Assembly: GCA_964503795.1 (NCBI GenBank)
Contig: CAZDBT010000003.1
Location: 1-63,661 of the forward strand
From: an uncultured Candidatus Saccharibacteria bacterium
GTDB taxonomy: Bacteria; Patescibacteriota; Minisyncoccia; UBA6257; WO2-44-18
Direction of reading: 5' to 3'
DNA length: 63,661 nucleotides
This document shows positions 1 to 63,661 of this stretch, in pieces (positions within the stretch are counted from its first letter, which is position 1; every line of letters begins with the position of its first letter). The translations under genes and the position numbers were made by a program. A model generated the notes under the pieces. That model worked only from the letters and a program-made list of their open reading frames with translations. It was not told the DNA's origin and ran no database searches.

Positions 1-174
<174 letters not shown>

Positions 175-178
175 GTTC

Positions 179-850
179 TCACATCTCTTCTCTGGCCTTC
201 AAGTACTCGAACATTTCAGGAATGGTGGCGTTCATGGAGTATCCGGTGCCGGTGGGGTCGGCGTACTTCACGATCCGGTCATATTCGGCCTGCACATGAT
301 CTATGAGCGTGCCGCCGATCTCGCCACCGCCAAGAACAGTTTTTTTCAGCGGCTCGCGCCAACTCACTTTTTGGGATGTCCGGTTGTAGGCCCTCACATA
401 GATACCCAGCCTCTTCATTGAATCAATGATCTGCAGGAAACAGCGGAGCTGATGCTGCGGAGCAGAAGTGATGGTGACCGATTTCCAGCCGCGCTCCTTC
501 ATAAGTCGTAGCAGATTTTCTGATTCCGCGGCGGTGTGCAGGGCGGGCGGCATCACAATGATGTCTTTTCGTTGGACGCTCACGGCCGCCAATTCGTTCA
601 TGAAGATTTCATAGCCTGGATAGGGAAAATCTTTCTCCCGGCAGGTTTTTTCGTTCAAGCCGTTAACGATGATATTTCTCGTGCCGCCCACTTTGTATAA
701 ATTGGCGATAGTCGCCGCGGCGCTCTGATTCTGAAGTCGGCTATCAGTCGGGCTACCATGCCAGAATAAGCAATCAGTCGGTCTCTCTTCGTCGCATATT
801 ACCATCAGCAAGGCCTTCATCATCTCGGCGCCGGTCGGTTCCCACTTCAC
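179..850 (-). CDS. DUF218 (YdcF/SanA/ElyC-like) family protein
   Basis: 223-aa ORF. The segment IVMPPALHTAAESENLLRLMKERGWKSVTITSAPQHQLRCF resembles the DUF218 core (T.eEa...g..s..VTs..H..R) as I recall it. Confidence 0.5.
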   Translation of the reverse strand: MKWEPTGAEMMKALLMVICDEERPTDCLFWHGSPTDSRLQNQSAAATIANLYKVGGTRNIIVNGLNEKTCREKDFPYPGYEIFMNELAAVSVQRKDIIVMPPALHTAAESENLLRLMKERGWKSVTITSAPQHQLRCFLQIIDSMKRLGIYVRAYNRTSQKVSWREPLKKTVLGGGEIGGTLIDHVQAEYDRIVKYADPTGTGYSMNATIPEMFEYLKAREEM

Positions 851-949
851 AGGCCACCTCCTTGTTAGGGTTCTGTTGCAGATAATAGATTAAAAATAGA
901 GTTATGTCAAGATTGGATTAGAGCTAAATCTATAGTAAAATAGGCTAGT

Positions 950-1909
950 ATGGATAAGCTGTTGCACAAAAAGATTTCCGTTGTAATTCCTTGTTATAAC
1001 GAGCAGGGCAACATAGAGGAACTCTACAACCGTCTTACGGCTGTACTGGGTAAGTTAGTCTCCGATCACGAGTTGATCTTCGTGGATAACCACAGCACCG
1101 ACCAGACCCGGGAAATTTTGCGTCGATTGGCGGCCAAAGACAGGCGGCTGATTGCCCTGTTTTTTTCCCGTAATTTCGGTCATTCCCAATATGGTTTTAC
1201 CGCCGGGAGCGAATATGCCAACGGTGACGCGGTAGTTTGGTTGGATGCCGATCTACAGGACCAACCGGAGCTGATCGAACAGTTCGTTGAGAAATGGAAA
1301 GAAGGTTACGACGTTGTTTATGGGGTGCGAACTAAGCGGCGGGGCAGTTGGTTTATGAATATCGGCTACAAGACTTTCTACGCGTTATTCCGTAAATCAG
1401 CCTTTATGGATATTCCGAGGGACGCCGGCGATTTTTCTTTGATTGACCGGAAAGTTATCAACGTGATCAATGCCATGCCGGAACGGGATCGATTCGTGCG
1501 TGGTTTGCGGGCCTGGGCCGGGTTCCGGGCAATCGGCGTCAGTTATCACCGCGATGCTCGTCACGCAGGTAGAACCTCCAATAATCTTATTAAAAGCATT
1601 TGGTGGGCGAAGAAAGCTATCTTTTCTTTTTCCTATGCTCCTATAGAAGTTATTTTCTACGCTGCCCTGGCGACGTTTTGTGTTTCAGTTTTCGCTATCC
1701 TTTTTTATGTTTGGTCTTTCCTGTTCGGCTCCGGAGTTCCCAGGGGTTTTACCAGCCTGATGCTGGTGATCTTATTTTTTGGATCGGCCCAACTGCTTTC
1801 CATCAGCATTCTCGCCGAATATATTTCCCGCATCTTTGAAGAGGTTAAGCAGCGGCCTCAATATGTTGTTGAAGAGATCCTTAATGACCGAAACAAAAAG
1901 AATGCCTAG
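950..1909 (+). CDS. Family-2 glycosyltransferase, polyprenyl-phosphate sugar transferase type (ArnC/GtrB/DPM1-like)
   Basis: VVIPCYNEQGNIEEL, FVDNHSTDQT and DADLQD motifs. Two C-terminal TM helices (FSFSYAPIEVIFYAALATFCVSVFAILFYVW, LMLVILFFGSAQLLSISILAEY). Confidence 0.8.
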   Translation: MDKLLHKKISVVIPCYNEQGNIEELYNRLTAVLGKLVSDHELIFVDNHSTDQTREILRRLAAKDRRLIALFFSRNFGHSQYGFTAGSEYANGDAVVWLDADLQDQPELIEQFVEKWKEGYDVVYGVRTKRRGSWFMNIGYKTFYALFRKSAFMDIPRDAGDFSLIDRKVINVINAMPERDRFVRGLRAWAGFRAIGVSYHRDARHAGRTSNNLIKSIWWAKKAIFSFSYAPIEVIFYAALATFCVSVFAILFYVWSFLFGSGVPRGFTSLMLVILFFGSAQLLSISILAEYISRIFEEVKQRPQYVVEEILNDRNKKNA

Positions 1910-2726
1910 TTCTATTGAACAACTCAAAGAACACGCTAGGAATGTGCGCCGTAGCGTCATTGAGATCGCTACACCGGTACGGAGTTCTCACACGGGCGGC
2001 GCCTTTTCCGCTACCGATCTGTTGGTCGCGCTGTATTTTGAGATCTTGAAGATCGATCCTAAGGATCCGAAAGATCCGGACCGGGATATTTTTATTTACA
2101 GCAAAGGCCATTCATCCTCGGCGCTTTATTCCACCCTGGTGGAGCGGGGCTTCGCCGGCCGGGAAATTTTGAAAGAATACTATGTTGATGGCGGACGCCT
2201 TTCCGGTCACCCGGTGATCAATAATATGCCGGGCGTGGAAGTCTCCACCGGTTCTCTGGGGCATGGTCTGCCGATCGGAGTAGGCATGGCCCTGGCCAGG
2301 AAGGCGGATAAAAAAAGCTCCCGGGTATTTGTGATGGTTTCTGATGGAGAGTGCGACGAAGGTTCGGTCTGGGAAGCAGCCATGCTGGCCGGTTTTACCA
2401 AGCTGGATAATTTGACTGTGATCGTTGACTACAACAAGATCCAGAGTTTGGCCCATGTCGCCGAGGTATTAGACCTAGAGCCGTTCAAGAAAAAATGGGA
2501 AGCTTTCGGCTGGTCCGCGCAAGAGATCAACGGACACGATTTCAATGAGATCCTGGGAGCGCTCGGGAAATTGCCGTTGGAAAGCGGCAAGCCCAGCGTG
2601 GTTATCGCGCACACCATCAAAGGCAAAGGAGTTTCCTTTATGGAGAACAAGGTCGCCTGGCATTATAAGTCCTTAGATGATCCGAAGGATTATCAAAAGG
2701 CACTGGAAGAGATCAACCGATCATGA
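1884..2726 (+). CDS. Transketolase-like TPP enzyme, N-terminal (pyrophosphate-binding) subunit; glycan-locus copy
   Basis: SHTGGAFSATDLLVALYF, GSLGHGLPIGVGMALA and SDGECDEGSVWEAAMLAG motifs. The start is uncertain (ATG 1884 or 1902); the ORF-track start 1779 lies inside the GT2 gene. Confidence 0.8.
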   Translation: MTETKRMPSSIEQLKEHARNVRRSVIEIATPVRSSHTGGAFSATDLLVALYFEILKIDPKDPKDPDRDIFIYSKGHSSSALYSTLVERGFAGREILKEYYVDGGRLSGHPVINNMPGVEVSTGSLGHGLPIGVGMALARKADKKSSRVFVMVSDGECDEGSVWEAAMLAGFTKLDNLTVIVDYNKIQSLAHVAEVLDLEPFKKKWEAFGWSAQEINGHDFNEILGALGKLPLESGKPSVVIAHTIKGKGVSFMENKVAWHYKSLDDPKDYQKALEEINRS

Positions 2727-3640
2727 GAGCCGCTTTTCTCAACGGACTGATGGAGCTAGCCGAAAAAGATGAACGAATCTTCCTTTTAACGGGGGATCTG
2801 GGTTTCGGTGTGTTAGAGCCGTTCCAGGCGAAGTTTCCGGATCGATTTTTGAATGTCGGCGTGGCGGAACAGGATATGATCGGTATTGCCGCCGGCCTGG
2901 CGCTTTCAGGCAAGGTGCCGATCGCTTATTCTATCGCCACCTTCGTTTCGTTGAGGCCGTATGAGTTCATTCGCAACGACGTTTGTTATCAGAATCTGAA
3001 CGTGAAGATCGTTGGCGTGGGCGCCGGGCTTTCTTATTCGCAATACGCGGCGACCCATCAATCCATTGATGACGTGGCGGCGATCCGGGCTTTGCCCAAC
3101 ATCGCCATTTTAAATCCGGGTGACCCGATAGAGACCGACCTGGCGTTAAAAGCGGCCATGGATCACGTTGGGCCGGTTTATTTACGCATCGGAAAAAAAG
3201 GAGAGCCGAATATTCACTCGGCGCCGCCCACCTTCACTATTGGCAAAGCTATCACCTTGCAGGACGGCAAAGACATTACCGTGATCGCTACGGGAAATAT
3301 GCTGGAAAATGCCAGCAAGGCGGTGAAGATTCTGGAGGCAGATAAGTTGTCGGTGCGATTTATCAGTATGCCGACCGTGAAACCTCTGGATGAAGAAACA
3401 GTGAGAAGGGCGGCCAAAGAAACAAAAGCGATCGTAACCGTTGAAGAAAACTTTCTTAACGGCGGATTAGGGACGGCAGTGGCGGAAGTCTTGGTTTCCA
3501 ATGATCTGCCGAAAGTTAAATTCCTCAAGATCGCCCTTCCTCACAAGTATCCGGCCGAGATCGGCTCGCAGGAATATATGCGAAATCTTTATGGTTTGAT
3601 GCCGGCGCAGATTGCCGAGAAGATCAGAACTTTCTTATAA
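2723..3640 (+). CDS. Transketolase-like TPP enzyme, C-terminal (pyrimidine-binding) subunit; glycan-locus copy
   Basis: FLNVGVAEQDMIGIAAGLALSG and HQSIDDVAAIRALPN motifs. ATGA overlap with the N-terminal subunit. Paralogous to 53177-54166. Confidence 0.85.
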   Translation: MRAAFLNGLMELAEKDERIFLLTGDLGFGVLEPFQAKFPDRFLNVGVAEQDMIGIAAGLALSGKVPIAYSIATFVSLRPYEFIRNDVCYQNLNVKIVGVGAGLSYSQYAATHQSIDDVAAIRALPNIAILNPGDPIETDLALKAAMDHVGPVYLRIGKKGEPNIHSAPPTFTIGKAITLQDGKDITVIATGNMLENASKAVKILEADKLSVRFISMPTVKPLDEETVRRAAKETKAIVTVEENFLNGGLGTAVAEVLVSNDLPKVKFLKIALPHKYPAEIGSQEYMRNLYGLMPAQIAEKIRTFL

Positions 3641-3641
3641 A

Positions 3642-4802
3642 ATGAATTTATCCAAGTTGTCGGAAAAATTGAAGTCTAGTTCCCGGGACGCTCTCTTGGC
3701 GAAAGCGGTCGAGCTGGAGCGGAGCGGTAAGAAACTTGTTCATTTTGAGATCGGCGAACCGGATTTTTCTACTCCGGAGCCCGTCGTGAAGGCCGCCATT
3801 GATTCCTTGTTGAGGAATGAGACCCACTATGATGTTGCCGGAGGTCTGCCCGAGTTGCGTTCGGCGGTTGCGAAGAGCGTGAAAAATAGTTTGGGTTTCC
3901 TGCCGGATCAGGATCAGATCGTTGTTGGCCCAAGTCCGATGCTGATCTATTTTCTGATGCAATGCGTGGCGGACGCGGGCGACGAGGTAATCGTCCAGGA
4001 GCCGGCCTATGCCCGGTTCTTCTCGATCCTGAATATTTTATCGCTGAAAGCGGCAACCGTTCCGATCTATGAAGAGCAGGGTTTTCATATGACGGAAAAA
4101 GACCTGAAGAAAAGGATCAATCCTAAGACGAAGCTTTTAGTAATTAACTCGCCGCAAAATCCTACCGGCGCTATGTTAACCAAAGAAGAATCGGAGATGA
4201 TCGCGGCGGTCGCTAGGGAAGAGAATATGTTCGTGCTTAGCGATGAGGTGTATGACCGGCTTATCTATGAAGGCAAGCACTACTCTCCGGCAACGGAAGA
4301 TCATTGCCGGGAGCGGACAGTGATCCTGAACAGCTTGTCTAAGACCTATGCCATGACCGGTTGGCGGGTTGGCTATCTTGTGGGGCCGGCCGAATTGATA
4401 TCAAAGATCAATATTTTAGTTCGCAATACTTTATTTAGTTTGCCGGTCTTCGTCCAAAGAGCTGCCGTTGAAGCATTGACCGGAGACCAGCGGCCGATTA
4501 AGTTAATGGTTGAAGAATACAAGAAGCGTCGCGATGTTTTTGTCGCTGGCCTCAACGAACTCCCGGGGGTCTCCTGCGTCAAACCTGGAGGAGCGTTGTA
4601 TGTGTTCCCAAATATCCGGAAGACCGGACTGACCAGCCAGCAATTTGTGGATATGATGCTGGAGAAAGCCGGAGTGCTTTTTTCCCCCGGCACAGATTTT
4701 GGAAAGGCCGGCGAGGGACATGTACGGGGTTCGTTCTGTGTTCCGATGGCGGACATCCGTGAAGGTCTGAAGCGGATGAAAGAAGCCTTATCCAAAAGAT
4801 AG
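3642..4802 (+). CDS. Class I/II PLP-dependent aminotransferase (AspC-like)
   Basis: NSPQNPTG, SDEVYDRLIYEG and SLSKTYAMTGWRVGY (PLP lysine) motifs. ATG 3642 sits 1 nt after the upstream stop. Confidence 0.8.
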   Translation: MNLSKLSEKLKSSSRDALLAKAVELERSGKKLVHFEIGEPDFSTPEPVVKAAIDSLLRNETHYDVAGGLPELRSAVAKSVKNSLGFLPDQDQIVVGPSPMLIYFLMQCVADAGDEVIVQEPAYARFFSILNILSLKAATVPIYEEQGFHMTEKDLKKRINPKTKLLVINSPQNPTGAMLTKEESEMIAAVAREENMFVLSDEVYDRLIYEGKHYSPATEDHCRERTVILNSLSKTYAMTGWRVGYLVGPAELISKINILVRNTLFSLPVFVQRAAVEALTGDQRPIKLMVEEYKKRRDVFVAGLNELPGVSCVKPGGALYVFPNIRKTGLTSQQFVDMMLEKAGVLFSPGTDFGKAGEGHVRGSFCVPMADIREGLKRMKEALSKR

Positions 4803-4806
4803 AATA

Positions 4807-6129
4807 ATGGAAGAAAAAATAAAAAAACTGATCCATTCTCTGATCCGGGAATATTATCAGGAAAAATTTGCCGGTCAGAAGTTTATTCCAGGCGAGACGC
4901 ACATTCCCGCTTCGGGTAAGGCTTTCGACGAGCGGGAATTATTGGCGATGACCGACGCGGTTCTGGATGGCTGGTGGACCGAGGGCCGTTTTGCCGCCGA
5001 ATTTGAAAAGAAATTCGCTGAATTTGTGGGTGTGCCATATTGCATTACCACCAACTCCGGTTCTTCCGCCAATCTGCTTGCCGTCTCTGCGCTGACTTCG
5101 TTCCACCTGGGCAAGCGGAGATTGCAACCCGGCGACGAAGTGATCACGATCGCGGCCGGCTTCCCGACCACGATCAATCCGCTGATCATTCATCGCCTGG
5201 TTCCGGTGTTTGCCGACATTGATCCCAAGACTTTTAATATTGATATAGAAAAAATGAAAAAGCTGGTGTCCAAAAAGACCAGAGCCATTTTTATGCCGCA
5301 CAATTTAGGCAATCCTTTTAATCTGGACGAGGTCCGCAAGATCTGTCGCCGCTACAAGCTCTGGCTGATCGAGGATTGCTGCGACGCGCTCGGTAGCACC
5401 TACCGAGGCAAGCGGGTAGGCGGATTCGGCGATCTGGCCACTTTCAGTTTCTACGCCGCCCATCATATTACCACCGGAGAAGGAGGAGCCGTTGTTACTA
5501 AAGATCCGAAATTGGCGGCCATTGTCCGTTCTTTCCGGGACTGGGGCAGAGAATATTGGTTTCGTACCGGAGAAGACACCAAGCGCGACAAAGGACTTGG
5601 TTCCCGCAAGCACGGCAAGTTGCCGGCCGATTACGACAATAAATTCATCTTTTCCGAGATCGGTTACAATCTCCGGCTTACCGACATGCAGGCGGCGCTG
5701 GGTGTGGTTCAACTTTCCAAGCTTCCACAATTTATAGAGCATCGAAAGAAGTCATATCAGATGCTGCGTGATAAACTTTCCGGGTTTAGCGATCTAATTT
5801 CTTTCCAAGAGCCGGAAAAACACAGCGACCCTTCTTGGTTCGGATTTCTGATCACTTTGAATCCCAAATGCCCGTTTACCAGAAAAGAGATGATCGATTA
5901 TCTACTAAAGCTAAATATCGGGACGCGAATGTTGCTGGCAGGCAATCTGCCGAAACAGCCCTATATGCAAACTTATAAAGTAAAATCACGCAGCGGAAAT
6001 TTAAGCGCCACCGACTACGCGCTTTCCAATTCTTTTTGGGTTGGCGTACACCAGGGGATAGACAAGACAAGGCAATCCTACCTGATCAACGCGCTTATTG
6101 ATTTTTTGAGCCGTTTTCCTAGGAAATAG
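4807..6129 (+). CDS. DegT/RfbH-family PLP/PMP enzyme (NDP-4-keto-6-deoxyhexose 3-dehydratase-like)
   Basis: 440 aa. FIPGETHIPASGKAFDERE, NSGSSANLLA and FSFYAAHHITTGEGG motifs (His at the usual PLP-Lys position, as in RfbH/ColD). RDWGREYWF replaces the Cys-rich stretch. Confidence 0.75.
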   Translation: MEEKIKKLIHSLIREYYQEKFAGQKFIPGETHIPASGKAFDERELLAMTDAVLDGWWTEGRFAAEFEKKFAEFVGVPYCITTNSGSSANLLAVSALTSFHLGKRRLQPGDEVITIAAGFPTTINPLIIHRLVPVFADIDPKTFNIDIEKMKKLVSKKTRAIFMPHNLGNPFNLDEVRKICRRYKLWLIEDCCDALGSTYRGKRVGGFGDLATFSFYAAHHITTGEGGAVVTKDPKLAAIVRSFRDWGREYWFRTGEDTKRDKGLGSRKHGKLPADYDNKFIFSEIGYNLRLTDMQAALGVVQLSKLPQFIEHRKKSYQMLRDKLSGFSDLISFQEPEKHSDPSWFGFLITLNPKCPFTRKEMIDYLLKLNIGTRMLLAGNLPKQPYMQTYKVKSRSGNLSATDYALSNSFWVGVHQGIDKTRQSYLINALIDFLSRFPRK

Positions 6130-6733
6130 ACCGGCGGGGCTTGGCAAAGATACAAACGCTTTCAATGCCGATCATTTTCAAGTCCACTACTTTTTCGATC
6201 GTGAGAACACTGCCGACCATATTCAGTAGATCGTTTTTAGGCCGGATATAGTCTCCGCGGTCTAGCGAATTCATAAATCGTCCGATCAAATTGGTCGGTT
6301 TTTGCTGTATCGGATCGCAAATAACCACATATTTAGAAGCGATCCGGTTCAGAGTGGTTAATAGTGTTTTATTTTCCTGATCGGAGAGATGGTGAGTGGC
6401 ATCGATCAGAATGGCGATATCGTAAGAGGAATCACGGATCGCCGCAGTGTTGGCATCGGCGCAAAGGAATTTCTTTTTTTCATTTCCGTAAAGTTTGCTG
6501 GCGGCATCAATGTATTTCCGGCTTAAGTCCACCCCCAGATAATCAGCATCGGTGATGGCGCTGTATTGTCCGGCCCCGCAGGCAATGTCGATCACAGACA
6601 TTTTTTCAGTGATGCCGAAATTCCGGATAACCTTCATCCGGGTACGGTAGAGACCGAATAAATAATCCTCCAGCCTGCGGAAATTTATCCAAATGGAAGA
6701 ATTTTCCAGGATCCTAGTGAAAAATCTGATCAT
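6119..6733 (-). CDS. Class I SAM-dependent methyltransferase
   Basis: Motif I VIDIACGAGQY. This is the only minus-strand gene in the 950-26146 block. Its 3' end overlaps the RfbH-like gene by 11 nt (convergent). Confidence 0.7.
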   Translation of the reverse strand: MIRFFTRILENSSIWINFRRLEDYLFGLYRTRMKVIRNFGITEKMSVIDIACGAGQYSAITDADYLGVDLSRKYIDAASKLYGNEKKKFLCADANTAAIRDSSYDIAILIDATHHLSDQENKTLLTTLNRIASKYVVICDPIQQKPTNLIGRFMNSLDRGDYIRPKNDLLNMVGSVLTIEKVVDLKMIGIESVCIFAKPRRSIS

Positions 6734-6800
6734 AGAGTTAAATTACCACCGGTTTACTTTTTGGTCAAAAAAATGTAAAATAAGGTGGCAATTTAAGAGA

Positions 6801-8156
6801 ATGATCAAGACTATTTTCATCACGATCTTTCAGGGAGTTGAGGCCAGGAATATTCTGCGTACCGATATCTATAGAGAGCTAGCGAAAAGGCCGGATATCC
6901 GGCTTGTTCTTTTTACCACCAGCCAAGCGAAGAAAGAGTATTACGAAAAAGAATTTCACGGACCGAATATCGTTTATGAAGTGGTGGAAGATTATGCCGC
7001 CGGCGGCCTACAAAGATTCTTTGGGGCTGTTAAATTCAATTTGATAAACACCGCAACCATTGATGTTAAGCGCCGGCTTTCTTTCCAAAGCGACAAAAGT
7101 TACCTGAAATTTGTCTGGCGTTTTTTGTTCAACCGCGTTTTCGCCCATCGACCGGTGAGAAAACTGGTTCGCTGGCTGGATTGGCGTCTGGTTTCCGACA
7201 GGTTTTTTTCTCCTTATTTTGAAAAATACCAACCAAGCGCGGTTTTTATGGCGCACCTTTTCGGAGGCGTGGAAACGGCGATGCTTCGCGAGGCGCGGCA
7301 TCGAGGCATCGCCACCATCGGCTTAATTAATTCCTGGGATAAGGTCACGGCTCGCGCCATGATCCGCCTTTTACCGGACGAATTGATCGTTCACAATGAT
7401 CTGGTGAAAAAAGATGCGCTGGATCATACGGATATGCCCGAAGATCGGATCTTCGTCTCCGGTATCCCGTATTTTGATTATTATTTCCAGACCGAGCGTT
7501 CTACCAGAGAAGAATTTTGTAAGAAATTCGGAATTGACCCAAAAGATCGAATCATTCTCTACACCCCTGTAGGACGAACCAATAGTTCCGGCGATGCCGC
7601 CACCATTTCTATGCTTGATCGTTTATTGACCACCGGCCAATTGTCGGAGGGTTTGAGAGTGATAGTCCGTTTTCCTCCCAATGATGAGGTAGAGCTCCCG
7701 ACCGGATTCAAAAGTAAGTTTATTTTTCAGAGGCCGGGAAAGAGGTTCTCGGCTAAGCGGGGAACCGATTGGGATATGAACTTTGAGGATTTACGCGACT
7801 TGGCGGACACGCTGTATCATTGCGATCTGGCTATCGGATATTCATCCACAACGGCTATCGATGTCGCGGTTTTTGATAAGCCGATAATCAATATTGATTT
7901 CGACTTGCCCGGCGTCCCCTCGATCCGCTGGGTCTACCAAGTTAGTCACTACCAGCCGGTGCTGAAAACAGGAGCGGTTCGTTTGGTGAGGAGCGAAGCG
8001 GAGCTGGTTGGTTGGGTCAAAAAATACTTGGCCGATCCCAGCTTGGACAGGGCCGAACGGAAAAGGTTGGTTTTGGAACAGTGCGCGAATTTGGACGGAC
8101 AGGCGGGTAAACGAGTGGCCAAATTTCTTCTAGACAAAGCTTTAGCGACACAATAA
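6801..8156 (+). CDS. TagB/TagF-like (CDP-polyol/sugar-phosphate transferase-like) GT-B enzyme, paralogue 1
   Basis: 451 aa from ATG 6801. Shares SWDxxT, G(I/T)PxxDxYF, YTPVGR, FPPNDE and GYSSTTAIDVAVFDKPIINI motifs with 14089-15408 and 16317-17684. These resemble the Glyphos_transf signature (from memory). Confidence 0.5.
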   Translation: MIKTIFITIFQGVEARNILRTDIYRELAKRPDIRLVLFTTSQAKKEYYEKEFHGPNIVYEVVEDYAAGGLQRFFGAVKFNLINTATIDVKRRLSFQSDKSYLKFVWRFLFNRVFAHRPVRKLVRWLDWRLVSDRFFSPYFEKYQPSAVFMAHLFGGVETAMLREARHRGIATIGLINSWDKVTARAMIRLLPDELIVHNDLVKKDALDHTDMPEDRIFVSGIPYFDYYFQTERSTREEFCKKFGIDPKDRIILYTPVGRTNSSGDAATISMLDRLLTTGQLSEGLRVIVRFPPNDEVELPTGFKSKFIFQRPGKRFSAKRGTDWDMNFEDLRDLADTLYHCDLAIGYSSTTAIDVAVFDKPIINIDFDLPGVPSIRWVYQVSHYQPVLKTGAVRLVRSEAELVGWVKKYLADPSLDRAERKRLVLEQCANLDGQAGKRVAKFLLDKALATQ

Positions 8157-8166
8157 AATTACGACA

Positions 8167-8652
8167 ATGATCAAGATAGAGTTTTTAACCAGGCCGACCC
8201 CGCAGGACCTGAAAGATATCAACCGCCTTATTCCGCAGATCGCCGAAAAACCCCATTTGTTGTCTATGAAAGAGTTGAAGCGGGTGACCGATCAACAAGA
8301 GAGCTGTCGGGTGATCGTTGCTCGCGATTCCAAGACCAGCCAGATCGCCGGTATGTGCGCTCTCACGCTGGTCCGAGTTCTTACTGGTCTACTTGCGATG
8401 GTTGAGGACGTAGTGGTGGACAGCAACTACCGTGGCTTGGGCATCGGCCAGATGTTGACGCAGAAAATGATCGACGTCGCCAAGGCAAAGAGAGCTAAGC
8501 ATATAAGCCTGACCACCAACCCGAAGCGCGAAGCCGCCAACGCTATGTATAAGAAAATTGGATTTTTCCTGAAGGAAACTAATTACTACCGGATCAATCT
8601 TTATCTTCCTAAGCCGAATTTTAAAAAACCCGAGGGCCCGAAGATGCGCTAA
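8167..8652 (+). CDS. GNAT family N-acetyltransferase, paralogue 1
   Basis: VVDSNYRGLGIGQMLTQKMIDVAKAKRAKHISLTTNPKREAANAMYKKIGF (acetyl-CoA binding Q/RxxGxG/A). Clear paralogue of 13631-14086. Confidence 0.8.
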   Translation: MIKIEFLTRPTPQDLKDINRLIPQIAEKPHLLSMKELKRVTDQQESCRVIVARDSKTSQIAGMCALTLVRVLTGLLAMVEDVVVDSNYRGLGIGQMLTQKMIDVAKAKRAKHISLTTNPKREAANAMYKKIGFFLKETNYYRINLYLPKPNFKKPEGPKMR

Positions 8653-8670
8653 AATTTCGGTTAATGACTA

Positions 8671-9018
8671 ATGAACAAAATCCAATCCGTTGGGATAGAC
8701 ATAGAAGAAGTTGGGCGATTCAAAAAAGTTCCGTTCCGCCGGAACGCCACTTTTTATAAAAAGATTTTTACCGTCGGGGAAATAAAGTACTGCCTAGCCA
8801 AAGAAGATCCCTATCCGCATTTTGCCGCCCGTTTTGCCGCCAAGGAGGCAGTTTTGAAATGTTTGCGGAGCACTATTTATAAAGTTAAGGATATCGAAGT
8901 ATCCAATGATAACAGGGGCGTCCCAAGTGTTAAAGTAAAAGGCAGCCGCGGCAGATTCCTGATCTCCCTGTCGCATACAAAAAACCAAGCCGCGGCGATC
9001 GCATTATGGTTAAACTAA
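8671..9018 (+). CDS. acpS: Holo-[acyl-carrier-protein] synthase (4'-phosphopantetheinyl transferase, AcpS type)
   Basis: 115 aa. GIDIEEVGRF, FTVGEIKYC, ARFAAKEAVLK and ISLSHTKNQAAA motifs. Confidence 0.8.
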   Translation: MNKIQSVGIDIEEVGRFKKVPFRRNATFYKKIFTVGEIKYCLAKEDPYPHFAARFAAKEAVLKCLRSTIYKVKDIEVSNDNRGVPSVKVKGSRGRFLISLSHTKNQAAAIALWLN

Positions 9019-10484
9019 TCCAAGAATATTTTTCCGAGTCCGCCGATAAATATCCGGACTACCCCGCCGTAGTTTTCAAGGACAAGCCGATCAGCTATGG
9101 AGATCTGGAGCAGAGGAGCAATCGGCTGGCCACTGCTTTAAAGGGGTTAGGAGTGAAGCGCGGTGATCGCGTGGCCTTTTGCCTTCATAAATCTCCTAAG
9201 TCTTTTATGACTATTCTTGGAATTCTGAAAGTAGATGCCATCTACGTTCCGCTGAACGCCAAGGCGCCAGTAGCTAGAATTGCTCAGATGATCGAAGACG
9301 CAACCCCTTCAGTGGTTATTTGCGAAAAAGCCACTAGGCAGCTGGTTGAAGGAGTGAAATTATTTGATCTGGATGAAAAGGAAGAGTCGTTAGCCGATCT
9401 GCCCGCTTCCACCCCTCACTATAAAAATACCGGGGAGGACCTAGCTTACATCCTGTATACCTCCGGTTCGACCGGCATCCCAAAGGGCGTGATGATCACG
9501 CACGCTAATATTATCAACGCTACTGAATGGGCGGTGGATGAGTTTAAGATTACCCACAAAGATCGCATGTCGCAGCATCCGCCGTTGCATTTCGACCTGT
9601 CTACTTTTGATCTTTATTGCGCTTTCAAAGTTGGCGCGACTTTGTATCCGATACCGGAAGAGCTGTCGTTGTTCCCCGGTCAGTTAATGAAATTTATTGA
9701 AGAGAATAAGCTTACAATCTGGGACTCGGTGCCGTCGGTGATGGTCTATCTTTCTAATGCGGGAGTAGTTAAGCCGGATCGACTGCCCAGTTTGCAGAAA
9801 ATATTTTTCAACGGTGAGGGTTTCCCAACCCGATTCCTGGCGGAGTGGATGATGACTTTTCCAAAAAAAGAATTCGTTAACATGTATGGGCCGACCGAGG
9901 CGACCGTACAATGCTCGTTTTATCGGATTCCCGAACCGCCCAAAGACTTGGTAAAGTTGGTGCCGATCGGAAAGGCTTGCCGGAATGTGGAAATTTTTGA
10001 TGTTGACGGGGAGCTTTACATTTCGGGCTCCGGAGTCGGTAAGGGTTATTGGAATAATCCGGAGAAGACCGCCGCCTCCTTCGTGGAGTGGCCGGGCAGG
10101 GGAAGGGTTTATAAAACCGGCGATCTGGTACGCTTACGGGAAGATGGAAATTATGAATTTATTGGACGTAAAGATTTCCAGGTAAAGGTGATGGGTAATC
10201 GGATTGAGCTGGGAGACGTGGAGGCCGCTTTGCTGTCCCTGTCGTATGTGGCGGAAGCGGCGGCGATCGCTTTAGATGTTCCTGAAACCGGCGGACAGGA
10301 GATCGTGGGATTCATAAAGTTAAAGGTTCCACAGGAAGAAAAGAAGGTTAAAGAGGACTTGGCTAAAATTATTCCTACATATATGATTCCCGCGAGCATT
10401 GTTGTTCGGGATTTCCTGCCAAGGACCGGAACGGGGAAGGTGGATCGTAATCAATTGAAAGCCGATTATGGAAATAAAAAATAA
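9006..10484 (+). CDS. Stand-alone adenylation enzyme (DltA-like amino/acyl-AMP ligase for a carrier protein)
   Basis: LYTSGSTGIPKGV (A3), NMYGPTE, YKTGDL, GRKDFQVKVMGNRIELGDVE and PRTGTGKVDR (A10) motifs. 13-nt overlap with acpS. Confidence 0.8.
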   Translation: MVKLIQEYFSESADKYPDYPAVVFKDKPISYGDLEQRSNRLATALKGLGVKRGDRVAFCLHKSPKSFMTILGILKVDAIYVPLNAKAPVARIAQMIEDATPSVVICEKATRQLVEGVKLFDLDEKEESLADLPASTPHYKNTGEDLAYILYTSGSTGIPKGVMITHANIINATEWAVDEFKITHKDRMSQHPPLHFDLSTFDLYCAFKVGATLYPIPEELSLFPGQLMKFIEENKLTIWDSVPSVMVYLSNAGVVKPDRLPSLQKIFFNGEGFPTRFLAEWMMTFPKKEFVNMYGPTEATVQCSFYRIPEPPKDLVKLVPIGKACRNVEIFDVDGELYISGSGVGKGYWNNPEKTAASFVEWPGRGRVYKTGDLVRLREDGNYEFIGRKDFQVKVMGNRIELGDVEAALLSLSYVAEAAAIALDVPETGGQEIVGFIKLKVPQEEKKVKEDLAKIIPTYMIPASIVVRDFLPRTGTGKVDRNQLKADYGNKK

Positions 10485-10707
10485 CATCAAGTCTTTTTTA
10501 GAAAAAGAAACCCAGAAAACGATCGCCGGCGATTCGGAGAATTTAATTTCTAGCGGCCTTATTGATTCGTTCACGATGATCAAGCTGATCGGCTTCATCG
10601 AGTCCGATCTGGGTGTTAAGGCAAATATGGAAGAATTGACCCCGGATAATTTTAATTCGATCGAAACCATCAGTCAGATAATAGAAAAATGGAGATCCGC
10701 CAAGTAA
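10468..10707 (+). CDS. Carrier protein 1 (DltC/PCP-like)
   Basis: 79 aa. Phosphopantetheine site GLIDSFTMIKLIGFIE. Overlaps both neighbouring genes. Confidence 0.75.
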   Translation: MEIKNNIKSFLEKETQKTIAGDSENLISSGLIDSFTMIKLIGFIESDLGVKANMEELTPDNFNSIETISQIIEKWRSAK

Positions 10708-11729
10708 AGAAATCGGAGTGGGACAAGCTGCGCGTTTTCAACGAAGCGGAATACAAACCCGGCCACATTTTAACAGATAAGAATTATTATGACTGGCAGT
10801 TTGACTCTCCCTGGAACACCAACAAAGATTGTTATGAAACTCTGGGTCTTTTCGACGGAAAAGGAGATATCGTGGGAACTTTCGGATTGTATTCTGCCCC
10901 CCATAATTATTTCGGGCGCACCCTGACCGGCAGCCAGCTTTGCAACCTGATGGTAAAGAAAGAGTTGCGCGCTTTAGGCTACGGCTATTTGTTACTTGAG
11001 CAAGCTGCTTCGCTGCATCCATTAGCTATTGACCACACTATTAATGAGACTGCTTGGCCGATGTTTATGAAGGCAGGTTGGTTGGGCGAAGAGATTAGGC
11101 GCTTTTTATATATAATCAATCCAAAGACCCCGCTTTATGAATTACCGGCCGCAGAGCACCGCCGGGCGGTTGCGGAAGGCTGGCATTTTGATGCCGTTAC
11201 GGAATTCGATTCGTCGGTAGATATTTTTTGGAAGACAGTGAAAAACCGTTACCCGATCTCTATAGAGCGGAGCGCTCAATACCTGAACTGGCGATATGCA
11301 AAAAATCCTTTGGCTAAATACCAGATTTTTGCGGCCAAAAATGGCGGGGAGGTCAAAGCGGTAGTCGTGTTGCGCGTTGAGGAACCTAAAATGGGTCAGT
11401 CTTTGGGAATGAAGGTGGCCCGGATCATAGATTTTGTTTCCGCTGAAGATTCGGAAGTTTTTGCTTTGGATGCCACTTCCCATTATTGTCGAGAGAATAA
11501 AATTGATTTCATAGATTATTTCACCAGTGGGGATTTCCATAAGAAGGGCCTGAGAGAGGCAGGTTTCGTTTTTGGGGACGAGGGAGAGTATGAAAAAGTT
11601 CCGATTCTTTTCAACCCGGTCAGCTCAAAACGCAAGCGATTGAATTTTGCCATGAAGTCTAAGGAGGAGTTTAAACTGAAGGACTGCTACACAACTAAAG
11701 GAGGAGGAGATCAGGATAGGCCTTATTAA
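10689..11729 (+). CDS. GNAT-fold / FemAB-like acyl(aminoacyl)transferase candidate; function unknown
   Basis: 346 aa. N-terminal GNAT-like stretch (LMVKKELRALGYGYLLLEQA) and a second half with YLNWRY as in BioF2/FemAB-like acetyltransferase domains (from memory). Sits between carrier protein 1 and the FkbH-like gene. Confidence 0.4.
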   Translation: MEIRQVKKSEWDKLRVFNEAEYKPGHILTDKNYYDWQFDSPWNTNKDCYETLGLFDGKGDIVGTFGLYSAPHNYFGRTLTGSQLCNLMVKKELRALGYGYLLLEQAASLHPLAIDHTINETAWPMFMKAGWLGEEIRRFLYIINPKTPLYELPAAEHRRAVAEGWHFDAVTEFDSSVDIFWKTVKNRYPISIERSAQYLNWRYAKNPLAKYQIFAAKNGGEVKAVVVLRVEEPKMGQSLGMKVARIIDFVSAEDSEVFALDATSHYCRENKIDFIDYFTSGDFHKKGLREAGFVFGDEGEYEKVPILFNPVSSKRKRLNFAMKSKEEFKLKDCYTTKGGGDQDRPY

Positions 11730-11796
11730 GGGCTCAGAGAGCGGTAATTTGTAATTGCCAGTGAGTCTAAATCCTGTTAGTCTACAGGTGCTATAA

Positions 11797-13374
11797 ATGA
11801 CTGATTTCAAGCAATTACAGCGTCAAGTTTTTAGTTTGGCGTCCAAAAATGACTCCTCGGTTTCCGACTATGTTTCTATAGGAAAGAAGATTAATGCCGA
11901 TAAGCCGGAATTCCCGGAGTATTTTCGTAAGATCAAGGTGGCATTTCTGAGCAACTTTACCTTATTGGGTTTGCCGGAAGTATTTAAAGCTCAGGCCATC
12001 TTTCACAATGTGGCAGTCGAAACTTATCTGGGTGAGTACAATCAGTATGCTCAGGAGATCCTGAATTCCGAGAGCGCATTGAACAAGTTTAAGCCGAAAT
12101 TAATTTATTTCCTGATCGATCCCCAGGATAGCGACCAAGACCAAGTTGAGGAGTTGGCGAACTTGGCGAGCGCCAATTTAGGAGCGCAGGTAGAGGTAGT
12201 CTCCGACTTCGGAGAATTTAAGGAATTTTGGTATACGAAATATAAGGACTTAGGCGATCTGCGCCTGGCGCCGGATGCTTTTCCTGAATTCTCTAGAACG
12301 CTGATGGGGAAAGCGATCGCCGTTAGCGGAGCGACCAAGAAATGCCTGGTTTTGGATCTGGATAATACATTATGGTCTGGCATCGTCGGGGAAGATGGCG
12401 CCGATAAGGTGGTGCCGAATAGGAAATTGCAGAAGCATATTTTAAATTTATATAAGCAGGGAACCATCTTGGCCATCGACAGCCGCAATAATGAGGCGGA
12501 TGCGATGGAGGTAATCGAGAAACATCCGGATATGATTTTGCGGAAGGATCACTTCGCGGCCTGGCAGATCAACTGGAGCGATAAGGCGACTAACATCCGA
12601 GCCATTGCCGAAGAGTTGATGCTTGGCAGCGACAGTTTCGCGTTCGTCGATGACGACCCCTTCCAACAGAATCTAGTAGCGGAGGCCTGCCCGGAGATTG
12701 CGGTTCTCCACCCGGACTCCCTGTTTTCTTATCCCGGATTTTCCGCATCCAAAATTACTGCTGAAGATATGCGTCGCGGTGAGATGTATGCGGAAGAAAG
12801 GACTCGTCGCAGTTTACAATCTTCGTTGAAAAGCGTGGACGATTTTCTGAAAGAATTAAATTTAAACGTAACTATCCGGGAAGTGAGATCAGGCAGCGTC
12901 AGTATTCCCCGTATTTCTCAAATGACGCAAAAAACCAATCAGTTCAATATGACGACTAAGCGTTGGAATGAGGATGAGGTAGGAAAAATGTTGAAGTCCG
13001 GATCAAAGATGTGGACCGTCGAGGCGGTCGATCGTTTTGGCGATTACGGCGTGGTTGGTTTTTTAAGCGTATTGCCGAAAAGTAACACCGGATGGGAGAT
13101 AGATAATTTTCTGATGAGCTGTAGGATTCTGGGGCGCGGTATAGAGAAGTCTCTTCTTGCCCATCTGATCGCCAAAGCCAGAGAAGTTGGAATTGAAGAT
13201 CTGGCTGGCTTATTTGTTCCCACCAAGAAGAATAAGTCTTTATGTGAAAAGTTTTATCAGGAAAATAATTTTAAGCTTAGCGGTGACGAGAACGGCACCC
13301 TGAGGTACCGCTATGATTTCTCCCAAGATTACTCCTACCCTAGTCTAATAAAGGTAAATATCGCCCAATCGTAG
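11797..13374 (+). CDS. FkbH-type HAD-IIIC protein with C-terminal GNAT-like domain (glyceryl/hydroxyacyl-carrier-protein loader)
   Basis: LVLDLDNTLWSGIVGEDG (HAD motif I of the FkbH/IIIC subfamily), FVDDDPFQ, and C-terminal FLMSCRILGRGIEKSLLAHLIAKA. Confidence 0.75.
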   Translation: MTDFKQLQRQVFSLASKNDSSVSDYVSIGKKINADKPEFPEYFRKIKVAFLSNFTLLGLPEVFKAQAIFHNVAVETYLGEYNQYAQEILNSESALNKFKPKLIYFLIDPQDSDQDQVEELANLASANLGAQVEVVSDFGEFKEFWYTKYKDLGDLRLAPDAFPEFSRTLMGKAIAVSGATKKCLVLDLDNTLWSGIVGEDGADKVVPNRKLQKHILNLYKQGTILAIDSRNNEADAMEVIEKHPDMILRKDHFAAWQINWSDKATNIRAIAEELMLGSDSFAFVDDDPFQQNLVAEACPEIAVLHPDSLFSYPGFSASKITAEDMRRGEMYAEERTRRSLQSSLKSVDDFLKELNLNVTIREVRSGSVSIPRISQMTQKTNQFNMTTKRWNEDEVGKMLKSGSKMWTVEAVDRFGDYGVVGFLSVLPKSNTGWEIDNFLMSCRILGRGIEKSLLAHLIAKAREVGIEDLAGLFVPTKKNKSLCEKFYQENNFKLSGDENGTLRYRYDFSQDYSYPSLIKVNIAQS

Positions 13375-13382
13375 TAAAATAA

Positions 13383-13619
13383 ATGAACATGAAAACTATT
13401 GAAGAAGTTTTGGGAAAAGTCTTAAATATTGATCCGTCGAGGATCTCGGATGAAACCGGCCCATCAAATACGGAAGCTTGGGACTCTTTCAGCGGTCTGC
13501 TGATAGTGTCAGAGCTGGAAAAGAATTTTAGTTTGAAACTAACGATCGAAGAGGTGATCCTAGTGAAAAACGTACGGGACATCCGGGCGATCCTTAATAA
13601 ACATGGGATCAAAGCTTAA
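13383..13619 (+). CDS. Carrier protein 2 (ACP-like)
   Basis: 78 aa. Phosphopantetheine site EAWDSFSGLLIVSELE. Directly downstream of the FkbH-like gene. Confidence 0.7.
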   Translation: MNMKTIEEVLGKVLNIDPSRISDETGPSNTEAWDSFSGLLIVSELEKNFSLKLTIEEVILVKNVRDIRAILNKHGIKA

Positions 13620-13630
13620 ACATCAAAACT

Positions 13631-14086
13631 ATGTTTGATATTGAAAGACTAAAAGATGCCGACGCGACCACCGCCAAGCAGATAAATTCTCTTACCAGCC
13701 AGCTTGGTCTTACTGGCGTGGCTCCTAAACCGATCTCTCAAGAGGATTTAGCGGAGATGTTGGGTCAGAGCAACTTACATTGCCTTGTGGTCCGCGACCG
13801 TGATCGAATCGTTGGTTTGATGGTTTTATATCTGACCCGAATACCGACCGGCCTGATCGCGGAAGCGGAGGACTTGGTTGTGGATGAAGACTACCGCAAA
13901 TGGGGCGTAGGCCCGATGTTGGTTCAAAAGGCGATAGAGATATCGGAGACCAGTGGCGCTAAGCATATTAGCTTGAGGACTAACCCGAAGAGAGTTGAGG
14001 CTAATAAGATGTATCAAGCTTTGGGATTTCATACTAAGGAATCCGTTTTCTATCGGATAAACCTGCCGAGGAAGCCCGGCGTTTAA
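13631..14086 (+). CDS. GNAT family N-acetyltransferase, paralogue 2
   Basis: VVDEDYRKWGVGPMLVQKAIEISETSGAKHISLRTNPKRVEANKMYQALGF aligns along its length with 8167-8652. Confidence 0.8.
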   Translation: MFDIERLKDADATTAKQINSLTSQLGLTGVAPKPISQEDLAEMLGQSNLHCLVVRDRDRIVGLMVLYLTRIPTGLIAEAEDLVVDEDYRKWGVGPMLVQKAIEISETSGAKHISLRTNPKRVEANKMYQALGFHTKESVFYRINLPRKPGV

Positions 14087-14088
14087 TT

Positions 14089-15408
14089 ATGAAAACAATC
14101 TTTTTGTGCGTTCCCAACTATATATTTACCTCGGATCTTTTGCGTACTAAGTATATAGAATATCTGTCCTCCAAGTATCGGGTGGTGGTGCTGACTCCGA
14201 TGATCGACGCGGAAGCTGCTGCTGCCCGTCATTATTTTCAGTCGCCGAATGTGATTTATATAAAAAGAGAGATGGAAAACCCGAAGCTTTGGAGCCGGTT
14301 TAAATTTTTGAGGATCGCTTTAGTTGGAGAGTTCGACTACCTGACCTCCATGAAGCATTTCTACAAACGTCCGAACTACCTGCATAACTGGAGGCGTCGA
14401 TTTTTGAGGACTATCGGGAGGCCTTTCTCAAAGATTCTTACCGCCGACTTTTTTACCAAATGGGAATCTCGCTTGCTGCCGGACTCAAAGTCGTTTCAGA
14501 AATTACTGGATGACTATCACCCGGAATTATTAGTGACTGCCACGCCGGGATTTGATGCTTGGGAGGGAGAGTTAATCCTGTTGGCAAGGCGGGCCGGCCT
14601 GTCTAGCGTGGCGGTGAATTTTACCTGGGATAATCTGACAACGAACAGCAAGCATATACGGAAGTCGGATTGCCTTATCGCCTGGAACGAAATAATGAGG
14701 GGGGAGGCTGAAAAGATCCACCGCTATTCTCCTGATAAGGTTTTTGTTTCCGGAACGCCGCGCTTTGATCCTTATTTCAGGGATGAGAAAAAAGAACCGA
14801 CTCGCGAAGAATTTTTGCGCTCAAAAGGTTTAGATCCCAAGAACAGGACCGTTTTCCATACGACGGTAACCAAGGCCTATCCATTCCAGAAGAAGTATAT
14901 TTACGACCTGATCAATTTAAGAAAAGATAAAAAAATTCCATATGTTAATCTCCTGATCCGAATTCACCCGCTGGACCTGATAGAGAACTATTCGGAATTC
15001 AAGGATATTCCTGACTTTTGCATTGAACGTTCCGGTAAAGAAATAGAAATGAGCTACGACGATCTGCTGAATTTGAAGTGCTCTCTGAAATATACGGACC
15101 TGAACATCAACTATGCTTCAACTATAACCATCGAGGCTTGTATTTTTGACAAGCCCGTGATCAACATCGGCTACCTAGGGGTCTACGCTCTGGCCTATGA
15201 ATTCGACCATTACCGGCCGATCTATGAGAGTGGCGCGGTAAAGCTGGCGAAGACCGACGACGATCTGCCAAGACTGATCAACGCCTACCTTTCCGACCCC
15301 GGCAAAGATCGCGAGGCTCGCCTGGCGATTGTCGACAGATATGTTAAGTTTACCGACGGTCTTTCCTATAAGAGAAGCGTTGATCTATTGGAAAAATGTT
15401 CTCAATAA
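14089..15408 (+). CDS. TagB/TagF-like GT-B enzyme, paralogue 2
   Basis: 439 aa. TWDNLTT, SGTPRFDPYF, IRIHPLD and NYASTITIEACIFDKPVINI motifs. Confidence 0.5.
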   Translation: MKTIFLCVPNYIFTSDLLRTKYIEYLSSKYRVVVLTPMIDAEAAAARHYFQSPNVIYIKREMENPKLWSRFKFLRIALVGEFDYLTSMKHFYKRPNYLHNWRRRFLRTIGRPFSKILTADFFTKWESRLLPDSKSFQKLLDDYHPELLVTATPGFDAWEGELILLARRAGLSSVAVNFTWDNLTTNSKHIRKSDCLIAWNEIMRGEAEKIHRYSPDKVFVSGTPRFDPYFRDEKKEPTREEFLRSKGLDPKNRTVFHTTVTKAYPFQKKYIYDLINLRKDKKIPYVNLLIRIHPLDLIENYSEFKDIPDFCIERSGKEIEMSYDDLLNLKCSLKYTDLNINYASTITIEACIFDKPVINIGYLGVYALAYEFDHYRPIYESGAVKLAKTDDDLPRLINAYLSDPGKDREARLAIVDRYVKFTDGLSYKRSVDLLEKCSQ

Positions 15409-16313
15409 ACGACAAACACATAATCGTTAACTATCACTATGTGGAGGATCCCAACCCCAAGTTTTCGGGCATTACTCCTTGTTCGGTTCCTGAATTCGAC
15501 CGGCAGGTTCAATTTTTGTCTAAGAATTACCGAATAGTTTCTGTTCCGGAAGTTTATGAAGCCGCCCAGGCCGGTAAGGCGGACAGATTGTGCGCGATAA
15601 CCTTTGACGATGGATTGAAGGACCAGTATCAGAATGCCCTGCCGATATTGGAAAAATACGGGGCTTCCGGAACCTTTTTCATAATCACCTCAACCTTTGA
15701 GGGCCGCCTGCCGCCTGCTCACAAGGTACACATTTTGCTTTCCAAGTTGCCCATAGAGCAGTCCATCGACACCTTCCATGGTTTTTTGAAAGAGTTCTAT
15801 CCGGACCTGTCGGCTCAATACCTAATACCCAAAGACAGGAGATTGACTCAGAAGCGGTTACACGAAAGTCCGGCCAACGCGAATTTCAAGGAAACCATGA
15901 TCACCCTTCCGGAAGATATTAAAGGCCAATTTCTCCGGTATTGTTTCAAGCAGTTCAAGATCAAAGAAGAAAAGATCAGCCGGAATCTTTTTATGTCCCA
16001 GGAAGAAGTAAAAGATTTGCGGGCTAGAGGAATGGTGGTCGGTAATCATTCTCATAGCCACTACTCTTTTGACGTGATTAGCGAAGAGACCGCCTCCAAC
16101 GAGGTGAAGTTAACTTCTGAGCTTCTGTCGGGTATGTTGGGTAGCGCGCCGACGATTTTTTCTTATCCTCACGGCCGGCAGGGAAAAGATTCCGGTTCGG
16201 TATTGGAGCCGCTAGGGATGAAGTATGCGGTTAACATCGTCCGCAAGGCGGTAGAGAAAGGAGATGAGAGATTCTCCATTCCGCGTTATGACACGGCCGA
16301 TATCTCAATTTAA
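15396..16313 (+). CDS. Polysaccharide deacetylase (NodB/CE4 family)
   Basis: ITFDDGLKDQY (NodB motif 1) and GNHSHSHYSF motifs. Confidence 0.8.
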   Translation: MFSINDKHIIVNYHYVEDPNPKFSGITPCSVPEFDRQVQFLSKNYRIVSVPEVYEAAQAGKADRLCAITFDDGLKDQYQNALPILEKYGASGTFFIITSTFEGRLPPAHKVHILLSKLPIEQSIDTFHGFLKEFYPDLSAQYLIPKDRRLTQKRLHESPANANFKETMITLPEDIKGQFLRYCFKQFKIKEEKISRNLFMSQEEVKDLRARGMVVGNHSHSHYSFDVISEETASNEVKLTSELLSGMLGSAPTIFSYPHGRQGKDSGSVLEPLGMKYAVNIVRKAVEKGDERFSIPRYDTADISI

Positions 16314-16316
16314 AAC

Positions 16317-17684
16317 ATGCGCACTATTTTTATTGCCGCCTTCAATCCATTTATCCTTAGGAATATTCTCATTGGCGACGCCCTATCAGTTTTAAAGGCG
16401 GAGCCTGATAGCCGAGTGGTAGTCTTAGTTCCTGACTACAAGGTAGATTTTTTTAAAAAGGCGATCGGGGGCGATCGGGTACTTATTGAGGGGGTTAAAA
16501 CTCAAATTATTTCCCGGCAGGATATTTTTTTCCGGTTTGTTAACAGCTCTCTGGCTAACACCGACTCCCTTTCTATTCATAAGAGAACCCAGCTGGAACA
16601 GGGAAGGAATTTCCCGCGTTTCTTGGCCGCTCTTCTTTTGATGAAGGTTTTTGGCCGACTCAAAGCAATTCGTAATCTAAGCAGGCTGGCGGATTATCTG
16701 ACGATCGATAAGGCCCGATTTTCCGGACTATTTGATCGTTATCAGCCAGATCTGGTTTTTTCCACCGACGTTTTTCACGATGACGATGTTCATCTTTTGG
16801 CAGCGGCCAAAAAGCGCAGCGTTAAAACTGTGGGGATGGTACGATCTTGGGACAATTTCACCACAAAAGGAATTTTTCGGATCCGACCGGACGCTCTGAT
16901 CGTCCACAACGAAATTATGAAAGATGAAGCTTTGAGGCATTCCGGAATGATAGCCAAGGATATTTTCATCAGCGGCATTCCCCAATACGACCGTTATTTT
17001 TCCGGGCAGCGGATGGCACGGGAGGATTTTTTCAAAAAGATCGGATTGGATCCTGCCAAGAAAATGATTTTATTTTCCCCGTTTGGTAAACGCTTCACCG
17101 ATACCGACTGGCAAGTAATGGAAATTTTAAAGGAATTCATAGAAAAAAAACTCATTCCTCCCTCCCAGGTCCTAGTGCGCTTTACTCCTAATGATGAAGT
17201 TCCTTTGGGTAAATTTGAGCCGAGCGGGGATTTCTATATGGATAAGCCCGGCCATCAGTTTAAGGTCGGCGTTTTTCGGGACCAGGAGCTGAATGCATCT
17301 GATATGGACTGGCTGGCCGACTCTTTAGCTAATGCCGACGTGGTAGTGGCCGGTGGCGCTTCCATCGGAGTGGACGCAGCCGCTTTTGATAAGCCGGCGA
17401 TCCTGATCTACTTTGATGGTTTTGAGGATCGGCCGATTTTGCGAAGCGTTCGGAGATTTATAGATTACAGCCATGGCAAGCTGGTGAATCGTGACGGCTC
17501 TGTGATGCCGGCGAGGAGTCGCGAGGAATTGTTAAGCTGTTTGAATCAGGCATTAGGAAGTCCCGCTTCTGGACGCGAGCTTAGAAAAAAAATGATCGAG
17601 AGGATGTGTTGGAAAACTGATGGCCAGGCGGGAAAGAGGATAGGTAATTTTCTTTCTGCAATGTGGAGCCAGCGATATCGTTAG
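16317..17684 (+). CDS. TagB/TagF-like GT-B enzyme, paralogue 3
   Basis: 455 aa. SWDNFTT, SGIPQYDRYF, LFSPFGKR, VRFTPNDE and AFDKPAILIYF motifs. Confidence 0.5.
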   Translation: MRTIFIAAFNPFILRNILIGDALSVLKAEPDSRVVVLVPDYKVDFFKKAIGGDRVLIEGVKTQIISRQDIFFRFVNSSLANTDSLSIHKRTQLEQGRNFPRFLAALLLMKVFGRLKAIRNLSRLADYLTIDKARFSGLFDRYQPDLVFSTDVFHDDDVHLLAAAKKRSVKTVGMVRSWDNFTTKGIFRIRPDALIVHNEIMKDEALRHSGMIAKDIFISGIPQYDRYFSGQRMAREDFFKKIGLDPAKKMILFSPFGKRFTDTDWQVMEILKEFIEKKLIPPSQVLVRFTPNDEVPLGKFEPSGDFYMDKPGHQFKVGVFRDQELNASDMDWLADSLANADVVVAGGASIGVDAAAFDKPAILIYFDGFEDRPILRSVRRFIDYSHGKLVNRDGSVMPARSREELLSCLNQALGSPASGRELRKKMIERMCWKTDGQAGKRIGNFLSAMWSQRYR

Positions 17685-17726
17685 TTTTCCGAGTGGTGGA
17701 AAGTGAATTATAATAAATAGAACAGG

Positions 17727-19625
17727 ATGCGATATCTTAAATCAGCACTGAACGTTAAGGCCCTTTTTTTGCTGGCGGCCGTTCTAGTCGGCTTCCTATA
17801 CATTGGGCCTCCGTTGATGATTTGGAAGAATTTCAGCGCTTCCGGCAGAGAATTCGTCCTCTCCCAGTACAAAACTTATCGGGATTCCCTGCAGGCTTAT
17901 CTGCCCCGGGCGAGAGAGATCTATGATGGCCATTTTCCGCCAAGCGAAGTATACGGACCGGTGACCGCCTTGCCGACCCTCCAGAATCCTTTGCCGTCCC
18001 TCTGGTTCGCCGGGTTCATCTATCTTTTCCGAGGCAATATTGACCTGGCTTATCTGGGCGTCCAATTCTTTTTCCCCGCCATAATTTTTTTGCTTTTTGC
18101 TTTTCTGGGATGGCAGCTGTGGCGTTCTAAACTCTGGGCAATGTTTTTGGGTCTGACCGGTGTTTTAACCCCGATCGTCGTCAAACTGCCATTCTATAAA
18201 TGGCAAGGCTGGGCGGAGTTCCAGGCTTTTTTTCTGAACAATTTCATTCCTTTTGCCAAGACTCAATTTGATCAACTCTACCTTGCCCGAGTGGATGAAC
18301 CGTTACTCACATATCCGATCTATCTTTTGGCGATAGTCACTTTCTTTATTTTTTGGAGAAAGCCGAAGATCCTGACTGCCGCGCTGGCCGCAGTTTCCGC
18401 CGGTTTGATATTTTATACCTACTTTCATCATTGGGTTTATTGGGTGGTCTGCGTGGGTTTGCTGTCCCTTTATGTTTTAATTTTTCAGCGTAGCAACAAG
18501 GAGCTCCTGCGAGGCTTTTTGGTGTTTTGGGGAGTCCTGCTGTTGATCACCATTCCTTATTTTGTTACTTACCTCCGATTCAATCACCTGGCCGCGGCGC
18601 GGGATTTCGTCTGGCGGGAGGGTATCGTGCAGGGCAGAACTCTGGGCATCGGAAGAGAGAACCTTCCCGATCTGGCGGCGTATGCGGTCTTGCTGGTTTC
18701 TAGCTATCTGCTTTATTGGAAAAAGGATCGGTCCAAGGCAGTTTTCTTCTTCGGTCTTATAGGGGCAATGTTCATTGTTTGGAATCTCCAACTGGTGATC
18801 GGTTACGTGCCGGTGCCGCATTTCTTCCGTCGCTCAATCTCCCCGGTGATCTTTTTGATCCTCTTTGATTTCGCTCACGAACTTTTCTCCCGGTTTTCGG
18901 CGCGGTCAATCCGGATCAGCAAGGTTCTGCGCGTAGCTCTGGTGATGGCGATAGTGGTTTTGCCGATCAAGAAGCTGGACAACATCCGGAGTATCAGCGG
19001 GGGTCTCCAGCCGGAAATTATCAATTATTATGATTTTCCGAACGAGGTCGCGCAGTCGTGGAGCTGGATCAACGAAAACTTGAGCGGCGAACCGCGGATC
19101 ATTTCGCCATCAACGCTTACGTCTATGTATCTTGCTGCGCATACCTCTGCTCGTCCGTTCTTGCCGACCGCTTTTATATCTTTATTGCCGATGTCTGATA
19201 TTGAGAACCGTTACCTTGTGAGTCATAAGCTATTCGGCGTTACTGCGACTGATCTTTCATTGCGATTGGCTGGCGCGGTTCCGACGGGGTGCGTTGGTTA
19301 CGAGTGCCCTCCGGACAAGGGGAGTAATCTGAATGACAGTGTCGGAAATATTTACGGCAATTATTTTTCCAGCCGCTACGGCAGTTTCAAGAACTTTATA
19401 GGCAAGACTGAAGATGGGGATGCCGCCTCTAAGCGATCGGAGAAAATGGATGAATTGCTGGCGCGCTATCGGAAGCTGACGGCCGATTGGTCGTCTGTGG
19501 ACGCGGATTATGTTTATTACGGTCCGCTGGAGAAACAGATCGTTACCGTCGATCTTTCCGCAAATAAGAAGCTGGCCTTGGTCTATAAGAACGGGTTAGT
19601 GGAGATATATAAGATCGTTCGTTAG
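17727..19625 (+). CDS. Large polytopic membrane protein (candidate GT-C-type glycosyltransferase/polymerase) with a C-terminal extracytoplasmic domain
   Basis: 632 aa. About 11-13 hydrophobic helices in residues 1-410, then a ~220-aa soluble tail. No diagnostic motif recognised. Confidence 0.4.
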   Translation: MRYLKSALNVKALFLLAAVLVGFLYIGPPLMIWKNFSASGREFVLSQYKTYRDSLQAYLPRAREIYDGHFPPSEVYGPVTALPTLQNPLPSLWFAGFIYLFRGNIDLAYLGVQFFFPAIIFLLFAFLGWQLWRSKLWAMFLGLTGVLTPIVVKLPFYKWQGWAEFQAFFLNNFIPFAKTQFDQLYLARVDEPLLTYPIYLLAIVTFFIFWRKPKILTAALAAVSAGLIFYTYFHHWVYWVVCVGLLSLYVLIFQRSNKELLRGFLVFWGVLLLITIPYFVTYLRFNHLAAARDFVWREGIVQGRTLGIGRENLPDLAAYAVLLVSSYLLYWKKDRSKAVFFFGLIGAMFIVWNLQLVIGYVPVPHFFRRSISPVIFLILFDFAHELFSRFSARSIRISKVLRVALVMAIVVLPIKKLDNIRSISGGLQPEIINYYDFPNEVAQSWSWINENLSGEPRIISPSTLTSMYLAAHTSARPFLPTAFISLLPMSDIENRYLVSHKLFGVTATDLSLRLAGAVPTGCVGYECPPDKGSNLNDSVGNIYGNYFSSRYGSFKNFIGKTEDGDAASKRSEKMDELLARYRKLTADWSSVDADYVYYGPLEKQIVTVDLSANKKLALVYKNGLVEIYKIVR

Positions 19626-19682
19626 GCGAGCATTTCTTTTGACTCGTAAGCTATAAAGTGTTAATTTATAAGCACAAAATTG

Positions 19683-20861
19683 ATGTCTAAAAAGTTGCGC
19701 GAAAAACGTAAAATCTGTTTCCCGATCACTAGCCGTATCCACTATGCCCGCCAGAAGCATCTTTTGGATCTGATCAACAAGAACCCGAAACTTGAACTTC
19801 AGTTGGTGGTGGGCGGATCGGTTTTACTCGATAAACATGGCGAGCATTTTTTGCCGGCCATCCAGGCCGCCGGTTTTCGGGTCAATGAAACTTTATTCAA
19901 CGTAGTGGAGGGCGGTGGCCACATCGCGATGGCCAAGACTTCCGGATTGACCGCGCTGGAATTCGCCAATTCACTTTACAAACTGAATCCGGATATCGTT
20001 CTGATCCGAGGCGATCGTTTTGAGCAGTTGGCCATCGCCATGGTTTCGGCCTATTTGAATAAAACCATCGCCCATATTGAGGGTGGAGATGTCAGTGGCA
20101 CCATTGATGAAAGTGTTCGTCACGCGATCACTAAGCTTTCGCATATCCACTTTGTTACCAACGAAGCGGCGCGGAAGCGGGTGATCCAGATGGGCGAAAA
20201 CCCGAGGATGGTTTTCAATGTAGGTTCTCCCGACGTGGAATTTGCCGCGCTGGTGGATAAGAAGAATGACGGCCGCGCGGTCAATAAGACTGGTATGGGC
20301 GCGAAGATCGACGTGAACAAGCCTTTTTTGATGGTGATGCAGCACCCGGTAACTACCGAAAAAAATAATCGCCGTAATGTGGAAGAAACTTTGAAGGCGA
20401 TCGATGAATTAAAAATGCCGACCGTTTGGTTCTGGCCGAACAGCGATGCCGGCACGGACGAAATTTCCAAGGCGATCCGCATATACCGCGAGCAGGGAAA
20501 GTTGAATAACCCGAACATCCGGTTCGTAACCGATATGTTGCCGGAAGATTTTATCGGATTATTGCGCCGATCCAGCGTTCTGGTCGGTAATTCCTCCTCC
20601 GGTATCAAAGAAGCTTCTTATCTGGGTACCCCGGTAGTCAATGTGGGAACTCGCCAAGCTAATCGTTTGCGCGGGGAGAATGTAGTGGATGTTGGTTACC
20701 GTTCTTCAGAGATAAAAGCGGCGGTCCAGAAGCAGATCAAACACGGCCCATATTTGAAGGGCAGCCTTTACTTCCAACCTAATTCCAGCCGGAAAATATT
20801 GGAAGTTTTGAATAAGGTAAAATTGACGTCTCAAAAGAAGTTTCACGACATTCAAAAATAA
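19683..20861 (+). CDS. neuC: UDP-N-acetylglucosamine 2-epimerase, hydrolysing (NeuC/LegG type)
   Basis: AHIEGGDVSGTIDESVRHAITKLSHIHFVTNE and VGNSSSGIKEASYLGTPVVNVG motifs. ATG 19683 (the track start 19680 is TTG). Confidence 0.8.
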   Translation: MSKKLREKRKICFPITSRIHYARQKHLLDLINKNPKLELQLVVGGSVLLDKHGEHFLPAIQAAGFRVNETLFNVVEGGGHIAMAKTSGLTALEFANSLYKLNPDIVLIRGDRFEQLAIAMVSAYLNKTIAHIEGGDVSGTIDESVRHAITKLSHIHFVTNEAARKRVIQMGENPRMVFNVGSPDVEFAALVDKKNDGRAVNKTGMGAKIDVNKPFLMVMQHPVTTEKNNRRNVEETLKAIDELKMPTVWFWPNSDAGTDEISKAIRIYREQGKLNNPNIRFVTDMLPEDFIGLLRRSSVLVGNSSSGIKEASYLGTPVVNVGTRQANRLRGENVVDVGYRSSEIKAAVQKQIKHGPYLKGSLYFQPNSSRKILEVLNKVKLTSQKKFHDIQK

Positions 20862-21577
20862 TGAAAGTTTTAGGTATCATCACTGCTCGCGGCGGATCTA
20901 AAGGGATTCCGGGTAAAAATATTAAGCCGTTGTTGGGCAAGCCGCTGATCGCCTACACGATAGAGGCCGCCAAAGCCTCCGGCGTGGTTGATCGTTTGAT
21001 ATTGTCTACCGATGATCCAGCGATCGCGGAAGTGGCCAAGCAATATGGTTGTGAAGTTCCGTTCATGCGTCCGGCGGAAATTGCCGACGATAAGGCCGCC
21101 CACTTGCCCGTGCTTCAGCACGCCGTAAAGACTTTGGAAGAAAAAGAAGGCTATGAGCCGGACTATATTTTATTGCTTCAGCCCACTTCTCCATTGCGGC
21201 AGGCCCATCATATTAAAGAGGCCGTGGAACTTATTCATAAATCCGGAGCGGATTCGGTGTTGAGCGTCGCGGAAATTCCGGAAAATTATCATTATAAAAA
21301 AGCTATGGCTGTTAACGGGGCCGGTGTTTTGCGTTTGGTGAGAGACGCTGGACCGATCCACAATCGCGTTGCCCGCCGTCAGGAATTGGAAAAGAATTAC
21401 TGGAGTGTTGGTTCCATCTATCTTTTTAAAACCGGCTTATTGTTTGATCCGGCGAAACCGAATTTCTATGGAGAAAAAACCTTGCCTTATGTGATCGACG
21501 CAAAGTACGTTTCCGATATCAATGTTCCGGCGGACTGGGACGCGGCGGAGCAGGCAATGAAGAATTTAGGAAAATAA
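20861..21577 (+). CDS. neuA: Acylneuraminate (nonulosonate) cytidylyltransferase
   Basis: ITARGGSKGIPGKNIKPLLGKPLIAYTIEAA and LLQPTSPLR motifs. TAATG overlap with neuC. Confidence 0.85.
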   Translation: MKVLGIITARGGSKGIPGKNIKPLLGKPLIAYTIEAAKASGVVDRLILSTDDPAIAEVAKQYGCEVPFMRPAEIADDKAAHLPVLQHAVKTLEEKEGYEPDYILLLQPTSPLRQAHHIKEAVELIHKSGADSVLSVAEIPENYHYKKAMAVNGAGVLRLVRDAGPIHNRVARRQELEKNYWSVGSIYLFKTGLLFDPAKPNFYGEKTLPYVIDAKYVSDINVPADWDAAEQAMKNLGK

Positions 21578-21578
21578 T

Positions 21579-22523
21579 ATGAAAATTCACATTACCGAGC
21601 CGCAAGATTATTCAAAAAAAGCGCTGGCCACTTATGCCTCATTCGGCGAAGTGGGCCTTGGGGACGTTCCGCATCCAGAAACCGCTGTGTTGGCGGTCCG
21701 CCTTAAGCACAAGATAGATAAGTCTTGGATGGAGAAGATGCCGAATTTGAAGATCATCGCTTCCCCAACCACCGGTTTGAATCACATTGATGTAGCAGAG
21801 GCGGAAAAGCGTGGTATCAAGCTAGTGACCCTGCGTGGGCACACCGATTTTTTGGACAAGATCACTTCCACGGCGGAGGAAACCCTTGGGTTGATCCTGG
21901 CCTTGGCGAGAAAGATCCCCCAGGCCTATGAGCATGTGAAAGCCGGCGGTTGGAACCGCGACCAATTCAAAGGCTATCAGTTGGCCGGCCAGACTTTGGG
22001 AATCTTGGGTTTGGGTCGTTTGGGAAAGATGGTGGCGCGCTATGCGAATTCTTTGGGAATGAAAGTGATCGCCGCCGATCCGGCCCTAGATGCCGCCGCT
22101 ATGTTGAGTCAGGGTGTGGAGAAGGTGAGTCACGATGAGCTGTTTTCTAAATCGGATTTTGTTTCTCTGCACGTGATGCTCGCTCCGGAAACGGAGAATT
22201 TAGTTAAGGCGGATCATTTAAAGTTGATGCGGCCGAACGCTTATTTGGTGAACACCGCCCGCGCGGAAATTATTGAGAAGGGCGCTTTGGAGAAAGCCCT
22301 GAAAGAAAAGTGGATCGCCGGAGCGGCAGTTGATGTGATGTGGGATGAGGAGGGTAGTGGCGCGCATCTGGCCAAGAGCGAACTTTGGGACATGGCGAAA
22401 GGCGGTCAGCATAATCTGATAATCGTTCCACACATCGGTGGAGCCACTTACGACGCGATGCAGATCACCGAAGAATTCATCGCCGATCTGGTTAAAAAAG
22501 AATTAAGTAAAAATGGGAAATAA
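21579..22523 (+). CDS. D-isomer-specific 2-hydroxyacid dehydrogenase (glycerate/phosphoglycerate dehydrogenase-like)
   Basis: LGILGLGRLGKMVARYA (NAD GxGxxG), NTARAEII and PHIGGAT motifs. Confidence 0.75.
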   Translation: MKIHITEPQDYSKKALATYASFGEVGLGDVPHPETAVLAVRLKHKIDKSWMEKMPNLKIIASPTTGLNHIDVAEAEKRGIKLVTLRGHTDFLDKITSTAEETLGLILALARKIPQAYEHVKAGGWNRDQFKGYQLAGQTLGILGLGRLGKMVARYANSLGMKVIAADPALDAAAMLSQGVEKVSHDELFSKSDFVSLHVMLAPETENLVKADHLKLMRPNAYLVNTARAEIIEKGALEKALKEKWIAGAAVDVMWDEEGSGAHLAKSELWDMAKGGQHNLIIVPHIGGATYDAMQITEEFIADLVKKELSKNGK

Positions 22524-22950
22524 GCCAAAAGATTGCGTGTTCATTCCGAAAGGAGAAGTAGATAAAGCTTTGCAAAATGTTCCGGTTGCCGGGAAACATC
22601 ACTTGGAGCCTTTCAAAGCCTTTTCAGTTGCCAACAAGTTGCCGATCAATATTTTGGAAGACTCGGAAGTAGCCAACGATGCCGAATTACATCGCCACGA
22701 AAGTGATCTCTGGTATTGTTTGGAGGGCGAGGTGGAATTTATTTATGGTGGCGAGATGGTTGCTCCCTGGTCTAATAAGAATGCCGATGGCAGCGCCAAT
22801 GAATTGGAGTGGAAGGCGAAAGAAATAAAAGGAGGAACCAGTGTGGTGTTAAAACCGAGGGACTGGCTTTGGATCCCCGCCGGTCAGCCGCATCAGCATA
22901 AATGCGCTGGAACGGCGCGATTAGCTATAATCAAAATCCCGGAGGCGTAG
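22513..22950 (+). CDS. Cupin-domain protein
   Basis: 145 aa. HRHESDLWYCLEGE ... WLWIPAGQPHQH resembles cupin motifs 1 and 2. Confidence 0.55.
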   Translation: MGNKPKDCVFIPKGEVDKALQNVPVAGKHHLEPFKAFSVANKLPINILEDSEVANDAELHRHESDLWYCLEGEVEFIYGGEMVAPWSNKNADGSANELEWKAKEIKGGTSVVLKPRDWLWIPAGQPHQHKCAGTARLAIIKIPEA

Positions 22951-22997
22951 AAAGAAGATCCGCTTTCTTGTCCCTTACATAAGTTTTATGTGAGGGA

Positions 22998-23026
22998 TTG
23001 ACGAGTCGGGTTTTTTGTTATATAAT
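22998..23026 (+). promoter_or_regulatory. Sigma-70-type promoter for the GC-rich transporter gene
   Basis: TTGACG (22998-23003), a 17-nt spacer, then TATAAT (23021-23026). Preceded by an 11-bp-stem hairpin CCCTTACATAA/TTATGTGAGGG at 22970-22994. Confidence 0.5.
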
Positions 23027-23075
23027 TCCTCGCAGTAGTTTCACAAACTCGTTATCCCAAATTAGGAGTCGGCAG

Positions 23076-24020
23076 ATGATCGGAGAAAAGTGGATGCGCT
23101 GGACGTTCGCGGAAGCGGGCACCAAGACGGCTTCCAAGATGTTGCAGAAGGTCATCGGCAGTGTCAGCGCCACCATGGGCCATGTTTTTTTCGGGACCAT
23201 GGTTGTGGGGATGGTGCAGGTGATGGCGGGGAGCGTGATGGCGGCCAAGCGTGGCAAGAAATTGCTAACGGATTGGAGGAGCGTCGGCGGTTCCTGCCTG
23301 TTCGGATTCTTCGCGGCTCTTTCCACGGTCCTGTCGTTCGCGGTTTTCACCCTGGGCGGCGATATCGGGGTCAACACTTTCATCATGACCCTCTCCATCG
23401 TGCCGGGCGCGCTCATTGATCGCTTCTGTTTCGGTCACAAGCTGAACTGGCGGCAGTGGGCCGGCGTGGGCCTAGCCATCCTGGCCGGATATTCGGTCTT
23501 GGGTTGGCCTGCCCTCGGGAAGCTCCTTACGCTTCCGCTCTGGATCTGGCTGTCGCTGATCATTATGTGTTCAACGGCGATCAACCAGGGCATTACCCAG
23601 AAGGTGAAGGGCATTGATCCCTACGTGAAGAACTTCTGGGGCGGCCTTACCACTCTGGCGCTGGCGCTTGCCGGCACTGCGATCCTGGGTTCGCTGAGGC
23701 TGTTCGCGGACCACTCCAAGCCGATGCAGAGTTTGTGGCTAGCATCGTTGTTTGGCGGGTTGATCGTGGTGGCGATGTGGAACTTCAATCTTCTAAGCTA
23801 CAAGGGTGGCGCCAGCATCGCGCTCAAGAAGCTGGTGATGAACGGAGCCTACCTCACATCCGCGATGTTGTTGAGCGCGATGCTCTTTCACGAAAGCCTG
23901 ACCGCCGGAAAGCTTTCGGGAATTGCTATCTATTTCTCGGCCTTCATTCTGATGGATGAAGGAACGTGGAATTATTTCGCTGGCAAATTCAACTATAAGA
24001 AAGTCTGCGCAGTTCCCTAA
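23076..24020 (+). CDS. DMT-superfamily (EamA-like) 10-TM transporter; compositionally foreign
   Basis: 314 aa from ATG 23076, with TAGGAG 7 nt upstream. Hydrophobic throughout. GC is ~60-67% in sampled 60-mers against ~37-50% in neighbouring genes. Confidence 0.55.
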   Translation: MIGEKWMRWTFAEAGTKTASKMLQKVIGSVSATMGHVFFGTMVVGMVQVMAGSVMAAKRGKKLLTDWRSVGGSCLFGFFAALSTVLSFAVFTLGGDIGVNTFIMTLSIVPGALIDRFCFGHKLNWRQWAGVGLAILAGYSVLGWPALGKLLTLPLWIWLSLIIMCSTAINQGITQKVKGIDPYVKNFWGGLTTLALALAGTAILGSLRLFADHSKPMQSLWLASLFGGLIVVAMWNFNLLSYKGGASIALKKLVMNGAYLTSAMLLSAMLFHESLTAGKLSGIAIYFSAFILMDEGTWNYFAGKFNYKKVCAVP

Positions 24021-24024
24021 CTGA

Positions 24025-24055
24025 CCTTCGCTACCCAGCGGAGGTTTTTTATTTT
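24025..24055 (+). terminator. Rho-independent terminator
   Basis: CCTTCGCT-ACCC-AGCGGAGG hairpin followed by TTTTTTATTTT. Confidence 0.6.
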
Positions 24056-24066
24056 AAAGTGGAGTT

Positions 24067-24951
24067 ATGTCCATCTGGTTCTTATTTGCAATTTCCAACG
24101 CCCTCGCCTTTTCTATCCACAACGCTTACAGCAAATATGCGGTTTCGCGGGGTCGGTTTTCCAAATTCACGGTAGTTTTCTGTTCTTCGTTGATCAGTTC
24201 TGTCATTTTATTCGCAGCAGCCTATTTTATGGGTCTTCCATCTTTGGATAGCACGTTCTGGTTAGCAGTCGTCATCACCGGCGTGATCAACTCCGTTACC
24301 GGCCCAATGCTTTTGCTGGCCTATCAATACGGGGAATTTTCCTCGGTTTTCTCTATGTCCCTGCTGACCCCGGTATTCCTTCTTCTGACCTCCTTTTTTA
24401 TTCTTGGAGAAATTCCCAGTTTGATCGGAGCTTCCGGTGTGGTCGTCACGATACTTGGTCTATGGGTGCTCACCAAAAGTTCCGCGGATGTAAAAGAAGA
24501 ACTAGTTGGTGAATCCGGGAAGATAAACCGCGGCAACTTACTCGCTATCGGGATCGCTCTGCTTTGGTCAATTTCGGTTAATTTTGATAAATTAGCGGCC
24601 CAGCATTCCAACGTCTTCTTCGCTCCGGCCTCTAGTTTGGCAATTATGGCCTTAACTTCCGGCGCCTATCTCCTTTTTGTTAATCGCCGGAACCTGCTTT
24701 CCCCAAGCGAAATAAAAATTCCCAATCTTTGGCTGATGGTGCCGTTAGGAATTTTGCTGGCCGCCAGCAGCCTTTTATTCAACGCCGCTCTTTTGGTCGG
24801 CCTTGCTTCCTACACGATCGCCGTAAAGCGGATGGGTATTCTGTTCGGAGTGCTTTGGGGCTGGTTGTTTTTTAAGGAGCGGAATATCGGCAAAAAACTA
24901 TTCGGCGCGGCTATTGCGGTGGCGGGCGTGATTTTGATACTGTTCTCATAA
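24067..24951 (+). CDS. EamA/DMT family transporter
   Basis: 294 aa, about 10 TM helices, duplicated EamA-like halves (e.g. ILGEIPSLIGASGVVVTILGLWVL and FFKERNIGKKLFGAAIAVAGVILILF). Confidence 0.7.
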   Translation: MSIWFLFAISNALAFSIHNAYSKYAVSRGRFSKFTVVFCSSLISSVILFAAAYFMGLPSLDSTFWLAVVITGVINSVTGPMLLLAYQYGEFSSVFSMSLLTPVFLLLTSFFILGEIPSLIGASGVVVTILGLWVLTKSSADVKEELVGESGKINRGNLLAIGIALLWSISVNFDKLAAQHSNVFFAPASSLAIMALTSGAYLLFVNRRNLLSPSEIKIPNLWLMVPLGILLAASSLLFNAALLVGLASYTIAVKRMGILFGVLWGWLFFKERNIGKKLFGAAIAVAGVILILFS

Positions 24952-25003
24952 CAAGTCATTTAGTAATTAAGTTTCTTTAGTTACTTAATGACTCAATAAC
25001 TCA

Positions 25004-26146
25004 ATGACTTCCGACAAAATTTGGAACAAGATCCAAAAGGGGGTATTCATTATCGCCGAGATCGGCAAGAATTTTATACAAACTGAAGCCGAGCAACCGG
25101 TTGAGGTGTATTTAGAGAACGCGAAGAAGTTGGTTGATGAAGCGGTAGCCGCCGGAGCGGACGCGGTGAAATTTCAAACCCACAATGTTGAGGACGAGCA
25201 ATTGAATATCAATGTAGTGTCGCCGCATTTTAAGGGCAGCGATCGTTATAGTTGGGTTTCCCGGAACACCCGTTCCACTCCGGTAGATAAATTTTGGAAA
25301 CCTCTGAAAGAGCATTGCGTAAAAAAAGGGATCATTTTCTTTTCTACTCCGATGAGCCGGGGAGCGGCAAAGATCCTGAACGAGCAGGTCGGGGTTGATC
25401 TTTGGAAGATAGGCTCCGGAGACATCCTGGATTTTGTGATGCTGGATTACCTGCGTCAGACCGGAAAGCCGATAATCTTTTCTACCGGAATGAGCACTTT
25501 TGAAGAAGCCGAAAAGGCGGTGAACTTTTTGCGGAAGAAAAACGAAAAGGTGGCGATGTTGCATTGTGTTTCAAAATATCCTTGCCCACCGGAGGATCTG
25601 CATTTAAAGACGATAGAGTTTTATCAAAAAACTTTTGATATGCCGATCGGGTTTTCCGATCATTCCGTTGGCATTGATCCGGCATTGGTGGCTACCGCTA
25701 TGGGGGCGAAGATACTGGAAAAGCATTTCTCGTTGTCGCGTGAACTTTGGGGTTCGGATCACAAAGTTTCTATGACGCCGGATGAGTTACGCGGTTTAGT
25801 TGATGGCGTGAAGGAAATTTTGGCTAGTCCCGCCAAGCGCCAGGAGATTTTAAATAGCGATTTTGCCAAACGCAGCTTGGTTGGCGACTCCGACGCTACG
25901 GCCGGAGCAGGCGGAAAGGTTCTACAGGAAGGGGAGGCGGCCTTTCGCCCATTGTTTCGTAAATCTTTGATGGCCGGTCGGGATATTCCAGCCGGGTCAG
26001 TAATAACCGCCGAGATGCTTTATGCGATGCGCCCACAGCAATACGCCGGAGGTCTGCCCTCGGAAAAATATGAGGAAGTTTTAGGTAGGAAAACCAAAGT
26101 TGCTTTGAAGAAGTTTGATCCGATAACTAACGAAGTTCTTTTTTAA
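25004..26146 (+). CDS. neuB: Nonulosonic (sialic/legionaminic/pseudaminic) acid synthase, NeuB family with C-terminal SAF domain
   Basis: FIIAEIGKNF, AGADAVKFQTHNVEDE, KIGSGD, STGMST, LHCVSKYP, GFSDHSVG and EKHFSL motifs, with a SAF-like tail (LMAGRDIPAGSVITAEML). Confidence 0.8.
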   Translation: MTSDKIWNKIQKGVFIIAEIGKNFIQTEAEQPVEVYLENAKKLVDEAVAAGADAVKFQTHNVEDEQLNINVVSPHFKGSDRYSWVSRNTRSTPVDKFWKPLKEHCVKKGIIFFSTPMSRGAAKILNEQVGVDLWKIGSGDILDFVMLDYLRQTGKPIIFSTGMSTFEEAEKAVNFLRKKNEKVAMLHCVSKYPCPPEDLHLKTIEFYQKTFDMPIGFSDHSVGIDPALVATAMGAKILEKHFSLSRELWGSDHKVSMTPDELRGLVDGVKEILASPAKRQEILNSDFAKRSLVGDSDATAGAGGKVLQEGEAAFRPLFRKSLMAGRDIPAGSVITAEMLYAMRPQQYAGGLPSEKYEEVLGRKTKVALKKFDPITNEVLF

Positions 26147-27212
26147 TAGCCGCCGCGGCCTTTTTGGCCGCCGGTTGTTTTCCAAACTTGAATAAGCGCG
26201 CCTGAATTGACTGGACGATCTTGTTGGACACCGGGTCGTTCATTATTTTTGTGAATTCATTTTCAAGCAAGGCGACATCTTCTTTATAGATTCCGGTTGT
26301 GGCTCCCACTGCGTTGGTCGGGAAATCCGACAGCCCCAGGTTCTTTTCCAGGCGTTCTTTTCCGGCATTTGGTAACAGGATGCTGATGCCCGGAATTCGC
26401 AGGTAGCAGGCGTGGATCAGATTTGTCGCGTACATACCCACCACCACATCGGCGATCGGTAGCAGATCTTCTGTGAATGGGATCGCGGAGGTATCTAGAT
26501 ATTTCAGATTCGGGGCCAATTCTTGATAGCGTCCCGGTTTTTCATCCCGCGGATGCTGGCGGGCGATCAATAGGCTGCTCGGATGATTACCTTGGAAATC
26601 TTTAACCGCTTTGGCCAGAAACTCAAAAGTTGTCTGGTCAACCTTCCACGCCGCCGGAGTTCCCGCCCCGCAATAAAGAATTATAAAAGTTTTATCATCA
26701 ACCCCGAATTTTTTACGTAATCTTTTCCGTTCTTTCGCGACGTTCTCGCCGCGGAAGCGATCAAAAGAGGGATTGCCGGTAACGATCACTTTACCTGTGT
26801 AACCGTCCTGCAAAATAAAGTTCTCTGCCAGCTCATCAATGGTTAGTAGGGTTTTCCAAAACGGCATCATTTTGAAATTGACCGGCCAGCGATGATTAGC
26901 CCAAATATCTTGGAAGCAGATGATCTTAGCGCCGGCGGAGTGGGCCAATTCGGTGAACTTGTTGTTAACGTATGGGCCGGTAACCAGCGAACTTATCGCC
27001 ACAAGCAAAATGTCGGGGGAGAACTTCTTATATATAGCCGCCGCGCCGCTTTCTTGGTCGCAACGTATCGGTTTAAACCTCTCCAATATCTTTGTAGGAG
27101 ATTCTTTGACGGTGACCAGTTGGATCTTGGCCGATCCTTTTATCAGTGGAATTACCGGCGCGATAAATTCAGCGGTACCCGGAGCGTCAACTACGATAAG
27201 GAGTTTCTTCAT
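26127..27212 (-). CDS. GT-B-like enzyme of unknown specificity (candidate glycan/nonulosonate transferase)
   Basis: 361 aa from ATG 27212 (MKKLLIVVDAPG...). VIVTGNPSFDRF, ILYCGAGTP and ARQHPRDE motifs. The 3' end overlaps neuB by 20 nt (convergent). Confidence 0.4.
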   Translation of the reverse strand: MKKLLIVVDAPGTAEFIAPVIPLIKGSAKIQLVTVKESPTKILERFKPIRCDQESGAAAIYKKFSPDILLVAISSLVTGPYVNNKFTELAHSAGAKIICFQDIWANHRWPVNFKMMPFWKTLLTIDELAENFILQDGYTGKVIVTGNPSFDRFRGENVAKERKRLRKKFGVDDKTFIILYCGAGTPAAWKVDQTTFEFLAKAVKDFQGNHPSSLLIARQHPRDEKPGRYQELAPNLKYLDTSAIPFTEDLLPIADVVVGMYATNLIHACYLRIPGISILLPNAGKERLEKNLGLSDFPTNAVGATTGIYKEDVALLENEFTKIMNDPVSNKIVQSIQARLFKFGKQPAAKKAAAAIKKELR

Positions 27213-27248
27213 TGCCTTAAGTATATCAAAAGCTAGGTGGAAGACTGC

Positions 27249-27277
27249 TTGACGTTTGAGGAAAATTTCGGTATTAT
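27249..27277 (+). promoter_or_regulatory. Sigma-70-type promoter for 27361-28437
   Basis: TTGACG (27249-27254), a 17-nt spacer, then TATTAT (27272-27277). AAGGAGG RBS at 27347-27353. Confidence 0.5.
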
Positions 27278-27360
27278 CTATCACGTTCTTTGACTTGGGC
27301 TTGAGCTGTCCAGAGTGGGCCGCTCGCCCGAAAAAAGTAAGTAGCTCCAAGGAGGTAGGT

Positions 27361-28437
27361 ATGAGGGTTCTGATTGTTTCACGCACTCTGGGGCCGGCGC
27401 GTAACCTGGCGAAAGTCGCCGCCGCGCTGGTAGACGGAAGTCACGAAGTGGCGGCGGTATTTTCCAAGGATGCTGGCGCGATGGTTGACTCCGAGCGGTT
27501 GCTCGAAGATTTCAAGCCGGACATTGTTCTGGCTTCTACCTCCAGCGCCAACCTACACGATGAGCTGATGGTTATGACTCGCGCAAGCAGTCGTGACATC
27601 CCGGTTGCGATATTCGCAGACACTTACGGCGCTTTCTGGCGAAAGGGTTTTCGATTCTGGGGACTCACGCCAAAAATTGAAGTGCTTTTCGTCCCCGACG
27701 AGGCGGAAAAGAAACTCGCCGAAGAGAAGGGTTTCCGCAACGTGGTCGCCTCCGGTGTGCCGTTCTGGGAAGAGCTGGCCCAATCGCGCGAAGATTTCTT
27801 CAACGCTCGTCTCCATGGGCGAGCCCTACTCGAGGTGGATGGCCACAACCTAATCACCTGGTCGCCCGGCAAGAACGGTGAGCTGAACAAGCAAACCCTA
27901 TCCGAGATCTTTGCTTCCCTTCGGGAGATGGGTGAGCGATTCTGTGAGACCCTAGCTTTCGTGGTTCGTTTCCATCCGGGAGACGGCAGTCTGAAGAGCG
28001 ATCCGAACTTCTACAAGGAGGTTCTGAAAACTTGTCCGGTGCGGATCGCGGATTGTAGTATGTTCAAGAAGCAGGAAGATATGATCCCTGCTCTGGATCT
28101 GATCATCAGCAGCAGCGGCACGCTAGGCGTCGCCGGAATTTACCAGCGCGTTCCGGTGATTGAATATCTTCCGAAGGCCTGGGAGGATCGGCTGGAAGAG
28201 GCGACCGGTTTCCGGACCTGGCCGCCGACCGCCACCGGCGCTTCCATGCTGGTGAGCGACCAGAGGCATCTGGCTACGGGCATCCTTTCGCTGATCGGCA
28301 GTTCTGACGTTGCTCGGAAGCAGATGCGCGATGCTCAAGAGCGCAACTATCCTGCGACCAAGGGCCGAGCGGTGGAAACGATCATCCGCTGCCTCGGCGA
28401 TCTGGCCAAGAAGAAGACCCTTGCCAAAAAGATCTAA
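27361..28437 (+). CDS. GT-B-like enzyme, distant paralogue of 26127-27212; GC-rich
   Basis: 358 aa from ATG 27361 (MRVLIVSRTLGP...). VVASGVPFWEEL, VVRFHPGDG and IISSSGTLGVAGIYQRVPVI motifs. Sampled GC is 55-70%. Confidence 0.4.
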   Translation: MRVLIVSRTLGPARNLAKVAAALVDGSHEVAAVFSKDAGAMVDSERLLEDFKPDIVLASTSSANLHDELMVMTRASSRDIPVAIFADTYGAFWRKGFRFWGLTPKIEVLFVPDEAEKKLAEEKGFRNVVASGVPFWEELAQSREDFFNARLHGRALLEVDGHNLITWSPGKNGELNKQTLSEIFASLREMGERFCETLAFVVRFHPGDGSLKSDPNFYKEVLKTCPVRIADCSMFKKQEDMIPALDLIISSSGTLGVAGIYQRVPVIEYLPKAWEDRLEEATGFRTWPPTATGASMLVSDQRHLATGILSLIGSSDVARKQMRDAQERNYPATKGRAVETIIRCLGDLAKKKTLAKKI

Positions 28438-28445
28438 TCAAAAAT

Positions 28446-28483
28446 GACCCGTCCCCAATATGAGGACGGGTCTTTTATTTTTT
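28446..28483 (+). terminator. Rho-independent terminator
   Basis: GACCCGTCC-CCAATATGA-GGACGGGTC hairpin followed by TTTTATTTTTT. Confidence 0.8.
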
Positions 28484-28511
28484 CGGATTTTGAGCTATAA
28501 TAACTTTTGTT

Positions 28512-29414
28512 ATGTATCATCCAAAACTTGGAGTAATTGGTGTCGGTTGGGTTGGGGCCCAGCTCAAACGATATTTTGAAGAATTCAAAGGCTATAAAAC
28601 CGGCGAGGATCTGTTCACTTATGATATTGATCCGGCCAAATGTATCGGCGATATAAACAAAGCCGAGGTGGTTTTCGTGGTAGTGCCGACCCCGCGTAAC
28701 CCAAAAGACGGTTCCTGTGATACTGCCATCGTGGATAATGCGGTCAGTAAAGTTCAGGGGAGTAAGGTGATCGTGTTGAAGTCCACCATTCCTCCCGGCA
28801 CCACTGCTCGTTTGCAAAAGCAATATCCGAATCACAAATTTTTGTTTAACCCGGAATTTTTGAGTGAGAAGACCGCTTGGAACGATATGCTGCACCCCGA
28901 TCGTCAGATCGTCGGTTTTACCGATCAGAGTATGGAGGTTTCCGGCCTCGTCCTTTCGCTTTTGCCGAAGGCTCCGTTTATGTCTCCCTGGGGAACCAAC
29001 ACCTACAAGCACACTCGGATCACCGCCACCGAAGCCGAAGTGATCAAATATGCAGGCAATGTTTATTTTGCCCAAAAAGTTAACTGGGCGAACGCTTTGG
29101 CGATGGCCTCGGAGAAGCTGGGGGCGGATTATGAAAATGTTAGGCAGGGTATGGCGGCCGATCATCGCATCGGTGATTCGCACTTGGACGTAACGCACGG
29201 CGGTTATCGGGGATTCGGCGGTTACTGCTTCCCGAAAGACCTGTCGGCTTTCATGGTTTTCGCCAAGCAGAACGGTTTGGATAAGGTGCACGATCTTTTG
29301 ATGGCGGCCTGGGATTTTAATGGTAAGCTTCTGGCAGAGCAGGGATTAACTTATGAAGATGTCAGCAAACACATCTCCGACCAGGACGCGCTGAAGAAGA
29401 AAGCCGCGAAATAA
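28512..29414 (+). CDS. UDP-glucose/GDP-mannose dehydrogenase family protein, short (300 aa) form
   Basis: LGVIGVGWVG (NAD site), NPEFLSEKTA and GFGGYCFPKDL (catalytic Cys). It ends shortly after the central domain. The antisense ORF 28434-29291 is judged spurious. Confidence 0.7.
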   Translation: MYHPKLGVIGVGWVGAQLKRYFEEFKGYKTGEDLFTYDIDPAKCIGDINKAEVVFVVVPTPRNPKDGSCDTAIVDNAVSKVQGSKVIVLKSTIPPGTTARLQKQYPNHKFLFNPEFLSEKTAWNDMLHPDRQIVGFTDQSMEVSGLVLSLLPKAPFMSPWGTNTYKHTRITATEAEVIKYAGNVYFAQKVNWANALAMASEKLGADYENVRQGMAADHRIGDSHLDVTHGGYRGFGGYCFPKDLSAFMVFAKQNGLDKVHDLLMAAWDFNGKLLAEQGLTYEDVSKHISDQDALKKKAAK

Positions 29415-29430
29415 CCCCCGTATCATATAA

Positions 29431-31626
29431 ATGAATAACAAGAATTTAGCGAATTACTATGTTTGGGCCATCAAGGCTTTAGTTCTGATCATCCCGTTTT
29501 TGTCGGTTTGGATTGCGACCTCGATGTTTTTTCCTTATATTACCGGGCGGAACTTCGCTTTCAGGATATTGATCGAGATCGCTCTGGTATTGTGGGGGGC
29601 GTTAGCTATTTTGAAAAAAGAATACCGACCGCGGCTGACGCCGATCGCGATCGCGGTTTCCATTTTTGTTGTGATCATCGGAGCCGCCGATCTTTTGGGG
29701 ATTGATCCTTATAATAGTATTTGGTCGCGCCTGGAGAGGATGGAGGGTTATATGATGATCTTGCATTTGGCGGCCTATTTCTTAATTCTGACCAGTGTTT
29801 TCCGGACAAAGAAGGATTGGTTCGTATTTTTTAATTCGGTTCTAATCGCCGGTTTGTGGGTGGGCGGATACGGAGTTTTGCAGCTGCTGGGCATTAAGCA
29901 GGCTATCCAGGGAGGCAACGTGCGCATTGACGGTACGATCGGTAACCCGACTTATTTGGCGGCTTATCTTACTTTAGTCATCGGTCTTGGTCTGATACTG
30001 CTTTTTAATTCCAAGGATAAAATTTTCAAATGGATCTACTCGGCGATCATCGTTTTTAATTTTATTTTGATCTACTACACCGCCACTCGCGGCGCCGCTC
30101 TTTCGTTGTTGATCGCCATTCCATTATTTCTGGTTTTGTATCTGATCTTTTTCCGCGGTGATGATCCGAAGGAGCGCCGATTCAAAAAGATCGCCATCGG
30201 ATTGTTGGTTGTGATCATCGTAGTGCCGGCCGGTTTTTGGCTGATGCGCGCCACCAGCCTGGTGCAAAATAATGCCGTGTTGTCCCGTCTGACCTCTACT
30301 TCTCTTGGCGAGCGCACAATTAAATCCCGTTTCCAGATCTGGGGCATTGCTTGGAGGGCTTTTCAGGAGCGGCCGGTCCTAGGATGGGGTCAGGACAACT
30401 TCTTGTACGCCTTTTCTAAATATTTCGATCCGCGCCTTTATGACCAGGAGCCTTGGTTCGATCGTCCCCACGACATCTTCTTCGAGTGGCTGATAGACGG
30501 AGGGATTTTAGGATTCTTGTCCTACTTTGCCTTATTTGGGACCTTGTTCTTTTCCATTTTCAAACTTTTTAAGAGGAATTTCTTGGACAAAAAAGAGGCC
30601 ATCGTTTTAATTGTGGTGCCGATCGCTTATCTGGCTCAGAATGTTTTCGTTTTCGATAATTTTAATACCTATGTTCTGTTTTTCGGGATCCTAGCCTATG
30701 TAAACTCTTTGTATTCGGAGCATATTGCTCCGAAGCATCCAGTGGTGGAGCAAAAAAACGCGGAACAATTTTCACTGGGATTTTTGGTGATCGGCGCGAT
30801 CCTGATGTCGGTAATCATTTATTTCTGTAATTTCAAGGCTTTGGCGCAGGCGCAGGGGATCATCACTGCTTTGAAGGCCACTAGTGACCAAGTTGATCCG
30901 GTGGGCAAGACCACCGCGGCGTTCAAGGAAACTTTAGCCCAAAATTCATTCGGTACCGGTGAAACTTTGGAACAAATGTCGCGCGTCGCCGGTTTATTGC
31001 TCGGATCCAATAATGTGCCCAACAGTTCCAAGATCCCTTTTTTGGAATACACCATCGGTTCTCTAGAGGAATATCTAAAAGCTCATCCGGACAATTTGCG
31101 TCTTCATTTAATGGTTGGAGGATTGTATCAGACCGCCCGTTCCTTAAATCCGCAGCTGGTATTTAAAGCCCGCGAGCATTTGAAGGCGGCGCTGGATCTT
31201 AGCCCCACCAAGCAACAGATCTTATTTTTGCTGGCTGACAATTTCCTGGCTACCGGCGAAACCGCCAAGGCCATGGAACTGCTTCAGCAGGCAATCGACT
31301 TGGAGCCGACTTATCGCGATGCGTTCGTCAATCATGCGACCGTAGCCATTTTGATCGATCGCAATGATCTGGCCCTCAAAGACATTGAAAGTCTGAATAA
31401 GATCCGGCTTGGGTCATCCGACCAAAAACTGCCGGACCTGCCATTGTGGAATTATATCAATGATCTACAAAAGATTTTCAGTATTTATCGGCAGGCCGGT
31501 CAGCTAAGAAATGCCAGAATGATCTTTGATCGGATATTGGCTTTGAAGCCGGAAATAGTAAAATTCCACGAAGAGAACGGCTATTATAAGGAATTGATCA
31601 GCGGGTTGCAAAGCGATCTGAAATAG
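29431..31626 (+). CDS. O-antigen ligase/Wzy_C-family membrane protein fused to C-terminal TPR repeats
   Basis: 731 aa with more than 10 TM helices. YYTATRGAALSLLIAIPLF (Wzy_C-like loop). TPR-like repeats in the last ~200 aa (LADNFLATGETAKAMELLQQAIDLEPTYRDAFVNHA). Confidence 0.7.
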   Translation: MNNKNLANYYVWAIKALVLIIPFLSVWIATSMFFPYITGRNFAFRILIEIALVLWGALAILKKEYRPRLTPIAIAVSIFVVIIGAADLLGIDPYNSIWSRLERMEGYMMILHLAAYFLILTSVFRTKKDWFVFFNSVLIAGLWVGGYGVLQLLGIKQAIQGGNVRIDGTIGNPTYLAAYLTLVIGLGLILLFNSKDKIFKWIYSAIIVFNFILIYYTATRGAALSLLIAIPLFLVLYLIFFRGDDPKERRFKKIAIGLLVVIIVVPAGFWLMRATSLVQNNAVLSRLTSTSLGERTIKSRFQIWGIAWRAFQERPVLGWGQDNFLYAFSKYFDPRLYDQEPWFDRPHDIFFEWLIDGGILGFLSYFALFGTLFFSIFKLFKRNFLDKKEAIVLIVVPIAYLAQNVFVFDNFNTYVLFFGILAYVNSLYSEHIAPKHPVVEQKNAEQFSLGFLVIGAILMSVIIYFCNFKALAQAQGIITALKATSDQVDPVGKTTAAFKETLAQNSFGTGETLEQMSRVAGLLLGSNNVPNSSKIPFLEYTIGSLEEYLKAHPDNLRLHLMVGGLYQTARSLNPQLVFKAREHLKAALDLSPTKQQILFLLADNFLATGETAKAMELLQQAIDLEPTYRDAFVNHATVAILIDRNDLALKDIESLNKIRLGSSDQKLPDLPLWNYINDLQKIFSIYRQAGQLRNARMIFDRILALKPEIVKFHEENGYYKELISGLQSDLK

Positions 31627-31752
31627 ATCCGCTAAAGTTATCCACATGTGAGCAGGGAGGGGGTTGCGGTGATTTTGCAGTCGTTTATAATTATCTTAAT
31701 TGGCGTGTCGATGCCACTATCTTAATTAATAAAAAAATAATTTTTTTGTAGA

Positions 31753-32475
31753 ATGTATCGTTTTAATAAAAAACAAGTTTTGTCCGTGGCGGTGTCGGTC
31801 GCAGTGTCGATGTTCGCAGTGGCGTTGATCGCGTCGGCCACTACCTATATAGATACCGCCAGTGTTGCCGTAGCTACTGATACCCCAGGCGCGGCAGTCA
31901 GCGTTAAGGGCGCGGCTATTTTTGAAGGGTTCGTTCGGGCTGACTATTTCACCTCAACCTCTACGGGTAATTCTTGGTTATTCGGCAATCTCGGTCTTGG
32001 TACCACCACTCCCGGAACCAGATTAGATGTAGCCGGTTTTGTTAACGTTAAGGGTAATTTGAACATCGCCGCTACCTCCACCTTGGGCGACTTAAACGCT
32101 ACCTCTACCGTTACTGTTGGTACATCGTCCCCAACGGCGGCCGATCGTTTAACTGTTGATGGCATGGCTTTAGTTGCCGGTCACGTAGAAAGCCAGGGCA
32201 AGCCACCGGTATTGAGCAGCTGCGGAACTGCGCCGAGCGTTATTGGCACTGATCAAACCGGAAAGATCACCATCGGAAGTTCGGCGAACGCCGCTGGTAC
32301 AGCCTGTATCGCTACTTTCGTTAACCCTTGGAGGAATGCCCCGACCTGCGTAATCGCCAACGAGACCAGCAATGAAACCATTATGGTTGTTTCAAGCGCG
32401 ACTGCGATGACTTTGAAGGCTACCACCACGCCGAGCGCCTACGTTATTGGTTATCACTGCTGGGGCTTCAAATAG
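31753..32475 (+). CDS. Secreted/anchored hypothetical protein
   Basis: 240 aa. N-terminal TM/signal segment. GNLGLGTTTPGTRLDVAG motif, as seen in tail-fibre-like surface proteins. Four Cys in the C-terminal third. Confidence 0.5.
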   Translation: MYRFNKKQVLSVAVSVAVSMFAVALIASATTYIDTASVAVATDTPGAAVSVKGAAIFEGFVRADYFTSTSTGNSWLFGNLGLGTTTPGTRLDVAGFVNVKGNLNIAATSTLGDLNATSTVTVGTSSPTAADRLTVDGMALVAGHVESQGKPPVLSSCGTAPSVIGTDQTGKITIGSSANAAGTACIATFVNPWRNAPTCVIANETSNETIMVVSSATAMTLKATTTPSAYVIGYHCWGFK

Positions 32476-32503
32476 GAGGGTTAGGTCATGCACCACATAA
32501 CTC

Positions 32504-33466
32504 ATGAAAAAACATTTACTGCTTGCCTTAACGTTATTAGTTTTGCCGGTTACTGTTCTGGCAGCTTCCGATAGCGTCACGCTAAACGCCGGCATAACTC
32601 TAAAGGTGACCGTCGCCGGTAATTCTATGTCTTTTACCGTTGACGGCAATGATAAAGTAGAAACGCTTCAAGTTCAGGGCGGTTCTATAGTTGCCGGTAT
32701 GCAATCCGGCTCTACTTTGTCAATTACTTCCGCCGACAGAACCACCTTCACTTATTCTGTAGGAGGGGCGGCTGCCAGTTTTAATTGCTCGGCCTCTAAT
32801 TCTACTTTGAGTATTACTTCACCCAGCGCTCAAACCGTCACAATAACTCCCACTGGTAGCGCGTGCACAGTTTCTGGCGGTGGTCCTGGAGGAGGAGGCG
32901 AGGGAACGCCAAACCCACCTCCGCCATCCCCACAACCTTCCCCTGCGCCATCTCCCGAGCCTTCTCCGGCCCCAGAGCCTTCTCCATCGCCAACGGGCGG
33001 CGGTGGCGCTCCGGTAGTTTCCAATGTGCCAGCGGCGACCAACGCCAATCCTTCCCCTGTAGCCCAACTGGTATCCCCTGTGTTTAATGCTAATCTCCAG
33101 CCCGGCTCTAAAGGGGATGATGTTAAGCGTTTACAGCAGCTTTTGGCCACCGATAAGGAAATTTATCCTGAAGGTCAGGCCACCGGATATTTTGGTAATC
33201 TGACTAAGACTGCTATCGTCAGATTCCAGCTGAAATATGGCGTGATCAAGAAGGCGACTGATCCCGGCAATGGCAATCTTGGTCCGAAGACCCGCGCTAA
33301 ATTGAAGGAGATCTTTGGTAATGCGGCAGGAGTTCCGACCCCGGCAGCTGCACCGACCCCATCTCCAGCTTCTTCCAACGCAGCCGAAAAGCTACAGCAG
33401 TTGCAGACCTTGCTCCAGCAGGTACAAGCTTTACAGGCCGCTCTAAAAGCCAAGCAAGGCTACTAA
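32504..33466 (+). CDS. Secreted protein with Pro-rich linker and C-terminal peptidoglycan-binding (PG_binding_1) domain
   Basis: Signal peptide MKKHLLLALTLLVLPVTVLAA. GDDVKRLQQLLATDKEIYPEGQATGYFGNLTKTAIVRFQLKYG matches the PGB1 pattern. Confidence 0.7.
   Translation: MKKHLLLALTLLVLPVTVLAASDSVTLNAGITLKVTVAGNSMSFTVDGNDKVETLQVQGGSIVAGMQSGSTLSITSADRTTFTYSVGGAAASFNCSASNSTLSITSPSAQTVTITPTGSACTVSGGGPGGGGEGTPNPPPPSPQPSPAPSPEPSPAPEPSPSPTGGGGAPVVSNVPAATNANPSPVAQLVSPVFNANLQPGSKGDDVKRLQQLLATDKEIYPEGQATGYFGNLTKTAIVRFQLKYGVIKKATDPGNGNLGPKTRAKLKEIFGNAAGVPTPAAAPTPSPASSNAAEKLQQLQTLLQQVQALQAALKAKQGY
32876..33013 (+). repeat. Low-complexity Gly/Pro-Ser linker coding repeat
   Basis: GGGPGGGGEGTPNPPPPSPQPSPAPSPEPSPAPEPSPSPTGGGGAP. 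It generates spurious ORFs in other frames. Confidence 0.8.
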
Positions 33467-33467
33467 G

Positions 33468-33501
33468 AAAAAATCTCCCCCGCTAGCGGGGGAGATTTTT
33501 T
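33468..33501 (+). terminator. Rho-independent terminator
   Basis: AAAAAATCTCCCCCGC/GCGGGGGAGATTTTTT perfect palindrome. Confidence 0.85.
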
Positions 33502-33541
33502 AATGTAGACGAATTCAATCTTTTTTAGTACTCTATAGGCA

Positions 33542-34243
33542 ATGAAGGGTGTTATTTTAGCTGGTGGTTTAGGGACAAGGCTTCATCCGGTAACTTTGGA
33601 AATGCCTAAGCCGCTGCTCACAGTTAAACGTAAGCCGATCCTGAATCACCTTTTGGATCTTTTCGGCCGTCACGGAATAGATGAATCGCTGGTTTTGGTG
33701 AACAAAAATCATACCGAAGATTTTCAATGGTGGCAGAAGCGATATGAAAAAGAATTAAAGGGAAAGCTAGAGTTGGTAGCAGAACCGGAGCCGCTGGGCA
33801 CTTTTGGCGGCTTAAAGCTTTTTTCCGACAAGCTCAATGAGGCATTTATTTTATCCAACGGCGATGAGTTGAAGGACTTTGACCTATCGGCGTTGATCGC
33901 CGCCCACAAGGCCAATCCTGCAAAGCCGGCGGCGACCATCGCCTTGGTGAAAGTGGAGAAGCCTTCTGATTATGGTGTGCCGGTAATGGAGGGTGATGCG
34001 ATCAAGGAATTTTTGGAAAAGCCGCTGAATCCGCCATCGGATTTTGTCAGCTCCGGTATTTATATTTTGGAGCCGGAAGTTTTTCAATATGCCGATTGGA
34101 ATAAGGGATTTTTGATGATCGAAAAGGATATTTTCCCTAAGCTGGCCGCCGCCGGAAAGCTGGCTGGCCATAAATTCCCGAATGCCCGTTGGTACGATTG
34201 TGGTACGTTTGCTCGGTGGGAAAAAGCTATAAAAGAGTGGTGA
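33542..34243 (+). CDS. Sugar-1-phosphate nucleotidyltransferase
   Basis: MKGVILAGGLGTRLHPVTLEMPKPLL (GxGTRL P-loop-like motif). Confidence 0.8.
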   Translation: MKGVILAGGLGTRLHPVTLEMPKPLLTVKRKPILNHLLDLFGRHGIDESLVLVNKNHTEDFQWWQKRYEKELKGKLELVAEPEPLGTFGGLKLFSDKLNEAFILSNGDELKDFDLSALIAAHKANPAKPAATIALVKVEKPSDYGVPVMEGDAIKEFLEKPLNPPSDFVSSGIYILEPEVFQYADWNKGFLMIEKDIFPKLAAAGKLAGHKFPNARWYDCGTFARWEKAIKEW

Positions 34244-34268
34244 AAACAAAAAAGCCCCGCCTTGTCCT

Positions 34269-35591
34269 CTACTTAATTACTAATGACTTAATGACGAATA
34301 ACTGATTTTTAATTTGCGGCCAGACGTGGAGTTTTTGGATAGAGTTCATTTTGCGCCAGATCAGGAAGTTGGTGATGATCTGGGTGATCAAAGTGGAGAT
34401 GGCTGCTCCTTCAATGCCGAACATCGGGATGAGTAAAAAGTTGAATAGCACATTGCCCAAGGCGGAGACGGCAACGAATCCAATAAAGCTTTTGTGGGCG
34501 TCAAAGGCGAAAACTGCATTGCCGATAAGGGCGGAAGGATAAACGATCAGGATCGTGAATATCAGGATGCGGAAGGTGTTCACTGCCGGCAGATATTCGG
34601 TCCCGAACATCAGATGAATTATCGGGTTTGCAAAAATTATTCCCAGCAGCACTACCGGAACGGCCAACAAGATCACTCCGGCTAATGCTTTTTCCAAAAT
34701 ATTTTTTACCAGTAAAGGAGAAACCTTTGCCAACCTAGCCATCACCGGAAAGACGCTGGAGGCGAGCAGAGTAGGCAACACGTAAAGCAATTGGATCGGT
34801 TTTTGGGCCGCTGAATAATAACCGACTTCGGCGGCGGAGCGCAGCCAGCCTACCATAATTATGTCTGTGTTCAGGTTGATCGCTCCCATAATGCCGAGCA
34901 AGCCGAAGGGCCAGGCGGTCTGTAAAATGTCCCTCACTAGCTGTCTATCAAAATGGGTGAAGATGTTGCGGAAATGGTGGCGGAGGGCGTAGGCAATAGC
35001 GATCAGGCCAAGACCGCTGCCAATCGCGTAAGCCACCGCCATTGATTCGGGAGTTTTGTAGATAACCAAGAAAATTATTCCCAGGATCGTGATCGCGGCG
35101 TTAGTAAAAATATTTATGCCTGCCTCTATCTCCATTTTTTCCAGCGCGCGGCTTAAAGCCGAGCCAAGATCACGCAAAGTATCAAAGGCGAATACGAAAA
35201 TTAGGATCGGCATCAGCGCCGCCGCTTCTTTGAGATTGGTTAGATAGGGGAAGAAAACTACTGTAGCGATCACTAAGACCGAAAGCAGGAAGAGCTTAGT
35301 GAAAAAAGCCGTTGAAAGATAGCGATCTTTCAGGCCGGGATTACGTGACGCTTCTTTGGTAATGAGGGCGTTGATGCCGATATCGGAGAAGATGGTCAGG
35401 AATGCCGCTACGCCCAAGGCGTAGGAGAAAGCGCCCCAGCTGGCGGCTCCCAGAACGCGGGCGGAATAGATCACGATCACTGCCCGCAGCAGGCGGCTCA
35501 TCATCTGGCCGAAGAAGAGCCAAAAGGTGTTTTTGGCGATAGTTTGGCCGACGGTCCGATTATTAAATAACCAATCCAAGATAAAACGCAT
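34269..35591 (-). CDS. Polysaccharide flippase (Wzx, MOP superfamily)
   Basis: 440 aa, about 12-14 TM helices, typical N-terminus (TIAKNTFWLFFGQMMSRLLRAVIVIYSARVLG). Confidence 0.75.
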   Translation of the reverse strand: MRFILDWLFNNRTVGQTIAKNTFWLFFGQMMSRLLRAVIVIYSARVLGAASWGAFSYALGVAAFLTIFSDIGINALITKEASRNPGLKDRYLSTAFFTKLFLLSVLVIATVVFFPYLTNLKEAAALMPILIFVFAFDTLRDLGSALSRALEKMEIEAGINIFTNAAITILGIIFLVIYKTPESMAVAYAIGSGLGLIAIAYALRHHFRNIFTHFDRQLVRDILQTAWPFGLLGIMGAINLNTDIIMVGWLRSAAEVGYYSAAQKPIQLLYVLPTLLASSVFPVMARLAKVSPLLVKNILEKALAGVILLAVPVVLLGIIFANPIIHLMFGTEYLPAVNTFRILIFTILIVYPSALIGNAVFAFDAHKSFIGFVAVSALGNVLFNFLLIPMFGIEGAAISTLITQIITNFLIWRKMNSIQKLHVWPQIKNQLFVIKSLVIK

Positions 35592-36925
35592 TATTTAAGA
35601 TTAGTGAAAAGATACTTGATCGTTCTCAATAAAATAAAGAAATCCAGTGTTAGCGAGCGGTTTTTTAAGTAGTACATATCGTATTGAAGTTTCTCATAAG
35701 CATCTTCCACCGAGGCGCCGTATTTGTAATTGATCTGCGCCCAGCCGGTGATACCCGGACGAACCAGCAGACGAAGTTCAAAATATGGCACATCTTTTTT
35801 CAGATGAGTGACGAATTCCGGGCGTTCCGGGCGGGGGCCGACGAAAGAAAGTTCGCCACGGATGATGTTGATCAGTTGGGGAAGTTCATCAAGATGGGCG
35901 GCGCGCAGGAATTTTCCGACGGCTGTCGTGCGTTCATCGCCGGGCTTCGCCCATTGCGGGCCATTTTTTTCGGCATCGGCGCGCATTGTGCGGAACTTAT
36001 AGATCATAAATTCCTGTTCATTGCGGCCGCTGCGTTTTTGCCGGAACAAGGTCGGGCCTTTGGAAGTAATAGTTACCAGCAGGCCGATGAGGATCGCGAT
36101 AGGCAGAAGGACGATCGCTAATATCAGCGCCAGAAAGATCTCGATCGGGCGCTTAATGAACTCATAGACTTTGTGGCTCTTTGCCAGATTTTCCAGGAAC
36201 CAAACTTCCTCGAGCTCGGCCAGAGGAAGTTTTTGGAAGACTTTTTCGTAAAGTTCCGACAAGTCGAGCACTTCAATTCCCAGCACAAGGTTTTTGTAGA
36301 TCAATCTGGCGGCCTTGGAATTCTTTTTGATGTGGGCAGGAACGACGATCAGATTTACCTTGTTGCTCAAGATTATCTGCGCCAAGTGCTCGAATTCTTT
36401 ATCTTGCAGACCCTCTTTCATCCAGAACTTTACTTCATATCCCAGCTGGGGATTTTTGGCGATGTGCTCCACGACGTCTTCCACGGTTTTGTTGTAGCCG
36501 ATCATTAGGATCCGGTTTTCCGGCACACCGGCGCTTAACATTGTGTTATAGAAAGTCCGCCAGAAATAGTTGGCCAGGCCGAAAATGATCAGTACGGTAA
36601 AGAGATTGGTTTTCGGGCTGATGCCGAAGACCGGCAAGAAGTAGAATAAAATCGTGGCAATAACACCGCTGATCAGCAACAGCGATATGTATTTTTTATA
36701 AAATTCCAGGTCGTTCTTCAGACTTTTCAGATCATAAAGTCCGCCGATATAGAAAGTTACCAGCCAGATGCCGAATATGAGAGTAAATGGCCAAAAATGG
36801 GCATCTACCACTTCCCGGGAAAGTCCCTGGTAACGCACAAATAGGGTAATGGCGAGGGAGGCATACAGTATCACCAGGTCGCCCAGCAGGAGAGTGACTT
36901 GTTTCAGCTTGACACTGAAGTCCAT
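35591..36925 (-). CDS. Initiating polyprenyl-phosphate phosphoglycosyl transferase (WbaP/bacterial sugar transferase family)
   Basis: RFLRAAHLDELPQLINIIRGELSFVGPRPERPEF. N-terminal TM helices. 1-nt overlap with wzx. Confidence 0.85.
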   Translation of the reverse strand: MDFSVKLKQVTLLLGDLVILYASLAITLFVRYQGLSREVVDAHFWPFTLIFGIWLVTFYIGGLYDLKSLKNDLEFYKKYISLLLISGVIATILFYFLPVFGISPKTNLFTVLIIFGLANYFWRTFYNTMLSAGVPENRILMIGYNKTVEDVVEHIAKNPQLGYEVKFWMKEGLQDKEFEHLAQIILSNKVNLIVVPAHIKKNSKAARLIYKNLVLGIEVLDLSELYEKVFQKLPLAELEEVWFLENLAKSHKVYEFIKRPIEIFLALILAIVLLPIAILIGLLVTITSKGPTLFRQKRSGRNEQEFMIYKFRTMRADAEKNGPQWAKPGDERTTAVGKFLRAAHLDELPQLINIIRGELSFVGPRPERPEFVTHLKKDVPYFELRLLVRPGITGWAQINYKYGASVEDAYEKLQYDMYYLKNRSLTLDFFILLRTIKYLFTNLK

Positions 36926-36948
36926 ATTGCCTTTATATTATAGAAAGT

Positions 36949-37644
36949 ATGGACGATAGTCAAAAACCAGGAAGAGATATTTTGTTGCCCGGTAGCATTC
37001 TAGTGGCGGCTTTTTTGATCGCCGGGGCGGTGGTTTATAGCGTCGGCGCCCGCAATATCGCGCCCCAGCAGGCGAATGTGATCGCGACGGTTTCCAACAA
37101 GGATCTGATGGATGATGATGTAGTGCTGGGCGACCCGAACGCGCCCATAACGCTGGTAGAATTCGGAGATTATCAATGTCCTTTCTGCGGCCGCTTCTTT
37201 TCCGATGTAGAGCCGAAGTTACGAACGGAGTATATAAAAACCGGAAAGGTGAAAATGGTTTTCCGTGATTTCCCGTTCCTGGGCCAGGAGTCGGCAGACG
37301 CGGCGATGGCATCGCAATGCGCTGCGGAGCAAAAGAAGTTCTGGGAATATCATGACGGCCTTTTTACGGCCGAGATTTTGGACGGCAAAGAGCGCAGCGG
37401 TAATCTTAATGATATTTTTTTCAAATCGTTGGCTTCTTCGCTGGGTCTGGATCGCGCCCATTTTGACACCTGCCTGGCTTCTAAAAAGTATGACCAGGAG
37501 GCTCATAAAGACTATAATGACGGTATTGCGGCCGGCGTAACCGGTACTCCGACCACTTTCGTAAACGGTAAAGCGCTTTCCGGCGCCGTTCCTTACGAGC
37601 AGGTCAAGGCGGCGATAGACGACGCGTTATCCGCCCAGAAATAG
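36949..37644 (+). CDS. DsbA-family thiol:disulfide oxidoreductase, membrane-anchored
   Basis: FGDYQCPFCGRFF (CPFC active site). N-terminal TM helix. Confidence 0.8.
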   Translation: MDDSQKPGRDILLPGSILVAAFLIAGAVVYSVGARNIAPQQANVIATVSNKDLMDDDVVLGDPNAPITLVEFGDYQCPFCGRFFSDVEPKLRTEYIKTGKVKMVFRDFPFLGQESADAAMASQCAAEQKKFWEYHDGLFTAEILDGKERSGNLNDIFFKSLASSLGLDRAHFDTCLASKKYDQEAHKDYNDGIAAGVTGTPTTFVNGKALSGAVPYEQVKAAIDDALSAQK

Positions 37645-37659
37645 AACGCTCAAGTTCAA

Positions 37660-39183
37660 ATGAATATTCCCAAAGAGGTAAAATCCGTCGCCGATCAACT
37701 GGCCGCGGCGGGTCACAAGGCTTATCTGGTGGGCGGCTGCCTGCGGGATCTTTTGCTCGGGAAAAATCCAAAAGATTGGGATCTGACCACTGACGCCAAA
37801 CCGGAAGAGATCCAAAAAGTTTTCCCTGATAGCGTTTATGAAAATAAATTCGGAACGGTAGGAGTAAAGACCCGCGCCGAAGATCCAGCGATGGCTTTGG
37901 TGGAGGTGACCACTTTCCGGAAGGAGGGAAAGTATACCGACAAGCGTCATCCTGATGAGATAACTTTTGCCAAGGATATAGAAGAAGATCTTTCCCGGCG
38001 TGACTTTACTGTGAACGCTATTGCCTCTTTGGTTTCAGCTGATCAGCGTCGCGCAGAAGTTTTAGTGGATCCTTTCGGGGGCAAGGAGGATCTACTAAAT
38101 AAGGTAATTCGAGCTGTTGGTAAAGCAGGCGAGCGCTTCGAGGAGGATGCTCTGCGTTTGATGCGGGCGGTGCGTTTTTCCGCGCAGTTGGATTTCAAAA
38201 TTGAAGAGGAGACCGCCAAAGCTATCAAAGAAAAGTCCGGTCTGCTGGAATTTATCGCCAAGGAACGGATCCGCGATGAATTATGCAAGTTAATCATGAC
38301 CGAACACGCGGGTGCTGGGATTCACCGGATGGCGGAGTTGGGTTTGTTGAAGTACGTTCTGCCCGAATTGGCCGAAGGGATAGGAATGGATCAGAACCTA
38401 CATCATAAATACACAGTTTTCGAGCACAATCTGCGCGCTTTGGATTACGCGGTCGGTCAGAAATTTCCTCTGCATCTGCGATTGGCCGCTTTATTGCACG
38501 ATGTAGGCAAGCCTAGATCTCGTGGCTGGAAACCGACCCCGAAAGGAACCCGCGAAAATAAGGGAGCAAAAGGCGAATGGACCTTTTACCAACATCAGTA
38601 TATTGGCGAGAAGCTGACGGTAGAAGCTTTAGATCGGTTAAAATTCGCTAAAAAAGATATTGAACAAGTTGCTTTGCTGGTGCGCGAGCATATGTTTTCT
38701 TTTGACGCGGAGATCGGCACTGCTCGCGGCGCCCGTCGTTTTGTGAACCGGGTTGGTCAGGAAAATGTTGAAGATCTGATGAAGCTGCGGGAGTGTGACC
38801 GCATCGGATCCGGCACGGCCGTAGCGGTACCGGCGCGGTTGCGTAAGTTCAAAGCGATGATTGAGATAGCGATGAAAGATCCGATCAGCGCCAAGACCCT
38901 GAAGATCAACGGTCAAGACGTGATGAAAACTCTTAAGATTGCTCCCGGGCCGAAGGTCGGGGCGGTTTTGGCCGTGCTTTTAGAGAATGTATTGGACGAT
39001 CCCAAGCTGAACGATAAAGAGAAATTGTTGGAGGAAGCCAAGAGGCTGGGTAAGTTAGGCGACCAGGAATTGGCGGATATGCGCGCCAAAGCCCGCGAAG
39101 AGATAGAAGCGGAACAACAAAGGATTGACGAAGGCGTAATGGCCCAGTATGGTGTTAAGGGTTCGGCGAAGAAACCTAGGTAA
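37660..39183 (+). CDS. cca: CCA-adding tRNA nucleotidyltransferase with HD domain
   Basis: YLVGGCLRDLLLGKNPKDWDLTT, RRDFTVNA and LLHDVGKP (HD) motifs. Confidence 0.85.
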   Translation: MNIPKEVKSVADQLAAAGHKAYLVGGCLRDLLLGKNPKDWDLTTDAKPEEIQKVFPDSVYENKFGTVGVKTRAEDPAMALVEVTTFRKEGKYTDKRHPDEITFAKDIEEDLSRRDFTVNAIASLVSADQRRAEVLVDPFGGKEDLLNKVIRAVGKAGERFEEDALRLMRAVRFSAQLDFKIEEETAKAIKEKSGLLEFIAKERIRDELCKLIMTEHAGAGIHRMAELGLLKYVLPELAEGIGMDQNLHHKYTVFEHNLRALDYAVGQKFPLHLRLAALLHDVGKPRSRGWKPTPKGTRENKGAKGEWTFYQHQYIGEKLTVEALDRLKFAKKDIEQVALLVREHMFSFDAEIGTARGARRFVNRVGQENVEDLMKLRECDRIGSGTAVAVPARLRKFKAMIEIAMKDPISAKTLKINGQDVMKTLKIAPGPKVGAVLAVLLENVLDDPKLNDKEKLLEEAKRLGKLGDQELADMRAKAREEIEAEQQRIDEGVMAQYGVKGSAKKPR

Positions 39184-39187
39184 TCCG

Positions 39188-39258
39188 CGGGGCGTAGTAT
39201 ATCGGCAGTACACACGCTTCGGGTGCGTGAAGGCTGGGTTCGATTCCCAGCGCCCCGA
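39188..39258 (+). tRNA. tRNA-Pro(CGG): tRNA-Pro, anticodon CGG; no encoded 3' CCA
   Basis: Hand-folded cloverleaf: acceptor CGGGGCG/CGCCCCG, D arm GTAT/GTAC, anticodon arm CACGC-TTCGGGT-GCGTG, T arm CTGGG-TTCGATT-CCCAG, discriminator A followed by CAG. Confidence 0.8.
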
Positions 39259-39318
39259 CAGATTGTTTTTAGCAGAGGTTTGCGTTAAGTTATTAGCGTT
39301 CTTTGAAAGGAAGCGAGA

Positions 39319-40515
39319 ATGAAGATCAAGATTTACGACGATATCCATCGGTTGACTTTGTTGCATAGCATTTCCGATCTGGAACTTGATGAATGCGTGG
39401 ATTTCAGCGACAACCCTGAAGCTATTTTCGTGCGTTCTATGAATCTAAAGGGGATGGATCTGCCAAGATCACTCATTGCGATCGGGCGCGCCGGTTCCGG
39501 TGTGGATAATATTCCGCTTGACTGGTGTAACCGAAATGGCGTGGCGGTTTTCAATGCTCCCGGCGCTAACGCCAGAGCGGTAACGGAATTAGTTTTGGGG
39601 GCTTTAGTTGCCTCCGCCCGGCCGATCTTCCAGGCCGCCGCCGCTTTAGAGAAAGATTCCGGAAATCCGGAAGAACTCAAGAAGCGATACAAAGGCAATG
39701 AACTGGCTGGCTCAAGGATCCGAGTGATCGGTTTGGGCGCCGTCGGTTCGCAGGTTGCCAAGATGTGCGTGAATCTGGGAATGGAAGTGTTGGCTTACGA
39801 CCCATATGCAAAAAATCCCGACACTTTTGACGGCAAGATCAAGATCCTTACCAAATTTGAAGATCTTCTTGCCCCCGACAACTGGACTCGATTCATCACC
39901 CTGCACAGTTCTCTTAGCGACGATAATCGTGAAATGATCGATCAGCGCTTTTTCTCTGCCGGAGTCAGCTTGATCAATCTTGCCAGAGCCGAATTGGTAA
40001 ATGAGCGGGACCTTTTGGACGACCTCCAAACCAGCCGGGTTAGTTCCTATATTTCCGATTTTGTTCCGAAAAAGATTCCGATCGGGGAATTTCTGAAAAC
40101 TGGCCGATCAATTTTTCTGCCGCATCTCGGGGCCTCAACTTATGAAGCCGAAACCCGAGCCGTAGCCATAGTTGGAGAGCTGGTCAGCAACTTTTTCCAC
40201 TACGGCATCTGCCAGGGTTCGGTCAATTTTCCCGAAATGCCCGGAGAAAAAGCGTCGCCGGGACGACTCCGGTTCGTAGTCAGCAATTTTGATCAGCCAA
40301 AGATCATTGAGAAAGTTTCCTGCGCGATTGGCGTCGCCGGTCTGAATATCGGTGAGATGGTAAACCATAGCCGCAAAGACACCGGTTTGGCGCTCAACTA
40401 CATTGACGTTGATATGGCGGAGCCGGATGGCCGCGTGCTGGCCGCCTATGAAATTATCAAGGAAATTGAAGGGGTGACCCGGGTTCGCGTCTGCGATCCG
40501 AACTCACGCTATTAA
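39319..40515 (+). CDS. serA: D-3-phosphoglycerate dehydrogenase-like 2-hydroxyacid dehydrogenase with C-terminal ACT-like domain
   Basis: VIGLGAVGSQVAKMC (NAD site) and HLGASTYEA motifs. The C-terminal ~80 aa resemble an ACT fold (RFVVSNFDQPKIIEKVSCAIGVAGLNIGEM). Confidence 0.65.
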   Translation: MKIKIYDDIHRLTLLHSISDLELDECVDFSDNPEAIFVRSMNLKGMDLPRSLIAIGRAGSGVDNIPLDWCNRNGVAVFNAPGANARAVTELVLGALVASARPIFQAAAALEKDSGNPEELKKRYKGNELAGSRIRVIGLGAVGSQVAKMCVNLGMEVLAYDPYAKNPDTFDGKIKILTKFEDLLAPDNWTRFITLHSSLSDDNREMIDQRFFSAGVSLINLARAELVNERDLLDDLQTSRVSSYISDFVPKKIPIGEFLKTGRSIFLPHLGASTYEAETRAVAIVGELVSNFFHYGICQGSVNFPEMPGEKASPGRLRFVVSNFDQPKIIEKVSCAIGVAGLNIGEMVNHSRKDTGLALNYIDVDMAEPDGRVLAAYEIIKEIEGVTRVRVCDPNSRY

Positions 40516-40542
40516 GGCTCCCATTGTGGGAGCCTTTTTCTT
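40516..40542 (+). terminator. Rho-independent terminator of serA-like gene
   Basis: GGCTCCCA-TTG-TGGGAGCC hairpin followed by TTTTTCTT. Confidence 0.75.
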
Positions 40543-40606
40543 GCAAAAACTTTTATTTCTTGTATGCTATAGCTGGTTTCATTTACAAGAAAAAAGGAGG
40601 AGGGTT

Positions 40607-41806
40607 GTGGAGAGAAAGAAGGTGATGATCCAGGCGGAGTATATCTGGACTGATGGACAGGCCAAGAGGCCGCAGGCGGGTAACCACAACAAGATGGCGG
40701 AGCTGCGCTCCAAGACCAAGATCTTAGAGTTCTCCCAGGATGATTTGGAAAGGCGCTTTAACATTTCTGCTCTGCCAGAGTGGGGGTTTGACGGCTCCAG
40801 CACCAACCAGGCAGAGGGGAACGACAGCGATTGCGGCCTGAAGCCGGTGTTTGTTTGCCCCGATCCCATTCGCAAGGGCAACAACATTCTGGTTTATTGC
40901 GAGGTGACCGATCCTGAAGGAGCGCCTCACAACACCAACACTCGTCACCAGCTGGCGAAGCTCGCCGAGATGCACAAGGACCTCGGCGCTCTGTTTGGTA
41001 TTGAACAGGAATATTTCATGATGAGCCTTGGCGGCAAGATTCCCTATGCTTGGGAAGTATTGCGCAAGGCCTGGTGGTCGGTCGGTCGTTTTTGGAAGGG
41101 ACTGGTCGGCGAGCCGGAGGCGCAGGGCCGTTACTATTGCGGCGTGGGCGCGGATAGGATGTTCGGTCGTCCGCTCGTTGACCGTCACATGCAAGCCTGC
41201 ATTGATGCCGGCTTGAAGTTTTCAGGTATCAATCCCGAGGTGGCGCCCGGGCAGGCAGAGTTCCAGATCGGACCATTGCCAGCTCCGCTGGTGGCGGACC
41301 AAATGGAGGTCGCGCGCTGGCTGCTCCATCGCCTTGGCGAAGACTACGGGATCGTTGTTACCCTGCACCCGAAGCCGCTCGGCAAAAAGAAAGACTGGAA
41401 CGGTTCCGGGGCTCACACGAATTTCAGCACCAAGGGAACCATGGGGACCGTTGAAGATGGCGATGCCTGGGAGACCATCACCGATCTTTGTGAGGAGCTC
41501 GGGTATCACCACGAAGACTGCATTGCGGTTTACGGTCAGGACAACGACCAGCGCCTAACCGGCAAGCACGAGACCTGCAGCATTCGTCAGTTTCGCTGCG
41601 GCGTTAGCGATCGAGGCGCCTCTATTCGGATCCCGATGTCGACCGGGAAAAATCAGAAGGGCTACATTGAGGATCGCCGCCCGGCGTCCAATATGGATCC
41701 CAACGAAGTTTGCGCCGCGCTCCTTCGTGTCGCGGCCGGTCCTTGTCGCTGCTGTGGAGATCCCAAGGATCTTTGCGCGGAGAAAAAGCCGCCCGCTTCG
41801 GTCTGA
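40607..41806 (+). CDS. glnII: Glutamine synthetase type II (eukaryote-like GSII)
   Basis: AEYIWTDG, LPEWGFDGSSTNQAEG, YYCGVGAD, NPEVAPGQAEFQIGP, DWNGSGAHTNFS and SIRIP motifs. GTG 40607 lies 6 nt after GGAGG (alternative ATG 40625). GC is ~58% in sampled 60-mers. Confidence 0.85.
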   Translation: MERKKVMIQAEYIWTDGQAKRPQAGNHNKMAELRSKTKILEFSQDDLERRFNISALPEWGFDGSSTNQAEGNDSDCGLKPVFVCPDPIRKGNNILVYCEVTDPEGAPHNTNTRHQLAKLAEMHKDLGALFGIEQEYFMMSLGGKIPYAWEVLRKAWWSVGRFWKGLVGEPEAQGRYYCGVGADRMFGRPLVDRHMQACIDAGLKFSGINPEVAPGQAEFQIGPLPAPLVADQMEVARWLLHRLGEDYGIVVTLHPKPLGKKKDWNGSGAHTNFSTKGTMGTVEDGDAWETITDLCEELGYHHEDCIAVYGQDNDQRLTGKHETCSIRQFRCGVSDRGASIRIPMSTGKNQKGYIEDRRPASNMDPNEVCAALLRVAAGPCRCCGDPKDLCAEKKPPASV

Positions 41807-41818
41807 TTATTACCCACG

Positions 41819-41850
41819 AACCTCTACAGAAACGTAGAGGTTTTTTTATT
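41819..41850 (+). terminator. Rho-independent terminator
   Basis: AACCTCTAC-AGAAAC-GTAGAGGTT hairpin followed by TTTTTATTT. Confidence 0.8.
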
Positions 41851-41876
41851 TGCGAAACCGGAGCTATAATATATTC

Positions 41877-42053
41877 ATGCAGAAATGGTTAAATTGGGGA
41901 GCGGGAATTTTGGGGATCTGGTTGATCATCTCTCCATTCATTTTGGGTTATTGGCGAGTGACATCGGCATTGTGGAGTCAGGTCGTTGCTGGCGTGTTGG
42001 TTAGTTTGATCGCTCTCTGGCAAATTGTTGAAATAAAAGACAACAATGTTTAA
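41877..42053 (+). CDS. Small two-TM membrane protein (SPW-repeat-like)
   Basis: 58 aa: MQKWLNWGAGILGIWLIISPFILGYW...ALWSQVVAGVLVSLIALWQIV. Confidence 0.5.
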   Translation: MQKWLNWGAGILGIWLIISPFILGYWRVTSALWSQVVAGVLVSLIALWQIVEIKDNNV

Positions 42054-42074
42054 ATAATAAAAAAATATTCTACA

Positions 42075-42308
42075 ATGGCTAAAGTAATCATTTATTCCAC
42101 CCCGACTTGCGTCTATTGCAAGATGGCCAAGGAATTATTCAAAAAGAATGATATCGCTTACGAAGAGCGCGATGTTGCCGCGGATATGAAAGCTCGCGAG
42201 GAGATGGTTCATAAATCCGGCCAGCTGGGCGTGCCGGTGATCGATATTGATGGAAAGATAATTGTCGGATTCGATGAAGACGAGCTCAAGAAAGACCTAA
42301 ATTTATAA
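42075..42308 (+). CDS. Glutaredoxin-like protein (NrdH/YruB type)
   Basis: 77 aa. IIYSTPTCVYCKMAKELF (CxxC) and GQLGVPVIDIDG motifs. Confidence 0.8.
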   Translation: MAKVIIYSTPTCVYCKMAKELFKKNDIAYEERDVAADMKAREEMVHKSGQLGVPVIDIDGKIIVGFDEDELKKDLNL

Positions 42309-42309
42309 A

Positions 42310-43251
42310 ATGTTATACGATCTGGTAATTATCGGCGGTGGTCCCGGGGGGATTGCCGCAGGGGTTTATGCGGCCCGCAAAAAAATTAAGTCCGCCATTA
42401 TAGCGGATGATTTTGGCGGCGCTTCGAAAGTCTCCGCTGATGTTCAAAATTGGATCGGCACAAGATCCATTTCCGGCTATGAATGGGCGAAAGATATGGA
42501 AGGGCATCTGCGCGCCCAGGAGGGGATCGAAATTATCAAGCCGGATCTGGTGGAAAAGGTAGAAAAACTTGCAGAGGGTTTTCTGATTACCACCAAGAAA
42601 GGTCAGAAGCTGGAAACCAAAACTGTCTTGGTGACCACCGGCAGCGCCAGGAAAAAACTGGGCATTCCCGGCGAAAAAGAATACGACGGCAAGGGAGTGG
42701 TCTATTGTTCCACTTGCGACGCACCGATCTTCCAAAACAAGGTAGTGGCGATAGTGGGTGGCGGCAACGCCGGCTTGGAGGCGGTAATGGACGCCCTGCC
42801 CTATGCCTCCAAAATATATTTATTGGATCACAACGAAACATTGAAGGGCGATATGGTAACCCAGGAGAAGATCAAAGCCAGTCCCAAAGTAGAAATTATA
42901 TTGAGAACAGAACCGATAGAAATTTTAGGTGATAAATTTGTCACCGGGATGATATATAAAGATGGAGCCGGTGAAGCGAAGGAGTTGAAATTGGAAGGTG
43001 TGTTCGTGGAGATCGGCTCTTATCCCAATGTGTCTTTCGTGAAAGATCTGGTCCGGACCAACGAGTTTGGTGAAATTGTGGTTGACCATAAGACGCAAGC
43101 GACCTCCCAGCCCGGTATCTGGGCCGCCGGGGATGTTAGCGACGTGTTGTACAAACAAAATAATATTTCCGCCGGCGACGCGATCAAAGCGCTATTGAAC
43201 ATCGTGGATCATTTGAACAAAGAGATCACGCATCGGGAATACACCAAGTAA
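42310..43251 (+). CDS. trxB: Thioredoxin-disulfide reductase
   Basis: VIIGGGPGGIAAGVYAAR, redox CSTC (YCSTCDAPIF), VVAIVGGGNAGLEA and AAGDVSD motifs. Confidence 0.85.
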   Translation: MLYDLVIIGGGPGGIAAGVYAARKKIKSAIIADDFGGASKVSADVQNWIGTRSISGYEWAKDMEGHLRAQEGIEIIKPDLVEKVEKLAEGFLITTKKGQKLETKTVLVTTGSARKKLGIPGEKEYDGKGVVYCSTCDAPIFQNKVVAIVGGGNAGLEAVMDALPYASKIYLLDHNETLKGDMVTQEKIKASPKVEIILRTEPIEILGDKFVTGMIYKDGAGEAKELKLEGVFVEIGSYPNVSFVKDLVRTNEFGEIVVDHKTQATSQPGIWAAGDVSDVLYKQNNISAGDAIKALLNIVDHLNKEITHREYTK

Positions 43252-43307
43252 TGCAATGGCGATATTTATCCACAGGCCGGATAGATTTGACTTGATATAC
43301 TTATAAT

Positions 43308-43688
43308 ATGAATAAAAAACTTGTTTTGGGGATAGCGCTAGCGCTCGTTGTTTTGATCGGTGGTTATTGGATCTGGTCCGCAGTTCAACAAAGCCAGCAG
43401 TCGCCGGATAGTGGTTTGATCTCAAAAGAGAATCCAGCAAATAGCGGGACCTTATTAATTGAGATCAAGGGACGGGCCTTTATAGCATCAACGGCTACCG
43501 TGTCAGCGGGAACTACTGTTATCTGGAAAAACTATGACGATGTTCTCCATAGCGTTGTTGGTCAGAATTTCCAGAGCGGTCCTCTGAAGAAAGGTGAAAG
43601 CTATTCCCATATCTTCACTCAACCCGGTACCTATGCCTATTATGATGGTATCCAGCCGGCGACTAAGGGTCAGATCATCGTTAAATAG
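43308..43688 (+). CDS. Cupredoxin-fold protein, copper ligands degenerate
   Basis: Paralogue of 43703-44116 (VIWKNYDDVLHSVVG). The C-terminal loop reads YYDGIQPATKG instead of YYCGLHPNMKG. Confidence 0.6.
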   Translation: MNKKLVLGIALALVVLIGGYWIWSAVQQSQQSPDSGLISKENPANSGTLLIEIKGRAFIASTATVSAGTTVIWKNYDDVLHSVVGQNFQSGPLKKGESYSHIFTQPGTYAYYDGIQPATKGQIIVK

Positions 43689-43702
43689 AAATATCTGAAC
43701 GT

Positions 43703-44116
43703 ATGAATAAAAAACTGATTCTCTGGCTGTTCGTGGCAGTGCTTGCTTTGATCGCCGGCTACTTATTGTTGTCTTCTCCAAAGCCAAGCGCGGTAGCGCC
43801 GCAGCCGGTCTCGCCGACAGCAGTGACCCCGGTCGCTCCAAGTTCTTTGCCGACCTCCGGAGGGACCATTGAGGTGGCTATCAGGGGCTTCGCTTTTCTA
43901 TCGTCCACCGTCCGCATCGCTCCAGGGACGATCATCATTTGGAAAAATTACGATGATGTGCCTCACAGTGTGGTGGGCGCGGGTTTTCAGAGTCCGATCC
44001 TGCAAAAAGGGCAGACTTACTCGCACAAATTCACTACCGAAGGCACCTTTGCTTATTACTGCGGGCTTCATCCGAATATGAAGGGTGAGATCGTAGTGCG
44101 AGGCGGAATCTTTTAG
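43703..44116 (+). CDS. Cupredoxin (plastocyanin/amicyanin-like type-1 copper protein), membrane-anchored
   Basis: IIWKNYDDVPHSVVG plus FAYYCGLHPNMKGEIVV give a complete His...Cys-x2-His-x2-Met ligand set. Confidence 0.7.
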   Translation: MNKKLILWLFVAVLALIAGYLLLSSPKPSAVAPQPVSPTAVTPVAPSSLPTSGGTIEVAIRGFAFLSSTVRIAPGTIIIWKNYDDVPHSVVGAGFQSPILQKGQTYSHKFTTEGTFAYYCGLHPNMKGEIVVRGGIF

Positions 44117-44518
44117 ATGAACCGCAGTTGGGTCATTGGTTTGATCGTGGTATTGGCGCTGGGCCTGGCGGTTTATTATTTTGTCGGCGTTCCTTCACCG
44201 GATAAAGAACTAATGACCGGAGTGCGGGGAACGGTCAGCATCGGGCCGACCTGTCCGGTGCAGAGAATTCCACCCGACCCGAATTGCGCCGACCGGCCAT
44301 ACAAGGCGGATTTTAGCATTACCAATAAATATGGATATGCGGTTGGCAGGGTCAGTTCGGATGCCGATGGGAATTTTGAAGCGAGCTTGCCGCCGGGAGA
44401 ATACACCATCGCCCCGGTTTCTACCGGATTTTTGCCCCGCGCTTTCGCGCAAAATTTTACCGTGCCACCGATAGGTTTCGTGGAGATAAAAATTCAATTT
44501 GATAGTGGAATAAGATAA
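44117..44518 (+). CDS. Secreted carboxypeptidase-regulatory-like (CarboxypepD_reg) domain protein
   Basis: N-terminal TM helix. GRVSSDADGNFEASLPPGEYTI is typical of the beta-sandwich domain. Confidence 0.55.
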   Translation: MNRSWVIGLIVVLALGLAVYYFVGVPSPDKELMTGVRGTVSIGPTCPVQRIPPDPNCADRPYKADFSITNKYGYAVGRVSSDADGNFEASLPPGEYTIAPVSTGFLPRAFAQNFTVPPIGFVEIKIQFDSGIR

Positions 44519-44521
44519 TTC

Positions 44522-44674
44522 ATGGCTCCCAAAGAAAATTTAGTGAACGTTCAACTACATTACGCCTCCTCGGAGTTCACGCGGTTTTTTACAATAGTGA
44601 GCGATTATAAATGGCTGATCGCCGCCACGGTCGTCGCATTTTTCCTTCTGCTTTATTGGCTCTGGCGCCGATAG
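44522..44674 (+). CDS. Possible 50-aa tail-anchored membrane peptide
   Basis: Read by eye (below the ORF-track cut-off): MAPKENLVNVQLHYASSEFTRFFTIVSDYKWLIAATVVAFFLLLYWLWRR. Starts 3 nt after the upstream stop. Confidence 0.3.
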   Translation: MAPKENLVNVQLHYASSEFTRFFTIVSDYKWLIAATVVAFFLLLYWLWRR

Positions 44675-44687
44675 AGTTTTACATCCC

Positions 44688-44723
44688 AAAAAATAATTGC
44701 TAAACTTTTAGCAATTATTTTTT
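44688..44723 (+). terminator. AT-rich palindromic terminator
   Basis: AATAATTGCTAAA-CT-TTTAGCAATTATT perfect inverted repeat flanked by A-run and T-run. It abuts the ATG at 44724. Confidence 0.55.
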
Positions 44724-45635
44724 ATGTTGAAGTTTTTGTATGCGGGGCTGGTCGCGATTTTTACCGGAGTGCTGATCTTTGTCGGCGCCCGACAGGGATT
44801 ATTTTCGCCGGCTGATCATTCGGGGCTTACAGCGGATCTCAAGCTTGTTTCGGAATCCTCTGTCCATTCCCCGGCCTTAACAGTTCCTAAGCCGGATAAA
44901 CCTAAAACTGCTGCGGTTAAAGTTGCCTCGCCGGCACCCGCACCCATGCCCTCTCCGGTTTTTGCCTCGGTGCCGCCAACTCAAGTGGTTTTGCCCGTTC
45001 CCGCGCCGCAGCCGACTCCAGCTCCAACGCCGGTTCCGGCCCCGACGCCCGCTCCGGCGCCTGCTCCTGAACCCGTTCCAACGCCACAACCATCTCCGGT
45101 TCCCGAACCAACTTCGGCCCCAGCGCCCGTACCCGAACCTTCTCCAGAGCCATCACCAGTGCCAGCTCCGGAACCGATCACAATTTTCATAAGTGAGATT
45201 TTATTCAATCCATCCGGCTCCGATGTCGGGAAGGAATTCATAGAGCTATATAATCCAACTAATGCCGAAGTCGATCTAAATAATTGGTCAATGAAATATT
45301 CGGTTGGTACATCAACGACCGAAAATCAGATTGCTAGTTTCGGTTCGAAATCCAGCGACATCACTATCATAAAAGCGCACGGATTTTTGTTGATCGGCGC
45401 GAACGGTTACGCGGGAAATCCGGCGGGGGATGTTGTGAGATCGGTAGCATTGCAAAATTCGATCGCCACGATTTTTCTTTATACCGACACCGGCGTCACT
45501 ATGGATCAGGTTGATTATGATGGCACGCCGTTTTTGCCGGACGGTGGTCCAAGTTGGGAGCGGCAAAACTACACCGGTAGTTTCCAGTGGGAAACAAATC
45601 CGAATCCACAGAATTCCCAAAGCCCAGTTATTTAG
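44724..45635 (+). CDS. Lamin-tail-domain (LTD) surface protein with Pro-rich linker
   Basis: N-terminal TM helix. PAPxP linker. ISEILFNPSGSDVGKEFIELYNPTNAEVDLNNWSM matches the LTD pattern. Confidence 0.7.
   Translation: MLKFLYAGLVAIFTGVLIFVGARQGLFSPADHSGLTADLKLVSESSVHSPALTVPKPDKPKTAAVKVASPAPAPMPSPVFASVPPTQVVLPVPAPQPTPAPTPVPAPTPAPAPAPEPVPTPQPSPVPEPTSAPAPVPEPSPEPSPVPAPEPITIFISEILFNPSGSDVGKEFIELYNPTNAEVDLNNWSMKYSVGTSTTENQIASFGSKSSDITIIKAHGFLLIGANGYAGNPAGDVVRSVALQNSIATIFLYTDTGVTMDQVDYDGTPFLPDGGPSWERQNYTGSFQWETNPNPQNSQSPVI
44928..45176 (+). repeat. Low-complexity Pro/Ala/Thr/Glu linker coding repeat
   Basis: SPAPAPMPSP...PVPAPQPTPAPTPVPAPTPAPAPAPEPVPTPQPSPVPEPTSAPAPVPEPSPEPSPVPAPEP. It spawns spurious ORFs in four other frames. 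Confidence 0.8.
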
Positions 45636-46056
45636 AGGCCGTAGGGCAGGAGCCGGTTCCGCCGACGCTGGACAGAACTTTATTGGTAACGATCTCGGTT
45701 ATTTTGCTGACCAAGGTCGGGTCCGAGCTTACAGAGGAAAGTTGTTGCACTATCTCTTTCGTGCGCTCAATGGTTTGTAGCGCAGCAGCTTGTTCGGTTT
45801 TGCTGGCGGAGGGATTTTCTACTGCCTTGGTCAGATAGCTGAAATTTTTATCCAATTCCGCGAGCAACTTTTCTTTTTGGTACTGCGGGGTCGCGTAAAG
45901 GTCGTCAACGGCTTTTTTAACTTCAGTCGGAATGAAATTTTGGTTGTCCACGTAGCTCAACCCTTTTTCTTTGATGGCGTCGGGAGCGAAATAGAAAGCC
46001 ACTCCGCCCACGGCCGCTATTACTACCAGCATAAAAACTAATTTGATTAATCCCAT
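45628..46056 (-). CDS. Membrane-anchored hypothetical protein
   Basis: 142 aa. N-terminal TM helix (LIKLVFMLVVIAAVGGVAFYF). No recognisable domain. Confidence 0.5.
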   Translation of the reverse strand: MGLIKLVFMLVVIAAVGGVAFYFAPDAIKEKGLSYVDNQNFIPTEVKKAVDDLYATPQYQKEKLLAELDKNFSYLTKAVENPSASKTEQAAALQTIERTKEIVQQLSSVSSDPTLVSKITEIVTNKVLSSVGGTGSCPTASK

Positions 46057-46101
46057 ATAATATCTATTGTACCACTTAAAATTTTTGCTATAATCTACTT
46101 T

Positions 46102-46731
46102 ATGCTTTATAAAATTTTAGGAGTCTTAGTGATCGCGATAGTGATAGCGGGTGGTGTTTATATGATCGTGTCGGATAACCAAAAAACTTCGGTTGTGTCG
46201 CCAGCCGATGGAAATCAATTACCAACTAATACAAATTCCATGCAGACCGCTCTTATTGAAACCAGCTTAGGGAATATAAAAGTTCAGTTTTATCCGGAAA
46301 ATGCTCCTAAAACAGTGGCTAATTTCGTGAAACTGGCCGGCCAGAAATATTATGACGGCCTTATTTTTCACCGCGTGATCCCGGGCTTTATGGTACAAGG
46401 CGGCGATCCCAACTGCACTCCGTCCCGAAGCGCGGGAGCTTGCGGCGCTGGCGGCCCAGGTTACAAGTTTGATGATGAATTGGATCCGAACACTTCTTTC
46501 GCGAAAACCGGCTATCAAAAAGGAGTAGTCGCGATGGCCAATGCCGGGCCGAATACCAACGGCAGCCAGTTCTTCATTATGGTGGCCAACGTTCCGTTGC
46601 CTTATAACTACACTATTTTCGGAAAAGTACTGGAAGGCCAAGATGTGGCTGACAAGATCAGTATGACCAAACGAGATTCCGGAGATCGTCCGTTGGAGGC
46701 AGTAGTGATAAAGAAAGTAACTATTCTGTAA
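46102..46731 (+). CDS. ppiB: Peptidyl-prolyl cis-trans isomerase, cyclophilin type, membrane-anchored
   Basis: YYDGLIFHRVIPGFMVQGGDP, GVVAMANAGPNTNGSQFFI and IFGKVLEG motifs. Confidence 0.85.
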   Translation: MLYKILGVLVIAIVIAGGVYMIVSDNQKTSVVSPADGNQLPTNTNSMQTALIETSLGNIKVQFYPENAPKTVANFVKLAGQKYYDGLIFHRVIPGFMVQGGDPNCTPSRSAGACGAGGPGYKFDDELDPNTSFAKTGYQKGVVAMANAGPNTNGSQFFIMVANVPLPYNYTIFGKVLEGQDVADKISMTKRDSGDRPLEAVVIKKVTIL

Positions 46732-46734
46732 ATA

Positions 46735-46764
46735 AAAATCCCCGACGAAAGTCGGGGGTTTGGT
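46735..46764. terminator. Bidirectional terminator between convergent genes
   Basis: CCCCGAC-GAAA-GTCGGGG hairpin flanked by AAAAAT and GTTTGGTTT. Confidence 0.7.
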
Positions 46765-47361
46765 TTAGTCTTTTGCGTTCATCGCCGGTATGACCCTGCA
46801 GGAGACGAAGGAGCGAATTTCCTTTTTCAGTATCTCGCGGTCGTTGGAGTTGTTCTTTATTTCCCAATCGGCTCGGATGCCGATTTCCGGGATGAAGATC
46901 TCGGTTTCGGCCTTCTCTTCGGCATCAAATTGTTCCCGAGTCATGCCTTTTTCTCCGACATTCTCGTCGCGTCCACCGAGGCGACCGAATCGCACATCGG
47001 ATCTCGCGGTAATGTAGAGCAAGATACCGCCACTCAAGGTTCGGATGAACTTTTCGTCCGACGGCCAGCGCACCCCGTCCAGGATGCTTACCTGGGCCCG
47101 GTTAGCTTCCAACATCTTACGCATTCTTTCGGTGACCGCGCCCGGTCGGCGACTGTTCATGAAATAAGCCAGATCCTGAAGGTTAGCGCGGGTTATGTCC
47201 ACATCGTACTCATCCAGCGTTTTACGCATGGGATCGGAGAACTTGAACTCATCGACGCTGGTGATGATACCGTTCTCCGCCAAGACTTCCCGGAACAATT
47301 TGCAGAAAGTCCCTTTGCCGGCGCCTTTTTCCCCTACCAGTCCGATCGTGATCCGGTTCAT
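46765..47361 (-). CDS. P-loop nucleotide/nucleoside kinase-like protein
   Basis: Walker A IGLVGEKGAGKGT. Size and layout resemble dNMP/dephospho-CoA kinases. Confidence 0.5.
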   Translation of the reverse strand: MNRITIGLVGEKGAGKGTFCKLFREVLAENGIITSVDEFKFSDPMRKTLDEYDVDITRANLQDLAYFMNSRRPGAVTERMRKMLEANRAQVSILDGVRWPSDEKFIRTLSGGILLYITARSDVRFGRLGGRDENVGEKGMTREQFDAEEKAETEIFIPEIGIRADWEIKNNSNDREILKKEIRSFVSCRVIPAMNAKD

Positions 47362-47981
47362 CCCACTATCCTCAAAAGTTCCGTCAGTGATTTAACCACA
47401 AAATCGGGCTTTTGGGCAACCAGCAGTTTGCGGGAGTTATAGCCAGAAGCGAAAGCGATCGAGACAATACCTGCCAAGTTAGCCGCTTCAACATCAGAGG
47501 CTGTATCGCCGACATAGAATGTTTGCGCCGGTGAAACTTGGAGTTTTTCCATCATTTCCAGAAAAGTCGATCGCTTATCCTCGCGACCGCCGATCAGAAA
47601 GTCGAAATCCCCGCGGATCTTCAGATGATGGACTCGTTCTTCAAAAAGCGGCTCCCGCAAGGCGCTGACCACTCCGGTGACCATCCTCAATTCCCTTAGC
47701 TGCTGAACAACCGTGATGGCATCGGAGCGTAATCTGGTTTCACCCCAAAGCGGATGAATGGTAGCGCTGAAGATCTCATGAACCATCATCTGGGTGATAT
47801 CTCTGGGGATGCCTTGTTCGTGATACCACTTCTGATTGATCATAGGAGAATTGCGAAAAATTTTCCGGGACGGAGGTTTCAGTCCGAACTTGTGGAATAC
47901 CGAAGCCATTCCCGCGTAAACTATTTCCAGATCATCCGCTAAAGTTCCGTTGAAATCGAACATCGCCAGCCTGTATTTCAA
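47358..47981 (-). CDS. HAD-superfamily hydrolase (phosphoglycolate phosphatase-like)
   Basis: Motif I AMFDFNGTLADD (second Asp replaced by Asn) and YVGDTASDVEAA (motif IV). ATGA overlap with the kinase gene. Confidence 0.65.
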   Translation of the reverse strand: MKYRLAMFDFNGTLADDLEIVYAGMASVFHKFGLKPPSRKIFRNSPMINQKWYHEQGIPRDITQMMVHEIFSATIHPLWGETRLRSDAITVVQQLRELRMVTGVVSALREPLFEERVHHLKIRGDFDFLIGGREDKRSTFLEMMEKLQVSPAQTFYVGDTASDVEAANLAGIVSIAFASGYNSRKLLVAQKPDFVVKSLTELLRIVG

Positions 47982-48019
47982 TTAGCATCCTTTCAATGTT
48001 CTGGCTGTATAATAAACTA

Positions 48020-48487
48020 ATGGTGGCTATTTTGCACAGCGTCCGGAGCTTGCACAATGTTGGGTCTATTTTCCGCACCGCCGACGCGGCCGGTATTGAG
48101 AAACTTTACCTTTGCGGAATTACTCCTACTCCATTCGACCGCTTCGGTTCTGTACGTCAGCAAGTGGCGAAAGTTTCTTTGGGAGCGGAAAAAAGCGTCG
48201 CTTGGGAGAAAGTTTCTTCCGCGGGCCGCCTGATCGATCAGTTGAAAAAAGACGGCTATAAAATATTCATGCTTGAACAGTCGTCGAGATCCATTCCTTA
48301 TCAGCGGTTCCCTAAAGTTTTTGGGAAAAAAGTTGCTTTACTGGTTGGGCACGAAGTTAAGGGTCTGCCGTCGGCAATACTTAAGAAAGCTGATAAGATC
48401 TTAGAGATACCGATGCGTGGCAAAAAAGAATCGTTGAATGTCGGAGTGGCATTCGGAACCGCGGTTTTCAAATTAATTTATGGCTAA
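48020..48487 (+). CDS. SpoU/TrmH-family RNA 2'-O-methyltransferase
   Basis: HNVGSIFRTADAAGIEKLYLCG, LLVGHEVKGL and IPMRGKKESLNVGVAFG motifs. Alternative start at 47996. Confidence 0.75.
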   Translation: MVAILHSVRSLHNVGSIFRTADAAGIEKLYLCGITPTPFDRFGSVRQQVAKVSLGAEKSVAWEKVSSAGRLIDQLKKDGYKIFMLEQSSRSIPYQRFPKVFGKKVALLVGHEVKGLPSAILKKADKILEIPMRGKKESLNVGVAFGTAVFKLIYG

Positions 48488-48935
48488 AATTATATTTTTT
48501 CTTGCCTTCGCAGCGCTCTTAGCCGCCGTTTTATTATTTTTGATCATTCCACGGAAACCGGCGCAGGATCTGGTTCAAGCCGATCTTGATGCCAACGGTC
48601 ACATTTTACGCGTGGAAATCGCCGATACGATGGCGACCCGGGCGCAAGGACTTTCCGGTAGAGAGAGATTATCGGAGGACGAGGGGATGTTTTTTATTTT
48701 CCCGATCCCGGCGATCTATCCTTTTTGGATGAAGGATATGGAATTTCCGATCGACATCGTTTGGATCCGCGGAGAAAAAATAGTCGGGGTCACTGAAAAC
48801 GCGGCAGTGCCGGATTCCTCAAGCGGTCTACCTATCTATTCGCCGCCGACTCTAATTGATAAAGTTTTGGAGGTGGATGCGGGTGTGGCAAAAACGCTCG
48901 GTTTAACCGAGGGCGGAATGGTAAAATTGAAATAA
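48480..48935 (+). CDS. DUF192 domain protein
   Basis: RAQGLSGRERLSEDEGMFFIFP...FWMKDMEFPIDIVWI. Confidence 0.65.
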   Translation: MAKIIFFLAFAALLAAVLLFLIIPRKPAQDLVQADLDANGHILRVEIADTMATRAQGLSGRERLSEDEGMFFIFPIPAIYPFWMKDMEFPIDIVWIRGEKIVGVTENAAVPDSSSGLPIYSPPTLIDKVLEVDAGVAKTLGLTEGGMVKLK

Positions 48936-49321
48936 TGGTTTGTGTATTAAAGAAGGGTGAGGATTTTTTCGGAAAGTTCCGGGAGTTTTTAAAGCGAAAC
49001 CGGGTGAACAGCGGATTTTTCTACGGCTTAGGCGGTTTCCAAAAAGCCGAACTTGCTTTTTATGATCTGCGGACCAAAAAATATAACAAGAAAAAATTTC
49101 TCGGTCCGTTCGAAGTTTTGAGTATCAAAGGAAATATCGCGCAGGGCGATGACGATATTGCGCTTCACGCGCACGTGGTGTTAGGCGATAAGAACTTCAA
49201 AACTTTCGGTGGACATCTGATGAACGCGACCATCAGCGGTACTTTGGAGCTGAATATCGTTGACGCGGGCATGCTGGAAAGAAAGTTTGATGACGAGACG
49301 GGGTTGAATCTGTTAAAATGA
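48935..49321 (+). CDS. PPC (DUF296) domain protein
   Basis: 128 aa. FEVLSIKGNIA...ALHAHVVLGD...GGHL pattern. Confidence 0.55.
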   Translation: MVCVLKKGEDFFGKFREFLKRNRVNSGFFYGLGGFQKAELAFYDLRTKKYNKKKFLGPFEVLSIKGNIAQGDDDIALHAHVVLGDKNFKTFGGHLMNATISGTLELNIVDAGMLERKFDDETGLNLLK

Positions 49322-49325
49322 ACCC

Positions 49326-50363
49326 ATGGCAAAAATAGCAATTAATGGTTTCGGTAGGATCGGTCGGTTGTTTTTCCGTCAGGCTTTCGGAAAAAAAGGC
49401 ATGGAGATCGTCGCCATCAATGACTTGGGCGATATTGAGAACCTGGCTTATTTATTAAAATACGATTCGGTTTACCGGACCTACGATAAAACGGTTGGCT
49501 TTGAACGCAATCCGAACGGCGGCGGTGTTTTAATAGTGGATGGGAAAAAGATCGGCGTTATCCAGGAAAAAGATCTGACGAAATTGCCCTGGAAGGGTTT
49601 GGATATTGACGTGGTAGTGGAGTCCACCGGCGCGTTCGAATCTTTTGAAAAAGCCGCGGTGCATGTAACGGCGGCCGGCGCGAAAAAAGTAGTGATCTCC
49701 GCTCCGGCAAAAGATGATGAGGGAGTGGCCGGCGGCCAGACGATCTTGTTGGGTCTCAACGAAGAAAAATTCAAAACCTGCAATGTTTCTTCCAACGGCT
49801 CCTGCACGACCAATGGCACTCATCCGGTGGCCGCGGTGATGCACGAAGCCATCGGTATCCAGAAAGCATTTTTATCCACGACCCATGGTTATACCGCGAC
49901 CCAAAATCTGGTGGACGGTCCCACCAAAGGCCACGATTTCCGGCGTGGCCGGGCGGCGGCCGTAAATATCACCCCGTCTTTCACCGGCGCGGCAATTTCG
50001 GTGACTCGCGGCATTCCGGAGCTGGCCGGAAAATTTGATGGCATCGCTTTGCGTGTGCCGGTGATCACCGGTTCCTGCGCCGATTTTACTTTTCTGACCA
50101 AACGCAAAACAACTATTGAAGAGGTGAACGATGCTTTTCGGGCGGCGGCAAAGACCAAACGCTGGAAAGGAGTTTTGGAAGTCAGCGAAGACCAACTGGT
50201 CTCTTCCGATATTATCGGCATGTCCGCCGCTTCCATGGTGGATCTGCAATATACCAAAGTGGTGGATGGAGATCTGGTGAAGGTGTTGTCCTGGTACGAC
50301 AATGAGTGGGGATATGTAACCACGCTGGTGACGCATGTCCAAAAAGCGGCGGAAGCTTTGTAA
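49326..50363 (+). CDS. gap: Glyceraldehyde-3-phosphate dehydrogenase, type I
   Basis: INGFGRIGR, SNGSCTTNG (catalytic Cys) and WYDNEWGY motifs. Confidence 0.9.
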   Translation: MAKIAINGFGRIGRLFFRQAFGKKGMEIVAINDLGDIENLAYLLKYDSVYRTYDKTVGFERNPNGGGVLIVDGKKIGVIQEKDLTKLPWKGLDIDVVVESTGAFESFEKAAVHVTAAGAKKVVISAPAKDDEGVAGGQTILLGLNEEKFKTCNVSSNGSCTTNGTHPVAAVMHEAIGIQKAFLSTTHGYTATQNLVDGPTKGHDFRRGRAAAVNITPSFTGAAISVTRGIPELAGKFDGIALRVPVITGSCADFTFLTKRKTTIEEVNDAFRAAAKTKRWKGVLEVSEDQLVSSDIIGMSAASMVDLQYTKVVDGDLVKVLSWYDNEWGYVTTLVTHVQKAAEAL

Positions 50364-50366
50364 AAG

Positions 50367-50804
50367 ATGAAAATTTATTTGGGCGGCGATCACGCCGGTC
50401 TGCAACTCAAGGAAAAGGTTAAGGAAGTTCTCATTGAATGGGGCTACGAAGTGGAAGACTGCGGCCCTTTTGAATATAACAACGACGATGACTATCCGGA
50501 TTTTTGTATCCCGGTAGCCAAGGCCGTAGCCAAAGATCCGGACAAAAGCCGGGGAATTTTATTCGGGGGCTCCGGGCAGGGAGAGGCGATGGTGGCCAAT
50601 CGTCAGAAAAAAGTGCGAGCGACAGTTTTTTACGGTGGGCCGGAGGACATCGTTCAGCTTTCCCGCGAGCACAACAATGCCAACGTCCTTTCCATCGGTA
50701 CTCGCTTTGTTGAAGAAAAAGAGGCGTTGAGAGTGATCAAGATGTGGCTTGAAGCGCCGTTCCCGGCAGAAGAAAGACACAAGAGGAGGATCGATAAGTT
50801 TTAA
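50367..50804 (+). CDS. rpiB: Ribose-5-phosphate isomerase B
   Basis: MKIYLGGDHAGLQLKEKV, GILFGGSGQGEAMVANR and NVLSIGTRF motifs. Confidence 0.85.
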   Translation: MKIYLGGDHAGLQLKEKVKEVLIEWGYEVEDCGPFEYNNDDDYPDFCIPVAKAVAKDPDKSRGILFGGSGQGEAMVANRQKKVRATVFYGGPEDIVQLSREHNNANVLSIGTRFVEEKEALRVIKMWLEAPFPAEERHKRRIDKF

Positions 50805-50806
50805 AT

Positions 50807-50832
50807 TCCGCGCTTTACGCGCGGGATTTTTT
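50807..50832 (+). terminator. Rho-independent terminator
   Basis: TCCGCGC-TTTAC-GCGCGGGA hairpin followed by TTTTTT. A TATAAT box follows at 50837-50842. Confidence 0.7.
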
Positions 50833-50871
50833 ATTGTATAATCACAGCGGTTCTAAATTAGGAGAAGCTGG

Positions 50872-51330
50872 ATGCCTGAAAGGAAACTGGTGATGAGTGA
50901 TCCGAAGGGTTCGGCCGCCTGTTCCTGCGTTGGCGTGATCGTAAGGCACAGAGGAAAGGTCCTGATGCTTGATCGGCTTAAGGGAGTTCCGGGTTGGGCT
51001 TGCCCGGCCGGTCATCGTGATCCCGGAGAGTTTCCGCTGGACTGCGCAAGGCGCGAGTTGTTCGAGGAAACTGATCTGGATCTGGCAACATCGCATAGTG
51101 AACGGCTGGTTCTGCACACAGAGATCAATAATGTCTGTAGCAGGGGAGCCACGTCTCACGTCTGGCATGTCTACATCGCGGAAATGGGAGATGCTTACTT
51201 CAAACTAAAAGAACCGAGCAAGCATCGGGATATGAACTGGTTCTCTCCCGAACAACTGGAGGAGATGCGGCTTGAACCGGTGTGGCGGTTGATCTTGGAA
51301 GAAGTGGGGATTTTGAGGAAGGCGGCTTAA
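50872..51330 (+). CDS. NUDIX hydrolase; GC-rich
   Basis: NUDIX box GHRDPGEFPLDCARRELFEETDL. GGAG RBS. About 58% GC in a sampled 60-mer. Confidence 0.75.
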   Translation: MPERKLVMSDPKGSAACSCVGVIVRHRGKVLMLDRLKGVPGWACPAGHRDPGEFPLDCARRELFEETDLDLATSHSERLVLHTEINNVCSRGATSHVWHVYIAEMGDAYFKLKEPSKHRDMNWFSPEQLEEMRLEPVWRLILEEVGILRKAA

Positions 51331-51339
51331 TATCTAGTG

Positions 51340-51362
51340 TCCGGCGAAAGCCGGATTTTTTA
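51340..51362 (+). terminator. Rho-independent terminator
   Basis: TCCGGC-GAAA-GCCGGA hairpin followed by TTTTTTATT. Confidence 0.8.
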
Positions 51363-51380
51363 TTATGGTAAAATTATTCA

Positions 51381-52028
51381 ATGACCGTAATTCCCGGAGT
51401 GGAGGGCGCGGATGAGACATCGGTTAAGGCGCAGTACGAAAAAGTAAAAAATTTGAATCCGGAGGGCTGGGTGCATTTGGATATCACCGACGGCAAATTT
51501 TCTCCGGCGGTAAATTGGGGTTCCCCGCCAGCACTCCAGTCGCTAGTCGCCAGTCGCCAGTCGCTAGTCAAGGTAGAGCTACACCTTATGGTGGAGGATC
51601 CGGAAGAAGAACTGGACGCTTGGTTGAAGACCGGGTTAGTGAAGAGGGTGATTGTCCACCTGGAAGCGATGTCCGATCCGGTCTTCGTGGTGACTAAATG
51701 TAGGGAATATAATGTTGAACCGATGCTGGCGATCAAGCCGGAGACGGAGGTCGAGCGGTTATTTGCTCACAAAGACGACTTCCGGGCTTTTCAGATCCTG
51801 GCGGTTGCTCCCGGCTGGCCCGGGCAGAAGTTTGATGAGAAAATATTAGCCAAAATTCACTGGCTAAAGGAGAAAATACCGAATGCTATAATAGAGATAG
51901 ACGGCGGAGTCAATCCGGAAGTGGCCAGAAAGTGCTACGACGCCGGAGCGAACGTCCTTGTTTCCACGTCTTACGTCCAAAAAAGCCAAGATCCGCAGAA
52001 AGCCTATGAAGAACTGGTGAATATTTAG
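51381..52028 (+). CDS. rpe: Ribulose-phosphate 3-epimerase-like protein
   Basis: HLDITDGKFSP, ELHLMVEDP, ILAVAPGWPGQKF and IEIDGGVN motifs. Confidence 0.75.
   Translation: MTVIPGVEGADETSVKAQYEKVKNLNPEGWVHLDITDGKFSPAVNWGSPPALQSLVASRQSLVKVELHLMVEDPEEELDAWLKTGLVKRVIVHLEAMSDPVFVVTKCREYNVEPMLAIKPETEVERLFAHKDDFRAFQILAVAPGWPGQKFDEKILAKIHWLKEKIPNAIIEIDGGVNPEVARKCYDAGANVLVSTSYVQKSQDPQKAYEELVNI
51538..51569 (+). repeat. Heptanucleotide tandem repeat (AGTCGCY) x4.6 inside rpe
   Basis: agtcgcT agtcgcC agtcgcC agtcgcT agtc, translated as QSLVASRQSLV. Confidence 0.9.
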
Positions 52029-52031
52029 CAA

Positions 52032-52895
52032 ATGCTTGAACCTTTGCACGAAAAAAAAGTGAAGTTCCTGGAAGAAAAAGCCAACCAGATCCGGGAAGAT
52101 ATCATTGAGACCCTGCTGATAGCCGGTTCCGGTCATTCTGCCGGGCCGTTAGGTATGGCCGATATTTTTACGGCGCTTTATTTCCATGTTCTGAATTACG
52201 ATCCGAAAAAGCCGGACTGGCCGGAGCGAGATCGTCTAGTTCTTTCCAATGGCCATATCTGCCCCGTTCGTTATGTGACAATGGCGCACGCCGGATTTTT
52301 CCCGATGGAAGAATTGAAAACTTTGCGCAAGATAAATTCCCGGTTGCAGGGACATCCGCATCGCGCTTCCTTGCCTGGCATGGAAACAACCTCCGGCCCG
52401 CTTGGGTCGGGACTTTCGCAGGCCGTTGGTATGGCTCTGGCGGCGAGGATGGATAAAAAACGTTACCGAGTTTATTGCGCTACCTCCGATGGAGAGCATG
52501 ATGCTGGCAACACCTGGGAAGCGATCTTGTTCGCGGGAAAAAATAAATTGAGCAATCTGACGGTGATCGTGGATCGCAACAACATCCAGATCGACGGCAA
52601 CACGGAAAACATCATGCCGCTGGAACCGCTGAAAGCAAAGTATGAATCTTTTAATTGGCACGTGCTGGAGGTGGATGGGCACAATATCGAGCAGTTCGTG
52701 GACGCGGTGAGCGAGGCCAAGGCGATCTACGAGAAGCCAACGGTGATCATGGCCCACACGATTCCCGGAAAGGGAGTCAGCTTCATGGAAAATGATTATA
52801 ATTGGCATGGTAAGCCGCCGAATAAAGAGGAAGCGGCTCGGGCGTTGTCGGAACTAAGAACTTTGGGTGGTAAGATAAGGTCGGAACATCAATAA
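52032..52895 (+). CDS. Transketolase N-terminal subunit (pentose-phosphate copy)
   Basis: GHSAGPLGMADIFTALYF, GPLGSGLSQAVGMALA and SDGEHDAGNTWEAILFAG motifs. Confidence 0.85.
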   Translation: MLEPLHEKKVKFLEEKANQIREDIIETLLIAGSGHSAGPLGMADIFTALYFHVLNYDPKKPDWPERDRLVLSNGHICPVRYVTMAHAGFFPMEELKTLRKINSRLQGHPHRASLPGMETTSGPLGSGLSQAVGMALAARMDKKRYRVYCATSDGEHDAGNTWEAILFAGKNKLSNLTVIVDRNNIQIDGNTENIMPLEPLKAKYESFNWHVLEVDGHNIEQFVDAVSEAKAIYEKPTVIMAHTIPGKGVSFMENDYNWHGKPPNKEEAARALSELRTLGGKIRSEHQ

Positions 52896-52919
52896 AAACA
52901 AAATTAAAAAAATAAAATT

Positions 52920-53162
52920 ATGGATAATCAAATGATAGGAGCTCAACAAAATACTTGCGGTAAATGGCATTGGCTGCATCGCTTAGCCGGCTGGAAGGCA
53001 ATGATACTTTCTTTCTTGTCCGGCATCGCTTTGATCTTGGCTTGGATCGCCACTTTTCGTGGAACGGTTTTCGGTCTGATCGCGCCGCATTATTATTGGG
53101 ACGCCTTGATACTAGGCGTGCTTGCTTTGTGCGCCAAGGTGATCTGGGCCGAATGTGAATAA
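52920..53162 (+). CDS. Small two-TM membrane protein encoded between the two transketolase halves
   Basis: 80 aa: WKAMILSFLSGIALILAWIATF and YYWDALILGVLALCAKVIW. Weak RBS, no homology recognised. Confidence 0.35.
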   Translation: MDNQMIGAQQNTCGKWHWLHRLAGWKAMILSFLSGIALILAWIATFRGTVFGLIAPHYYWDALILGVLALCAKVIWAECE

Positions 53163-53176
53163 AAATAAAATAATAG

Positions 53177-54166
53177 ATGTTGAATCCGGAATCCAAACTT
53201 AATCCGAAAGTTCTCGACAGCGATGTCGAGATGAAAGCCGTCCGCGAAGGATATGGTGATGGTTTGGTGATCGCCGGAGAAAAAGATCCGAATGTGGTGG
53301 TGCTCTGCGCCGATCTTACTGAATCCACCCGTTCGTTGAAATTCTCGGAAAAGTTTCCGGACAGGTTTGTGGAGATGGGAGTCGCCGAGCAGAATTTGGC
53401 GGCAGTGGCCGCCGGATTGGGGGTGTCCGGAAAAATTCCTTTCATTTCCTCCTATGCGACTTTTTCACCGGGGAGGAATTGGGAACAGATCCGAACCACT
53501 ATCGCTTATAATGATTCCAATGTGAAAATTGCCGGTCATCATGCCGGTTTGATGACCGGTCCGGATGGAGCGACTCACCAGGCGACCGAGGACGTAGCAA
53601 TAATGCGCGCTTTGCCGAATATGCGGGTTTTTGTGCCCTGTGATTCTATTGAGGCGAAAAAAGCCACGATCGCGGCGGCAAAAATTTGGGGCCCGACTTA
53701 CATTCGTTTTGCCCGCGAAAAATCTCCAACAGTAACAACAGAAGCTACGCCATTCACTCCCGGCAAGGCGGAAGTTTTCTGGCAGTCAAAGAAGCCGGAA
53801 GTAATGATCGTCGCCTGCGGGGTGCTGGTCCGCAATGCCCTAATGGCCGCTAAAGAACTAGAGGAAGAGGGTATTGGTTCAGTGGTGTTGAATGTCCACA
53901 CAATAAAACCAATCGACGATGCCAAGATCAGCGAATGGGCGAAGAAAGCCGGCGCGGTGGTTTCGGTGGAGGAGCACCAAGTCCATGGCGGATTGGGTAG
54001 TGCCGTGGCAGAAGTGCTGGCAAAAACCAATCCTGTTCCGATGGAAATGATCGGGATGCAAAATACTTTCGGCGAATCCGGAGATCCCTGGGCGCTGATA
54101 GAAAAATATGGAATGGGCGTGAAAGATATTAAGAAGGCGGCAAAGAAAGCGATCCGGCGCAAATAG
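53177..54166 (+). CDS. Transketolase C-terminal subunit (pentose-phosphate copy)
   Basis: FVEMGVAEQNLAAVAAGLGVSG and GATHQATEDVAIMRALPN motifs. Confidence 0.85.
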   Translation: MLNPESKLNPKVLDSDVEMKAVREGYGDGLVIAGEKDPNVVVLCADLTESTRSLKFSEKFPDRFVEMGVAEQNLAAVAAGLGVSGKIPFISSYATFSPGRNWEQIRTTIAYNDSNVKIAGHHAGLMTGPDGATHQATEDVAIMRALPNMRVFVPCDSIEAKKATIAAAKIWGPTYIRFAREKSPTVTTEATPFTPGKAEVFWQSKKPEVMIVACGVLVRNALMAAKELEEEGIGSVVLNVHTIKPIDDAKISEWAKKAGAVVSVEEHQVHGGLGSAVAEVLAKTNPVPMEMIGMQNTFGESGDPWALIEKYGMGVKDIKKAAKKAIRRK

Positions 54167-54168
54167 GT

Positions 54169-54303
54169 AACCTTCTCGGTACCCTCGGGCAATTGCTTCT
54201 CGGACACAGAATAACCGGCCTGCTGGCCGGTTATTCTTCTCACTCGGTAGCCGAGCTACCTCCGTGACGTTCCTCGAACCAATCTGCCCTACGACCAAGA
54301 AGG
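54169..54303. ncRNA. Structured repeat element, copy A (candidate novel ncRNA, 3'UTR element or REP-like repeat)
   Basis: Shares ATTGCTTCTCGGAnACAGAATAACC (25/26 nt) and CTCCGnGAyGTTCCTnnAACCAAnnnGCCCT with 57958-58075. 13-bp hairpin AGAATAACCGGCC/GGCCGGTTATTCT, 5-bp hairpin CTCGG/CCGAG, and an enclosing TCTCGGA/TCCGTGA helix. Confidence 0.45.
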
Positions 54304-54340
54304 TTTATTTTATTCTGTTTATTTATGATAAAATGTAAGA

Positions 54341-55360
54341 ATGTTCGGCAATAAATTTGATGTTGTCTGTATCGGCTCCGCTACGCGGGATAATTATTTG
54401 CGCGGGAAATATAAATTGATAGATTGGCCGGAGGCGCCATCAAAGAAGGCGATCGTTCTGCCGTTCGGGGAAAAGTTCACGATGGACGGGGTCTATTCCA
54501 CCATCGGCGGCAATGCCGCTAATGCGGCCGTTACCTTCGCTCGCTATGGTTTCAAAACCGCTTGTCTGGCGAAGATCGGTGATGATCCGGCCGGCCGGGA
54601 ATTTACTCATCAGATGGAGGGCGCGGGCGTGAGTACAAAGTTGATCGTGAAAACCCAAGAAAAGCCCACTGCTTACTCCGTTCTATTATTAGGCGATGGC
54701 GAGCGCACCATTTTGGGTTATCATGGCGCTTCCGATACTTTTACGATGGCGGATGTAGATCTGAATAAGCTGAAGGCTAAATGGTGGTATCTTTCTCTGG
54801 CCGGAGAATCCGATGCGATGTTCTTGCCTTTGATGGAATTTGCGCGGGCCAACAATATCAAAGTTGCCTTCAATCCCAGCGGACATCACATTGATCATAA
54901 AAAAGACGAGATCTTGGCCGGCCTGAAAGATGTAGCTTTCTTGGTTTTGAATACCGGAGAGGCGGCTGATCTATTGAGTATGTCTTATGAAAAAGAAAAA
55001 GAAGTTTTTGCAAAACTGGCATCGCTTGTTCCCGGCGTGGTTGCGATCACTGATGGTCCTAATGGCGTTGTAGTCTCTGATGGTGTTTATCGATACAAAG
55101 CCGGGATTTATAAAGAAAAAGTTGCTACAGATCGGACTGGTTGTGGCGATGCCTTTGGAAGCGGATTCGCAGCCGTATTAGTGGAGGCGGGCGCCAATGA
55201 TAAAGATCCGGAAGTGATCAAAAAAGCGATCGCGTTTGCCAGCGCCACCGCAACAGCCAATTTGGAGGTTTTGGGCGCCACCGAGGGATTATTGACCAAG
55301 GCGGATTTTGAAAATGACCAGAGGTGGAAAAATTTTGATATTAAGGTAGAAAAAATATAA
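54341..55360 (+). CDS. PfkB-family carbohydrate kinase (ribokinase-like)
   Basis: VVCIGSATRD, GGNAANAA and DRTGCGDAFGSGFAA (PfkB signature 2). Confidence 0.8.
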   Translation: MFGNKFDVVCIGSATRDNYLRGKYKLIDWPEAPSKKAIVLPFGEKFTMDGVYSTIGGNAANAAVTFARYGFKTACLAKIGDDPAGREFTHQMEGAGVSTKLIVKTQEKPTAYSVLLLGDGERTILGYHGASDTFTMADVDLNKLKAKWWYLSLAGESDAMFLPLMEFARANNIKVAFNPSGHHIDHKKDEILAGLKDVAFLVLNTGEAADLLSMSYEKEKEVFAKLASLVPGVVAITDGPNGVVVSDGVYRYKAGIYKEKVATDRTGCGDAFGSGFAAVLVEAGANDKDPEVIKKAIAFASATATANLEVLGATEGLLTKADFENDQRWKNFDIKVEKI

Positions 55361-56625
55361 TGGAAAATCACGCAGAAAAACTTTCCCGGATATTGAGAAT
55401 AGACAAAAAGATCCTTACCGATCTGGAGAACAGGCTTAGCATTGTAACGGGCAAGAAGGATGTTTTTCAGAAGATCAATCAGGAAAGCGATGAATTGGTG
55501 ATCGCGCGACGACTGGTTCTCGGTTTGCCACCCAGCTGTTCCGCGCATGAAGTTTATGACGCCTTGATCAGCAAGGTAGAGTCAGACGACTTTGCCATCT
55601 TGAAGGCGCTGAAAACTTCAGGTATGAGTCATGCCGAATCAGCGGTCGCCGTGGTTAATTTGGTCAAAGGTTTGCATCCGCCGACCAATGGCTTCTTTTT
55701 GAAATACGATAAAGCTAAAGAATTGTTGAGAGCCGAGCCGCCCAAAAAGATCCTGGAAGCGATGGGTTATGCCAGCGTGGAGGAACTTATAGAAAAAGAG
55801 GACTTGCTGGAGGTTTTCAGCGCCCTTAGATTTTTGGAGGAATCCGAATGGTTGAACACGGTTTTTTTCAAACAGTATGAAAAATTAACACCCGATGATT
55901 TTGAAAATCGCCCGATCCAATTGCGGGCATTGAACGCGAAATGGGGGAAGGCAGCCGAGAAGTTTGTGGCCAAAAAATATCACAACGTCAGCCATCTGAA
56001 AGAAATGGGCGTGATCTTCGTGATCCCGTTGTTTTTGGGAATTTCCGGAGAGTCGTTGCGTTTGATCAGTCTGCTGCTTCATTACTTGAATGAAGTGAAG
56101 TATTACTCGGAGGTTTTCCAGGACTTGAGCTCTGATGCGAAAACTTTCGCGCCGAAGCTGATCTCTTTGTTGCGTGGCGACGTGGTGGAATCCCGGTTGC
56201 CGGAGCCGACCGATAAGACCAAGACCAGAATTTTGGTCATTCAGCGGTATCTGGCGAAAGATGACGATAATGACTGGCGGTTGTTTGAGCCGCACATCAA
56301 TCCCGAAGCCTTGCATTGGGAAAAAGCCGAAGAAGAAATACAATTGATCAATACTCGCCTGCCGGGTTTCGTGGATAACCTAGAATTTTGGAAAGGATTG
56401 GGTACGGTCGGAGACTTTTTCAAAACCGATATCGGTACGGATGTACTGGTAAGTTTTAATATCGTTGATACCGTGATGGCTCTGGTGAAAAATAAAGAGC
56501 TTATTAAATATCTGTATCATCATCAGGAGGCTTTATGGAACCGGATCTTTGAAGAGTATTTTGGGAAAGAGCAATTGCGGGAAATGAGCAAGAAATATCT
56601 GCTACAGGGTTGGTTTGAAATATAA
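55360..56625 (+). CDS. Hypothetical protein, 421 aa; no family recognised
   Basis: Its ATG overlaps the pfkB stop (TAATG). Soluble, helical-looking sequence, located between pfkB and fba. Confidence 0.6.
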   Translation: MENHAEKLSRILRIDKKILTDLENRLSIVTGKKDVFQKINQESDELVIARRLVLGLPPSCSAHEVYDALISKVESDDFAILKALKTSGMSHAESAVAVVNLVKGLHPPTNGFFLKYDKAKELLRAEPPKKILEAMGYASVEELIEKEDLLEVFSALRFLEESEWLNTVFFKQYEKLTPDDFENRPIQLRALNAKWGKAAEKFVAKKYHNVSHLKEMGVIFVIPLFLGISGESLRLISLLLHYLNEVKYYSEVFQDLSSDAKTFAPKLISLLRGDVVESRLPEPTDKTKTRILVIQRYLAKDDDNDWRLFEPHINPEALHWEKAEEEIQLINTRLPGFVDNLEFWKGLGTVGDFFKTDIGTDVLVSFNIVDTVMALVKNKELIKYLYHHQEALWNRIFEEYFGKEQLREMSKKYLLQGWFEI

Positions 56626-56626
56626 A

Positions 56627-57496
56627 ATGAGAACTTTACGGGAAGTAATTCAAGATGCGGAAAAACGGGGGGTAGCCGTGGGGCATTTTAATATTTCCGA
56701 AACGGCGGCGCTGAAAGCGGTAGCGGAGGTGGCGCGGGAACTGAACGTGCCGGTGATGGTGGGAACTTCTGAAGGTGAGCGGGATTTTTTGGATCCCGAT
56801 GAGGCGGTGGCGATGGTAAAGGAATTGCGGGAGAAGCATGGCCAGGAGATCTATATCAACGCCGATCATACAAAGTCGGTGGAAAAAGCCAAGGCGGCGG
56901 TGGATGCCGGTTACGACGAAGTGCTTTTTGATGGAGCCAAGCTTTCCGCGGAAGAAAACATTAAACAAACAATTGAGGTAGTTAAATACGCGCGAGCAAA
57001 GAATCCCGACATCGTGGTGGAGGGAGAGATCGGGGATATCGGCAGCGGCTCCACGATTCGCAAAGAAATTCCCAAGGGGGCGGCGATAAACCCGGACCAG
57101 CTGACCAAACCGGAAGAGGCGGCGGCGTTTGTGAAAGCCACCGGTATTGATCTGCTGGCCCCTGCCGTAGGAAACATCCACGGGATGTTCGCCAACGCCC
57201 CGGAACCGGCCTTGGATCTGGAAAGAATAGCGGCCATTCGCAAGGCAGCCGGCGTGCCGTTGGTTTTGCATGGCGGTTCCGGCAATACCGATAGCGACTT
57301 TTTAGGCGCGATCAAAGGCGGGGTGGCAATCATCCACATCAGCACCGAATTGCGTCTAGCTTGGAGAAAGGGGATGGAAGAAACCCTAAAAGATAAGCCC
57401 GATGAAGTGGCGCCTTATAAGTTGATGGAGGGATCTATAGAAGAAATGAAGAAGGTGCTGACCCAGCGGCTGAAGCTTTTTAATAAGATTCCATGA
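56627..57496 (+). CDS. fba: Class II fructose-bisphosphate aldolase
   Basis: GVAVGHFNISE, INADHTKS, EGEIGDIGS, APAVGNIHG and LVLHGGSG motifs. ATG 56627 (the track start 56615 is TTG). Confidence 0.85.
   Translation: MRTLREVIQDAEKRGVAVGHFNISETAALKAVAEVARELNVPVMVGTSEGERDFLDPDEAVAMVKELREKHGQEIYINADHTKSVEKAKAAVDAGYDEVLFDGAKLSAEENIKQTIEVVKYARAKNPDIVVEGEIGDIGSGSTIRKEIPKGAAINPDQLTKPEEAAAFVKATGIDLLAPAVGNIHGMFANAPEPALDLERIAAIRKAAGVPLVLHGGSGNTDSDFLGAIKGGVAIIHISTELRLAWRKGMEETLKDKPDEVAPYKLMEGSIEEMKKVLTQRLKLFNKIP
57471..57484 (+). repeat. Direct repeat, left copy (TGAAGCTTTTTAAT)
   Basis: The identical 14-mer recurs at 57932-57945. Together they bracket the DUF4258/DUF2283 pair. Confidence 0.9.
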
Positions 57497-57714
57497 AAAT
57501 AATTCTTACTGACCATGCGAAATGGCGAATTAAAGAAAGAAACATCACGATTCAGACAATAAAATTGGTCCTATCAAGCCCAGATGTTTTGAGACAATCT
57601 TTTGATGATAGATACACTGCCACAAAAGTGGTTGCTGGAGAAACCATTGAGATTGTGTATACTAAAGAAAAAGGCGAAAAATATATAATTATTACAGCTT
57701 ACTATGGAAATTAA
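57493..57714 (+). CDS. DUF4258-family protein (putative toxin)
   Basis: 73 aa: MKIILTDHAKWRIKERNITIQTIKLVL...IITAYY. ATGA overlap with the fba stop. Confidence 0.6.
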   Translation: MKIILTDHAKWRIKERNITIQTIKLVLSSPDVLRQSFDDRYTATKVVAGETIEIVYTKEKGEKYIIITAYYGN

Positions 57715-57910
57715 ATACGACCCAACCGCTAAAGCCGCCTATCTCAAACTAAAAAAGGGGAAAGTCGCTCAAACGATAAAAATAAAGGATTCGCTTATTA
57801 TTGATCTTGATAAGAAGGGTGGCGTTTTAGGTGTGGAGCTTTTGGATTTTGCCCCGCCATTATCAGTAAAGAAAAGTTCGCGCCTTAAGTTGCCGGCACC
57901 AGTCCAGTAA
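57704..57910 (+). CDS. DUF2283-family protein (putative antitoxin)
   Basis: 68 aa: MEIKYDPTAKAAYLKLKKGKVAQTIKIKDSLIIDLDKKGGVLGVELLD. 11-nt overlap with the upstream gene. Confidence 0.6.
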   Translation: MEIKYDPTAKAAYLKLKKGKVAQTIKIKDSLIIDLDKKGGVLGVELLDFAPPLSVKKSSRLKLPAPVQ

Positions 57911-57931
57911 ATTAACGACTCAGGAACAAGT

Positions 57932-57945
57932 TGAAGCTTTTTAAT
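57932..57945 (+). repeat. Direct repeat, right copy (TGAAGCTTTTTAAT) within a remnant of the fba 3' end
   Basis: The remnant reads ..KLKLFNHLE* against the present fba ..RLKLFNKIP*. Confidence 0.85.
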
Positions 57946-57957
57946 CACCTAGAATAG

Positions 57958-58075
57958 CTCGGTCGCATTGCTTCTCGGAAACAGAATAACCCCGCTCCAA
58001 CGGCGGGGTTTTCTTCACCCTTGCCCCGCGTTGCGGGGCTCCGAGATGTTCCTTAAACCAACGCGCCCTCGCCCC
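57958..58075. ncRNA. Structured repeat element, copy B
   Basis: Same conserved blocks as copy A. The hairpin tips differ but still pair (AGAATAACCCCGC/GCGGGGTT-TTCT; GCCCCGC/GCGGGGC). Enclosing helix TCTCGGA/TCCGAGA. Confidence 0.45.
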
Positions 58076-58162
58076 TGTTTTGAGCCACTTGCATTTTGTT
58101 GCGGGGGGGGGCGATAATGGTGGTACGTCGAAATATAAATAAAAATAAGTTTAATTTTCAAT

Positions 58163-58846
58163 ATGCCAAAGTCACCAGAGGGAGGATATGTGCCATCGCC
58201 GGAAGAAGAGAAGAAGGCCGGGGAAATGATGGCGCCGGAAGAGGAGTCAAAAGAAAATAAAGACCTTGAACTGATGAGGGGGAGTAAGTTTTTTGATAGC
58301 AAGGGCCACATGATTGAATTCGGTGAGAGGGGTGATGTTACAGAATATGTGCGCGCCAGAGAAAACACGGGGCAAAGCATGAAGGACAAATTAAAGGACA
58401 TACTGACAGACCGAATAATAGAGGTGCCTACAAGCCGAGGTATTGAAAAGTTCGAGAAGTCAGGCAAGGCAATGGAGCCAGAGGAGTGGCTAGAGTTTTT
58501 TGAGGAGCAAGCATCGGACTTGAAAGTTGCGATTTCGGAAGAGGAAAAAAAGTTAACCGAGATGGAACGCAAGTTGACCAATTTTGACGAGGATCAGAGG
58601 GTCAAGAAAGAGCAACGAAGGGCGATGCCTCAAAAACCTATAATCACAGATGAACAAAAAAAAGAATTGGGACTTGAAGGAATGGTTTTTGGCGAACCAT
58701 TCGATCTCGATGATGATAAGGCTTTTTTGGAACAAGACATCGTAGAGATTAAGCAGCACTTGGAACGACTCAGGGCGCTATTGAATTTTTTCCAAAACAA
58801 ACAGATTAAGCTTGACGCAGAACTTAATAGGGCACAAAACAATTAG
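58163..58846 (+). CDS. Glu/Lys-rich coiled-coil hypothetical protein
   Basis: 227 aa, charged low-complexity sequence. The antisense ORF 58015-58581 (Ser-rich) is judged a shadow. Confidence 0.5.
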   Translation: MPKSPEGGYVPSPEEEKKAGEMMAPEEESKENKDLELMRGSKFFDSKGHMIEFGERGDVTEYVRARENTGQSMKDKLKDILTDRIIEVPTSRGIEKFEKSGKAMEPEEWLEFFEEQASDLKVAISEEEKKLTEMERKLTNFDEDQRVKKEQRRAMPQKPIITDEQKKELGLEGMVFGEPFDLDDDKAFLEQDIVEIKQHLERLRALLNFFQNKQIKLDAELNRAQNN

Positions 58847-58873
58847 CAAAAATCCGCCGAGTCGCTAGTGGTG

Positions 58874-58938
58874 CCGTTTGCCGCTCCGACGTGAACAGTC
58901 GGAGCCCCGACCGCAAGCGTCGGGGCTGGAGCAAACGG
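58874..58938. other. Compact three-way-junction-like element (twin hairpins inside an 8-bp helix)
   Basis: CCGTTTGC...GCAAACGG encloses CTCCGAC-GTGAACA-GTCGGAG and CCCCGAC-CGCAAGC-GTCGGGG, which are directly adjacent. Confidence 0.4.
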
Positions 58939-58975
58939 AACGGGTTGAGGGAAGAGAGGATTGTTGAGCGAATCC

Positions 58976-59004
58976 TTGTCAAAATAACCGAAATCGCTTA
59001 TTAT
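58976..59004 (+). promoter_or_regulatory. Candidate promoter placing the L25 start codon at or next to the TSS
   Basis: TTGTCA, a 17-nt spacer, then TATTAT. The ATG at 59013 is 8 nt downstream and there is no Shine-Dalgarno sequence. Confidence 0.4.
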
Positions 59005-59012
59005 TTAACCCA

Positions 59013-59708
59013 ATGGATTTAGCGGTACAAAAACGGGAGAAATTCGGGAAAGCAACCAAGGCCATGCGTTTGGCCGGTTTGGTGCCCGCTGAACTTTACG
59101 GACGTGGCGTAGCCAACGTTCATTTGGCGATTCCAGCCAAAGAATTACGCCGCATTTTGAAACAGGCCGGCGAAAATACTATGGTTAACGTGCTGATCGA
59201 TGGTCAGAGCCGTCCGGTGATGATCCACAAGCTGGCTCACAATCCGGTCAGCGATGAAATTACGAATGTAGACTTGTATCAGGTCCGCTTGGACGAAAAA
59301 ATTAAAGTCCGCGTGCCGGTAGAATTTATCGGTGAATCACAGGCCATCAAAGAGAAGAATGGTCTTTTGGTGAAAGCGATGCAAGAAATTGAAGTTGAGG
59401 CTTTGCCTACCAACATCCCTCGTTCCGTTTCCGCCGACATTTCTAAGATCGCCGATATCGGTCAGAGCGTTTATGTGAAAGATCTGAAATTCGCCGATGG
59501 TGTTACGGCGATAGTGGATGGGGAGTCCGTAGTTGCTACCGTTACCGCCAAGATGACTGAAGAGCAGGAAGCTGCGTTGTCTGCCGAGGTGAAGCCGGAA
59601 GATGTGAAAGTTGAGACGGAAGAGAAGAAAGAAGCTCGGGATGCCGCCAAGGCTGCTACTGCCGAAGCGCCAGCCGCAGGAGCCGCGCCTGCCCCGGAAA
59701 AGAAGTAG
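59013..59708 (+). CDS. rplY: 50S ribosomal protein L25/Ctc (long form)
   Basis: REKFGKATKAMRLAGLVPAELYG...VNVLIDG...HPV.D.I.NVDL. Acidic/Ala-rich C-terminal tail. Confidence 0.85.
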   Translation: MDLAVQKREKFGKATKAMRLAGLVPAELYGRGVANVHLAIPAKELRRILKQAGENTMVNVLIDGQSRPVMIHKLAHNPVSDEITNVDLYQVRLDEKIKVRVPVEFIGESQAIKEKNGLLVKAMQEIEVEALPTNIPRSVSADISKIADIGQSVYVKDLKFADGVTAIVDGESVVATVTAKMTEEQEAALSAEVKPEDVKVETEEKKEARDAAKAATAEAPAAGAAPAPEKK

Positions 59709-59736
59709 TAAGTAGCAAGTATTAAGTATAAAGATT

Positions 59737-59761
59737 AAAACCCCCGAAAGGGGGTTTTGTC
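59737..59761 (+). terminator. Rho-independent terminator
   Basis: AAAACCCCC-GAAA-GGGGGTTTT. Confidence 0.85.
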
Positions 59762-59770
59762 GTATATAAT

Positions 59771-61084
59771 ATGAATATGCGATTAGTAGCCGCATTTTTT
59801 CTCGCCTTAATACTTAATACCGCATACTTAATACCGCATACGATCCCGGCAGCTTTTGCCCAGAGTTCTTCCGATGAACGGCAGGCCCTAGAAAAGCAGC
59901 TCCAGGATCTAGAGGCGCAGATCGCTGCTAATGAGGCCAAAGTAAGCGACTACAAAAAACAGGGCAAGACTTTACAGGGCGAGATTGGTTCTCTGAATTC
60001 CAAAATCAGTAAGCTCAATTTGCAGATCAAGGCGATCACGCTGAATCTGGCAAAGCTGGATAAAGACATTGTTGTAAATCAGGGAGAGATAAAAGACGCG
60101 GAAACCAAATTGGACACTAATAAAGGCGCGCTGACAAACCTGATCCGCCGGTTGAACGAAGATGAGGATTCTGGTCTGGTGGAGGTGATGCTGAAACATC
60201 CGCGACTTTCTGATTTTTTCGGAAACCTTAACAGCATTTTGGCGGTCAAGGACGCGTTGGCCTCTACGGTTTCACAGGTTAAGTCGCTGCGGGAGAGTTT
60301 GTTGGGTAAGAAAGAAGATCTAGCGAATAAGCGCAGTGACGCGGCGGCCCTGAAGGCTTTTCAGGATTCTCAAAAGAAATCTATCGCCCAGACCAAGCAG
60401 GAGAAGGATGTTCTTTTGAAAGAAACTAAAGGCCAGGAGTCCAAATATCAGGCGATCGTAAAAGAAACCCAGAAGACCGCGGCCCAGATCCGTAGCCGAT
60501 TGTTCGAATTGCTTGGCGGCGGCGAGTTGACCTTTGAAGCGGCTTATAAATTCGCGAAGTTCGCCGAAGACGCTACCGGTATCCGGGCGGCATTTATTCT
60601 GGCGATTTTGGATAGGGAATCGGCGCTGGGGCAGAACGTCGGCAAGTGCAATTACAAAACGGCAATGCACCCCACCCGCGATATTCCATTGTTCTTGGCA
60701 TTAACCGCGGCTTTGAGCATCAGCCCGGATTCGGTAACGGTTTCTTGCGCGAATGCCGATGGCGCTTATGGCGGCGCGATGGGTCCGGCGCAGTTCATCC
60801 CATCCACCTGGAATCTTTATAAGGATCGGATCGCCGAAATTACCGGCCACAATCCGGCTTCGCCCTGGAACAATGGAGATGCTTTCGTAGCCACCGCTTT
60901 GTATATGAAAGACGCGATGAGTGGCTGCCGATCTATCTACTCCAAGCAGCTGGATCAGGAGCGTTGCGCGGCGGCGAAATATTATGCCGGCGCCAGATGG
61001 CGGAGTCATCTTTGGGGTTATGGCGATCGCGTGGTTACCAAAGCCCAGCAATTCCAAGCCGACATCGATCTGTTAAATTCCTAA
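59771..61084 (+). CDS. Secreted coiled-coil protein with C-terminal lytic transglycosylase (SLT/MltB-like) domain
   Basis: Signal peptide ending AFA-QS. Long coiled coil. GGAMGPAQFIPSTWNLY and GDAFVATALYM motifs. Confidence 0.7.
   Translation: MNMRLVAAFFLALILNTAYLIPHTIPAAFAQSSSDERQALEKQLQDLEAQIAANEAKVSDYKKQGKTLQGEIGSLNSKISKLNLQIKAITLNLAKLDKDIVVNQGEIKDAETKLDTNKGALTNLIRRLNEDEDSGLVEVMLKHPRLSDFFGNLNSILAVKDALASTVSQVKSLRESLLGKKEDLANKRSDAAALKAFQDSQKKSIAQTKQEKDVLLKETKGQESKYQAIVKETQKTAAQIRSRLFELLGGGELTFEAAYKFAKFAEDATGIRAAFILAILDRESALGQNVGKCNYKTAMHPTRDIPLFLALTAALSISPDSVTVSCANADGAYGGAMGPAQFIPSTWNLYKDRIAEITGHNPASPWNNGDAFVATALYMKDAMSGCRSIYSKQLDQERCAAAKYYAGARWRSHLWGYGDRVVTKAQQFQADIDLLNS
59811..59838 (+). 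repeat. Perfect 14-nt tandem duplication (TACTTAATACCGCA x2) in the signal-peptide coding region
   Basis: 59811-59824 is identical to 59825-59838. The unit length is not a multiple of 3. Confidence 0.95.
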
Positions 61085-61161
61085 ATAGTTAAAAGTTAAA
61101 AACTTTACAAACCTTAGAAACTATTTTAAGGTAGTGACGGTTCCTTTTGAGGAGGCAGGCC

Positions 61162-61449
61162 ATGAGAAAGCCGGTCATCCGCAGGCTGTATGGTTTGAGA
61201 ATATATCGTTTTAGCTTCCCGAAGATGTCGGACAGTTATCGCGACTTCACGCTCAATGATGTTATCGTGACCGCGAAGAGCAAAAAGGAGGCGAAAAAGT
61301 ATGCCATGGCTTACCTTCGGGAGAATATGGGAGCGGCAATAAACGCCATGACTCCGGAACAGGCCGTTGCGAAGGCGAAAATCACCGCAGGCGCTGACCC
61401 TGGTGAGATCACCGTGATCGGACGTTGGCCGAAGAAGAAAAAGAGTTAG
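61162..61449 (+). CDS. Small basic hypothetical protein
   Basis: 95 aa from ATG 61162, with GAGGAGG 6 nt upstream. C-terminal KKKKS. No family recognised. Confidence 0.5.
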   Translation: MRKPVIRRLYGLRIYRFSFPKMSDSYRDFTLNDVIVTAKSKKEAKKYAMAYLRENMGAAINAMTPEQAVAKAKITAGADPGEITVIGRWPKKKKS

Positions 61450-61454
61450 AAGCA

Positions 61455-61480
61455 GCCCCGCATTGCGGGGTTTTTTATTT
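61455..61480 (+). terminator. Rho-independent terminator; overlaps the 3' end of the convergent release-factor gene
   Basis: GCCCCGC-ATT-GCGGGGT hairpin followed by TTTTTATTT. Confidence 0.7.
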
Positions 61481-62212
61481 CGGCTGTTGGGCCTTCTTGA
61501 TCTTGTCCAAGATTGCGTCGAAGTCGCCGTCCAATACCTTTTCAATATTATGAACTTTGATTCCGAAGCGGTGGTCGGTGATGCGGTCGTCTGGGAAGTT
61601 GTAGGTGCGGATCTTTTCCGATCGGTCGGCGGTGCCGACTTGGGCGCGGCGGTTGGAGGTGACGTCGCCGAATTCTTTTTCTTTTTGCATCGCGTAAAGT
61701 TTAGCGCGGAGCATTTCCATCGCCATTTCCCGGTTAGATTTCTGATCGCGTTCCACGCGGCAGGAAATAACTATGCCGGTCGGCTTGTGCAGGATGCGAA
61801 CGGCGCTTTCAATTTTATTTACATTCTGTCCGCCCGGGCCTCCGGCGCGGGAGAAAGTTATTTCCAGATCTTCGGGTCGGATATTTACTTCTTTTGCCTC
61901 AACGACCGGGAGGATAGCCACGGTGGCAGTAGAGGTGTGTACACGGCCGGATTTTTCGGTATTTGGAACACGTTGGACGCGGTGCGTGCCGGATTCATTT
62001 TTGAAAGCATCATAGCAGCCCTCTCCGTCTACCCGGCCGATAAAAGTTTTGTAGCCACCCAAAGTTCCCGGGGAAGTATCGGAGATCGAAAAAGCCCAAC
62101 CCTGTTTTAGGGAATATTTTTGATACATTCGTACCAAGTCGCCGGCAAAGATGGAGGCTTCGTCGCCCCCCGCCCCCGCCCGGACTTCTAAGATGATCTT
62201 GTTTGCAGTCAT
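61475..62212 (-). CDS. Class-I peptide chain release factor, RF1-like (PxT-type tripeptide), lacking N-terminal domain 1
   Basis: 245 aa. Starts at [20 protein letters not shown] (the domain-2 start in RF1). [26 protein letters not shown] and RTYNFP motifs. Confidence 0.8.
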
Positions 62213-62239
62213 AGATTTTATTATATAATGTTACTCCCA

Positions 62240-62266
62240 AAAATCCCCTCGCGAGGAGGGGATTTT
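62240..62266 (-). terminator. Rho-independent terminator of rpmE
   Basis: ATCCCCTC-GCGAG-GAGGGGAT hairpin flanked by A/T runs, immediately after the rpmE stop. Confidence 0.7.
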
Positions 62267-62267
62267 C

Positions 62268-62525
62268 TTACTTCACTTCCTTCTTTTTGACCCGAGGCTT
62301 TTTTACGATCTTCGGAGCAACCGCGGCTTTGGCGCGGCGGGCTTTAAACTTCTCAACCTTACCGGCAGTGTCAATCAAATTCTGTTTGCCGGTGTAGAAA
62401 GGATGGCAGTTGAAGCAGATTTCAACGTTAAGCTCCGGCTTGGTGGAGCCGGTAGTAAATTCTTTGCCGCAAACGCACTTAACTTTGGCCTTGTCGAAAT
62501 ATTTGGGGTGAATGTCGGTTTTCAT
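62268..62525 (-). CDS. rpmE: 50S ribosomal protein L31 (Zn-ribbon type) with Lys-rich C-terminal extension
   Basis: MKTDIHPKY...CVCG...[15 protein letters not shown] at 62525. Confidence 0.85.
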
Positions 62526-62538
62526 ATCAATGAGAGAT

Positions 62539-62567
62539 ATTATAGCCGAATAAATTATTAAAAGCAA
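62539..62567 (-). promoter_or_regulatory. Candidate rpmE promoter with a very short leader
   Basis: The minus strand reads TTGCTT, a 17-nt spacer, then TATAAT. The -10 box ends 13 nt before the ATG and there is no SD. Confidence 0.4.
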
Positions 62568-62571
62568 TAGA

Positions 62572-62600
62572 TTGACTATCGGTCAGTAAAAGCATATATT
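62572..62600 (+). promoter_or_regulatory. Candidate promoter of the lipoprotein gene
   Basis: TTGACT, a 17-nt spacer, then TATATT. Confidence 0.4.
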
Positions 62601-62629
62601 GAACCGCAGAACCATTGAGAGGTTAACAG

Positions 62630-63217
62630 GTGACACGCACAATCAGATGGCTGTTGTTCCTGCCGATCTTAGTGTTGGGAGTCGGCTGTGTTTCGACCCA
62701 CCACGAGGAAGAGAAAACCGGACTTTTTAAGAATGATTGCGATAAGATGATGGCGGCATTTGATGAGGTCAGGCAGGGCACGACGACCAGAGACGAACTG
62801 ACCCGGATCGGATTTTTATCCGATGCTCCGAACGTCAAGCGTCTACCAGGCGCGGAGGGAATGAAGCAGATCTTCGGTGAGCAGTGCTTCGACACGGCGC
62901 TCCGCGACAAGAACAACATTCAGCCGTTGCTCGAAGAGCTGAACCATTATCAGATGATCATCGTTCCTTTTAAGGACATCGTCACTGAAAAAGACCGTAT
63001 CTATTTTTCTACGCAGAACACCGACACGGAAGGCAAGGACGCTTCGCTTTTGTTCGTTCTCAAAGATGACGTGGTAGTTTATAAGACTGCCGAAGTCGTG
63101 AATGTTGATAAGCATGAATCCGAGCATGCCTTTGCTGAAGGGTTGCTCAATTTCCTGGATAAGTTTGGCGGCGGGATCGGAAGGCTGTATGAATTGGTCA
63201 AGAAGCTGAAGCCGTAA
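62630..63217 (+). CDS. Putative lipoprotein
   Basis: GTG start. Signal peptide with lipobox LVLGVG-C. 195 aa, no family recognised. Confidence 0.55.
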   Translation: MTRTIRWLLFLPILVLGVGCVSTHHEEEKTGLFKNDCDKMMAAFDEVRQGTTTRDELTRIGFLSDAPNVKRLPGAEGMKQIFGEQCFDTALRDKNNIQPLLEELNHYQMIIVPFKDIVTEKDRIYFSTQNTDTEGKDASLLFVLKDDVVVYKTAEVVNVDKHESEHAFAEGLLNFLDKFGGGIGRLYELVKKLKP

Positions 63218-63245
63218 AAGACAGACGACTAACAACTAACGACAA

Positions 63246-63270
63246 GGCCCCGAATTTCGGGGTCTTTTTA
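63246..63270 (+). terminator. Rho-independent terminator
   Basis: GGCCCCGA-ATT-TCGGGGTC hairpin followed by TTTTTA. Confidence 0.8.
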
Positions 63271-63276
63271 TTGCTA

Positions 63277-63306
63277 TTGACGCTTTGCGGGACGTTTGTA
63301 TATAAT
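63277..63306 (+). promoter_or_regulatory. Candidate rRNA operon promoter
   Basis: TTGACG, an 18-nt spacer, then TATAAT. Lies ~300 nt upstream of the 16S 5' end. Confidence 0.45.
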
Positions 63307-63604
63307 AGTCTTTACCTGATTAGCGAACAGTAAAAAGGTAATAGTTTATTAGAGCATCCGCCCCACTCGATATTTGAGATGTCGCGTGAGGCGGGTGTTT
63401 TATTCAGTCCCCAGAGGGATGAGAGAACACAGCGACTTTGATAAGTGAATAGTTTCATAAAAAAATTAGTACCTAATTTTTATGGAACACAACCAAGAAT
63501 CAAACAAAACGAGTCAAAAATTTTGTAGTTGTCCCAATTTATTCTAAGTAGAATGCAGGAAGCAAAAAGTAGTTTACTATTCTTTGCTTTCTACAATTTA
63601 CTTT

Positions 63605-63661
63605 ATTTATGAGGATTTGATCCTGGTCCAGGATGAACGCTGGCGGCGTGGATAAGGCATG
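63605..63661 (+). rRNA. rrs: 16S rRNA, 5' end only (continues beyond the window)
   Basis: GAGGATTTGATCCTGGTCCAGGATGAACGCTGGCGGCGTGGATAAGGCATG aligns to the universal 16S 5' region. The start is estimated by alignment to E. coli position 1. Confidence 0.85.

What the first reader, a model, noticed from the sequence alone, without database searches (positions are those of the whole stretch)
950..36925. 36-kb co-directional envelope-glycan super-locus combining nonulosonate, TagF-like, thiotemplate and Wzx/Wzy-like modules in a CPR-like genome
Seen in sequence:
- About 33 consecutive genes are devoted to glycan assembly, and they are mostly overlapping or separated by fewer than 20 nt.
- They comprise an initiating phosphoglycosyl transferase and Wzx (35591-36925, 34269-35591), an O-antigen-ligase-TPR protein, and neuC/neuA/neuB.
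- They also include three TagB/TagF-like paralogues, an ArnC-like GT2 with a large polytopic membrane protein, two carrier proteins with their loaders, a NodB deacetylase, GNATs and a methyltransferase.

Established: each module is known separately (sialic/legionaminic acid pathways, teichoic acid polymerases, Dlt and FkbH thiotemplates, Wzx/Wzy assembly). I do not know of a described pathway that unites them.

Inference:
- The locus makes a heavily decorated, NulO-containing and possibly phosphodiester-linked surface polymer or protein glycan.
- For a reduced-genome episymbiont that depends on cell-cell contact, such a large investment suggests a host-interaction surface structure.
Basis: partly seen in the sequence, partly recalled or inferred. 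Interest (0 to 1): 0.7.

Follow-up and report, generated by a model that had tools for sequence, protein, structure and literature searches.

The report
Surface-glycan gene island of a Patescibacterium
A 36-kb block of about 35 tightly packed genes in a tiny-celled groundwater-type bacterium (Parcubacteria/Patescibacteria) appears to build a sialic-acid-like, heavily decorated surface sugar chain. The same gene layout recurs in many relatives but is not described in the papers I could search.

Summary
Corrections:
- 4 of the 35 genes are on the minus strand.
- 21 of 34 junctions are under 20 nt, which is similar to the rest of the window.
- There are five TagF-like paralogues, not three.
- The island probably continues past the window's left end.

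A ribosomal protein and all locus homologues point to Parcubacteria-type Patescibacteria. Synteny is strong: one genome is colinear over about 40 kb. Of 45 long loci from GTDB species genomes that hold a TagF1 homologue, 41 have nonulosonic-acid (NulO) genes within 10 kb. A TagD-like cytidylyltransferase occurs in only 3 of all 80 loci.

The TagF-like proteins match the Tannerella NulO-transferase family better than true teichoic-acid enzymes. I therefore read them as CMP-NulO transferases, not glycerophosphate polymerases. The 632-aa orphan membrane protein has a GT-C fold and is fused to a GT2 domain in some relatives.

Best reading: a conserved core (TagF-like trio, NulO pathway, Wzy_C-TPR, Wzx) plus swappable decoration modules. 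No chemistry was shown. It is a new variant of a known kind, of moderate interest.

The parts
179..850 (-). 223-aa protein with no family match; conserved left-flank neighbour. It suggests the island continues off the window.
   Evidence: No Pfam hit. 63% identical to a 222-aa gene in L003 that lies between SDR/NTP-transferase genes and the GT2.
950..1909 (+). GT2 polyprenyl-phosphate sugar synthase (Dpm1/ArnC/PgfS-like)
   Evidence: PF00535 106 bits. Best NCBIfam hits are PgfS 233 bits and ArnC 157 bits, both below their cutoffs. A hydrophobic C-terminal segment is visible in the translation. A related GT2 domain is fused to GT-C homologues.
1902..2726 (+). Transketolase N-terminal (ThDP-binding) subunit; locus-dedicated paralogue. 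Start could also be 1863 or 1884.
   Evidence: PF00456 145 bits. 42% identical to the housekeeping copy at 52032-52895. Start candidates.
2723..3640 (+). Transketolase pyrimidine-binding plus C-terminal subunit; locus-dedicated paralogue
   Evidence: PF02779 and PF02780. 40% identical to the housekeeping copy at 53177-54166. Replaced by a single TPP_enzyme (ALS/YerE-type) gene in L003.
3642..4802 (+). Class I/II PLP aminotransferase
   Evidence: PF00155 222 bits. No NCBIfam equivalog cutoff reached. Conserved next to the ThDP enzyme and the E1-like gene in L003 and L004.
4807..6129 (+). E1/RfbH-like NDP-4-keto-6-deoxyhexose 3-dehydratase that lacks the Fe-S ligands
   Evidence: NF011936 583 > 423. 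465 bits to Yersinia E1, 3bcx. Active-site His kept (SFYAAHHI). E1 'RDCYCAPGCDNTC' is 'REYWFRTGEDTK' here. Same loss in the L003 and L004 orthologues.
6119..6733 (-). SAM-dependent methyltransferase
   Evidence: Methyltransf_11 and Methyltransf_25. Orthologue at the same place and on the same strand in L004.
6801..8156 (+). TagF-like GT-B enzyme 1; proposed CMP-NulO-dependent transferase
   Evidence: PF04464 40.4 bits. NF046086 50 bits. AF2 pLDDT 90.7 with a GT-B fold. 236 homologues; all those carrying a taxon name are Patescibacteria lineages.
8167..8652 (+). GNAT N-acyltransferase a
   Evidence: PF00583 58.5 bits. 44% identical to the GNAT at 13631.
8671..9018 (+). 4'-phosphopantetheinyl transferase (AcpS type)
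   Evidence: PF01648 67.5 bits.
9006..10484 (+). Stand-alone amino-acid adenylation enzyme (DltA-like architecture)
   Evidence: TIGR01733 380 > 317; DltA equivalog 315 < 560. PDB: NRPS A domains up to 449 bits, DltA 217-219 bits. The A4 motif HFDLS keeps the Asp.
10468..10707 (+). Carrier protein 1 (79 aa, DSF serine motif)
   Evidence: PF00550 21.7 > 20.8.
10689..11729 (+). 346-aa GNAT-domain protein with a ~200-aa C-terminal extension; candidate aminoacyl-carrier-dependent N-acyltransferase
   Evidence: Window protein weak (20.2 bits), but 14 of 14 family members hit Acetyltransf_1, best E 1.8e-9. Co-occurs with the adenylation gene in 9 of 11 loci.
11797..13374 (+). FkbH-domain protein (glyceryl-carrier loader type)
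   Evidence: TIGR01686 289 > 147; HAD-IIIC 62 > 36.
13389..13619 (+). Carrier protein 2 (76-78 aa, WDSF motif)
   Evidence: PF00550 22.4 > 20.8. Database gene call is 76 aa.
13631..14086 (+). GNAT N-acyltransferase b
   Evidence: PF00583 50.9 bits.
14089..15408 (+). TagF-like GT-B enzyme 2
   Evidence: PF04464 42.6 bits. NF046086 72.7 bits, E 3e-20. 27% identical to TagF1.
15396..16313 (+). NodB-type polysaccharide/sugar de-N-acetylase
   Evidence: PF01522 81.7 bits. Found in 23 of 80 related loci.
16317..17684 (+). TagF-like GT-B enzyme 3
   Evidence: PF04464 29.9 bits. NF046086 46 bits. 34% identical to TagF1.
17727..19625 (+). GT-C-fold membrane glycosyltransferase; orphan family seen only in Patescibacteria
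   Evidence: No Pfam, NCBIfam or PDB sequence hit. AF2 pLDDT 91.2. The 20 matches with E <= 0.001 are all GT-C: PglB, STT3, DPY19, AftA, ArnT. Invariant E64/D67/G68. Three homologues carry an N-terminal GT2.
19683..20861 (+). NeuC-type hydrolysing UDP-sugar 2-epimerase
   Evidence: TIGR03568 358 > 236.
20861..21577 (+). CMP-nonulosonate synthetase (NeuA/LegF/PseF class)
   Evidence: PF02348 97.5 bits. PseF 185 < 206.
21579..22523 (+). D-2-hydroxyacid dehydrogenase; role unknown; conserved partner of the NulO genes
   Evidence: PF02826 179 bits. No equivalog cutoff reached. Found in 35 of 80 loci.
22513..22950 (+). Cupin-domain protein
   Evidence: PF07883 39.9 bits. Found in 8 of 80 loci.
23076..24020 (+). 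EamA/DMT transporter 1
   Evidence: PF00892 28.8 bits, cutoff 28.2.
24067..24951 (+). EamA/DMT transporter 2
   Evidence: PF00892 77.5 bits; weak SLC35F hit.
25004..26146 (+). NulO synthase (NeuB family plus SAF domain); sugar type unresolved
   Evidence: PF03102 238 bits. NeuB_NnaB 264 < 400 and PseI 215 < 340. PDB: SpsE 139, NeuB 139, PseI 126 bits.
26127..27212 (-). Distant TagF-like GT-B paralogue 4
   Evidence: Weak PF04464 (19 bits) and NF046086 E 3e-10. BLASTP E 2e-7 to TagF3.
27361..28437 (+). Distant TagF-like GT-B paralogue 5
   Evidence: No family hit. 23% identical to paralogue 4 (E 2e-12) and E 4e-5 to TagF3.
28512..29414 (+). Short NDP-sugar dehydrogenase (N-terminal and central domains only)
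   Evidence: PF03721 and PF00984. TIGR03026 139 < 190. Conserved before Wzy_C-TPR in L022 and L070.
29431..31626 (+). Wzy_C (O-antigen ligase / O-oligosaccharyltransferase / polymerase family) with C-terminal TPR
   Evidence: PF04932 80 bits plus TPR hits. A 740-aa orthologue sits at the same place in L086.
31753..32475 (+). 240-aa Ser/Thr-rich (24%) membrane-anchored protein; possible acceptor
   Evidence: No Pfam hit. 36% identical homologue follows Wzy_C-TPR in L086.
32504..33466 (+). Secreted peptidoglycan-binding protein with a Pro/Ser-rich linker; possible O-glycosylation acceptor
   Evidence: PF01471 30 bits. The protein at the same position in L086 also has PG_binding_1 and carries a long Thr/Ser-rich linker. 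tblastn did not recover it at E 1e-5.
33542..34243 (+). Sugar-1-phosphate nucleotidyltransferase; specificity unresolved
   Evidence: PF00483 140 bits. No equivalog cutoff reached.
34269..35591 (-). Wzx-type flippase
   Evidence: PF01943 137 bits.
35591..36925 (-). Initiating polyprenyl-phosphate hexose-1-phosphate transferase
   Evidence: PF02397 214 bits. TIGR03025 356 > 296.

Best explanation
The region is a modular surface-glycan island of a Parcubacteria-type Patescibacterium. It is built around a conserved core and carries optional decoration modules.

**Core (inferred mechanism)**
- The phosphoglycosyl transferase primes polyprenyl phosphate.
- NeuC, NeuB and the CMP-synthetase make a CMP-activated nonulosonic acid of the Neu/Leg (NeuC-dependent) class.
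- The three TagF/TagB-like GT-B paralogues, and perhaps the two distant ones, act as CMP-NulO-dependent transferases like the Tannerella TagB-like NulO transferases. They do not act as glycerophosphate polymerases.
- Wzx flips the lipid-linked glycan.
- The Wzy_C-TPR protein transfers or polymerises it outside the membrane. Plausible acceptors are the Ser/Thr/Pro-rich proteins encoded directly downstream.

**Accessory modules in this genome (inferred)**
1. PPTase, adenylation enzyme, carrier 1 and the 346-aa GNAT form an N-aminoacylation unit. FkbH, carrier 2 and a GNAT form an N-glyceroylation-type unit. The NodB de-N-acetylase supplies free amines and a methyltransferase adds methyl groups.
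2. An Fe-S-less E1-like 3-dehydratase, a dedicated split transketolase (a YerE-type ThDP enzyme in a relative) and an aminotransferase would make an acyl-branched, aminated 3,6-dideoxyhexose.
3. The Dpm1/ArnC-like GT2, possibly the EamA proteins, and the new GT-C-fold enzyme would add a sugar from a polyprenyl-phosphate carrier outside the membrane.

**Shown:** family and fold assignments, paralogy, synteny and co-occurrence.
**Inferred:** donors, acceptors, order of steps and the product.
For: - Family assignments.
- Conserved order: GCA_030697795.1 is colinear from the GT2 to the PG-binding protein (L004 plus L086). Compact cores in L022 and L070 read TagF3-TagF2-TagF1-NeuC-NeuA-2HADH-EamA-NeuB-NDPsugDH-WzyC-TPR-Wzx.
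- Link of TagF-like genes to NulO genes: at least one NulO gene lies within 10 kb in 65 of 80 loci and in 41 of 45 long loci. NeuA occurs in 55-57 of 80 loci and a TagD-like gene in 3 of 80.
- 32 of 32 family members hit NF046086, the BFO_1060 model (best E 6e-21). TarF, TarL and TarB models are hit by 9, 3 and 1 members.
- BFO_1060, Tanf_01245 and TFUB4_00887 are TagB-like. Knock-outs of Tanf_01245 and TFUB4_00887 showed they are needed to complete the O-glycan (PMC5420450).
- No other chain-building GT1, GT2 or GT4 genes are in the locus.
- Thiotemplate units behave as cassettes: adenylation gene with GNAT346 in 9 of 11 loci, and FkbH with carrier 2 in 6 of 7. In L029 the cassette abuts NeuC directly.
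- An FkbH-domain gene lies at the Campylobacter flagellar glycosylation locus (PMC7099621). N-glyceroyl NulOs exist and their genetic basis is unknown (PMC5378307).
- The E1-like, ThDP and aminotransferase trio is conserved, with the ThDP enzyme swapped in L003. YerE adds C2 branches to CDP-4-keto-3,6-dideoxyglucose, and transaminases can modify such branches (PMC9306805).
- GT-C fold and GT2-GT-C fusions.
- A Ser/Thr/Pro-rich PG-binding protein follows Wzy_C-TPR in both genomes examined.
Against: - No biochemical datum exists. All donor and acceptor assignments rest on context.
- The TagF-like proteins are below the NF046086 cutoff (46-73 bits against 200). Their model is a generic GT-B whose nearest solved structures are UDP-GlcNAc 2-epimerases and MshA.
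- NeuB and the CMP-synthetase fall below all equivalog cutoffs, so the NulO type is open.
- The window holds no NDP-hexose 4,6-dehydratase to feed the E1-like enzyme.
- The thiotemplate, deoxysugar and GT2/GT-C modules occur in only 10-18 of 80 related loci. They may serve a different product from the NulO core.
- PGT and Wzx lie more than 25 kb from TagF1, so their linkage could not be measured with 10-kb flanks.
- The roles of the 2-hydroxyacid dehydrogenase, the cupin and the EamA pair are unexplained.
Confidence: 0.55

Rival explanations
1. Teichoic-acid-like reading. The TagF-like enzymes polymerise polyol phosphate from CDP-glycerol or CDP-ribitol on a lipid-linked primer. The DltA-like enzyme and its carrier D-alanylate the polymer, and NulO is a side decoration.
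For: - PF04464 is passed by three paralogues.
- The profile has a weak match to TarL (E 5e-5) and 9 of 32 members weakly match TarF.
- The adenylation enzyme plus small carrier has DltA/DltC architecture.
- One relative carries a TagD-like cytidylyltransferase inside its locus (L086).
Against: - No TagD, TarI or TarJ-like gene is in the window, and a TagD-like gene occurs in only 3 of 80 loci.
- No TagO, TagA, TagGH, DltB or DltD families were found among the scanned ORFs.
- The DltA equivalog is not reached (315 < 560).
- The family matches the NulO-transferase model far better than the Tar models.
- A Wzx rather than an ABC exporter is present.
Confidence: 0.15
2. Co-located but separate pathways. 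The island holds at least two independent products. One is the NulO glycan made by the core. The other is a branched amino-deoxysugar delivered by GT2 and GT-C to another acceptor. The thiotemplate cassettes would belong to only one of them, or to a non-glycan product.
For: - Module frequencies differ widely: NulO genes in 65 of 80 loci, thiotemplate genes in 18 of 80, GT2/GT-C in 11 of 80 and the deoxysugar cassette in 10 of 80.
- Cassettes are swapped or rearranged between genomes.
- GT2 plus GT-C systems elsewhere (Arn, Pgf) work independently of Wzx/Wzy pathways (established knowledge).
Against: - Modules are interleaved, not juxtaposed. For example, TagF1, GNAT, PPTase ... FkbH, CP2, GNAT, TagF2, NodB, TagF3, GT-C follow one another with gaps of 67 nt or less on one strand.
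- The same interleaving is kept in GCA_030697795.1.
- In 13 of 18 loci with thiotemplate genes, NulO genes are also present.
Confidence: 0.22
3. Direct cytoplasmic protein glycosylation. The TagF-like enzymes add NulO straight onto Ser/Thr of a secreted protein such as pilins or the linker proteins, as Maf enzymes do for flagellins. The Wzx/Wzy_C genes would serve another glycan.
For: - A pilin gene sits inside the related locus L005.
- Ser/Thr-rich proteins are encoded in the island.
- NulO transfer directly to proteins is known for Maf enzymes (titles and abstracts listed).
Against: - No Maf family hit was found.
- Wzy_C-TPR and Wzx are part of the conserved compact core next to the NulO genes.
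- The Tannerella TagB-like enzymes are needed to complete an otherwise identical protein-bound oligosaccharide; they are not direct protein glycosyltransferases.
Confidence: 0.06

Closest known systems
Tannerella forsythia general protein O-glycosylation with TagB-like Pse/Leg transferases (Tanf_01245, TFUB4_00887, BFO_1060; PMC5420450, PMC5378307)
   Same: - A NulO pathway sits next to a TagB/GT-B-like transferase.
- The NulO there carries N-glyceroyl or N-glycolyl groups.
- All 32 members of the window's TagF-like family match the BFO_1060 model.
   Different: - Scores are far below the family cutoff (46-73 bits against 200).
- There are three to five paralogues instead of one.
- The organism is a Patescibacterium.
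- Thiotemplate, GT-C and deoxysugar modules are present.
- The transferases' D/E-D/E-G and HP motifs were not verified here.
Campylobacter jejuni flagellin glycosylation locus (an FkbH-domain gene, cj1302, lies there; PMC7099621)
   Same: - NulO biosynthesis genes are clustered with an FkbH-domain gene.
- The locus is highly modular and variable between strains.
   Different: - No Maf transferases and no flagellum here.
- Here there is an additional amino-acid adenylation enzyme, a dedicated PPTase, Wzx, Wzy_C and a PGT. This implies a lipid-linked route rather than direct flagellin modification.
Wall teichoic acid synthesis (TagB/TagF/TarL) with Dlt D-alanylation
   Same: - Pfam Glyphos_transf domain.
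- Stand-alone adenylation enzyme plus a ~80-aa carrier protein.
   Different: - No CDP-polyol synthesis genes, TagO/TagA, TagGH or DltB/DltD.
- Tar and DltA equivalog cutoffs are not met.
- Soluble GNATs follow the carriers instead of an MBOAT.
Yersiniose-type acyl-branched 3,6-dideoxyhexose pathway (E1/RfbH plus the ThDP enzyme YerE; PMC9306805)
   Same: - An E1 orthologue (465 bits to Yersinia E1) lies next to a ThDP enzyme.
- A relative has a YerE/ALS-type TPP enzyme at the same position.
- A transaminase is adjacent, and the paper notes that transaminases can modify acyl branches.
   Different: - The E1-like protein lacks three Fe-S cysteines, and no E3 reductase is present.
- In the window the ThDP enzyme is a split transketolase, implying a ketose-derived C2 donor.
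- No 4,6-dehydratase is in the window and no YerF-type reductase was identified.
ArnC/ArnD/ArnE-F/ArnT and Streptococcus mutans PgfS/PgfM systems (polyprenyl-P-sugar synthase plus GT-C)
   Same: - The GT2's best NCBIfam hits are PgfS and ArnC.
- A GT-C-fold partner is present.
- A NodB-family enzyme (compare ArnD) and DMT-type transporters (compare ArnE/F) lie in the same island.
   Different: - The GT-C protein belongs to no described family (no Pfam or NCBIfam hit).
- The GT2 and GT-C genes are 16 kb apart here, though fused in some relatives.
- Acceptor and sugar are unknown.

Membership tests
TagB/TagF/TarL CDP-polyol phosphotransferases | Match to Pfam PF04464 above the gathering score | tested here: met
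   40.4, 42.6 and 29.9 bits against 22.1 for the three main paralogues. Only the C-terminal half to two-thirds aligns. Paralogue 4 scores 19.1 (below cutoff) and paralogue 5 has no hit.
TagB/TagF/TarL CDP-polyol phosphotransferases | Match to curated TarB, TarF or TarL models at their cutoffs | tested here: not met
   Only 1, 9 and 3 of 32 family members match at all, with best E-values of 9e-3, 3e-6 and 2e-4. The PDB profile search finds TarL at E 5e-5 only.
TagB/TagF/TarL CDP-polyol phosphotransferases | A CDP-glycerol or CDP-ribitol supply gene (TagD, TarI, TarJ) and TagO/TagA/TagGH partners nearby | tested here: not met
   No TagD-like hit in the window. A TagD-like gene is present in 3 of 80 related loci. 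No such families were found among the scanned ORFs.
TagB/TagF/TarL CDP-polyol phosphotransferases | Catalytic histidine pair of TagF | not testable with these tools
   The N-terminal region does not align to TarL. The family has an invariant W179-D180 and H383-Y384. Equivalence to the TagF histidines could not be established.
BFO_1060 / Tanf_01245 nonulosonic-acid transferases | Match to NF046086 at its cutoff (200 bits) | tested here: not met
   50, 73 and 46 bits. All 32 members match, with best E 6e-21, but all are below the cutoff.
BFO_1060 / Tanf_01245 nonulosonic-acid transferases | Genomic linkage to a CMP-NulO synthetase and NulO synthase | tested here: met
   NeuA-like gene in 55-57 of 80 loci. 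At least one NulO gene in 41 of 45 long loci.
BFO_1060 / Tanf_01245 nonulosonic-acid transferases | Sialyltransferase motifs D/E-D/E-G and HP | not tested
   No Tannerella sequence was available to align. Invariant H383-Y384 and D432-G433 exist but their equivalence is unknown.
NeuC (hydrolysing UDP-sugar 2-epimerase) | TIGR03568 equivalog cutoff | tested here: met
   358 > 236.
NeuB N-acetylneuraminate synthase / PseI | Equivalog cutoffs of TIGR03569 or TIGR03586 | tested here: not met
   264 < 400 and 215 < 340. The Pfam NeuB and SAF domains are met. The protein is about equally distant from SpsE, NmNeuB and PseI.
FkbH glyceryl-carrier loaders | FkbH domain model plus an adjacent carrier protein | tested here: met
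   TIGR01686 289 > 147. The carrier lies 8-14 nt downstream. The substrate was not tested.
DltA D-alanine-carrier ligase | DltA equivalog cutoff and DltB/DltD partners | tested here: not met
   TIGR01734 315 < 560. The generic amino-acid adenylation domain is met at 380 > 317. No MBOAT or DltD family was found in the window.
E1/RfbH CDP-4-keto-6-deoxyglucose 3-dehydrase | Equivalog cutoff and the active-site His that replaces the Schiff-base Lys | tested here: met
   NF011936 583 > 423. The motif SFYAAHHI aligns with E1 SFYPAHHI; the other E1 entry, 3bb8, reads AKH at this position.
E1/RfbH CDP-4-keto-6-deoxyglucose 3-dehydrase | [2Fe-2S] cysteine ligands and an E3 reductase partner | tested here: not met
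   The Cys residues of E1 'RDCYCAPGCDNTC' are Y, F, E and K here. The same holds in two orthologues. No reductase gene is in the locus.
GT-C glycosyltransferases | GT-C fold with a conserved acidic motif near the first membrane helices | tested here: met
   pLDDT 91.2. The 20 Foldseek matches with E <= 0.001 are all GT-C, with E from 1.5e-6 to 4.6e-4 and TM 0.33-0.50. E64, D67 and G68 are invariant in 40 sequences. Their placement in the first outside loop is inferred from the secondary-structure string.
Wzx/Wzy_C/PGT lipid-linked glycan route | Presence of all three families | tested here: met
   PF01943 137 bits, PF04932 80 bits and TIGR03025 356 > 296. Whether the Wzy_C protein is a ligase, polymerase or O-oligosaccharyltransferase was not resolved.
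Patescibacteria (CPR) genome | Housekeeping marker closest to named CPR genomes | tested here: met
   L25 is 89% identical to Parcubacteria group bacterium Gr01-1014_19 and 86% to a Patescibacteria group bacterium.

The most novel reading that the evidence does not exclude
The conserved trio of TagF-like GT-B proteins is a new, Patescibacteria-centred family of CMP-nonulosonate-dependent transferases or polymerases. It would build a NulO-rich anionic polymer or mucin-like O-glycan that serves as the major surface polyanion of Parcubacteria, a functional stand-in for teichoic acids. The charge of that polymer would be tuned in the cytoplasm by carrier-protein-delivered aminoacyl and glyceroyl groups, analogous to D-alanylation but without DltB or DltD. 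A previously unrecognised GT-C family would add an acyl-branched aminodeoxysugar outside the membrane.
Probability: 0.25. Interest if true: 0.75.

Novelty: new variant of a known kind. Interest (0 to 1): 0.55.

Why it matters
Patescibacteria are mostly uncultured, have very small genomes and are thought to live attached to other cells, yet almost nothing is known about their surface chemistry. This island gives several concrete, testable leads.
- Relatives of its TagF-like gene were found in at least 132 GTDB species genomes, and most of the 80 loci examined also carry NulO genes.
- It nominates a family of candidate NulO transferases. Such enzymes are scarce in the literature.
- It offers a genetic hypothesis for N-glyceroyl and N-aminoacyl decoration, whose basis the Tannerella authors call unknown.
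- It adds an unannotated GT-C family with Rosetta-stone GT2 fusions.
- It shows an Fe-S-less E1 dehydratase paired with a recruited split transketolase.

If the product is a sialic-acid-like surface coat, that bears on how these episymbionts contact hosts or evade phages and grazers.

Tried and rejected
- Single-sequence PDB searches of TagF1, paralogue 5, the 632-aa protein and the 346-aa GNAT gave nothing useful.
- A profile of the TagF1 family against PDB found only a weak C-terminal match to TarL.
- The Foldseek search with the TagF1 model returned generic GT-B hits (UDP-GlcNAc 2-epimerases, MshA). It could not discriminate TagF-like from sialyltransferase-like.
- Typing the NulO from NeuB similarity failed. 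The protein is about equally distant from SpsE, NeuB and PseI, and below both equivalog cutoffs.
- Rfam found only the tRNA, so no riboswitch or leader is evident.
- Literature searches pairing Patescibacteria, CPR or Parcubacteria with nonulosonic or sialic acid gave no relevant paper. A search on O-antigen ligase or surface glycan in Patescibacteria also gave nothing relevant.
- The minus-strand ORFs 28434-29291 and 26892-27252 were rejected as antisense or overlapping artefacts, because the opposite-strand genes have family matches.
- Tight gene packing was rejected as a locus-specific signal, because the rest of the window is similar.
- I did not derive a full Stachelhaus code for the adenylation enzyme, so its amino acid is not predicted.

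Full report
**1. What is there**

Six-frame ORF listing and HMM scans resolve window 950-36925 into 35 genes.

Reading left to right, on the + strand unless noted:
- a Dpm1/ArnC/PgfS-like GT2;
- a split transketolase (two genes);
- a class-I aminotransferase;
- an E1/RfbH-type 3-dehydratase;
- a SAM methyltransferase (-);
- TagF-like 1, then a GNAT;
- an AcpS-type PPTase, an amino-acid adenylation enzyme, carrier protein 1 and a 346-aa GNAT-domain protein;
- an FkbH-domain protein, carrier protein 2 and a GNAT;
- TagF-like 2, a NodB deacetylase, TagF-like 3;
- a 632-aa polytopic protein;
- NeuC, a CMP-NulO synthetase, a D-2-hydroxyacid dehydrogenase and a cupin;
- two EamA transporters, then NeuB-SAF;
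- two divergent, distant TagF-like paralogues (one on -, one on +);
- a short NDP-sugar dehydrogenase;
- Wzy_C-TPR;
- a Ser/Thr-rich 240-aa protein and a PG-binding protein with a Pro/Ser linker;
- an NTP-transferase;
- and, convergent on the minus strand, Wzx and the initiating phosphoglycosyl transferase.

The corrections are these.
- Four genes are on the minus strand.
- 21 of 34 junctions are under 20 nt, with 11 overlaps and a maximum gap of 148 nt. The housekeeping part of the window is packed almost as tightly, at 13 of 23.
- There are five, not three, TagF-like paralogues.

**2. Boundaries and organism**

- To the right the island ends at 36925. A DsbA-like protein, the CCA-adding enzyme and tRNA-Pro follow.
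- To the left it is probably truncated by the window. Gene 179-850(-) is 63% identical to a gene that, in relative L003, lies between NDP-sugar SDR/nucleotidyltransferase genes and the GT2.
- Ribosomal protein L25 is 89% identical to that of Parcubacteria group bacterium Gr01-1014_19.
- All named homologues of TagF1 and of the 632-aa protein are from Patescibacteria lineages.
- The rest of the window holds a second, housekeeping split transketolase in a pentose-phosphate/glycolysis cluster.
- The 'CPR-like' label is therefore right.

**3. Synteny**

- GCA_030697795.1 (loci L004 plus L086) is colinear from the GT2 through both thiotemplate units, the TagF-like genes, a GT-C homologue, the NulO genes, Wzy_C-TPR, the 240-aa protein homologue and a PG-binding protein.
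- A scan of one genome per GTDB species with the TagF1 family profile found 132 relatives. The 80 best loci all come from genomes titled as Patescibacteria lineages, apart from a few titled only 'bacterium' and two titled Bdellovibrionales.
- Within ±10 kb of the TagF1 homologue the counts out of 80 loci are:

| Gene | Loci (of 80) |
|---|---|
| NeuA | 55-57 |
| NeuC | 51 |
| NeuB | 42 |
| TagF3 | 42 |
| 2-hydroxyacid dehydrogenase | 35 |
| TagF2 | 27 |
| NodB | 23 |

- At least one NulO gene is present in 65 of 80 loci and in 41 of 45 loci of 19 kb or more.
- Compact versions (L022, L070) read TagF3-TagF2-TagF1-NeuC-NeuA-2HADH-EamA-NeuB-NDPsugDH-WzyC-TPR-Wzx(-). This is the window's right half with the TagF trio moved next to it.
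- The thiotemplate (18 of 80), GT2/GT-C (11 of 80) and deoxysugar (10 of 80) genes are accessory cassettes.

**4. What the TagF-like proteins probably do**

- They pass Pfam Glyphos_transf, but only over the C-terminal half to two-thirds.
- The family profile reaches only TarL, at E 5e-5, among solved structures.
- A confident AF2 model (pLDDT 90.7) is a generic GT-B. Its nearest solved neighbours are UDP-GlcNAc 2-epimerases and MshA.
- Against NCBIfam, all 32 aligned members match NF046086, the 'BFO_1060 family glycosyltransferase' (best E 6e-21). Only 9, 3 and 1 match TarF, TarL and TarB weakly.
- BFO_1060, Tanf_01245 and TFUB4_00887 are the TagB-like enzymes of Tannerella forsythia. Knock-outs of Tanf_01245 and TFUB4_00887 showed they are needed to complete its O-glycan, consistent with adding the terminal Pse or Leg (PMC5420450).
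- A TagD-like cytidylyltransferase is absent from the window and present in only 3 of 80 loci, against 57 of 80 for the CMP-NulO synthetase.
- No TagO, TagA, TagGH, DltB or DltD families occur in the window.
- No ordinary chain-building GT1, GT2 or GT4 gene is in the island either.
- I therefore infer that these enzymes use a CMP-activated NulO. Membership of the BFO_1060 family is not established, because scores are well below its cutoff, and no activity was shown.

**5. The NulO**

- NeuC passes its equivalog cutoff.
- The synthase and the CMP-transferase pass only the Pfam level and fall below the NeuB, PseI and PseF cutoffs.
- The synthase is about equally distant from SpsE, NeuB and PseI.
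- Use of a NeuC-type epimerase points to the Neu/Leg configuration class rather than Pse (established pathway knowledge). The identity of the sugar is open.

**6. Decoration modules**

- The adenylation enzyme passes the amino-acid adenylation model, is nearer to NRPS A domains than to DltA, and keeps the A4 aspartate.
- It is followed by a 79-aa carrier and a 346-aa protein. All 14 members of that protein's family carry an N-terminal GNAT domain.
- FkbH (289 > 147 bits) is followed by a second carrier and a GNAT.
- A PPTase precedes both units.
- These genes travel as cassettes, and in L029 the first cassette abuts NeuC directly.
- An FkbH-domain gene lies at the Campylobacter flagellar glycosylation locus (PMC7099621).
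- N-glyceroyl NulOs exist, and their genetic basis is described as unknown (PMC5378307).
- The inference is this: carrier-bound glyceryl and aminoacyl groups are transferred by the GNATs to sugar amines, which the NodB enzyme exposes, and the methyltransferase adds methyl groups.

**7. Deoxysugar cassette**

- The DegT-family gene is an E1/RfbH orthologue (583 > 423 bits; 465 bits to Yersinia E1) with the active-site histidine.
- The Fe-S cysteines in the aligned stretch are replaced, here and in two orthologues, and no E3 reductase is present. From my own knowledge, this resembles ColD-type dehydratases.
- Next to it are a class-I aminotransferase and a ThDP enzyme. The ThDP enzyme is a dedicated split transketolase here and in L004, but a single ALS/YerE-type TPP enzyme in L003.
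- YerE adds a C2 branch to CDP-4-keto-3,6-dideoxyglucose, and such branches can be further modified by transaminases (PMC9306805).
- The cassette therefore plausibly makes an aminated acyl-branched dideoxyhexose.
- The missing 4,6-dehydratase in the window is a gap in this reading. Relatives have the SDR genes just upstream.

**8. GT2 plus GT-C**

- The 632-aa protein has no Pfam, NCBIfam or PDB sequence match.
- I found 53 homologues. Every one that carries a taxon name is from Patescibacteria or Parcubacteria.
- Its AF2 model (pLDDT 91.2) matches only GT-C enzymes at E <= 0.001: PglB, STT3, DPY19, AftA and ArnT.
- E64, D67 and G68 are invariant.
- Three homologues carry an N-terminal Dpm1-like GT2 domain that is 31-35% identical to the window's GT2. 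This fusion links the two activities.
- The NodB and EamA genes make an Arn-like analogy possible, but that is untested.

**9. Final step and acceptors**

- Wzy_C-TPR is part of the compact core.
- It is followed, here and in GCA_030697795.1, by a Ser/Thr-rich anchored protein and a secreted PG-binding protein. The linker of the PG-binding protein is Pro/Ser-rich here and poly-Thr/Ser in the relative.
- That is suggestive of protein O-glycosylation, but a wall polymer is equally possible.

**10. Verdict**

- Its teichoic/phosphodiester element is the weakest part of the interpretation.
- It is a new variant of known glycan islands. Its closest relatives in kind are the Tannerella O-glycan system and the Campylobacter glycosylation locus.
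- The searchable literature has no description of it for Patescibacteria.
- Still unexplained: the conserved 2-hydroxyacid dehydrogenase, the cupin, the EamA pair, the short dehydrogenase, and which acceptor each TagF-like paralogue serves.

Noticed in passing
window 52032-52895 and 53177-54166: A second split transketolase lies in a housekeeping cluster with GAPDH (49326), RpiB (50367), Rpe (51381), a PfkB kinase (54341) and class-II FBP aldolase (56615). The glycan-locus transketolase is a 40-42% identical paralogue.
   Followed up: partly
window 4807-6129; L003 8694-9998; L004 7970-9280: The E1/RfbH orthologues of these Patescibacteria keep the catalytic His but have lost the Fe-S cysteines in the aligned RDCYCAPGCDNTC stretch. 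The motif reads RDWGREYWF[KR]TGED.
   Followed up: yes
P0154, P0161, P0163 (homologues of window 17727-19625): In three relatives the orphan GT-C-fold protein is fused to an N-terminal Dpm1-like GT2 domain (822-844 aa).
   Followed up: partly
L003 5748-7526: At the position of the split transketolase, this relative carries a single 592-aa TPP_enzyme N/M/C (acetolactate-synthase/YerE-type) gene. This is a non-homologous ThDP enzyme swap.
   Followed up: partly
L086 4015-4527 and 15416-16714: The colinear relative GCA_030697795.1 additionally carries a TagD-like cytidylyltransferase, a second GT-C paralogue, a methyltransferase-GT2 fusion and a sugar C-methyltransferase-type gene. None of these is in the window.
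   Followed up: partly
window 28512-29414: The NDP-sugar dehydrogenase is only 300 aa, with N-terminal and central domains and no C-terminal domain hit. It is nevertheless conserved (about 61% identity) before Wzy_C-TPR in several relatives.
   Followed up: partly
window 31753-32475: The 240-aa protein has an N-terminal hydrophobic anchor and repeated 'GTTTPGTRLDV'-like motifs. It matches no family, but a homologue follows Wzy_C-TPR in L086.
   Followed up: partly
window 43308-45635: Two cupredoxin-like proteins, a CarboxypepD_reg-like protein and a lamin-tail-domain protein form a small cluster of probable secreted proteins.
   Followed up: no
window 55360-56625: A 421-aa ORF with no Pfam match sits between the PfkB kinase and the FBP aldolase in the sugar-phosphate cluster.
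   Followed up: no
window 40526-41806: A glutamine-synthetase-like protein with only modest domain scores (56 and 39 bits) lies next to a second 2-hydroxyacid dehydrogenase (39319-40515).
   Followed up: no
L005 18338-18886: A type IV pilin-like gene (N_methyl) lies inside the related NulO/TagF-like locus of Parcubacteria Gr01-1014_33. That locus also has two NeuB and two cytidylyltransferase genes.
   Followed up: no
L030, L069: Two related loci come from bins titled 'uncultured Bdellovibrionales', while all others with a taxon name are Patescibacteria. The cause may be mis-binning or mislabelling, or a transfer.
   Followed up: no

What the first reader, a model, noticed from the sequence alone, without database searches (positions are those of the whole stretch)
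8167..14086. Two carrier-protein arms (DltA-like/CP1 and FkbH-like/CP2) with a dedicated AcpS but no DltB/DltD: a candidate new glycan acylation system
Seen in sequence:
- The block contains acpS (8671-9018), an adenylation enzyme with A3/A8/A10 cores (9006-10484) and a 79-aa carrier protein (GLIDSF).
- It also contains a 346-aa GNAT/FemAB-like protein, an FkbH-type HAD-IIIC protein (LVLDLDNTLWSGIVGEDG) and a 78-aa carrier protein (EAWDSF). Paralogous GNATs sit on both sides.
- Coding overlaps of 13, 17 and 19 nt at 9006/9018, 10468/10484 and 10689/10707 imply translational coupling.

Established:
- DltA/DltC deliver D-alanine to teichoic acids through DltB (MBOAT) and DltD.
- FkbH enzymes load a glycolysis-derived glyceryl unit onto an ACP.
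- CPR bacteria typically lack fatty-acid synthesis, so an AcpS here has no obvious housekeeping client.

Inference:
- Two thiotemplated donors, an aminoacyl-S-CP1 and a glyceryl/hydroxyacyl-S-CP2, are transferred in the cytoplasm by the FemAB/GNAT-like and GNAT enzymes.
- The acceptor would be an amino sugar or nonulosonate intermediate, giving for example N-aminoacyl and N-glyceroyl NulO, or esters on a polyol-phosphate chain.
- No MBOAT or DltD-like gene is present, so the route differs from Dlt.
Basis: partly seen in the sequence, partly recalled or inferred. Interest (0 to 1): 0.8.

Follow-up and report, generated by a model that had tools for sequence, protein, structure and literature searches.

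The report
Carrier-protein acyl donors for sialic-like sugars
A candidate-phyla-radiation bacterium carries a conserved gene module that most likely loads an amino acid and a glycerate-derived unit onto two small carrier proteins and then attaches them to a sialic-acid-like surface sugar, which offers a testable genetic basis for the poorly understood N-acyl diversity of these sugars.

Summary
All eight ORFs, their motifs and the 13/17/19-nt overlaps are real and conserved in orthologous loci.

- **Adenylating enzyme:** an NRPS-type alpha-amino-acid A domain (Asp235 and Lys517 present), not a DltA equivalog.
- **346-aa protein ("LG"):** a tandem GNAT with an N-myristoyltransferase-like fold. 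It founds a large uncharacterised family, with relatives in 245 species genomes.
- **Evidence that LG uses carrier-protein (CP) donors:** family members occur as CP-LG, FkbH-CP-LG and ligase-LG fusions. They also sit next to a loader (A domain, FkbH or acyl ligase) plus CP in 26 of 35 loci.
- **Link to nonulosonic acid (NulO) genes:** 22-24 of 35 loci carry NeuB, NeuC or a CMP-synthetase nearby.
a CE4 de-N-acetylase lies within 6 kb of LG in 27 of 35 loci (window 15396-16313).
- **Correction:** the upstream "DegT" is an RfbH-type 3-dehydrase.

Close relatives of the small GNATs replace LG at the end of FkbH-CP arms. The best model is therefore A-CP1-LG as arm 1 and FkbH-CP2-GNAT-b as arm 2, N-acylating a NulO or its precursor in the cytoplasm.

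Substrates and acceptor are inferred, not shown. The module is a new variant of a known kind (compare NodB/NodF/NodA, V. cholerae tetronate genes and Aeromonas flagellin islands).

The parts
8167..8652 (+). Small GNAT-a (161 aa). Candidate N-acyl or N-acetyl transferase, conserved just upstream of the PPTase.
   Evidence: PF00583 58.5 bits. Carries an RGLGIG pantetheine/CoA-pyrophosphate motif. 49% identical to its L006 orthologue and 43% to GNAT-b. The order 'GPT sG PPT A' recurs in L006, L100 and L106.
8671..9018 (+). AcpS-type 4'-phosphopantetheinyl transferase (115 aa).
   Evidence: PF01648 67.5 bits; TIGR00556 68.1 bits against a cutoff of 45.35. A PPTase lies within 6 kb of LG in 12 of 35 loci, mostly CPR and DPANN.
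9006..10484 (+). Stand-alone NRPS-type amino-acid adenylation enzyme (492 aa). Loader of arm 1.
   Evidence: TIGR01733 380.5 bits against a cutoff of 317.4; DltA models are below their cutoffs. Best PDB relatives are NRPS A domains. Specificity code DLFDFNMVQK, with Asp235 and Lys517, is conserved in 12 CPR loci down to 51% identity.
10468..10707 (+). Carrier protein CP1 (79 aa), partner of the A domain.
   Evidence: PP-binding 21.7 bits. Invariant Ser in G(L/I)(L/I)DSF across orthologues.
10689..11729 (+). Tandem-GNAT acyltransferase 'LG' (346 aa). Proposed transferase of the CP1-bound aminoacyl group to an amine.
   Evidence: AF2 pLDDT 94.7, pTM 0.92. Foldseek top hits are N-myristoyltransferases at TM 0.55, and the Eis-like 2ozg at TM 0.62. 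Invariant R94-x-x-G97-x-G99 and an invariant C-terminal GDQDR motif. Fusions with PP-binding, FkbH+PP-binding and AMP-binding domains. Synteny.
11797..13374 (+). FkbH-like loader (525 aa; FkbH_N, HAD-IIIC and C-terminal GNAT-fold domains). Loader of arm 2.
   Evidence: TIGR01686 289.5 bits against a cutoff of 146.65. Invariant D187/D189, S229, K263, D285-D286 and S441-C442-R443. AF2 pLDDT 89; the N-terminal part matches BF1531 (3SLR) and the C-terminal part is a GNAT fold.
13383..13619 (+). Carrier protein CP2 (78 aa), partner of FkbH.
   Evidence: PP-binding 22.4 bits. Invariant Ser in WDSF(S/N)GL, shared by the FkbH-associated CPs of L002, L006, L007 and L008.
13631..14086 (+). Small GNAT-b (151 aa). 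Proposed transferase for the CP2-bound acyl group.
   Evidence: PF00583 50.9 bits. Starts 11 nt after CP2. Close relatives end FkbH-CP-MaoC-SDR arms in loci without any LG (L093, L097).
15396..16313 (+). CE4 polysaccharide de-N-acetylase (305 aa, no signal peptide). Proposed to create the free amine acceptor.
   Evidence: PF01522 81.7 bits. D71-D72, H218 and H222 conserved at 90% or more among 37 homologues. A homologue lies within 6 kb of LG in 27 of 35 loci and directly downstream in 21 loci.
6693..8156 (+). TagB-like GT-B protein 1. Candidate NulO transferase.
   Evidence: PF04464 40.4 bits. NF046086 (BFO_1060 family) 50 bits, below the cutoff of 200. BFO_1060 is orthologous to the genetically proven T. 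forsythia Pse/Leg-derivative transferases (PMC5420450).
14089..15408 (+). TagB-like GT-B protein 2. Candidate NulO transferase.
   Evidence: PF04464 42.6 bits; NF046086 72.7 bits, below cutoff.
16317..17684 (+). TagB-like GT-B protein 3. Candidate NulO transferase.
   Evidence: PF04464 29.9 bits. 711 bits against the local GPT profile.
19680..20861 (+). NeuC-type hydrolysing UDP-GlcNAc 2-epimerase.
   Evidence: TIGR03568 358.4 bits against a cutoff of 235.9.
20861..21577 (+). CMP-NulO synthetase-like cytidylyltransferase.
   Evidence: PF02348 97.5 bits. PseF model 185 bits, below the cutoff of 205.7.
25004..26146 (+). NeuB-family NulO synthase.
   Evidence: PF03102 238 bits plus a SAF domain. 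NeuB_NnaB model 264 bits, below the cutoff of 399.65.

Best explanation
The block is a two-arm, carrier-protein ('thiotemplate') acyl-donor module. It sits inside a tight 20-gene operon-like array (6693-26146) that makes a nonulosonic-acid (NulO)-containing surface glycan in a Patescibacteria (CPR) bacterium.

Proposed steps:
1. The in-locus AcpS-type PPTase converts CP1 and CP2 to their holo forms.
2. Arm 1: the NRPS-type A domain activates an alpha-amino acid and loads it on CP1. The specificity code DLFDFNMVQK suggests a small or polar residue, but the identity is unresolved. The tandem-GNAT enzyme LG (346 aa) then moves the aminoacyl group from CP1 to an amino group of the sugar.
3. Arm 2: the FkbH-like enzyme takes a glycolytic C3 unit (canonically 1,3-bisphosphoglycerate), dephosphorylates it in its HAD domain, and passes it to CP2 as glyceryl-S-CP2, probably via the invariant Cys442 in its GNAT-fold domain. 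Small GNAT-b transfers this group to a second amine.
4. The acceptor is most likely the NulO made by NeuC, NeuB and the CMP-synthetase, or its hexosamine precursor. Its N-acetyl group would first be removed by the cytoplasmic CE4 de-N-acetylase (15396-16313).
5. The TagB-like GT-B paralogues then install the acylated CMP-NulO(s) on the glycan, which is exported by Wzx and handled by a Wzy_C/TPR protein.

Shown: gene and domain identities, catalytic-residue conservation, synteny, fusions.
Inferred: substrates, acceptor, order of steps, and which transferase serves which arm.
For: - Domain identities and intact motifs.
- The A domain is NRPS-type with Asp235 and Lys517.
- LG is a confident tandem GNAT.
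- Members of the LG family are fused to PP-binding, to FkbH+PP-binding and to AMP-binding domains.
- PPTase-A-CP-LG recurs in L001, L005, L006, L009-L012 and L014-L017. FkbH-CP-(MaoC-SDR)-LG recurs in L002, L007, L024 and L026-L032. CP-ligase-FeADH-LuxE-LuxC-LG recurs in L004, L022 and L023.
- Census of 35 species-level loci: loader 26, CP 19, CE4 deacetylase 27, and NulO genes 22 within 6 kb (24 within 10 kb). The deacetylase lies directly after LG in 21 loci.
- Close small-GNAT relatives terminate FkbH-CP arms where no LG is present (L093, L097). Small GNATs appear only in loci with a second arm.
- TagB-like proteins are proven NulO-derivative transferases, specific for their NulO type (PMC5420450).
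- N-glyceroyl and N-alanyl NulOs exist chemically, and the genetic basis of the N-glyceroyl group is described as unresolved (PMC5378307; PMC7371886).
- FkbH-like loading domains use 1,3-BPG (PMC7901079). The window encodes GAPDH.
Against: - No biochemical data exist; every substrate is inferred.
- The A-domain code matches no specificity code that I could verify.
- The window lacks a Pse/Leg-type 4,6-dehydratase and aminotransferase. A Neu-type NulO would have only one amine for two arms and three GNAT-type transferases. This forces either several differently acylated NulOs, acylation of the aminoacyl alpha-amine, or non-NulO acceptors.
- The CE4 deacetylase is absent within 10 kb in several A-arm CPR loci (L001, L006, L009-L012), so de-N-acetylation may not be obligatory.
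- An LG module in Azospirillum lies in a GT4 locus with no NulO genes in view.
- Small GNATs normally use acyl-CoA.
- The sG-to-arm-2 assignment rests on a handful of related CPR loci.
Confidence: 0.55

Rival explanations
1. The chemistry is the same, but the acceptor is a different amino sugar of the same glycan rather than the NulO. Candidates are a hexosamine, a hexosaminuronic acid, or a 3-/4-amino-deoxyhexose. One possible source is the upstream set of RfbH-like, class-I aminotransferase and transketolase genes.
For: - The Azospirillum module (deacetylase, ACP, ligase, AsnB, NadE, LG) lies among GT4 genes with no NulO genes in view.
- L008 pairs FkbH-CP with an Antibiotic_NAT-fold transferase in a locus rich in DegT and UDP-Glc dehydrogenase genes.
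- 11-13 of 35 LG loci show no NulO gene within 6-10 kb.
- CE4 enzymes classically act on GlcNAc residues.
Against: - 22-24 of 35 loci do carry NeuB, NeuC or a CMP-synthetase near LG.
- Compact loci such as L028 read NeuB-NeuC-CMP-...-FkbH-CP-LG-MaoC-Dea with no other amino-sugar pathway.
- In L005, LG is followed directly by NeuC and the CMP-synthetase.
Confidence: 0.2
2. LG serves both carrier proteins. The two small GNATs are ordinary acetyl-CoA-dependent N-acetyltransferases, for example capping the alpha-amine of the installed amino acid as in N-acetyl-alanyl NulOs.
For: - LG family members partner with FkbH-CP arms in many loci and are even fused to FkbH-CP.
- LG lies between CP1 and FkbH in the window.
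- Small GNATs typically use acetyl-CoA.
- L001 and L005 carry formyltransferases instead, which suggests capping of a free amine.
- Leg5Ac7AcAla shows that capped aminoacyl NulOs exist.
Against: - The window's LG is orthologous (58-70% identical partner A domains) to LGs of single A-arm loci.
- L093 and L097 have FkbH-CP-MaoC-SDR followed by a small GNAT and no LG within 8 kb.
- Small GNATs were found only where a second arm exists.
Confidence: 0.2
3. A cytoplasmic Dlt-like system: the A domain and CP1 esterify D-alanine onto a teichoic-acid-like polyol-phosphate polymer made by the TagB/TagF-family proteins.
For: - The A domain scores 315-326 bits on DltA models and CP1 scores 28.7 bits on a DltC model.
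- There are three or four PF04464 proteins in the locus.
- L003 and L006 contain CTP_transf_like genes, the TagD family.
Against: - All Dlt scores are below the curated cutoffs, and NRPS A domains are closer.
- No DltB, DltD or TagD-like gene was found in the window.
- The same LG modules occur in loci from phyla I know as diderm (Verrucomicrobiota, Planctomycetota, Acidobacteriota, Proteobacteria), next to NeuBCA.
- TagB-like proteins are proven NulO transferases.
- The tight pairing with a de-N-acetylase points to amide chemistry, not ester chemistry.
Confidence: 0.06
4. A small secondary-metabolite pathway (NRPS/PKS-like, for example an N-acyl amino acid or tetronate-type product) that merely sits inside a glycan locus.
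For: Stand-alone A domains, FkbH enzymes and discrete carrier proteins are hallmarks of NRPS/PKS pathways.
Against: - No ketosynthase, condensation or thioesterase domain is present in the window.
- Genes overlap with, or are tightly packed among, glycosyltransferase genes.
- Linkage to NulO and deacetylase genes is conserved across more than ten phyla.
Confidence: 0.03

Closest known systems
NodB / NodF(-NodE) / NodA in rhizobial Nod-factor synthesis (from established knowledge, not re-tested here)
   Same: The logic is the same. A CE4 de-N-acetylase frees an amine on an amino sugar, a dedicated acyl carrier protein carries a non-standard acyl group, and a cytoplasmic N-acyltransferase installs it.
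   Different: - The transferase here is a tandem GNAT (LG) or a small GNAT, not a NodA-family protein.
- The loaders are an NRPS A domain and FkbH, not a NodE ketosynthase.
- The likely acceptor is a NulO or its precursor, not a chito-oligosaccharide.
DltA/DltC/DltB/DltD D-alanylation of teichoic acids
   Same: A stand-alone adenylation enzyme loads an amino acid on a small dedicated carrier protein of about 80 aa to decorate a cell-surface polymer.
   Different: - DltA and DltC equivalog scores are below their cutoffs.
- No MBOAT (DltB) or DltD was found in the window.
- Transfer is predicted to be cytoplasmic, by a GNAT-fold enzyme, and to form an amide rather than an ester.
FkbH/FkbJ-type glyceryl-ACP formation in polyketide pathways (methoxymalonyl-ACP, tetronates, lactyl starter units; PMC7901079, plus memory of OzmB and FR901464 work)
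   Same: - The FkbH domain scores above its cutoff.
- HAD motifs and an invariant Cys are present.
- A dedicated CP is adjacent.
- Related loci add a MaoC dehydratase and an SDR, matching the DH+KR conversion of glyceryl-ACP to lactyl-ACP.
   Different: No PKS follows. The acyl group is predicted to be handed to an N-acyltransferase in a glycan pathway.
Carrier-protein gene sets in glycan loci of cultured bacteria: Aeromonas flagellin glycosylation islands group II (ACP, 3-oxoacyl-ACP reductase, AMP-synthetase, LuxE, LuxC beside pse genes; PMC7874193); the C. jejuni cj1302 FkbH-domain gene in the flagellar glycosylation locus (PMC7099621); V. cholerae O1 RfbKLMN tetronate genes (from memory)
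   Same: ACP plus an adenylate-forming or FkbH loader sits next to NulO or amino-sugar genes. The L004, L022 and L023 arms (CP-ligase-FeADH-LuxE-LuxC-LG) have the same gene content.
   Different: - Those sets are functionally uncharacterised. The Aeromonas set is interpreted only as 'fatty acid synthesis'.
- No tandem-GNAT/CE4 pair or two-arm layout is described in those papers.
- An NRPS-type amino-acid A domain is not part of them.
N-myristoyltransferase and Eis-like tandem GNATs (structural neighbours of LG)
   Same: - Two fused GNAT domains, with an acyl-pantetheine binding motif in the N-terminal half.
- The acyl group is transferred to an amine.
- The extreme C-terminus is conserved. In NMT the C-terminal carboxylate is catalytic (from memory).
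   Different: - Only 10-13% identity and TM about 0.55.
- No PF01233 hit for the window protein.
- The donor is a carrier protein rather than CoA, as shown by the fusions.
Chemically known N-acyl NulOs: T. forsythia Pse5Am7Gra (N-glyceroyl) and V. vulnificus Leg5Ac7AcAla (N-acetyl-alanyl)
   Same: These are the two kinds of N-acyl group that the two arms would produce.
   Different: - The genes for these groups are not assigned in the papers read (PMC5378307, PMC7371886).
- I could not test whether those organisms carry FkbH, CP or LG homologues.

Membership tests
Dlt system (DltABCD) | DltA equivalog (D-alanine:D-alanyl carrier protein ligase) | tested here: not met
   TIGR01734 scores 315 bits against a cutoff of 559.85, and NF003417 scores 326 against 476. 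NRPS A domains score higher in the PDB search.
Dlt system (DltABCD) | DltC equivalog carrier protein | tested here: not met
   NF003464 scores 28.7 bits against a cutoff of 68, and TIGR01688 scores 19.5 against 52.35. Only the generic PP-binding domain is met.
Dlt system (DltABCD) | DltB (MBOAT) and DltD present | tested here: not met
   No MBOAT or DltD family among the window proteins scanned. The rest of the genome is not available.
NRPS-type amino-acid adenylation domain (TIGR01733) | Model score above the curated cutoff, with core motifs A3, A8 and A10 | tested here: met
   380.5 bits against a cutoff of 317.4. The motifs are read directly from the sequence.
NRPS-type amino-acid adenylation domain (TIGR01733) | Asp235 and Lys517 (binding of the alpha-amino and carboxylate groups) | tested here: met
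   Code DLFDFNMVQK. Positions were anchored on the LgrA alignment.
NRPS-type amino-acid adenylation domain (TIGR01733) | Identified amino-acid substrate | not testable with these tools
   No specificity predictor or reference code set was available. From memory, 5 of 10 positions match the Thr code DFWNIGMVHK.
FkbH-type glyceryl-carrier-protein loader | FkbH domain model above cutoff, with intact HAD motifs I-IV | tested here: met
   TIGR01686 scores 289.5 against 146.65. D187, D189, S229, K263 and D285-D286 are invariant.
FkbH-type glyceryl-carrier-protein loader | Conserved cysteine in the C-terminal acyl-transfer domain, and an adjacent dedicated CP with Ser | tested here: met
   S441-C442-R443 is invariant in 29 sequences. 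The C-terminal domain has a GNAT fold. CP2 has the conserved WDSF serine. The catalytic role of the cysteine is inferred.
FkbH-type glyceryl-carrier-protein loader | Loading of a glyceryl unit that depends on 1,3-bisphosphoglycerate | not testable with these tools
   Requires an enzyme assay with intact-protein mass spectrometry.
AcpS-type phosphopantetheinyl transferase | ACPS domain and pantetheinyl-transferase domain models above cutoff | tested here: met
   PF01648 scores 67.5 against 25, and TIGR00556 scores 68.1 against 45.35. The AcpS equivalog TIGR00516 scores 51.4, below its cutoff of 59.8.
FemABX / N-myristoyltransferase tandem GNATs | Sequence membership (Pfam FemAB or NMT models) | tested here: not met
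   Only weak generic GNAT hits. No PDB sequence hit at E<=10.
FemABX / N-myristoyltransferase tandem GNATs | Double-GNAT fold | tested here: met
   AF2 pLDDT 94.7. Foldseek E 1e-13 and TM 0.55 to NMTs; TM 0.62 to 2ozg.
NodB/NodF/NodA-type N-acyl exchange | CE4 de-N-acetylase with catalytic Asp-Asp and His-His, genetically linked to the CP and the transferase | tested here: met
   PF01522 81.7 bits. Conserved D71-D72, H218 and H222. Linked to LG in 27 of 35 loci. In the window it lies 3.7 kb downstream of LG in the same gene array.
NodB/NodF/NodA-type N-acyl exchange | NodA-family acyltransferase | tested here: not met
   No NodA family hit. The transferases here are GNAT-fold.
NulO (sialic-acid-like) biosynthesis locus | NeuC-type epimerase, NeuB-family synthase and CMP-NulO synthetase | tested here: met
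   NeuC scores 358 against 236. NeuB and SAF Pfam domains are present. CTP_transf_3 Pfam is present. The NeuB and PseF equivalog models are below their cutoffs, so the NulO type is undetermined.
NulO (sialic-acid-like) biosynthesis locus | Pse/Leg-route 4,6-dehydratase, aminotransferase and N-acetyltransferase (5,7-diamino NulO) | tested here: not met
   The only DegT-family protein is an RfbH equivalog (583 bits against 423). phmmer with dehydratase and hexapeptide queries finds nothing in the window. Such genes could lie elsewhere in the genome.

The most novel reading that the evidence does not exclude
A widespread, modular 'N-acyl editing' system for sialic-acid-like sugars. A cytoplasmic CE4 de-N-acetylase strips the acetyl group from a NulO, or from its nucleotide or hexosamine precursor. 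A previously unrecognised tandem-GNAT family (LG), or a small-GNAT substitute, then re-acylates the amine from carrier-protein thioesters. Interchangeable loaders supply those thioesters: an NRPS A domain, FkbH with or without dehydratase and reductase, or acyl ligases with LuxCE-type tailoring. In this window two such arms would make two differently acylated NulOs (aminoacyl and glyceroyl), each installed by its own TagB-like transferase. This would give CPR bacteria, DPANN archaea and more than ten other phyla combinatorial surface-sugar diversity. It would also explain N-glyceroyl, N-lactyl and N-aminoacyl NulOs in general.
Probability: 0.35. Interest if true: 0.85.

Novelty: new variant of a known kind. 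Interest (0 to 1): 0.68.

Why it matters
Nonulosonic acids carry a striking range of N-acyl groups, including acetyl, acetimidoyl, glyceroyl, hydroxybutyryl and (N-acetyl)alanyl. These groups shape immune recognition, phage binding and biofilm behaviour. The enzymes that install the non-acetyl groups are largely unknown: the T. forsythia authors call the N-glyceroyl step 'a major challenge' (PMC5378307).

This locus and its relatives define a concrete, recurrent gene set for that step: loader, carrier protein, tandem GNAT and CE4 deacetylase, placed next to NeuB, NeuC and a CMP-synthetase. The set can be tested directly in vitro and in cultured carriers.

It also assigns a probable role to a large unannotated protein family (461 representative clusters at E<=1e-30). 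It explains why CPR and DPANN genomes, which lack fatty-acid synthesis, retain an AcpS. Finally, it suggests that thiotemplate logic from NRPS/PKS biosynthesis is widely reused to diversify cell-surface glycans.

Tried and rejected
- **LG against PDB sequences:** no hit at E<=10. Only the fold comparison was informative.
- **Literature searches for a direct precedent:** FkbH + pseudaminic; glyceroyl + pseudaminic + ACP; legionaminic + alanyl + carrier protein; tetronate/perosamine/rfbK; FkbH + polysaccharide; nonulosonic + ACP; nonulosonic + Patescibacteria. They returned only passing mentions (cj1302; the Aeromonas ACP/LuxCE genes). No biochemical characterisation was found.
- **'DegT' as the NulO aminotransferase:** rejected. 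It is an RfbH equivalog.
- **Dlt membership:** rejected on the curated cutoffs.
- **E. albertii plasmid LG relative:** lies in a non-glycan context and is uninformative.
- **S. meliloti pSymB FkbH+ACP:** unannotated or without NulO context in the stretch seen.
- **Promoter and terminator scan:** promoter-like sites were fewer than in shuffled sequence and terminator-like sites only modestly more, and no promoter-like or terminator-like site marks an internal boundary within the block.
- **Small-GNAT relatives below about 40% identity:** generic GNATs with no conserved context. The sG-to-arm-2 inference therefore rests only on close relatives.
- **A-domain substrate:** the code DLF(D/N)FNMVQK matches no code that I could verify. 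Partial resemblance to the Thr and DltA codes is from memory only.

Full report
**1. Observation**

The eight ORFs exist exactly as described, and their family assignments hold.
- GNAT-a, 8167-8652.
- AcpS-type PPTase, 8671-9018: PF01648, 67.5 bits.
- Amino-acid adenylation enzyme, 9006-10484: TIGR01733, 380.5 bits against a cutoff of 317.4.
- CP1, 10468-10707: PP-binding, just above cutoff.
- A 346-aa protein, 10689-11729: only weak N-terminal GNAT hits.
- FkbH-domain HAD-IIIC protein, 11797-13374: TIGR01686, 289.5 bits against 146.65.
- CP2, 13383-13619.
- GNAT-b, 13631-14086.

The 13, 17 and 19 nt overlaps are correct. Overlaps of 13 and 17-23 nt recur at the same junctions in the called genes of three orthologous loci. 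The two small GNATs are 43% identical. The whole arrangement is syntenic in locus L006 at about 50-65% protein identity, so this is a conserved unit and not a chance juxtaposition.

**2. Context**

The block lies in a tight co-directional array from 6693 to 26146, with overlaps or gaps of at most 67 nt. I found no convincing internal terminator. The array holds:
- three TagB-like GT-B proteins (a weak fourth lies just downstream on the opposite strand at 26127-27386);
- a CE4 polysaccharide deacetylase (15396-16313);
- a 632-aa membrane protein;
- a NeuC-type epimerase (358 bits against 236), a CMP-NulO-synthetase-like enzyme and a NeuB-family synthase;
- a 2-hydroxyacid dehydrogenase, a cupin and two EamA transporters.

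Further downstream are a Wzy_C/TPR protein, a Wzx flippase and an initiating sugar transferase.

The upstream 'DegT' is an RfbH equivalog, a 3,6-dideoxyhexose 3-dehydrase (583 bits against 423). The window contains no Pse/Leg-type 4,6-dehydratase, aminotransferase or hexapeptide acetyltransferase. The NulO may therefore be of the Neu type, with a single nitrogen, unless such genes lie elsewhere in the genome.

BFO_1060, the name-giver of the NCBIfam family weakly hit by the TagB-like proteins, is orthologous to the genetically proven T. forsythia Pse/Leg-derivative transferases. Those transferases are specific for their NulO (PMC5420450).

The nearest homologues of the block's proteins come from Patescibacteria.

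**3. The parts**

*A domain.* It is closest to NRPS adenylation domains: LgrA scores 449 bits summed over its two A domains (about 220-227 bits each), the single-domain proline ligase 6o6e scores 283 bits, and DltA structures score about 217 bits. It falls below the DltA equivalog cutoffs. I anchored the specificity positions on the LgrA alignment. The resulting code is DLFDFNMVQK, with Asp235 and Lys517 present, which indicates an alpha-amino acid rather than a fatty acid. The code DLF(D/N)(F/L/C)N(M/L)VQK is conserved in 12 CPR loci down to 51% identity. That implies one conserved substrate, which I could not identify.

*Carrier proteins.* All ten examined keep the serine, and they fall into two classes. 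The A-associated class reads G(L/I)(L/I)DSF. The FkbH-associated class reads WDSF(S/N)GL.

*FkbH.* It keeps every HAD motif plus an invariant S-C-R (Cys442). Its AF2 model (pLDDT 89) shows an FkbH_N+HAD part matching BF1531 (3SLR). It also shows a C-terminal GNAT-fold domain in which Cys442 precedes an RxxGxG motif. FkbH-like loading domains use 1,3-bisphosphoglycerate (PMC7901079), and the window encodes GAPDH.

*The 346-aa protein (LG).* Its model is very confident (pLDDT 94.7) and shows a tandem GNAT. The nearest solved relatives are N-myristoyltransferases and an Eis-like GNAT, at only 10-13% identity. It has an invariant RxxGxG in the N-terminal half and an invariant GDQDR motif at the extreme C-terminus.

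**4. Comparative genomics**

*Family size.* A word-index search suggested LG was restricted to CPR (61 proteins). Two more sensitive searches changed that. A pattern/tblastn scan of species-representative genomes found relatives in 245 genomes, spanning CPR, Nanoarchaeota, Verrucomicrobiota, Planctomycetota, Acidobacteriota, Proteobacteria, Chloroflexi and others. A profile search found 461 representative clusters at E<=1e-30 and 4,864 at E<=1e-10.

*Census.* I ran local profile HMMs over 35 loci that had a full-length LG and at least 4 kb of flank on both sides. Within 6 kb of LG:

| Neighbour of LG | Loci (of 35) |
|---|---|
| Any loader | 26 (FkbH 9, A domain 8, acyl ligase 11) |
| Carrier protein | 19 |
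| CE4 deacetylase | 27 |
| At least one of NeuB, NeuC, CMP-synthetase | 22 (24 within 10 kb) |
| PPTase | 12 |

The deacetylase lies directly downstream of LG (under 400 bp, same strand) in 21 loci.

*Recurrent arms ending in LG*:
- PPTase-A-CP-LG.
- PPTase-FkbH-CP-MaoC-SDR-LG. This matches the dehydratase+reductase logic that, from memory, turns glyceryl-ACP into lactyl-ACP in polyketide starter units.
- CP-ligase-FeADH-LuxE-LuxC-LG.

*Fusions.* P0237 is FkbH-CP-LG. P0194, P0236, P0238 and P0225 are CP-LG. P0218 is AMP-ligase-LG. LG therefore draws on carrier-protein-bound acyl groups.

*A compact example.* A Verrucomicrobial O-antigen-type locus reads Wzm-NeuB-NeuC-CMP-2HacidDH-GT2-FkbH-CP-LG-MaoC-deacetylase-AsnB-Wzt and further GTs. 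It has no sugar dehydratase or aminotransferase.

*A cultured example.* Azospirillum ramasamyi carries deacetylase-ACP-adenylate-forming enzyme-AsnB-NadE-LG among GT4 genes.

*PPTase distribution.* The in-locus PPTase is mostly confined to CPR and DPANN loci (with the titles).

**5. Which transferase serves which arm**

Small GNATs of this type were found only in loci with a second arm after LG: the window, L006 and L010. A metagenome scan with the small-GNAT alignment showed that all close relatives (at least 44% identity) sit in the same glycan context. In L093 and L097 the arm reads FkbH-CP-MaoC-SDR-sG with no LG within 8 kb. L100 and L106 reproduce 'GPT-sG-PPTase-A'. More distant hits are generic GNATs with no conserved context.

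The window's LG groups with LGs of single A-arm loci. I therefore assign LG to arm 1 (A/CP1) and GNAT-b, which starts 11 nt after CP2, to arm 2 (FkbH/CP2). GNAT-a may be a capping or third acyl/acetyl transferase. This assignment is inference from a small set of related loci.

**6. Mechanism**

Shown: gene and domain identity, intact catalytic residues, conserved synteny, and fusions.

Inferred:
1. The PPTase makes holo-CP1 and holo-CP2.
2. The A domain forms aminoacyl-S-CP1. FkbH forms glyceryl-S-CP2 from 1,3-BPG.
3. The cytoplasmic CE4 enzyme removes an N-acetyl group from the NulO or its precursor. It has no signal peptide and keeps D71-D72 and H218/H222.
4. LG and GNAT-b form amides with the freed amine(s).
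5. The TagB-like paralogues transfer the CMP-activated products.

Open problems:
- A Neu-type NulO has one amine but the locus has two arms. Possible resolutions are several differently acylated NulOs each with its own transferase, acylation of the aminoacyl alpha-amine, or a non-NulO acceptor.
- Several A-arm CPR loci have no deacetylase within 10 kb. An alternative entry point is N-acylation of a free glucosamine phosphate before nucleotide activation.

**7. Comparison with known systems and novelty**

This is not a Dlt system: the equivalog scores are below cutoff and DltB/DltD are absent from the window. It works most like NodB/NodF/NodA (deacetylase + ACP + N-acyltransferase), but with unrelated transferases and loaders.

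Carrier-protein gene sets beside NulO or amino-sugar genes are documented but uncharacterised in cultured bacteria. Examples are the Aeromonas flagellin islands (PMC7874193), C. jejuni cj1302 (PMC7099621), and V. cholerae O1 RfbKLMN (from memory).

N-glyceroyl and N-(acetyl)alanyl NulOs are chemically known, and the genetic basis of the N-glyceroyl group is described as unresolved (PMC5378307; PMC7371886). I found no paper describing the tandem-GNAT/CE4 pairing, the fusions or the two-arm layout.

Verdict: a real, conserved module; a new variant of a known kind; of good interest because it makes the origin of NulO N-acyl diversity directly testable.

Noticed in passing
window 950-6129 (GT2 950-1909; split transketolase 1779-2726 and 2723-3640; class-I aminotransferase 3612-4802; RfbH-like 4807-6129); second split transketolase at 52032-52895 and 53177-54166: A glycan-locus copy of a two-subunit transketolase sits next to an Asp/GntC-like aminotransferase and an RfbH-type 3-dehydrase. 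The same set is conserved in L006. A second split transketolase lies among glycolytic genes and is presumably the housekeeping copy. The first set may build an unusual branched sugar or a C2-extended deoxy-amino sugar.
   Followed up: partly
window 10689-11729, residues 334-346; alignment A1: The extreme C-terminus of the tandem GNAT (TKGGGDQDRPY) is invariant or nearly so across 39 homologues (D341, D343, R344). In N-myristoyltransferases, the closest fold relatives, the C-terminal carboxylate acts as catalytic base (from memory). A similar role here is conceivable.
   Followed up: no
window 21579-22523; also L001 17250-18185, L005 16547-17503, L006 20484-21443, L028 5912-6916: A D-2-hydroxyacid dehydrogenase (PGDH/glyoxylate-reductase-like, below equivalog cutoffs) is conserved beside the NulO biosynthesis genes (after the CMP-NulO synthetase in the window, L001 and L028; just before NeuB in L006; upstream of the cupin-EamA-NeuB set in L005). 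This holds in CPR and Verrucomicrobia loci whether or not FkbH is present. Its role in the NulO pathway is unexplained.
   Followed up: partly
window 17727-19625; L005 2937-4820 and 14610-16523; L006 11926-13773: A multi-pass membrane protein of about 615-637 aa with no Pfam hit is conserved inside these NulO loci. It may be a GT-C-type transferase or a polymerase.
   Followed up: no
L002 6871-10020; L007 10001-13010; L093; L097; L024; L026: Many loci extend the FkbH-CP arm with a MaoC dehydratase and an SDR. This is the gene logic for converting glyceryl-CP to lactyl-CP (or pyruvoyl-CP where only MaoC is present, as in the Verrucomicrobial loci). It predicts N-lactyl or N-pyruvoyl sugars.
   Followed up: partly
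L004 4761-11038; L022; L023: The arm CP-acyl ligase-Fe-ADH-LuxE-LuxC-LG has the same gene content as the uncharacterised ACP/AMP-synthetase/LuxE/LuxC set of the Aeromonas flagellin glycosylation islands. From memory, it also matches the V. cholerae O1 tetronate genes.
   Followed up: partly
L091 (Azospirillum ramasamyi NZ_CP029830.1, 261989-269573); L028 12229-14259: Glutamine-dependent amidotransferases sit inside the module: AsnB in both loci, plus NadE-like in Azospirillum. This suggests that some arms amidate a carboxylate on the carrier-bound acyl group or on the sugar.
   Followed up: no
L001 9194-9985 and 11134-11946; L005 794-1603: FolD and a formyltransferase flank LG in some single A-arm loci that lack small GNATs. 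This is consistent with N-formyl capping of the installed amino acid.
   Followed up: no
window 29431-31626: A 731-aa Wzy_C (O-antigen ligase / O-oligosaccharyltransferase-type) protein has C-terminal TPR repeats. A similar protein occurs in L007. The NulO glycan might be attached to protein rather than to lipid.
   Followed up: no
L047, L035, L070 (A-type loaders next to LG outside CPR): The specificity codes of these loaders (DLFFLCLIAK, DLHFLCLIAK, DLIVFCSVSK) carry Cys at position 301. As I recall, DltA does too. These more distant arms may load alanine, while the CPR clade (Asn301, Gln331) loads something else.
   Followed up: partly
window 44724-45635: A 303-aa protein with a lamin-tail domain (PF00932, 58.7 bits) lies among housekeeping genes. 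It is unrelated to the finding.
   Followed up: no
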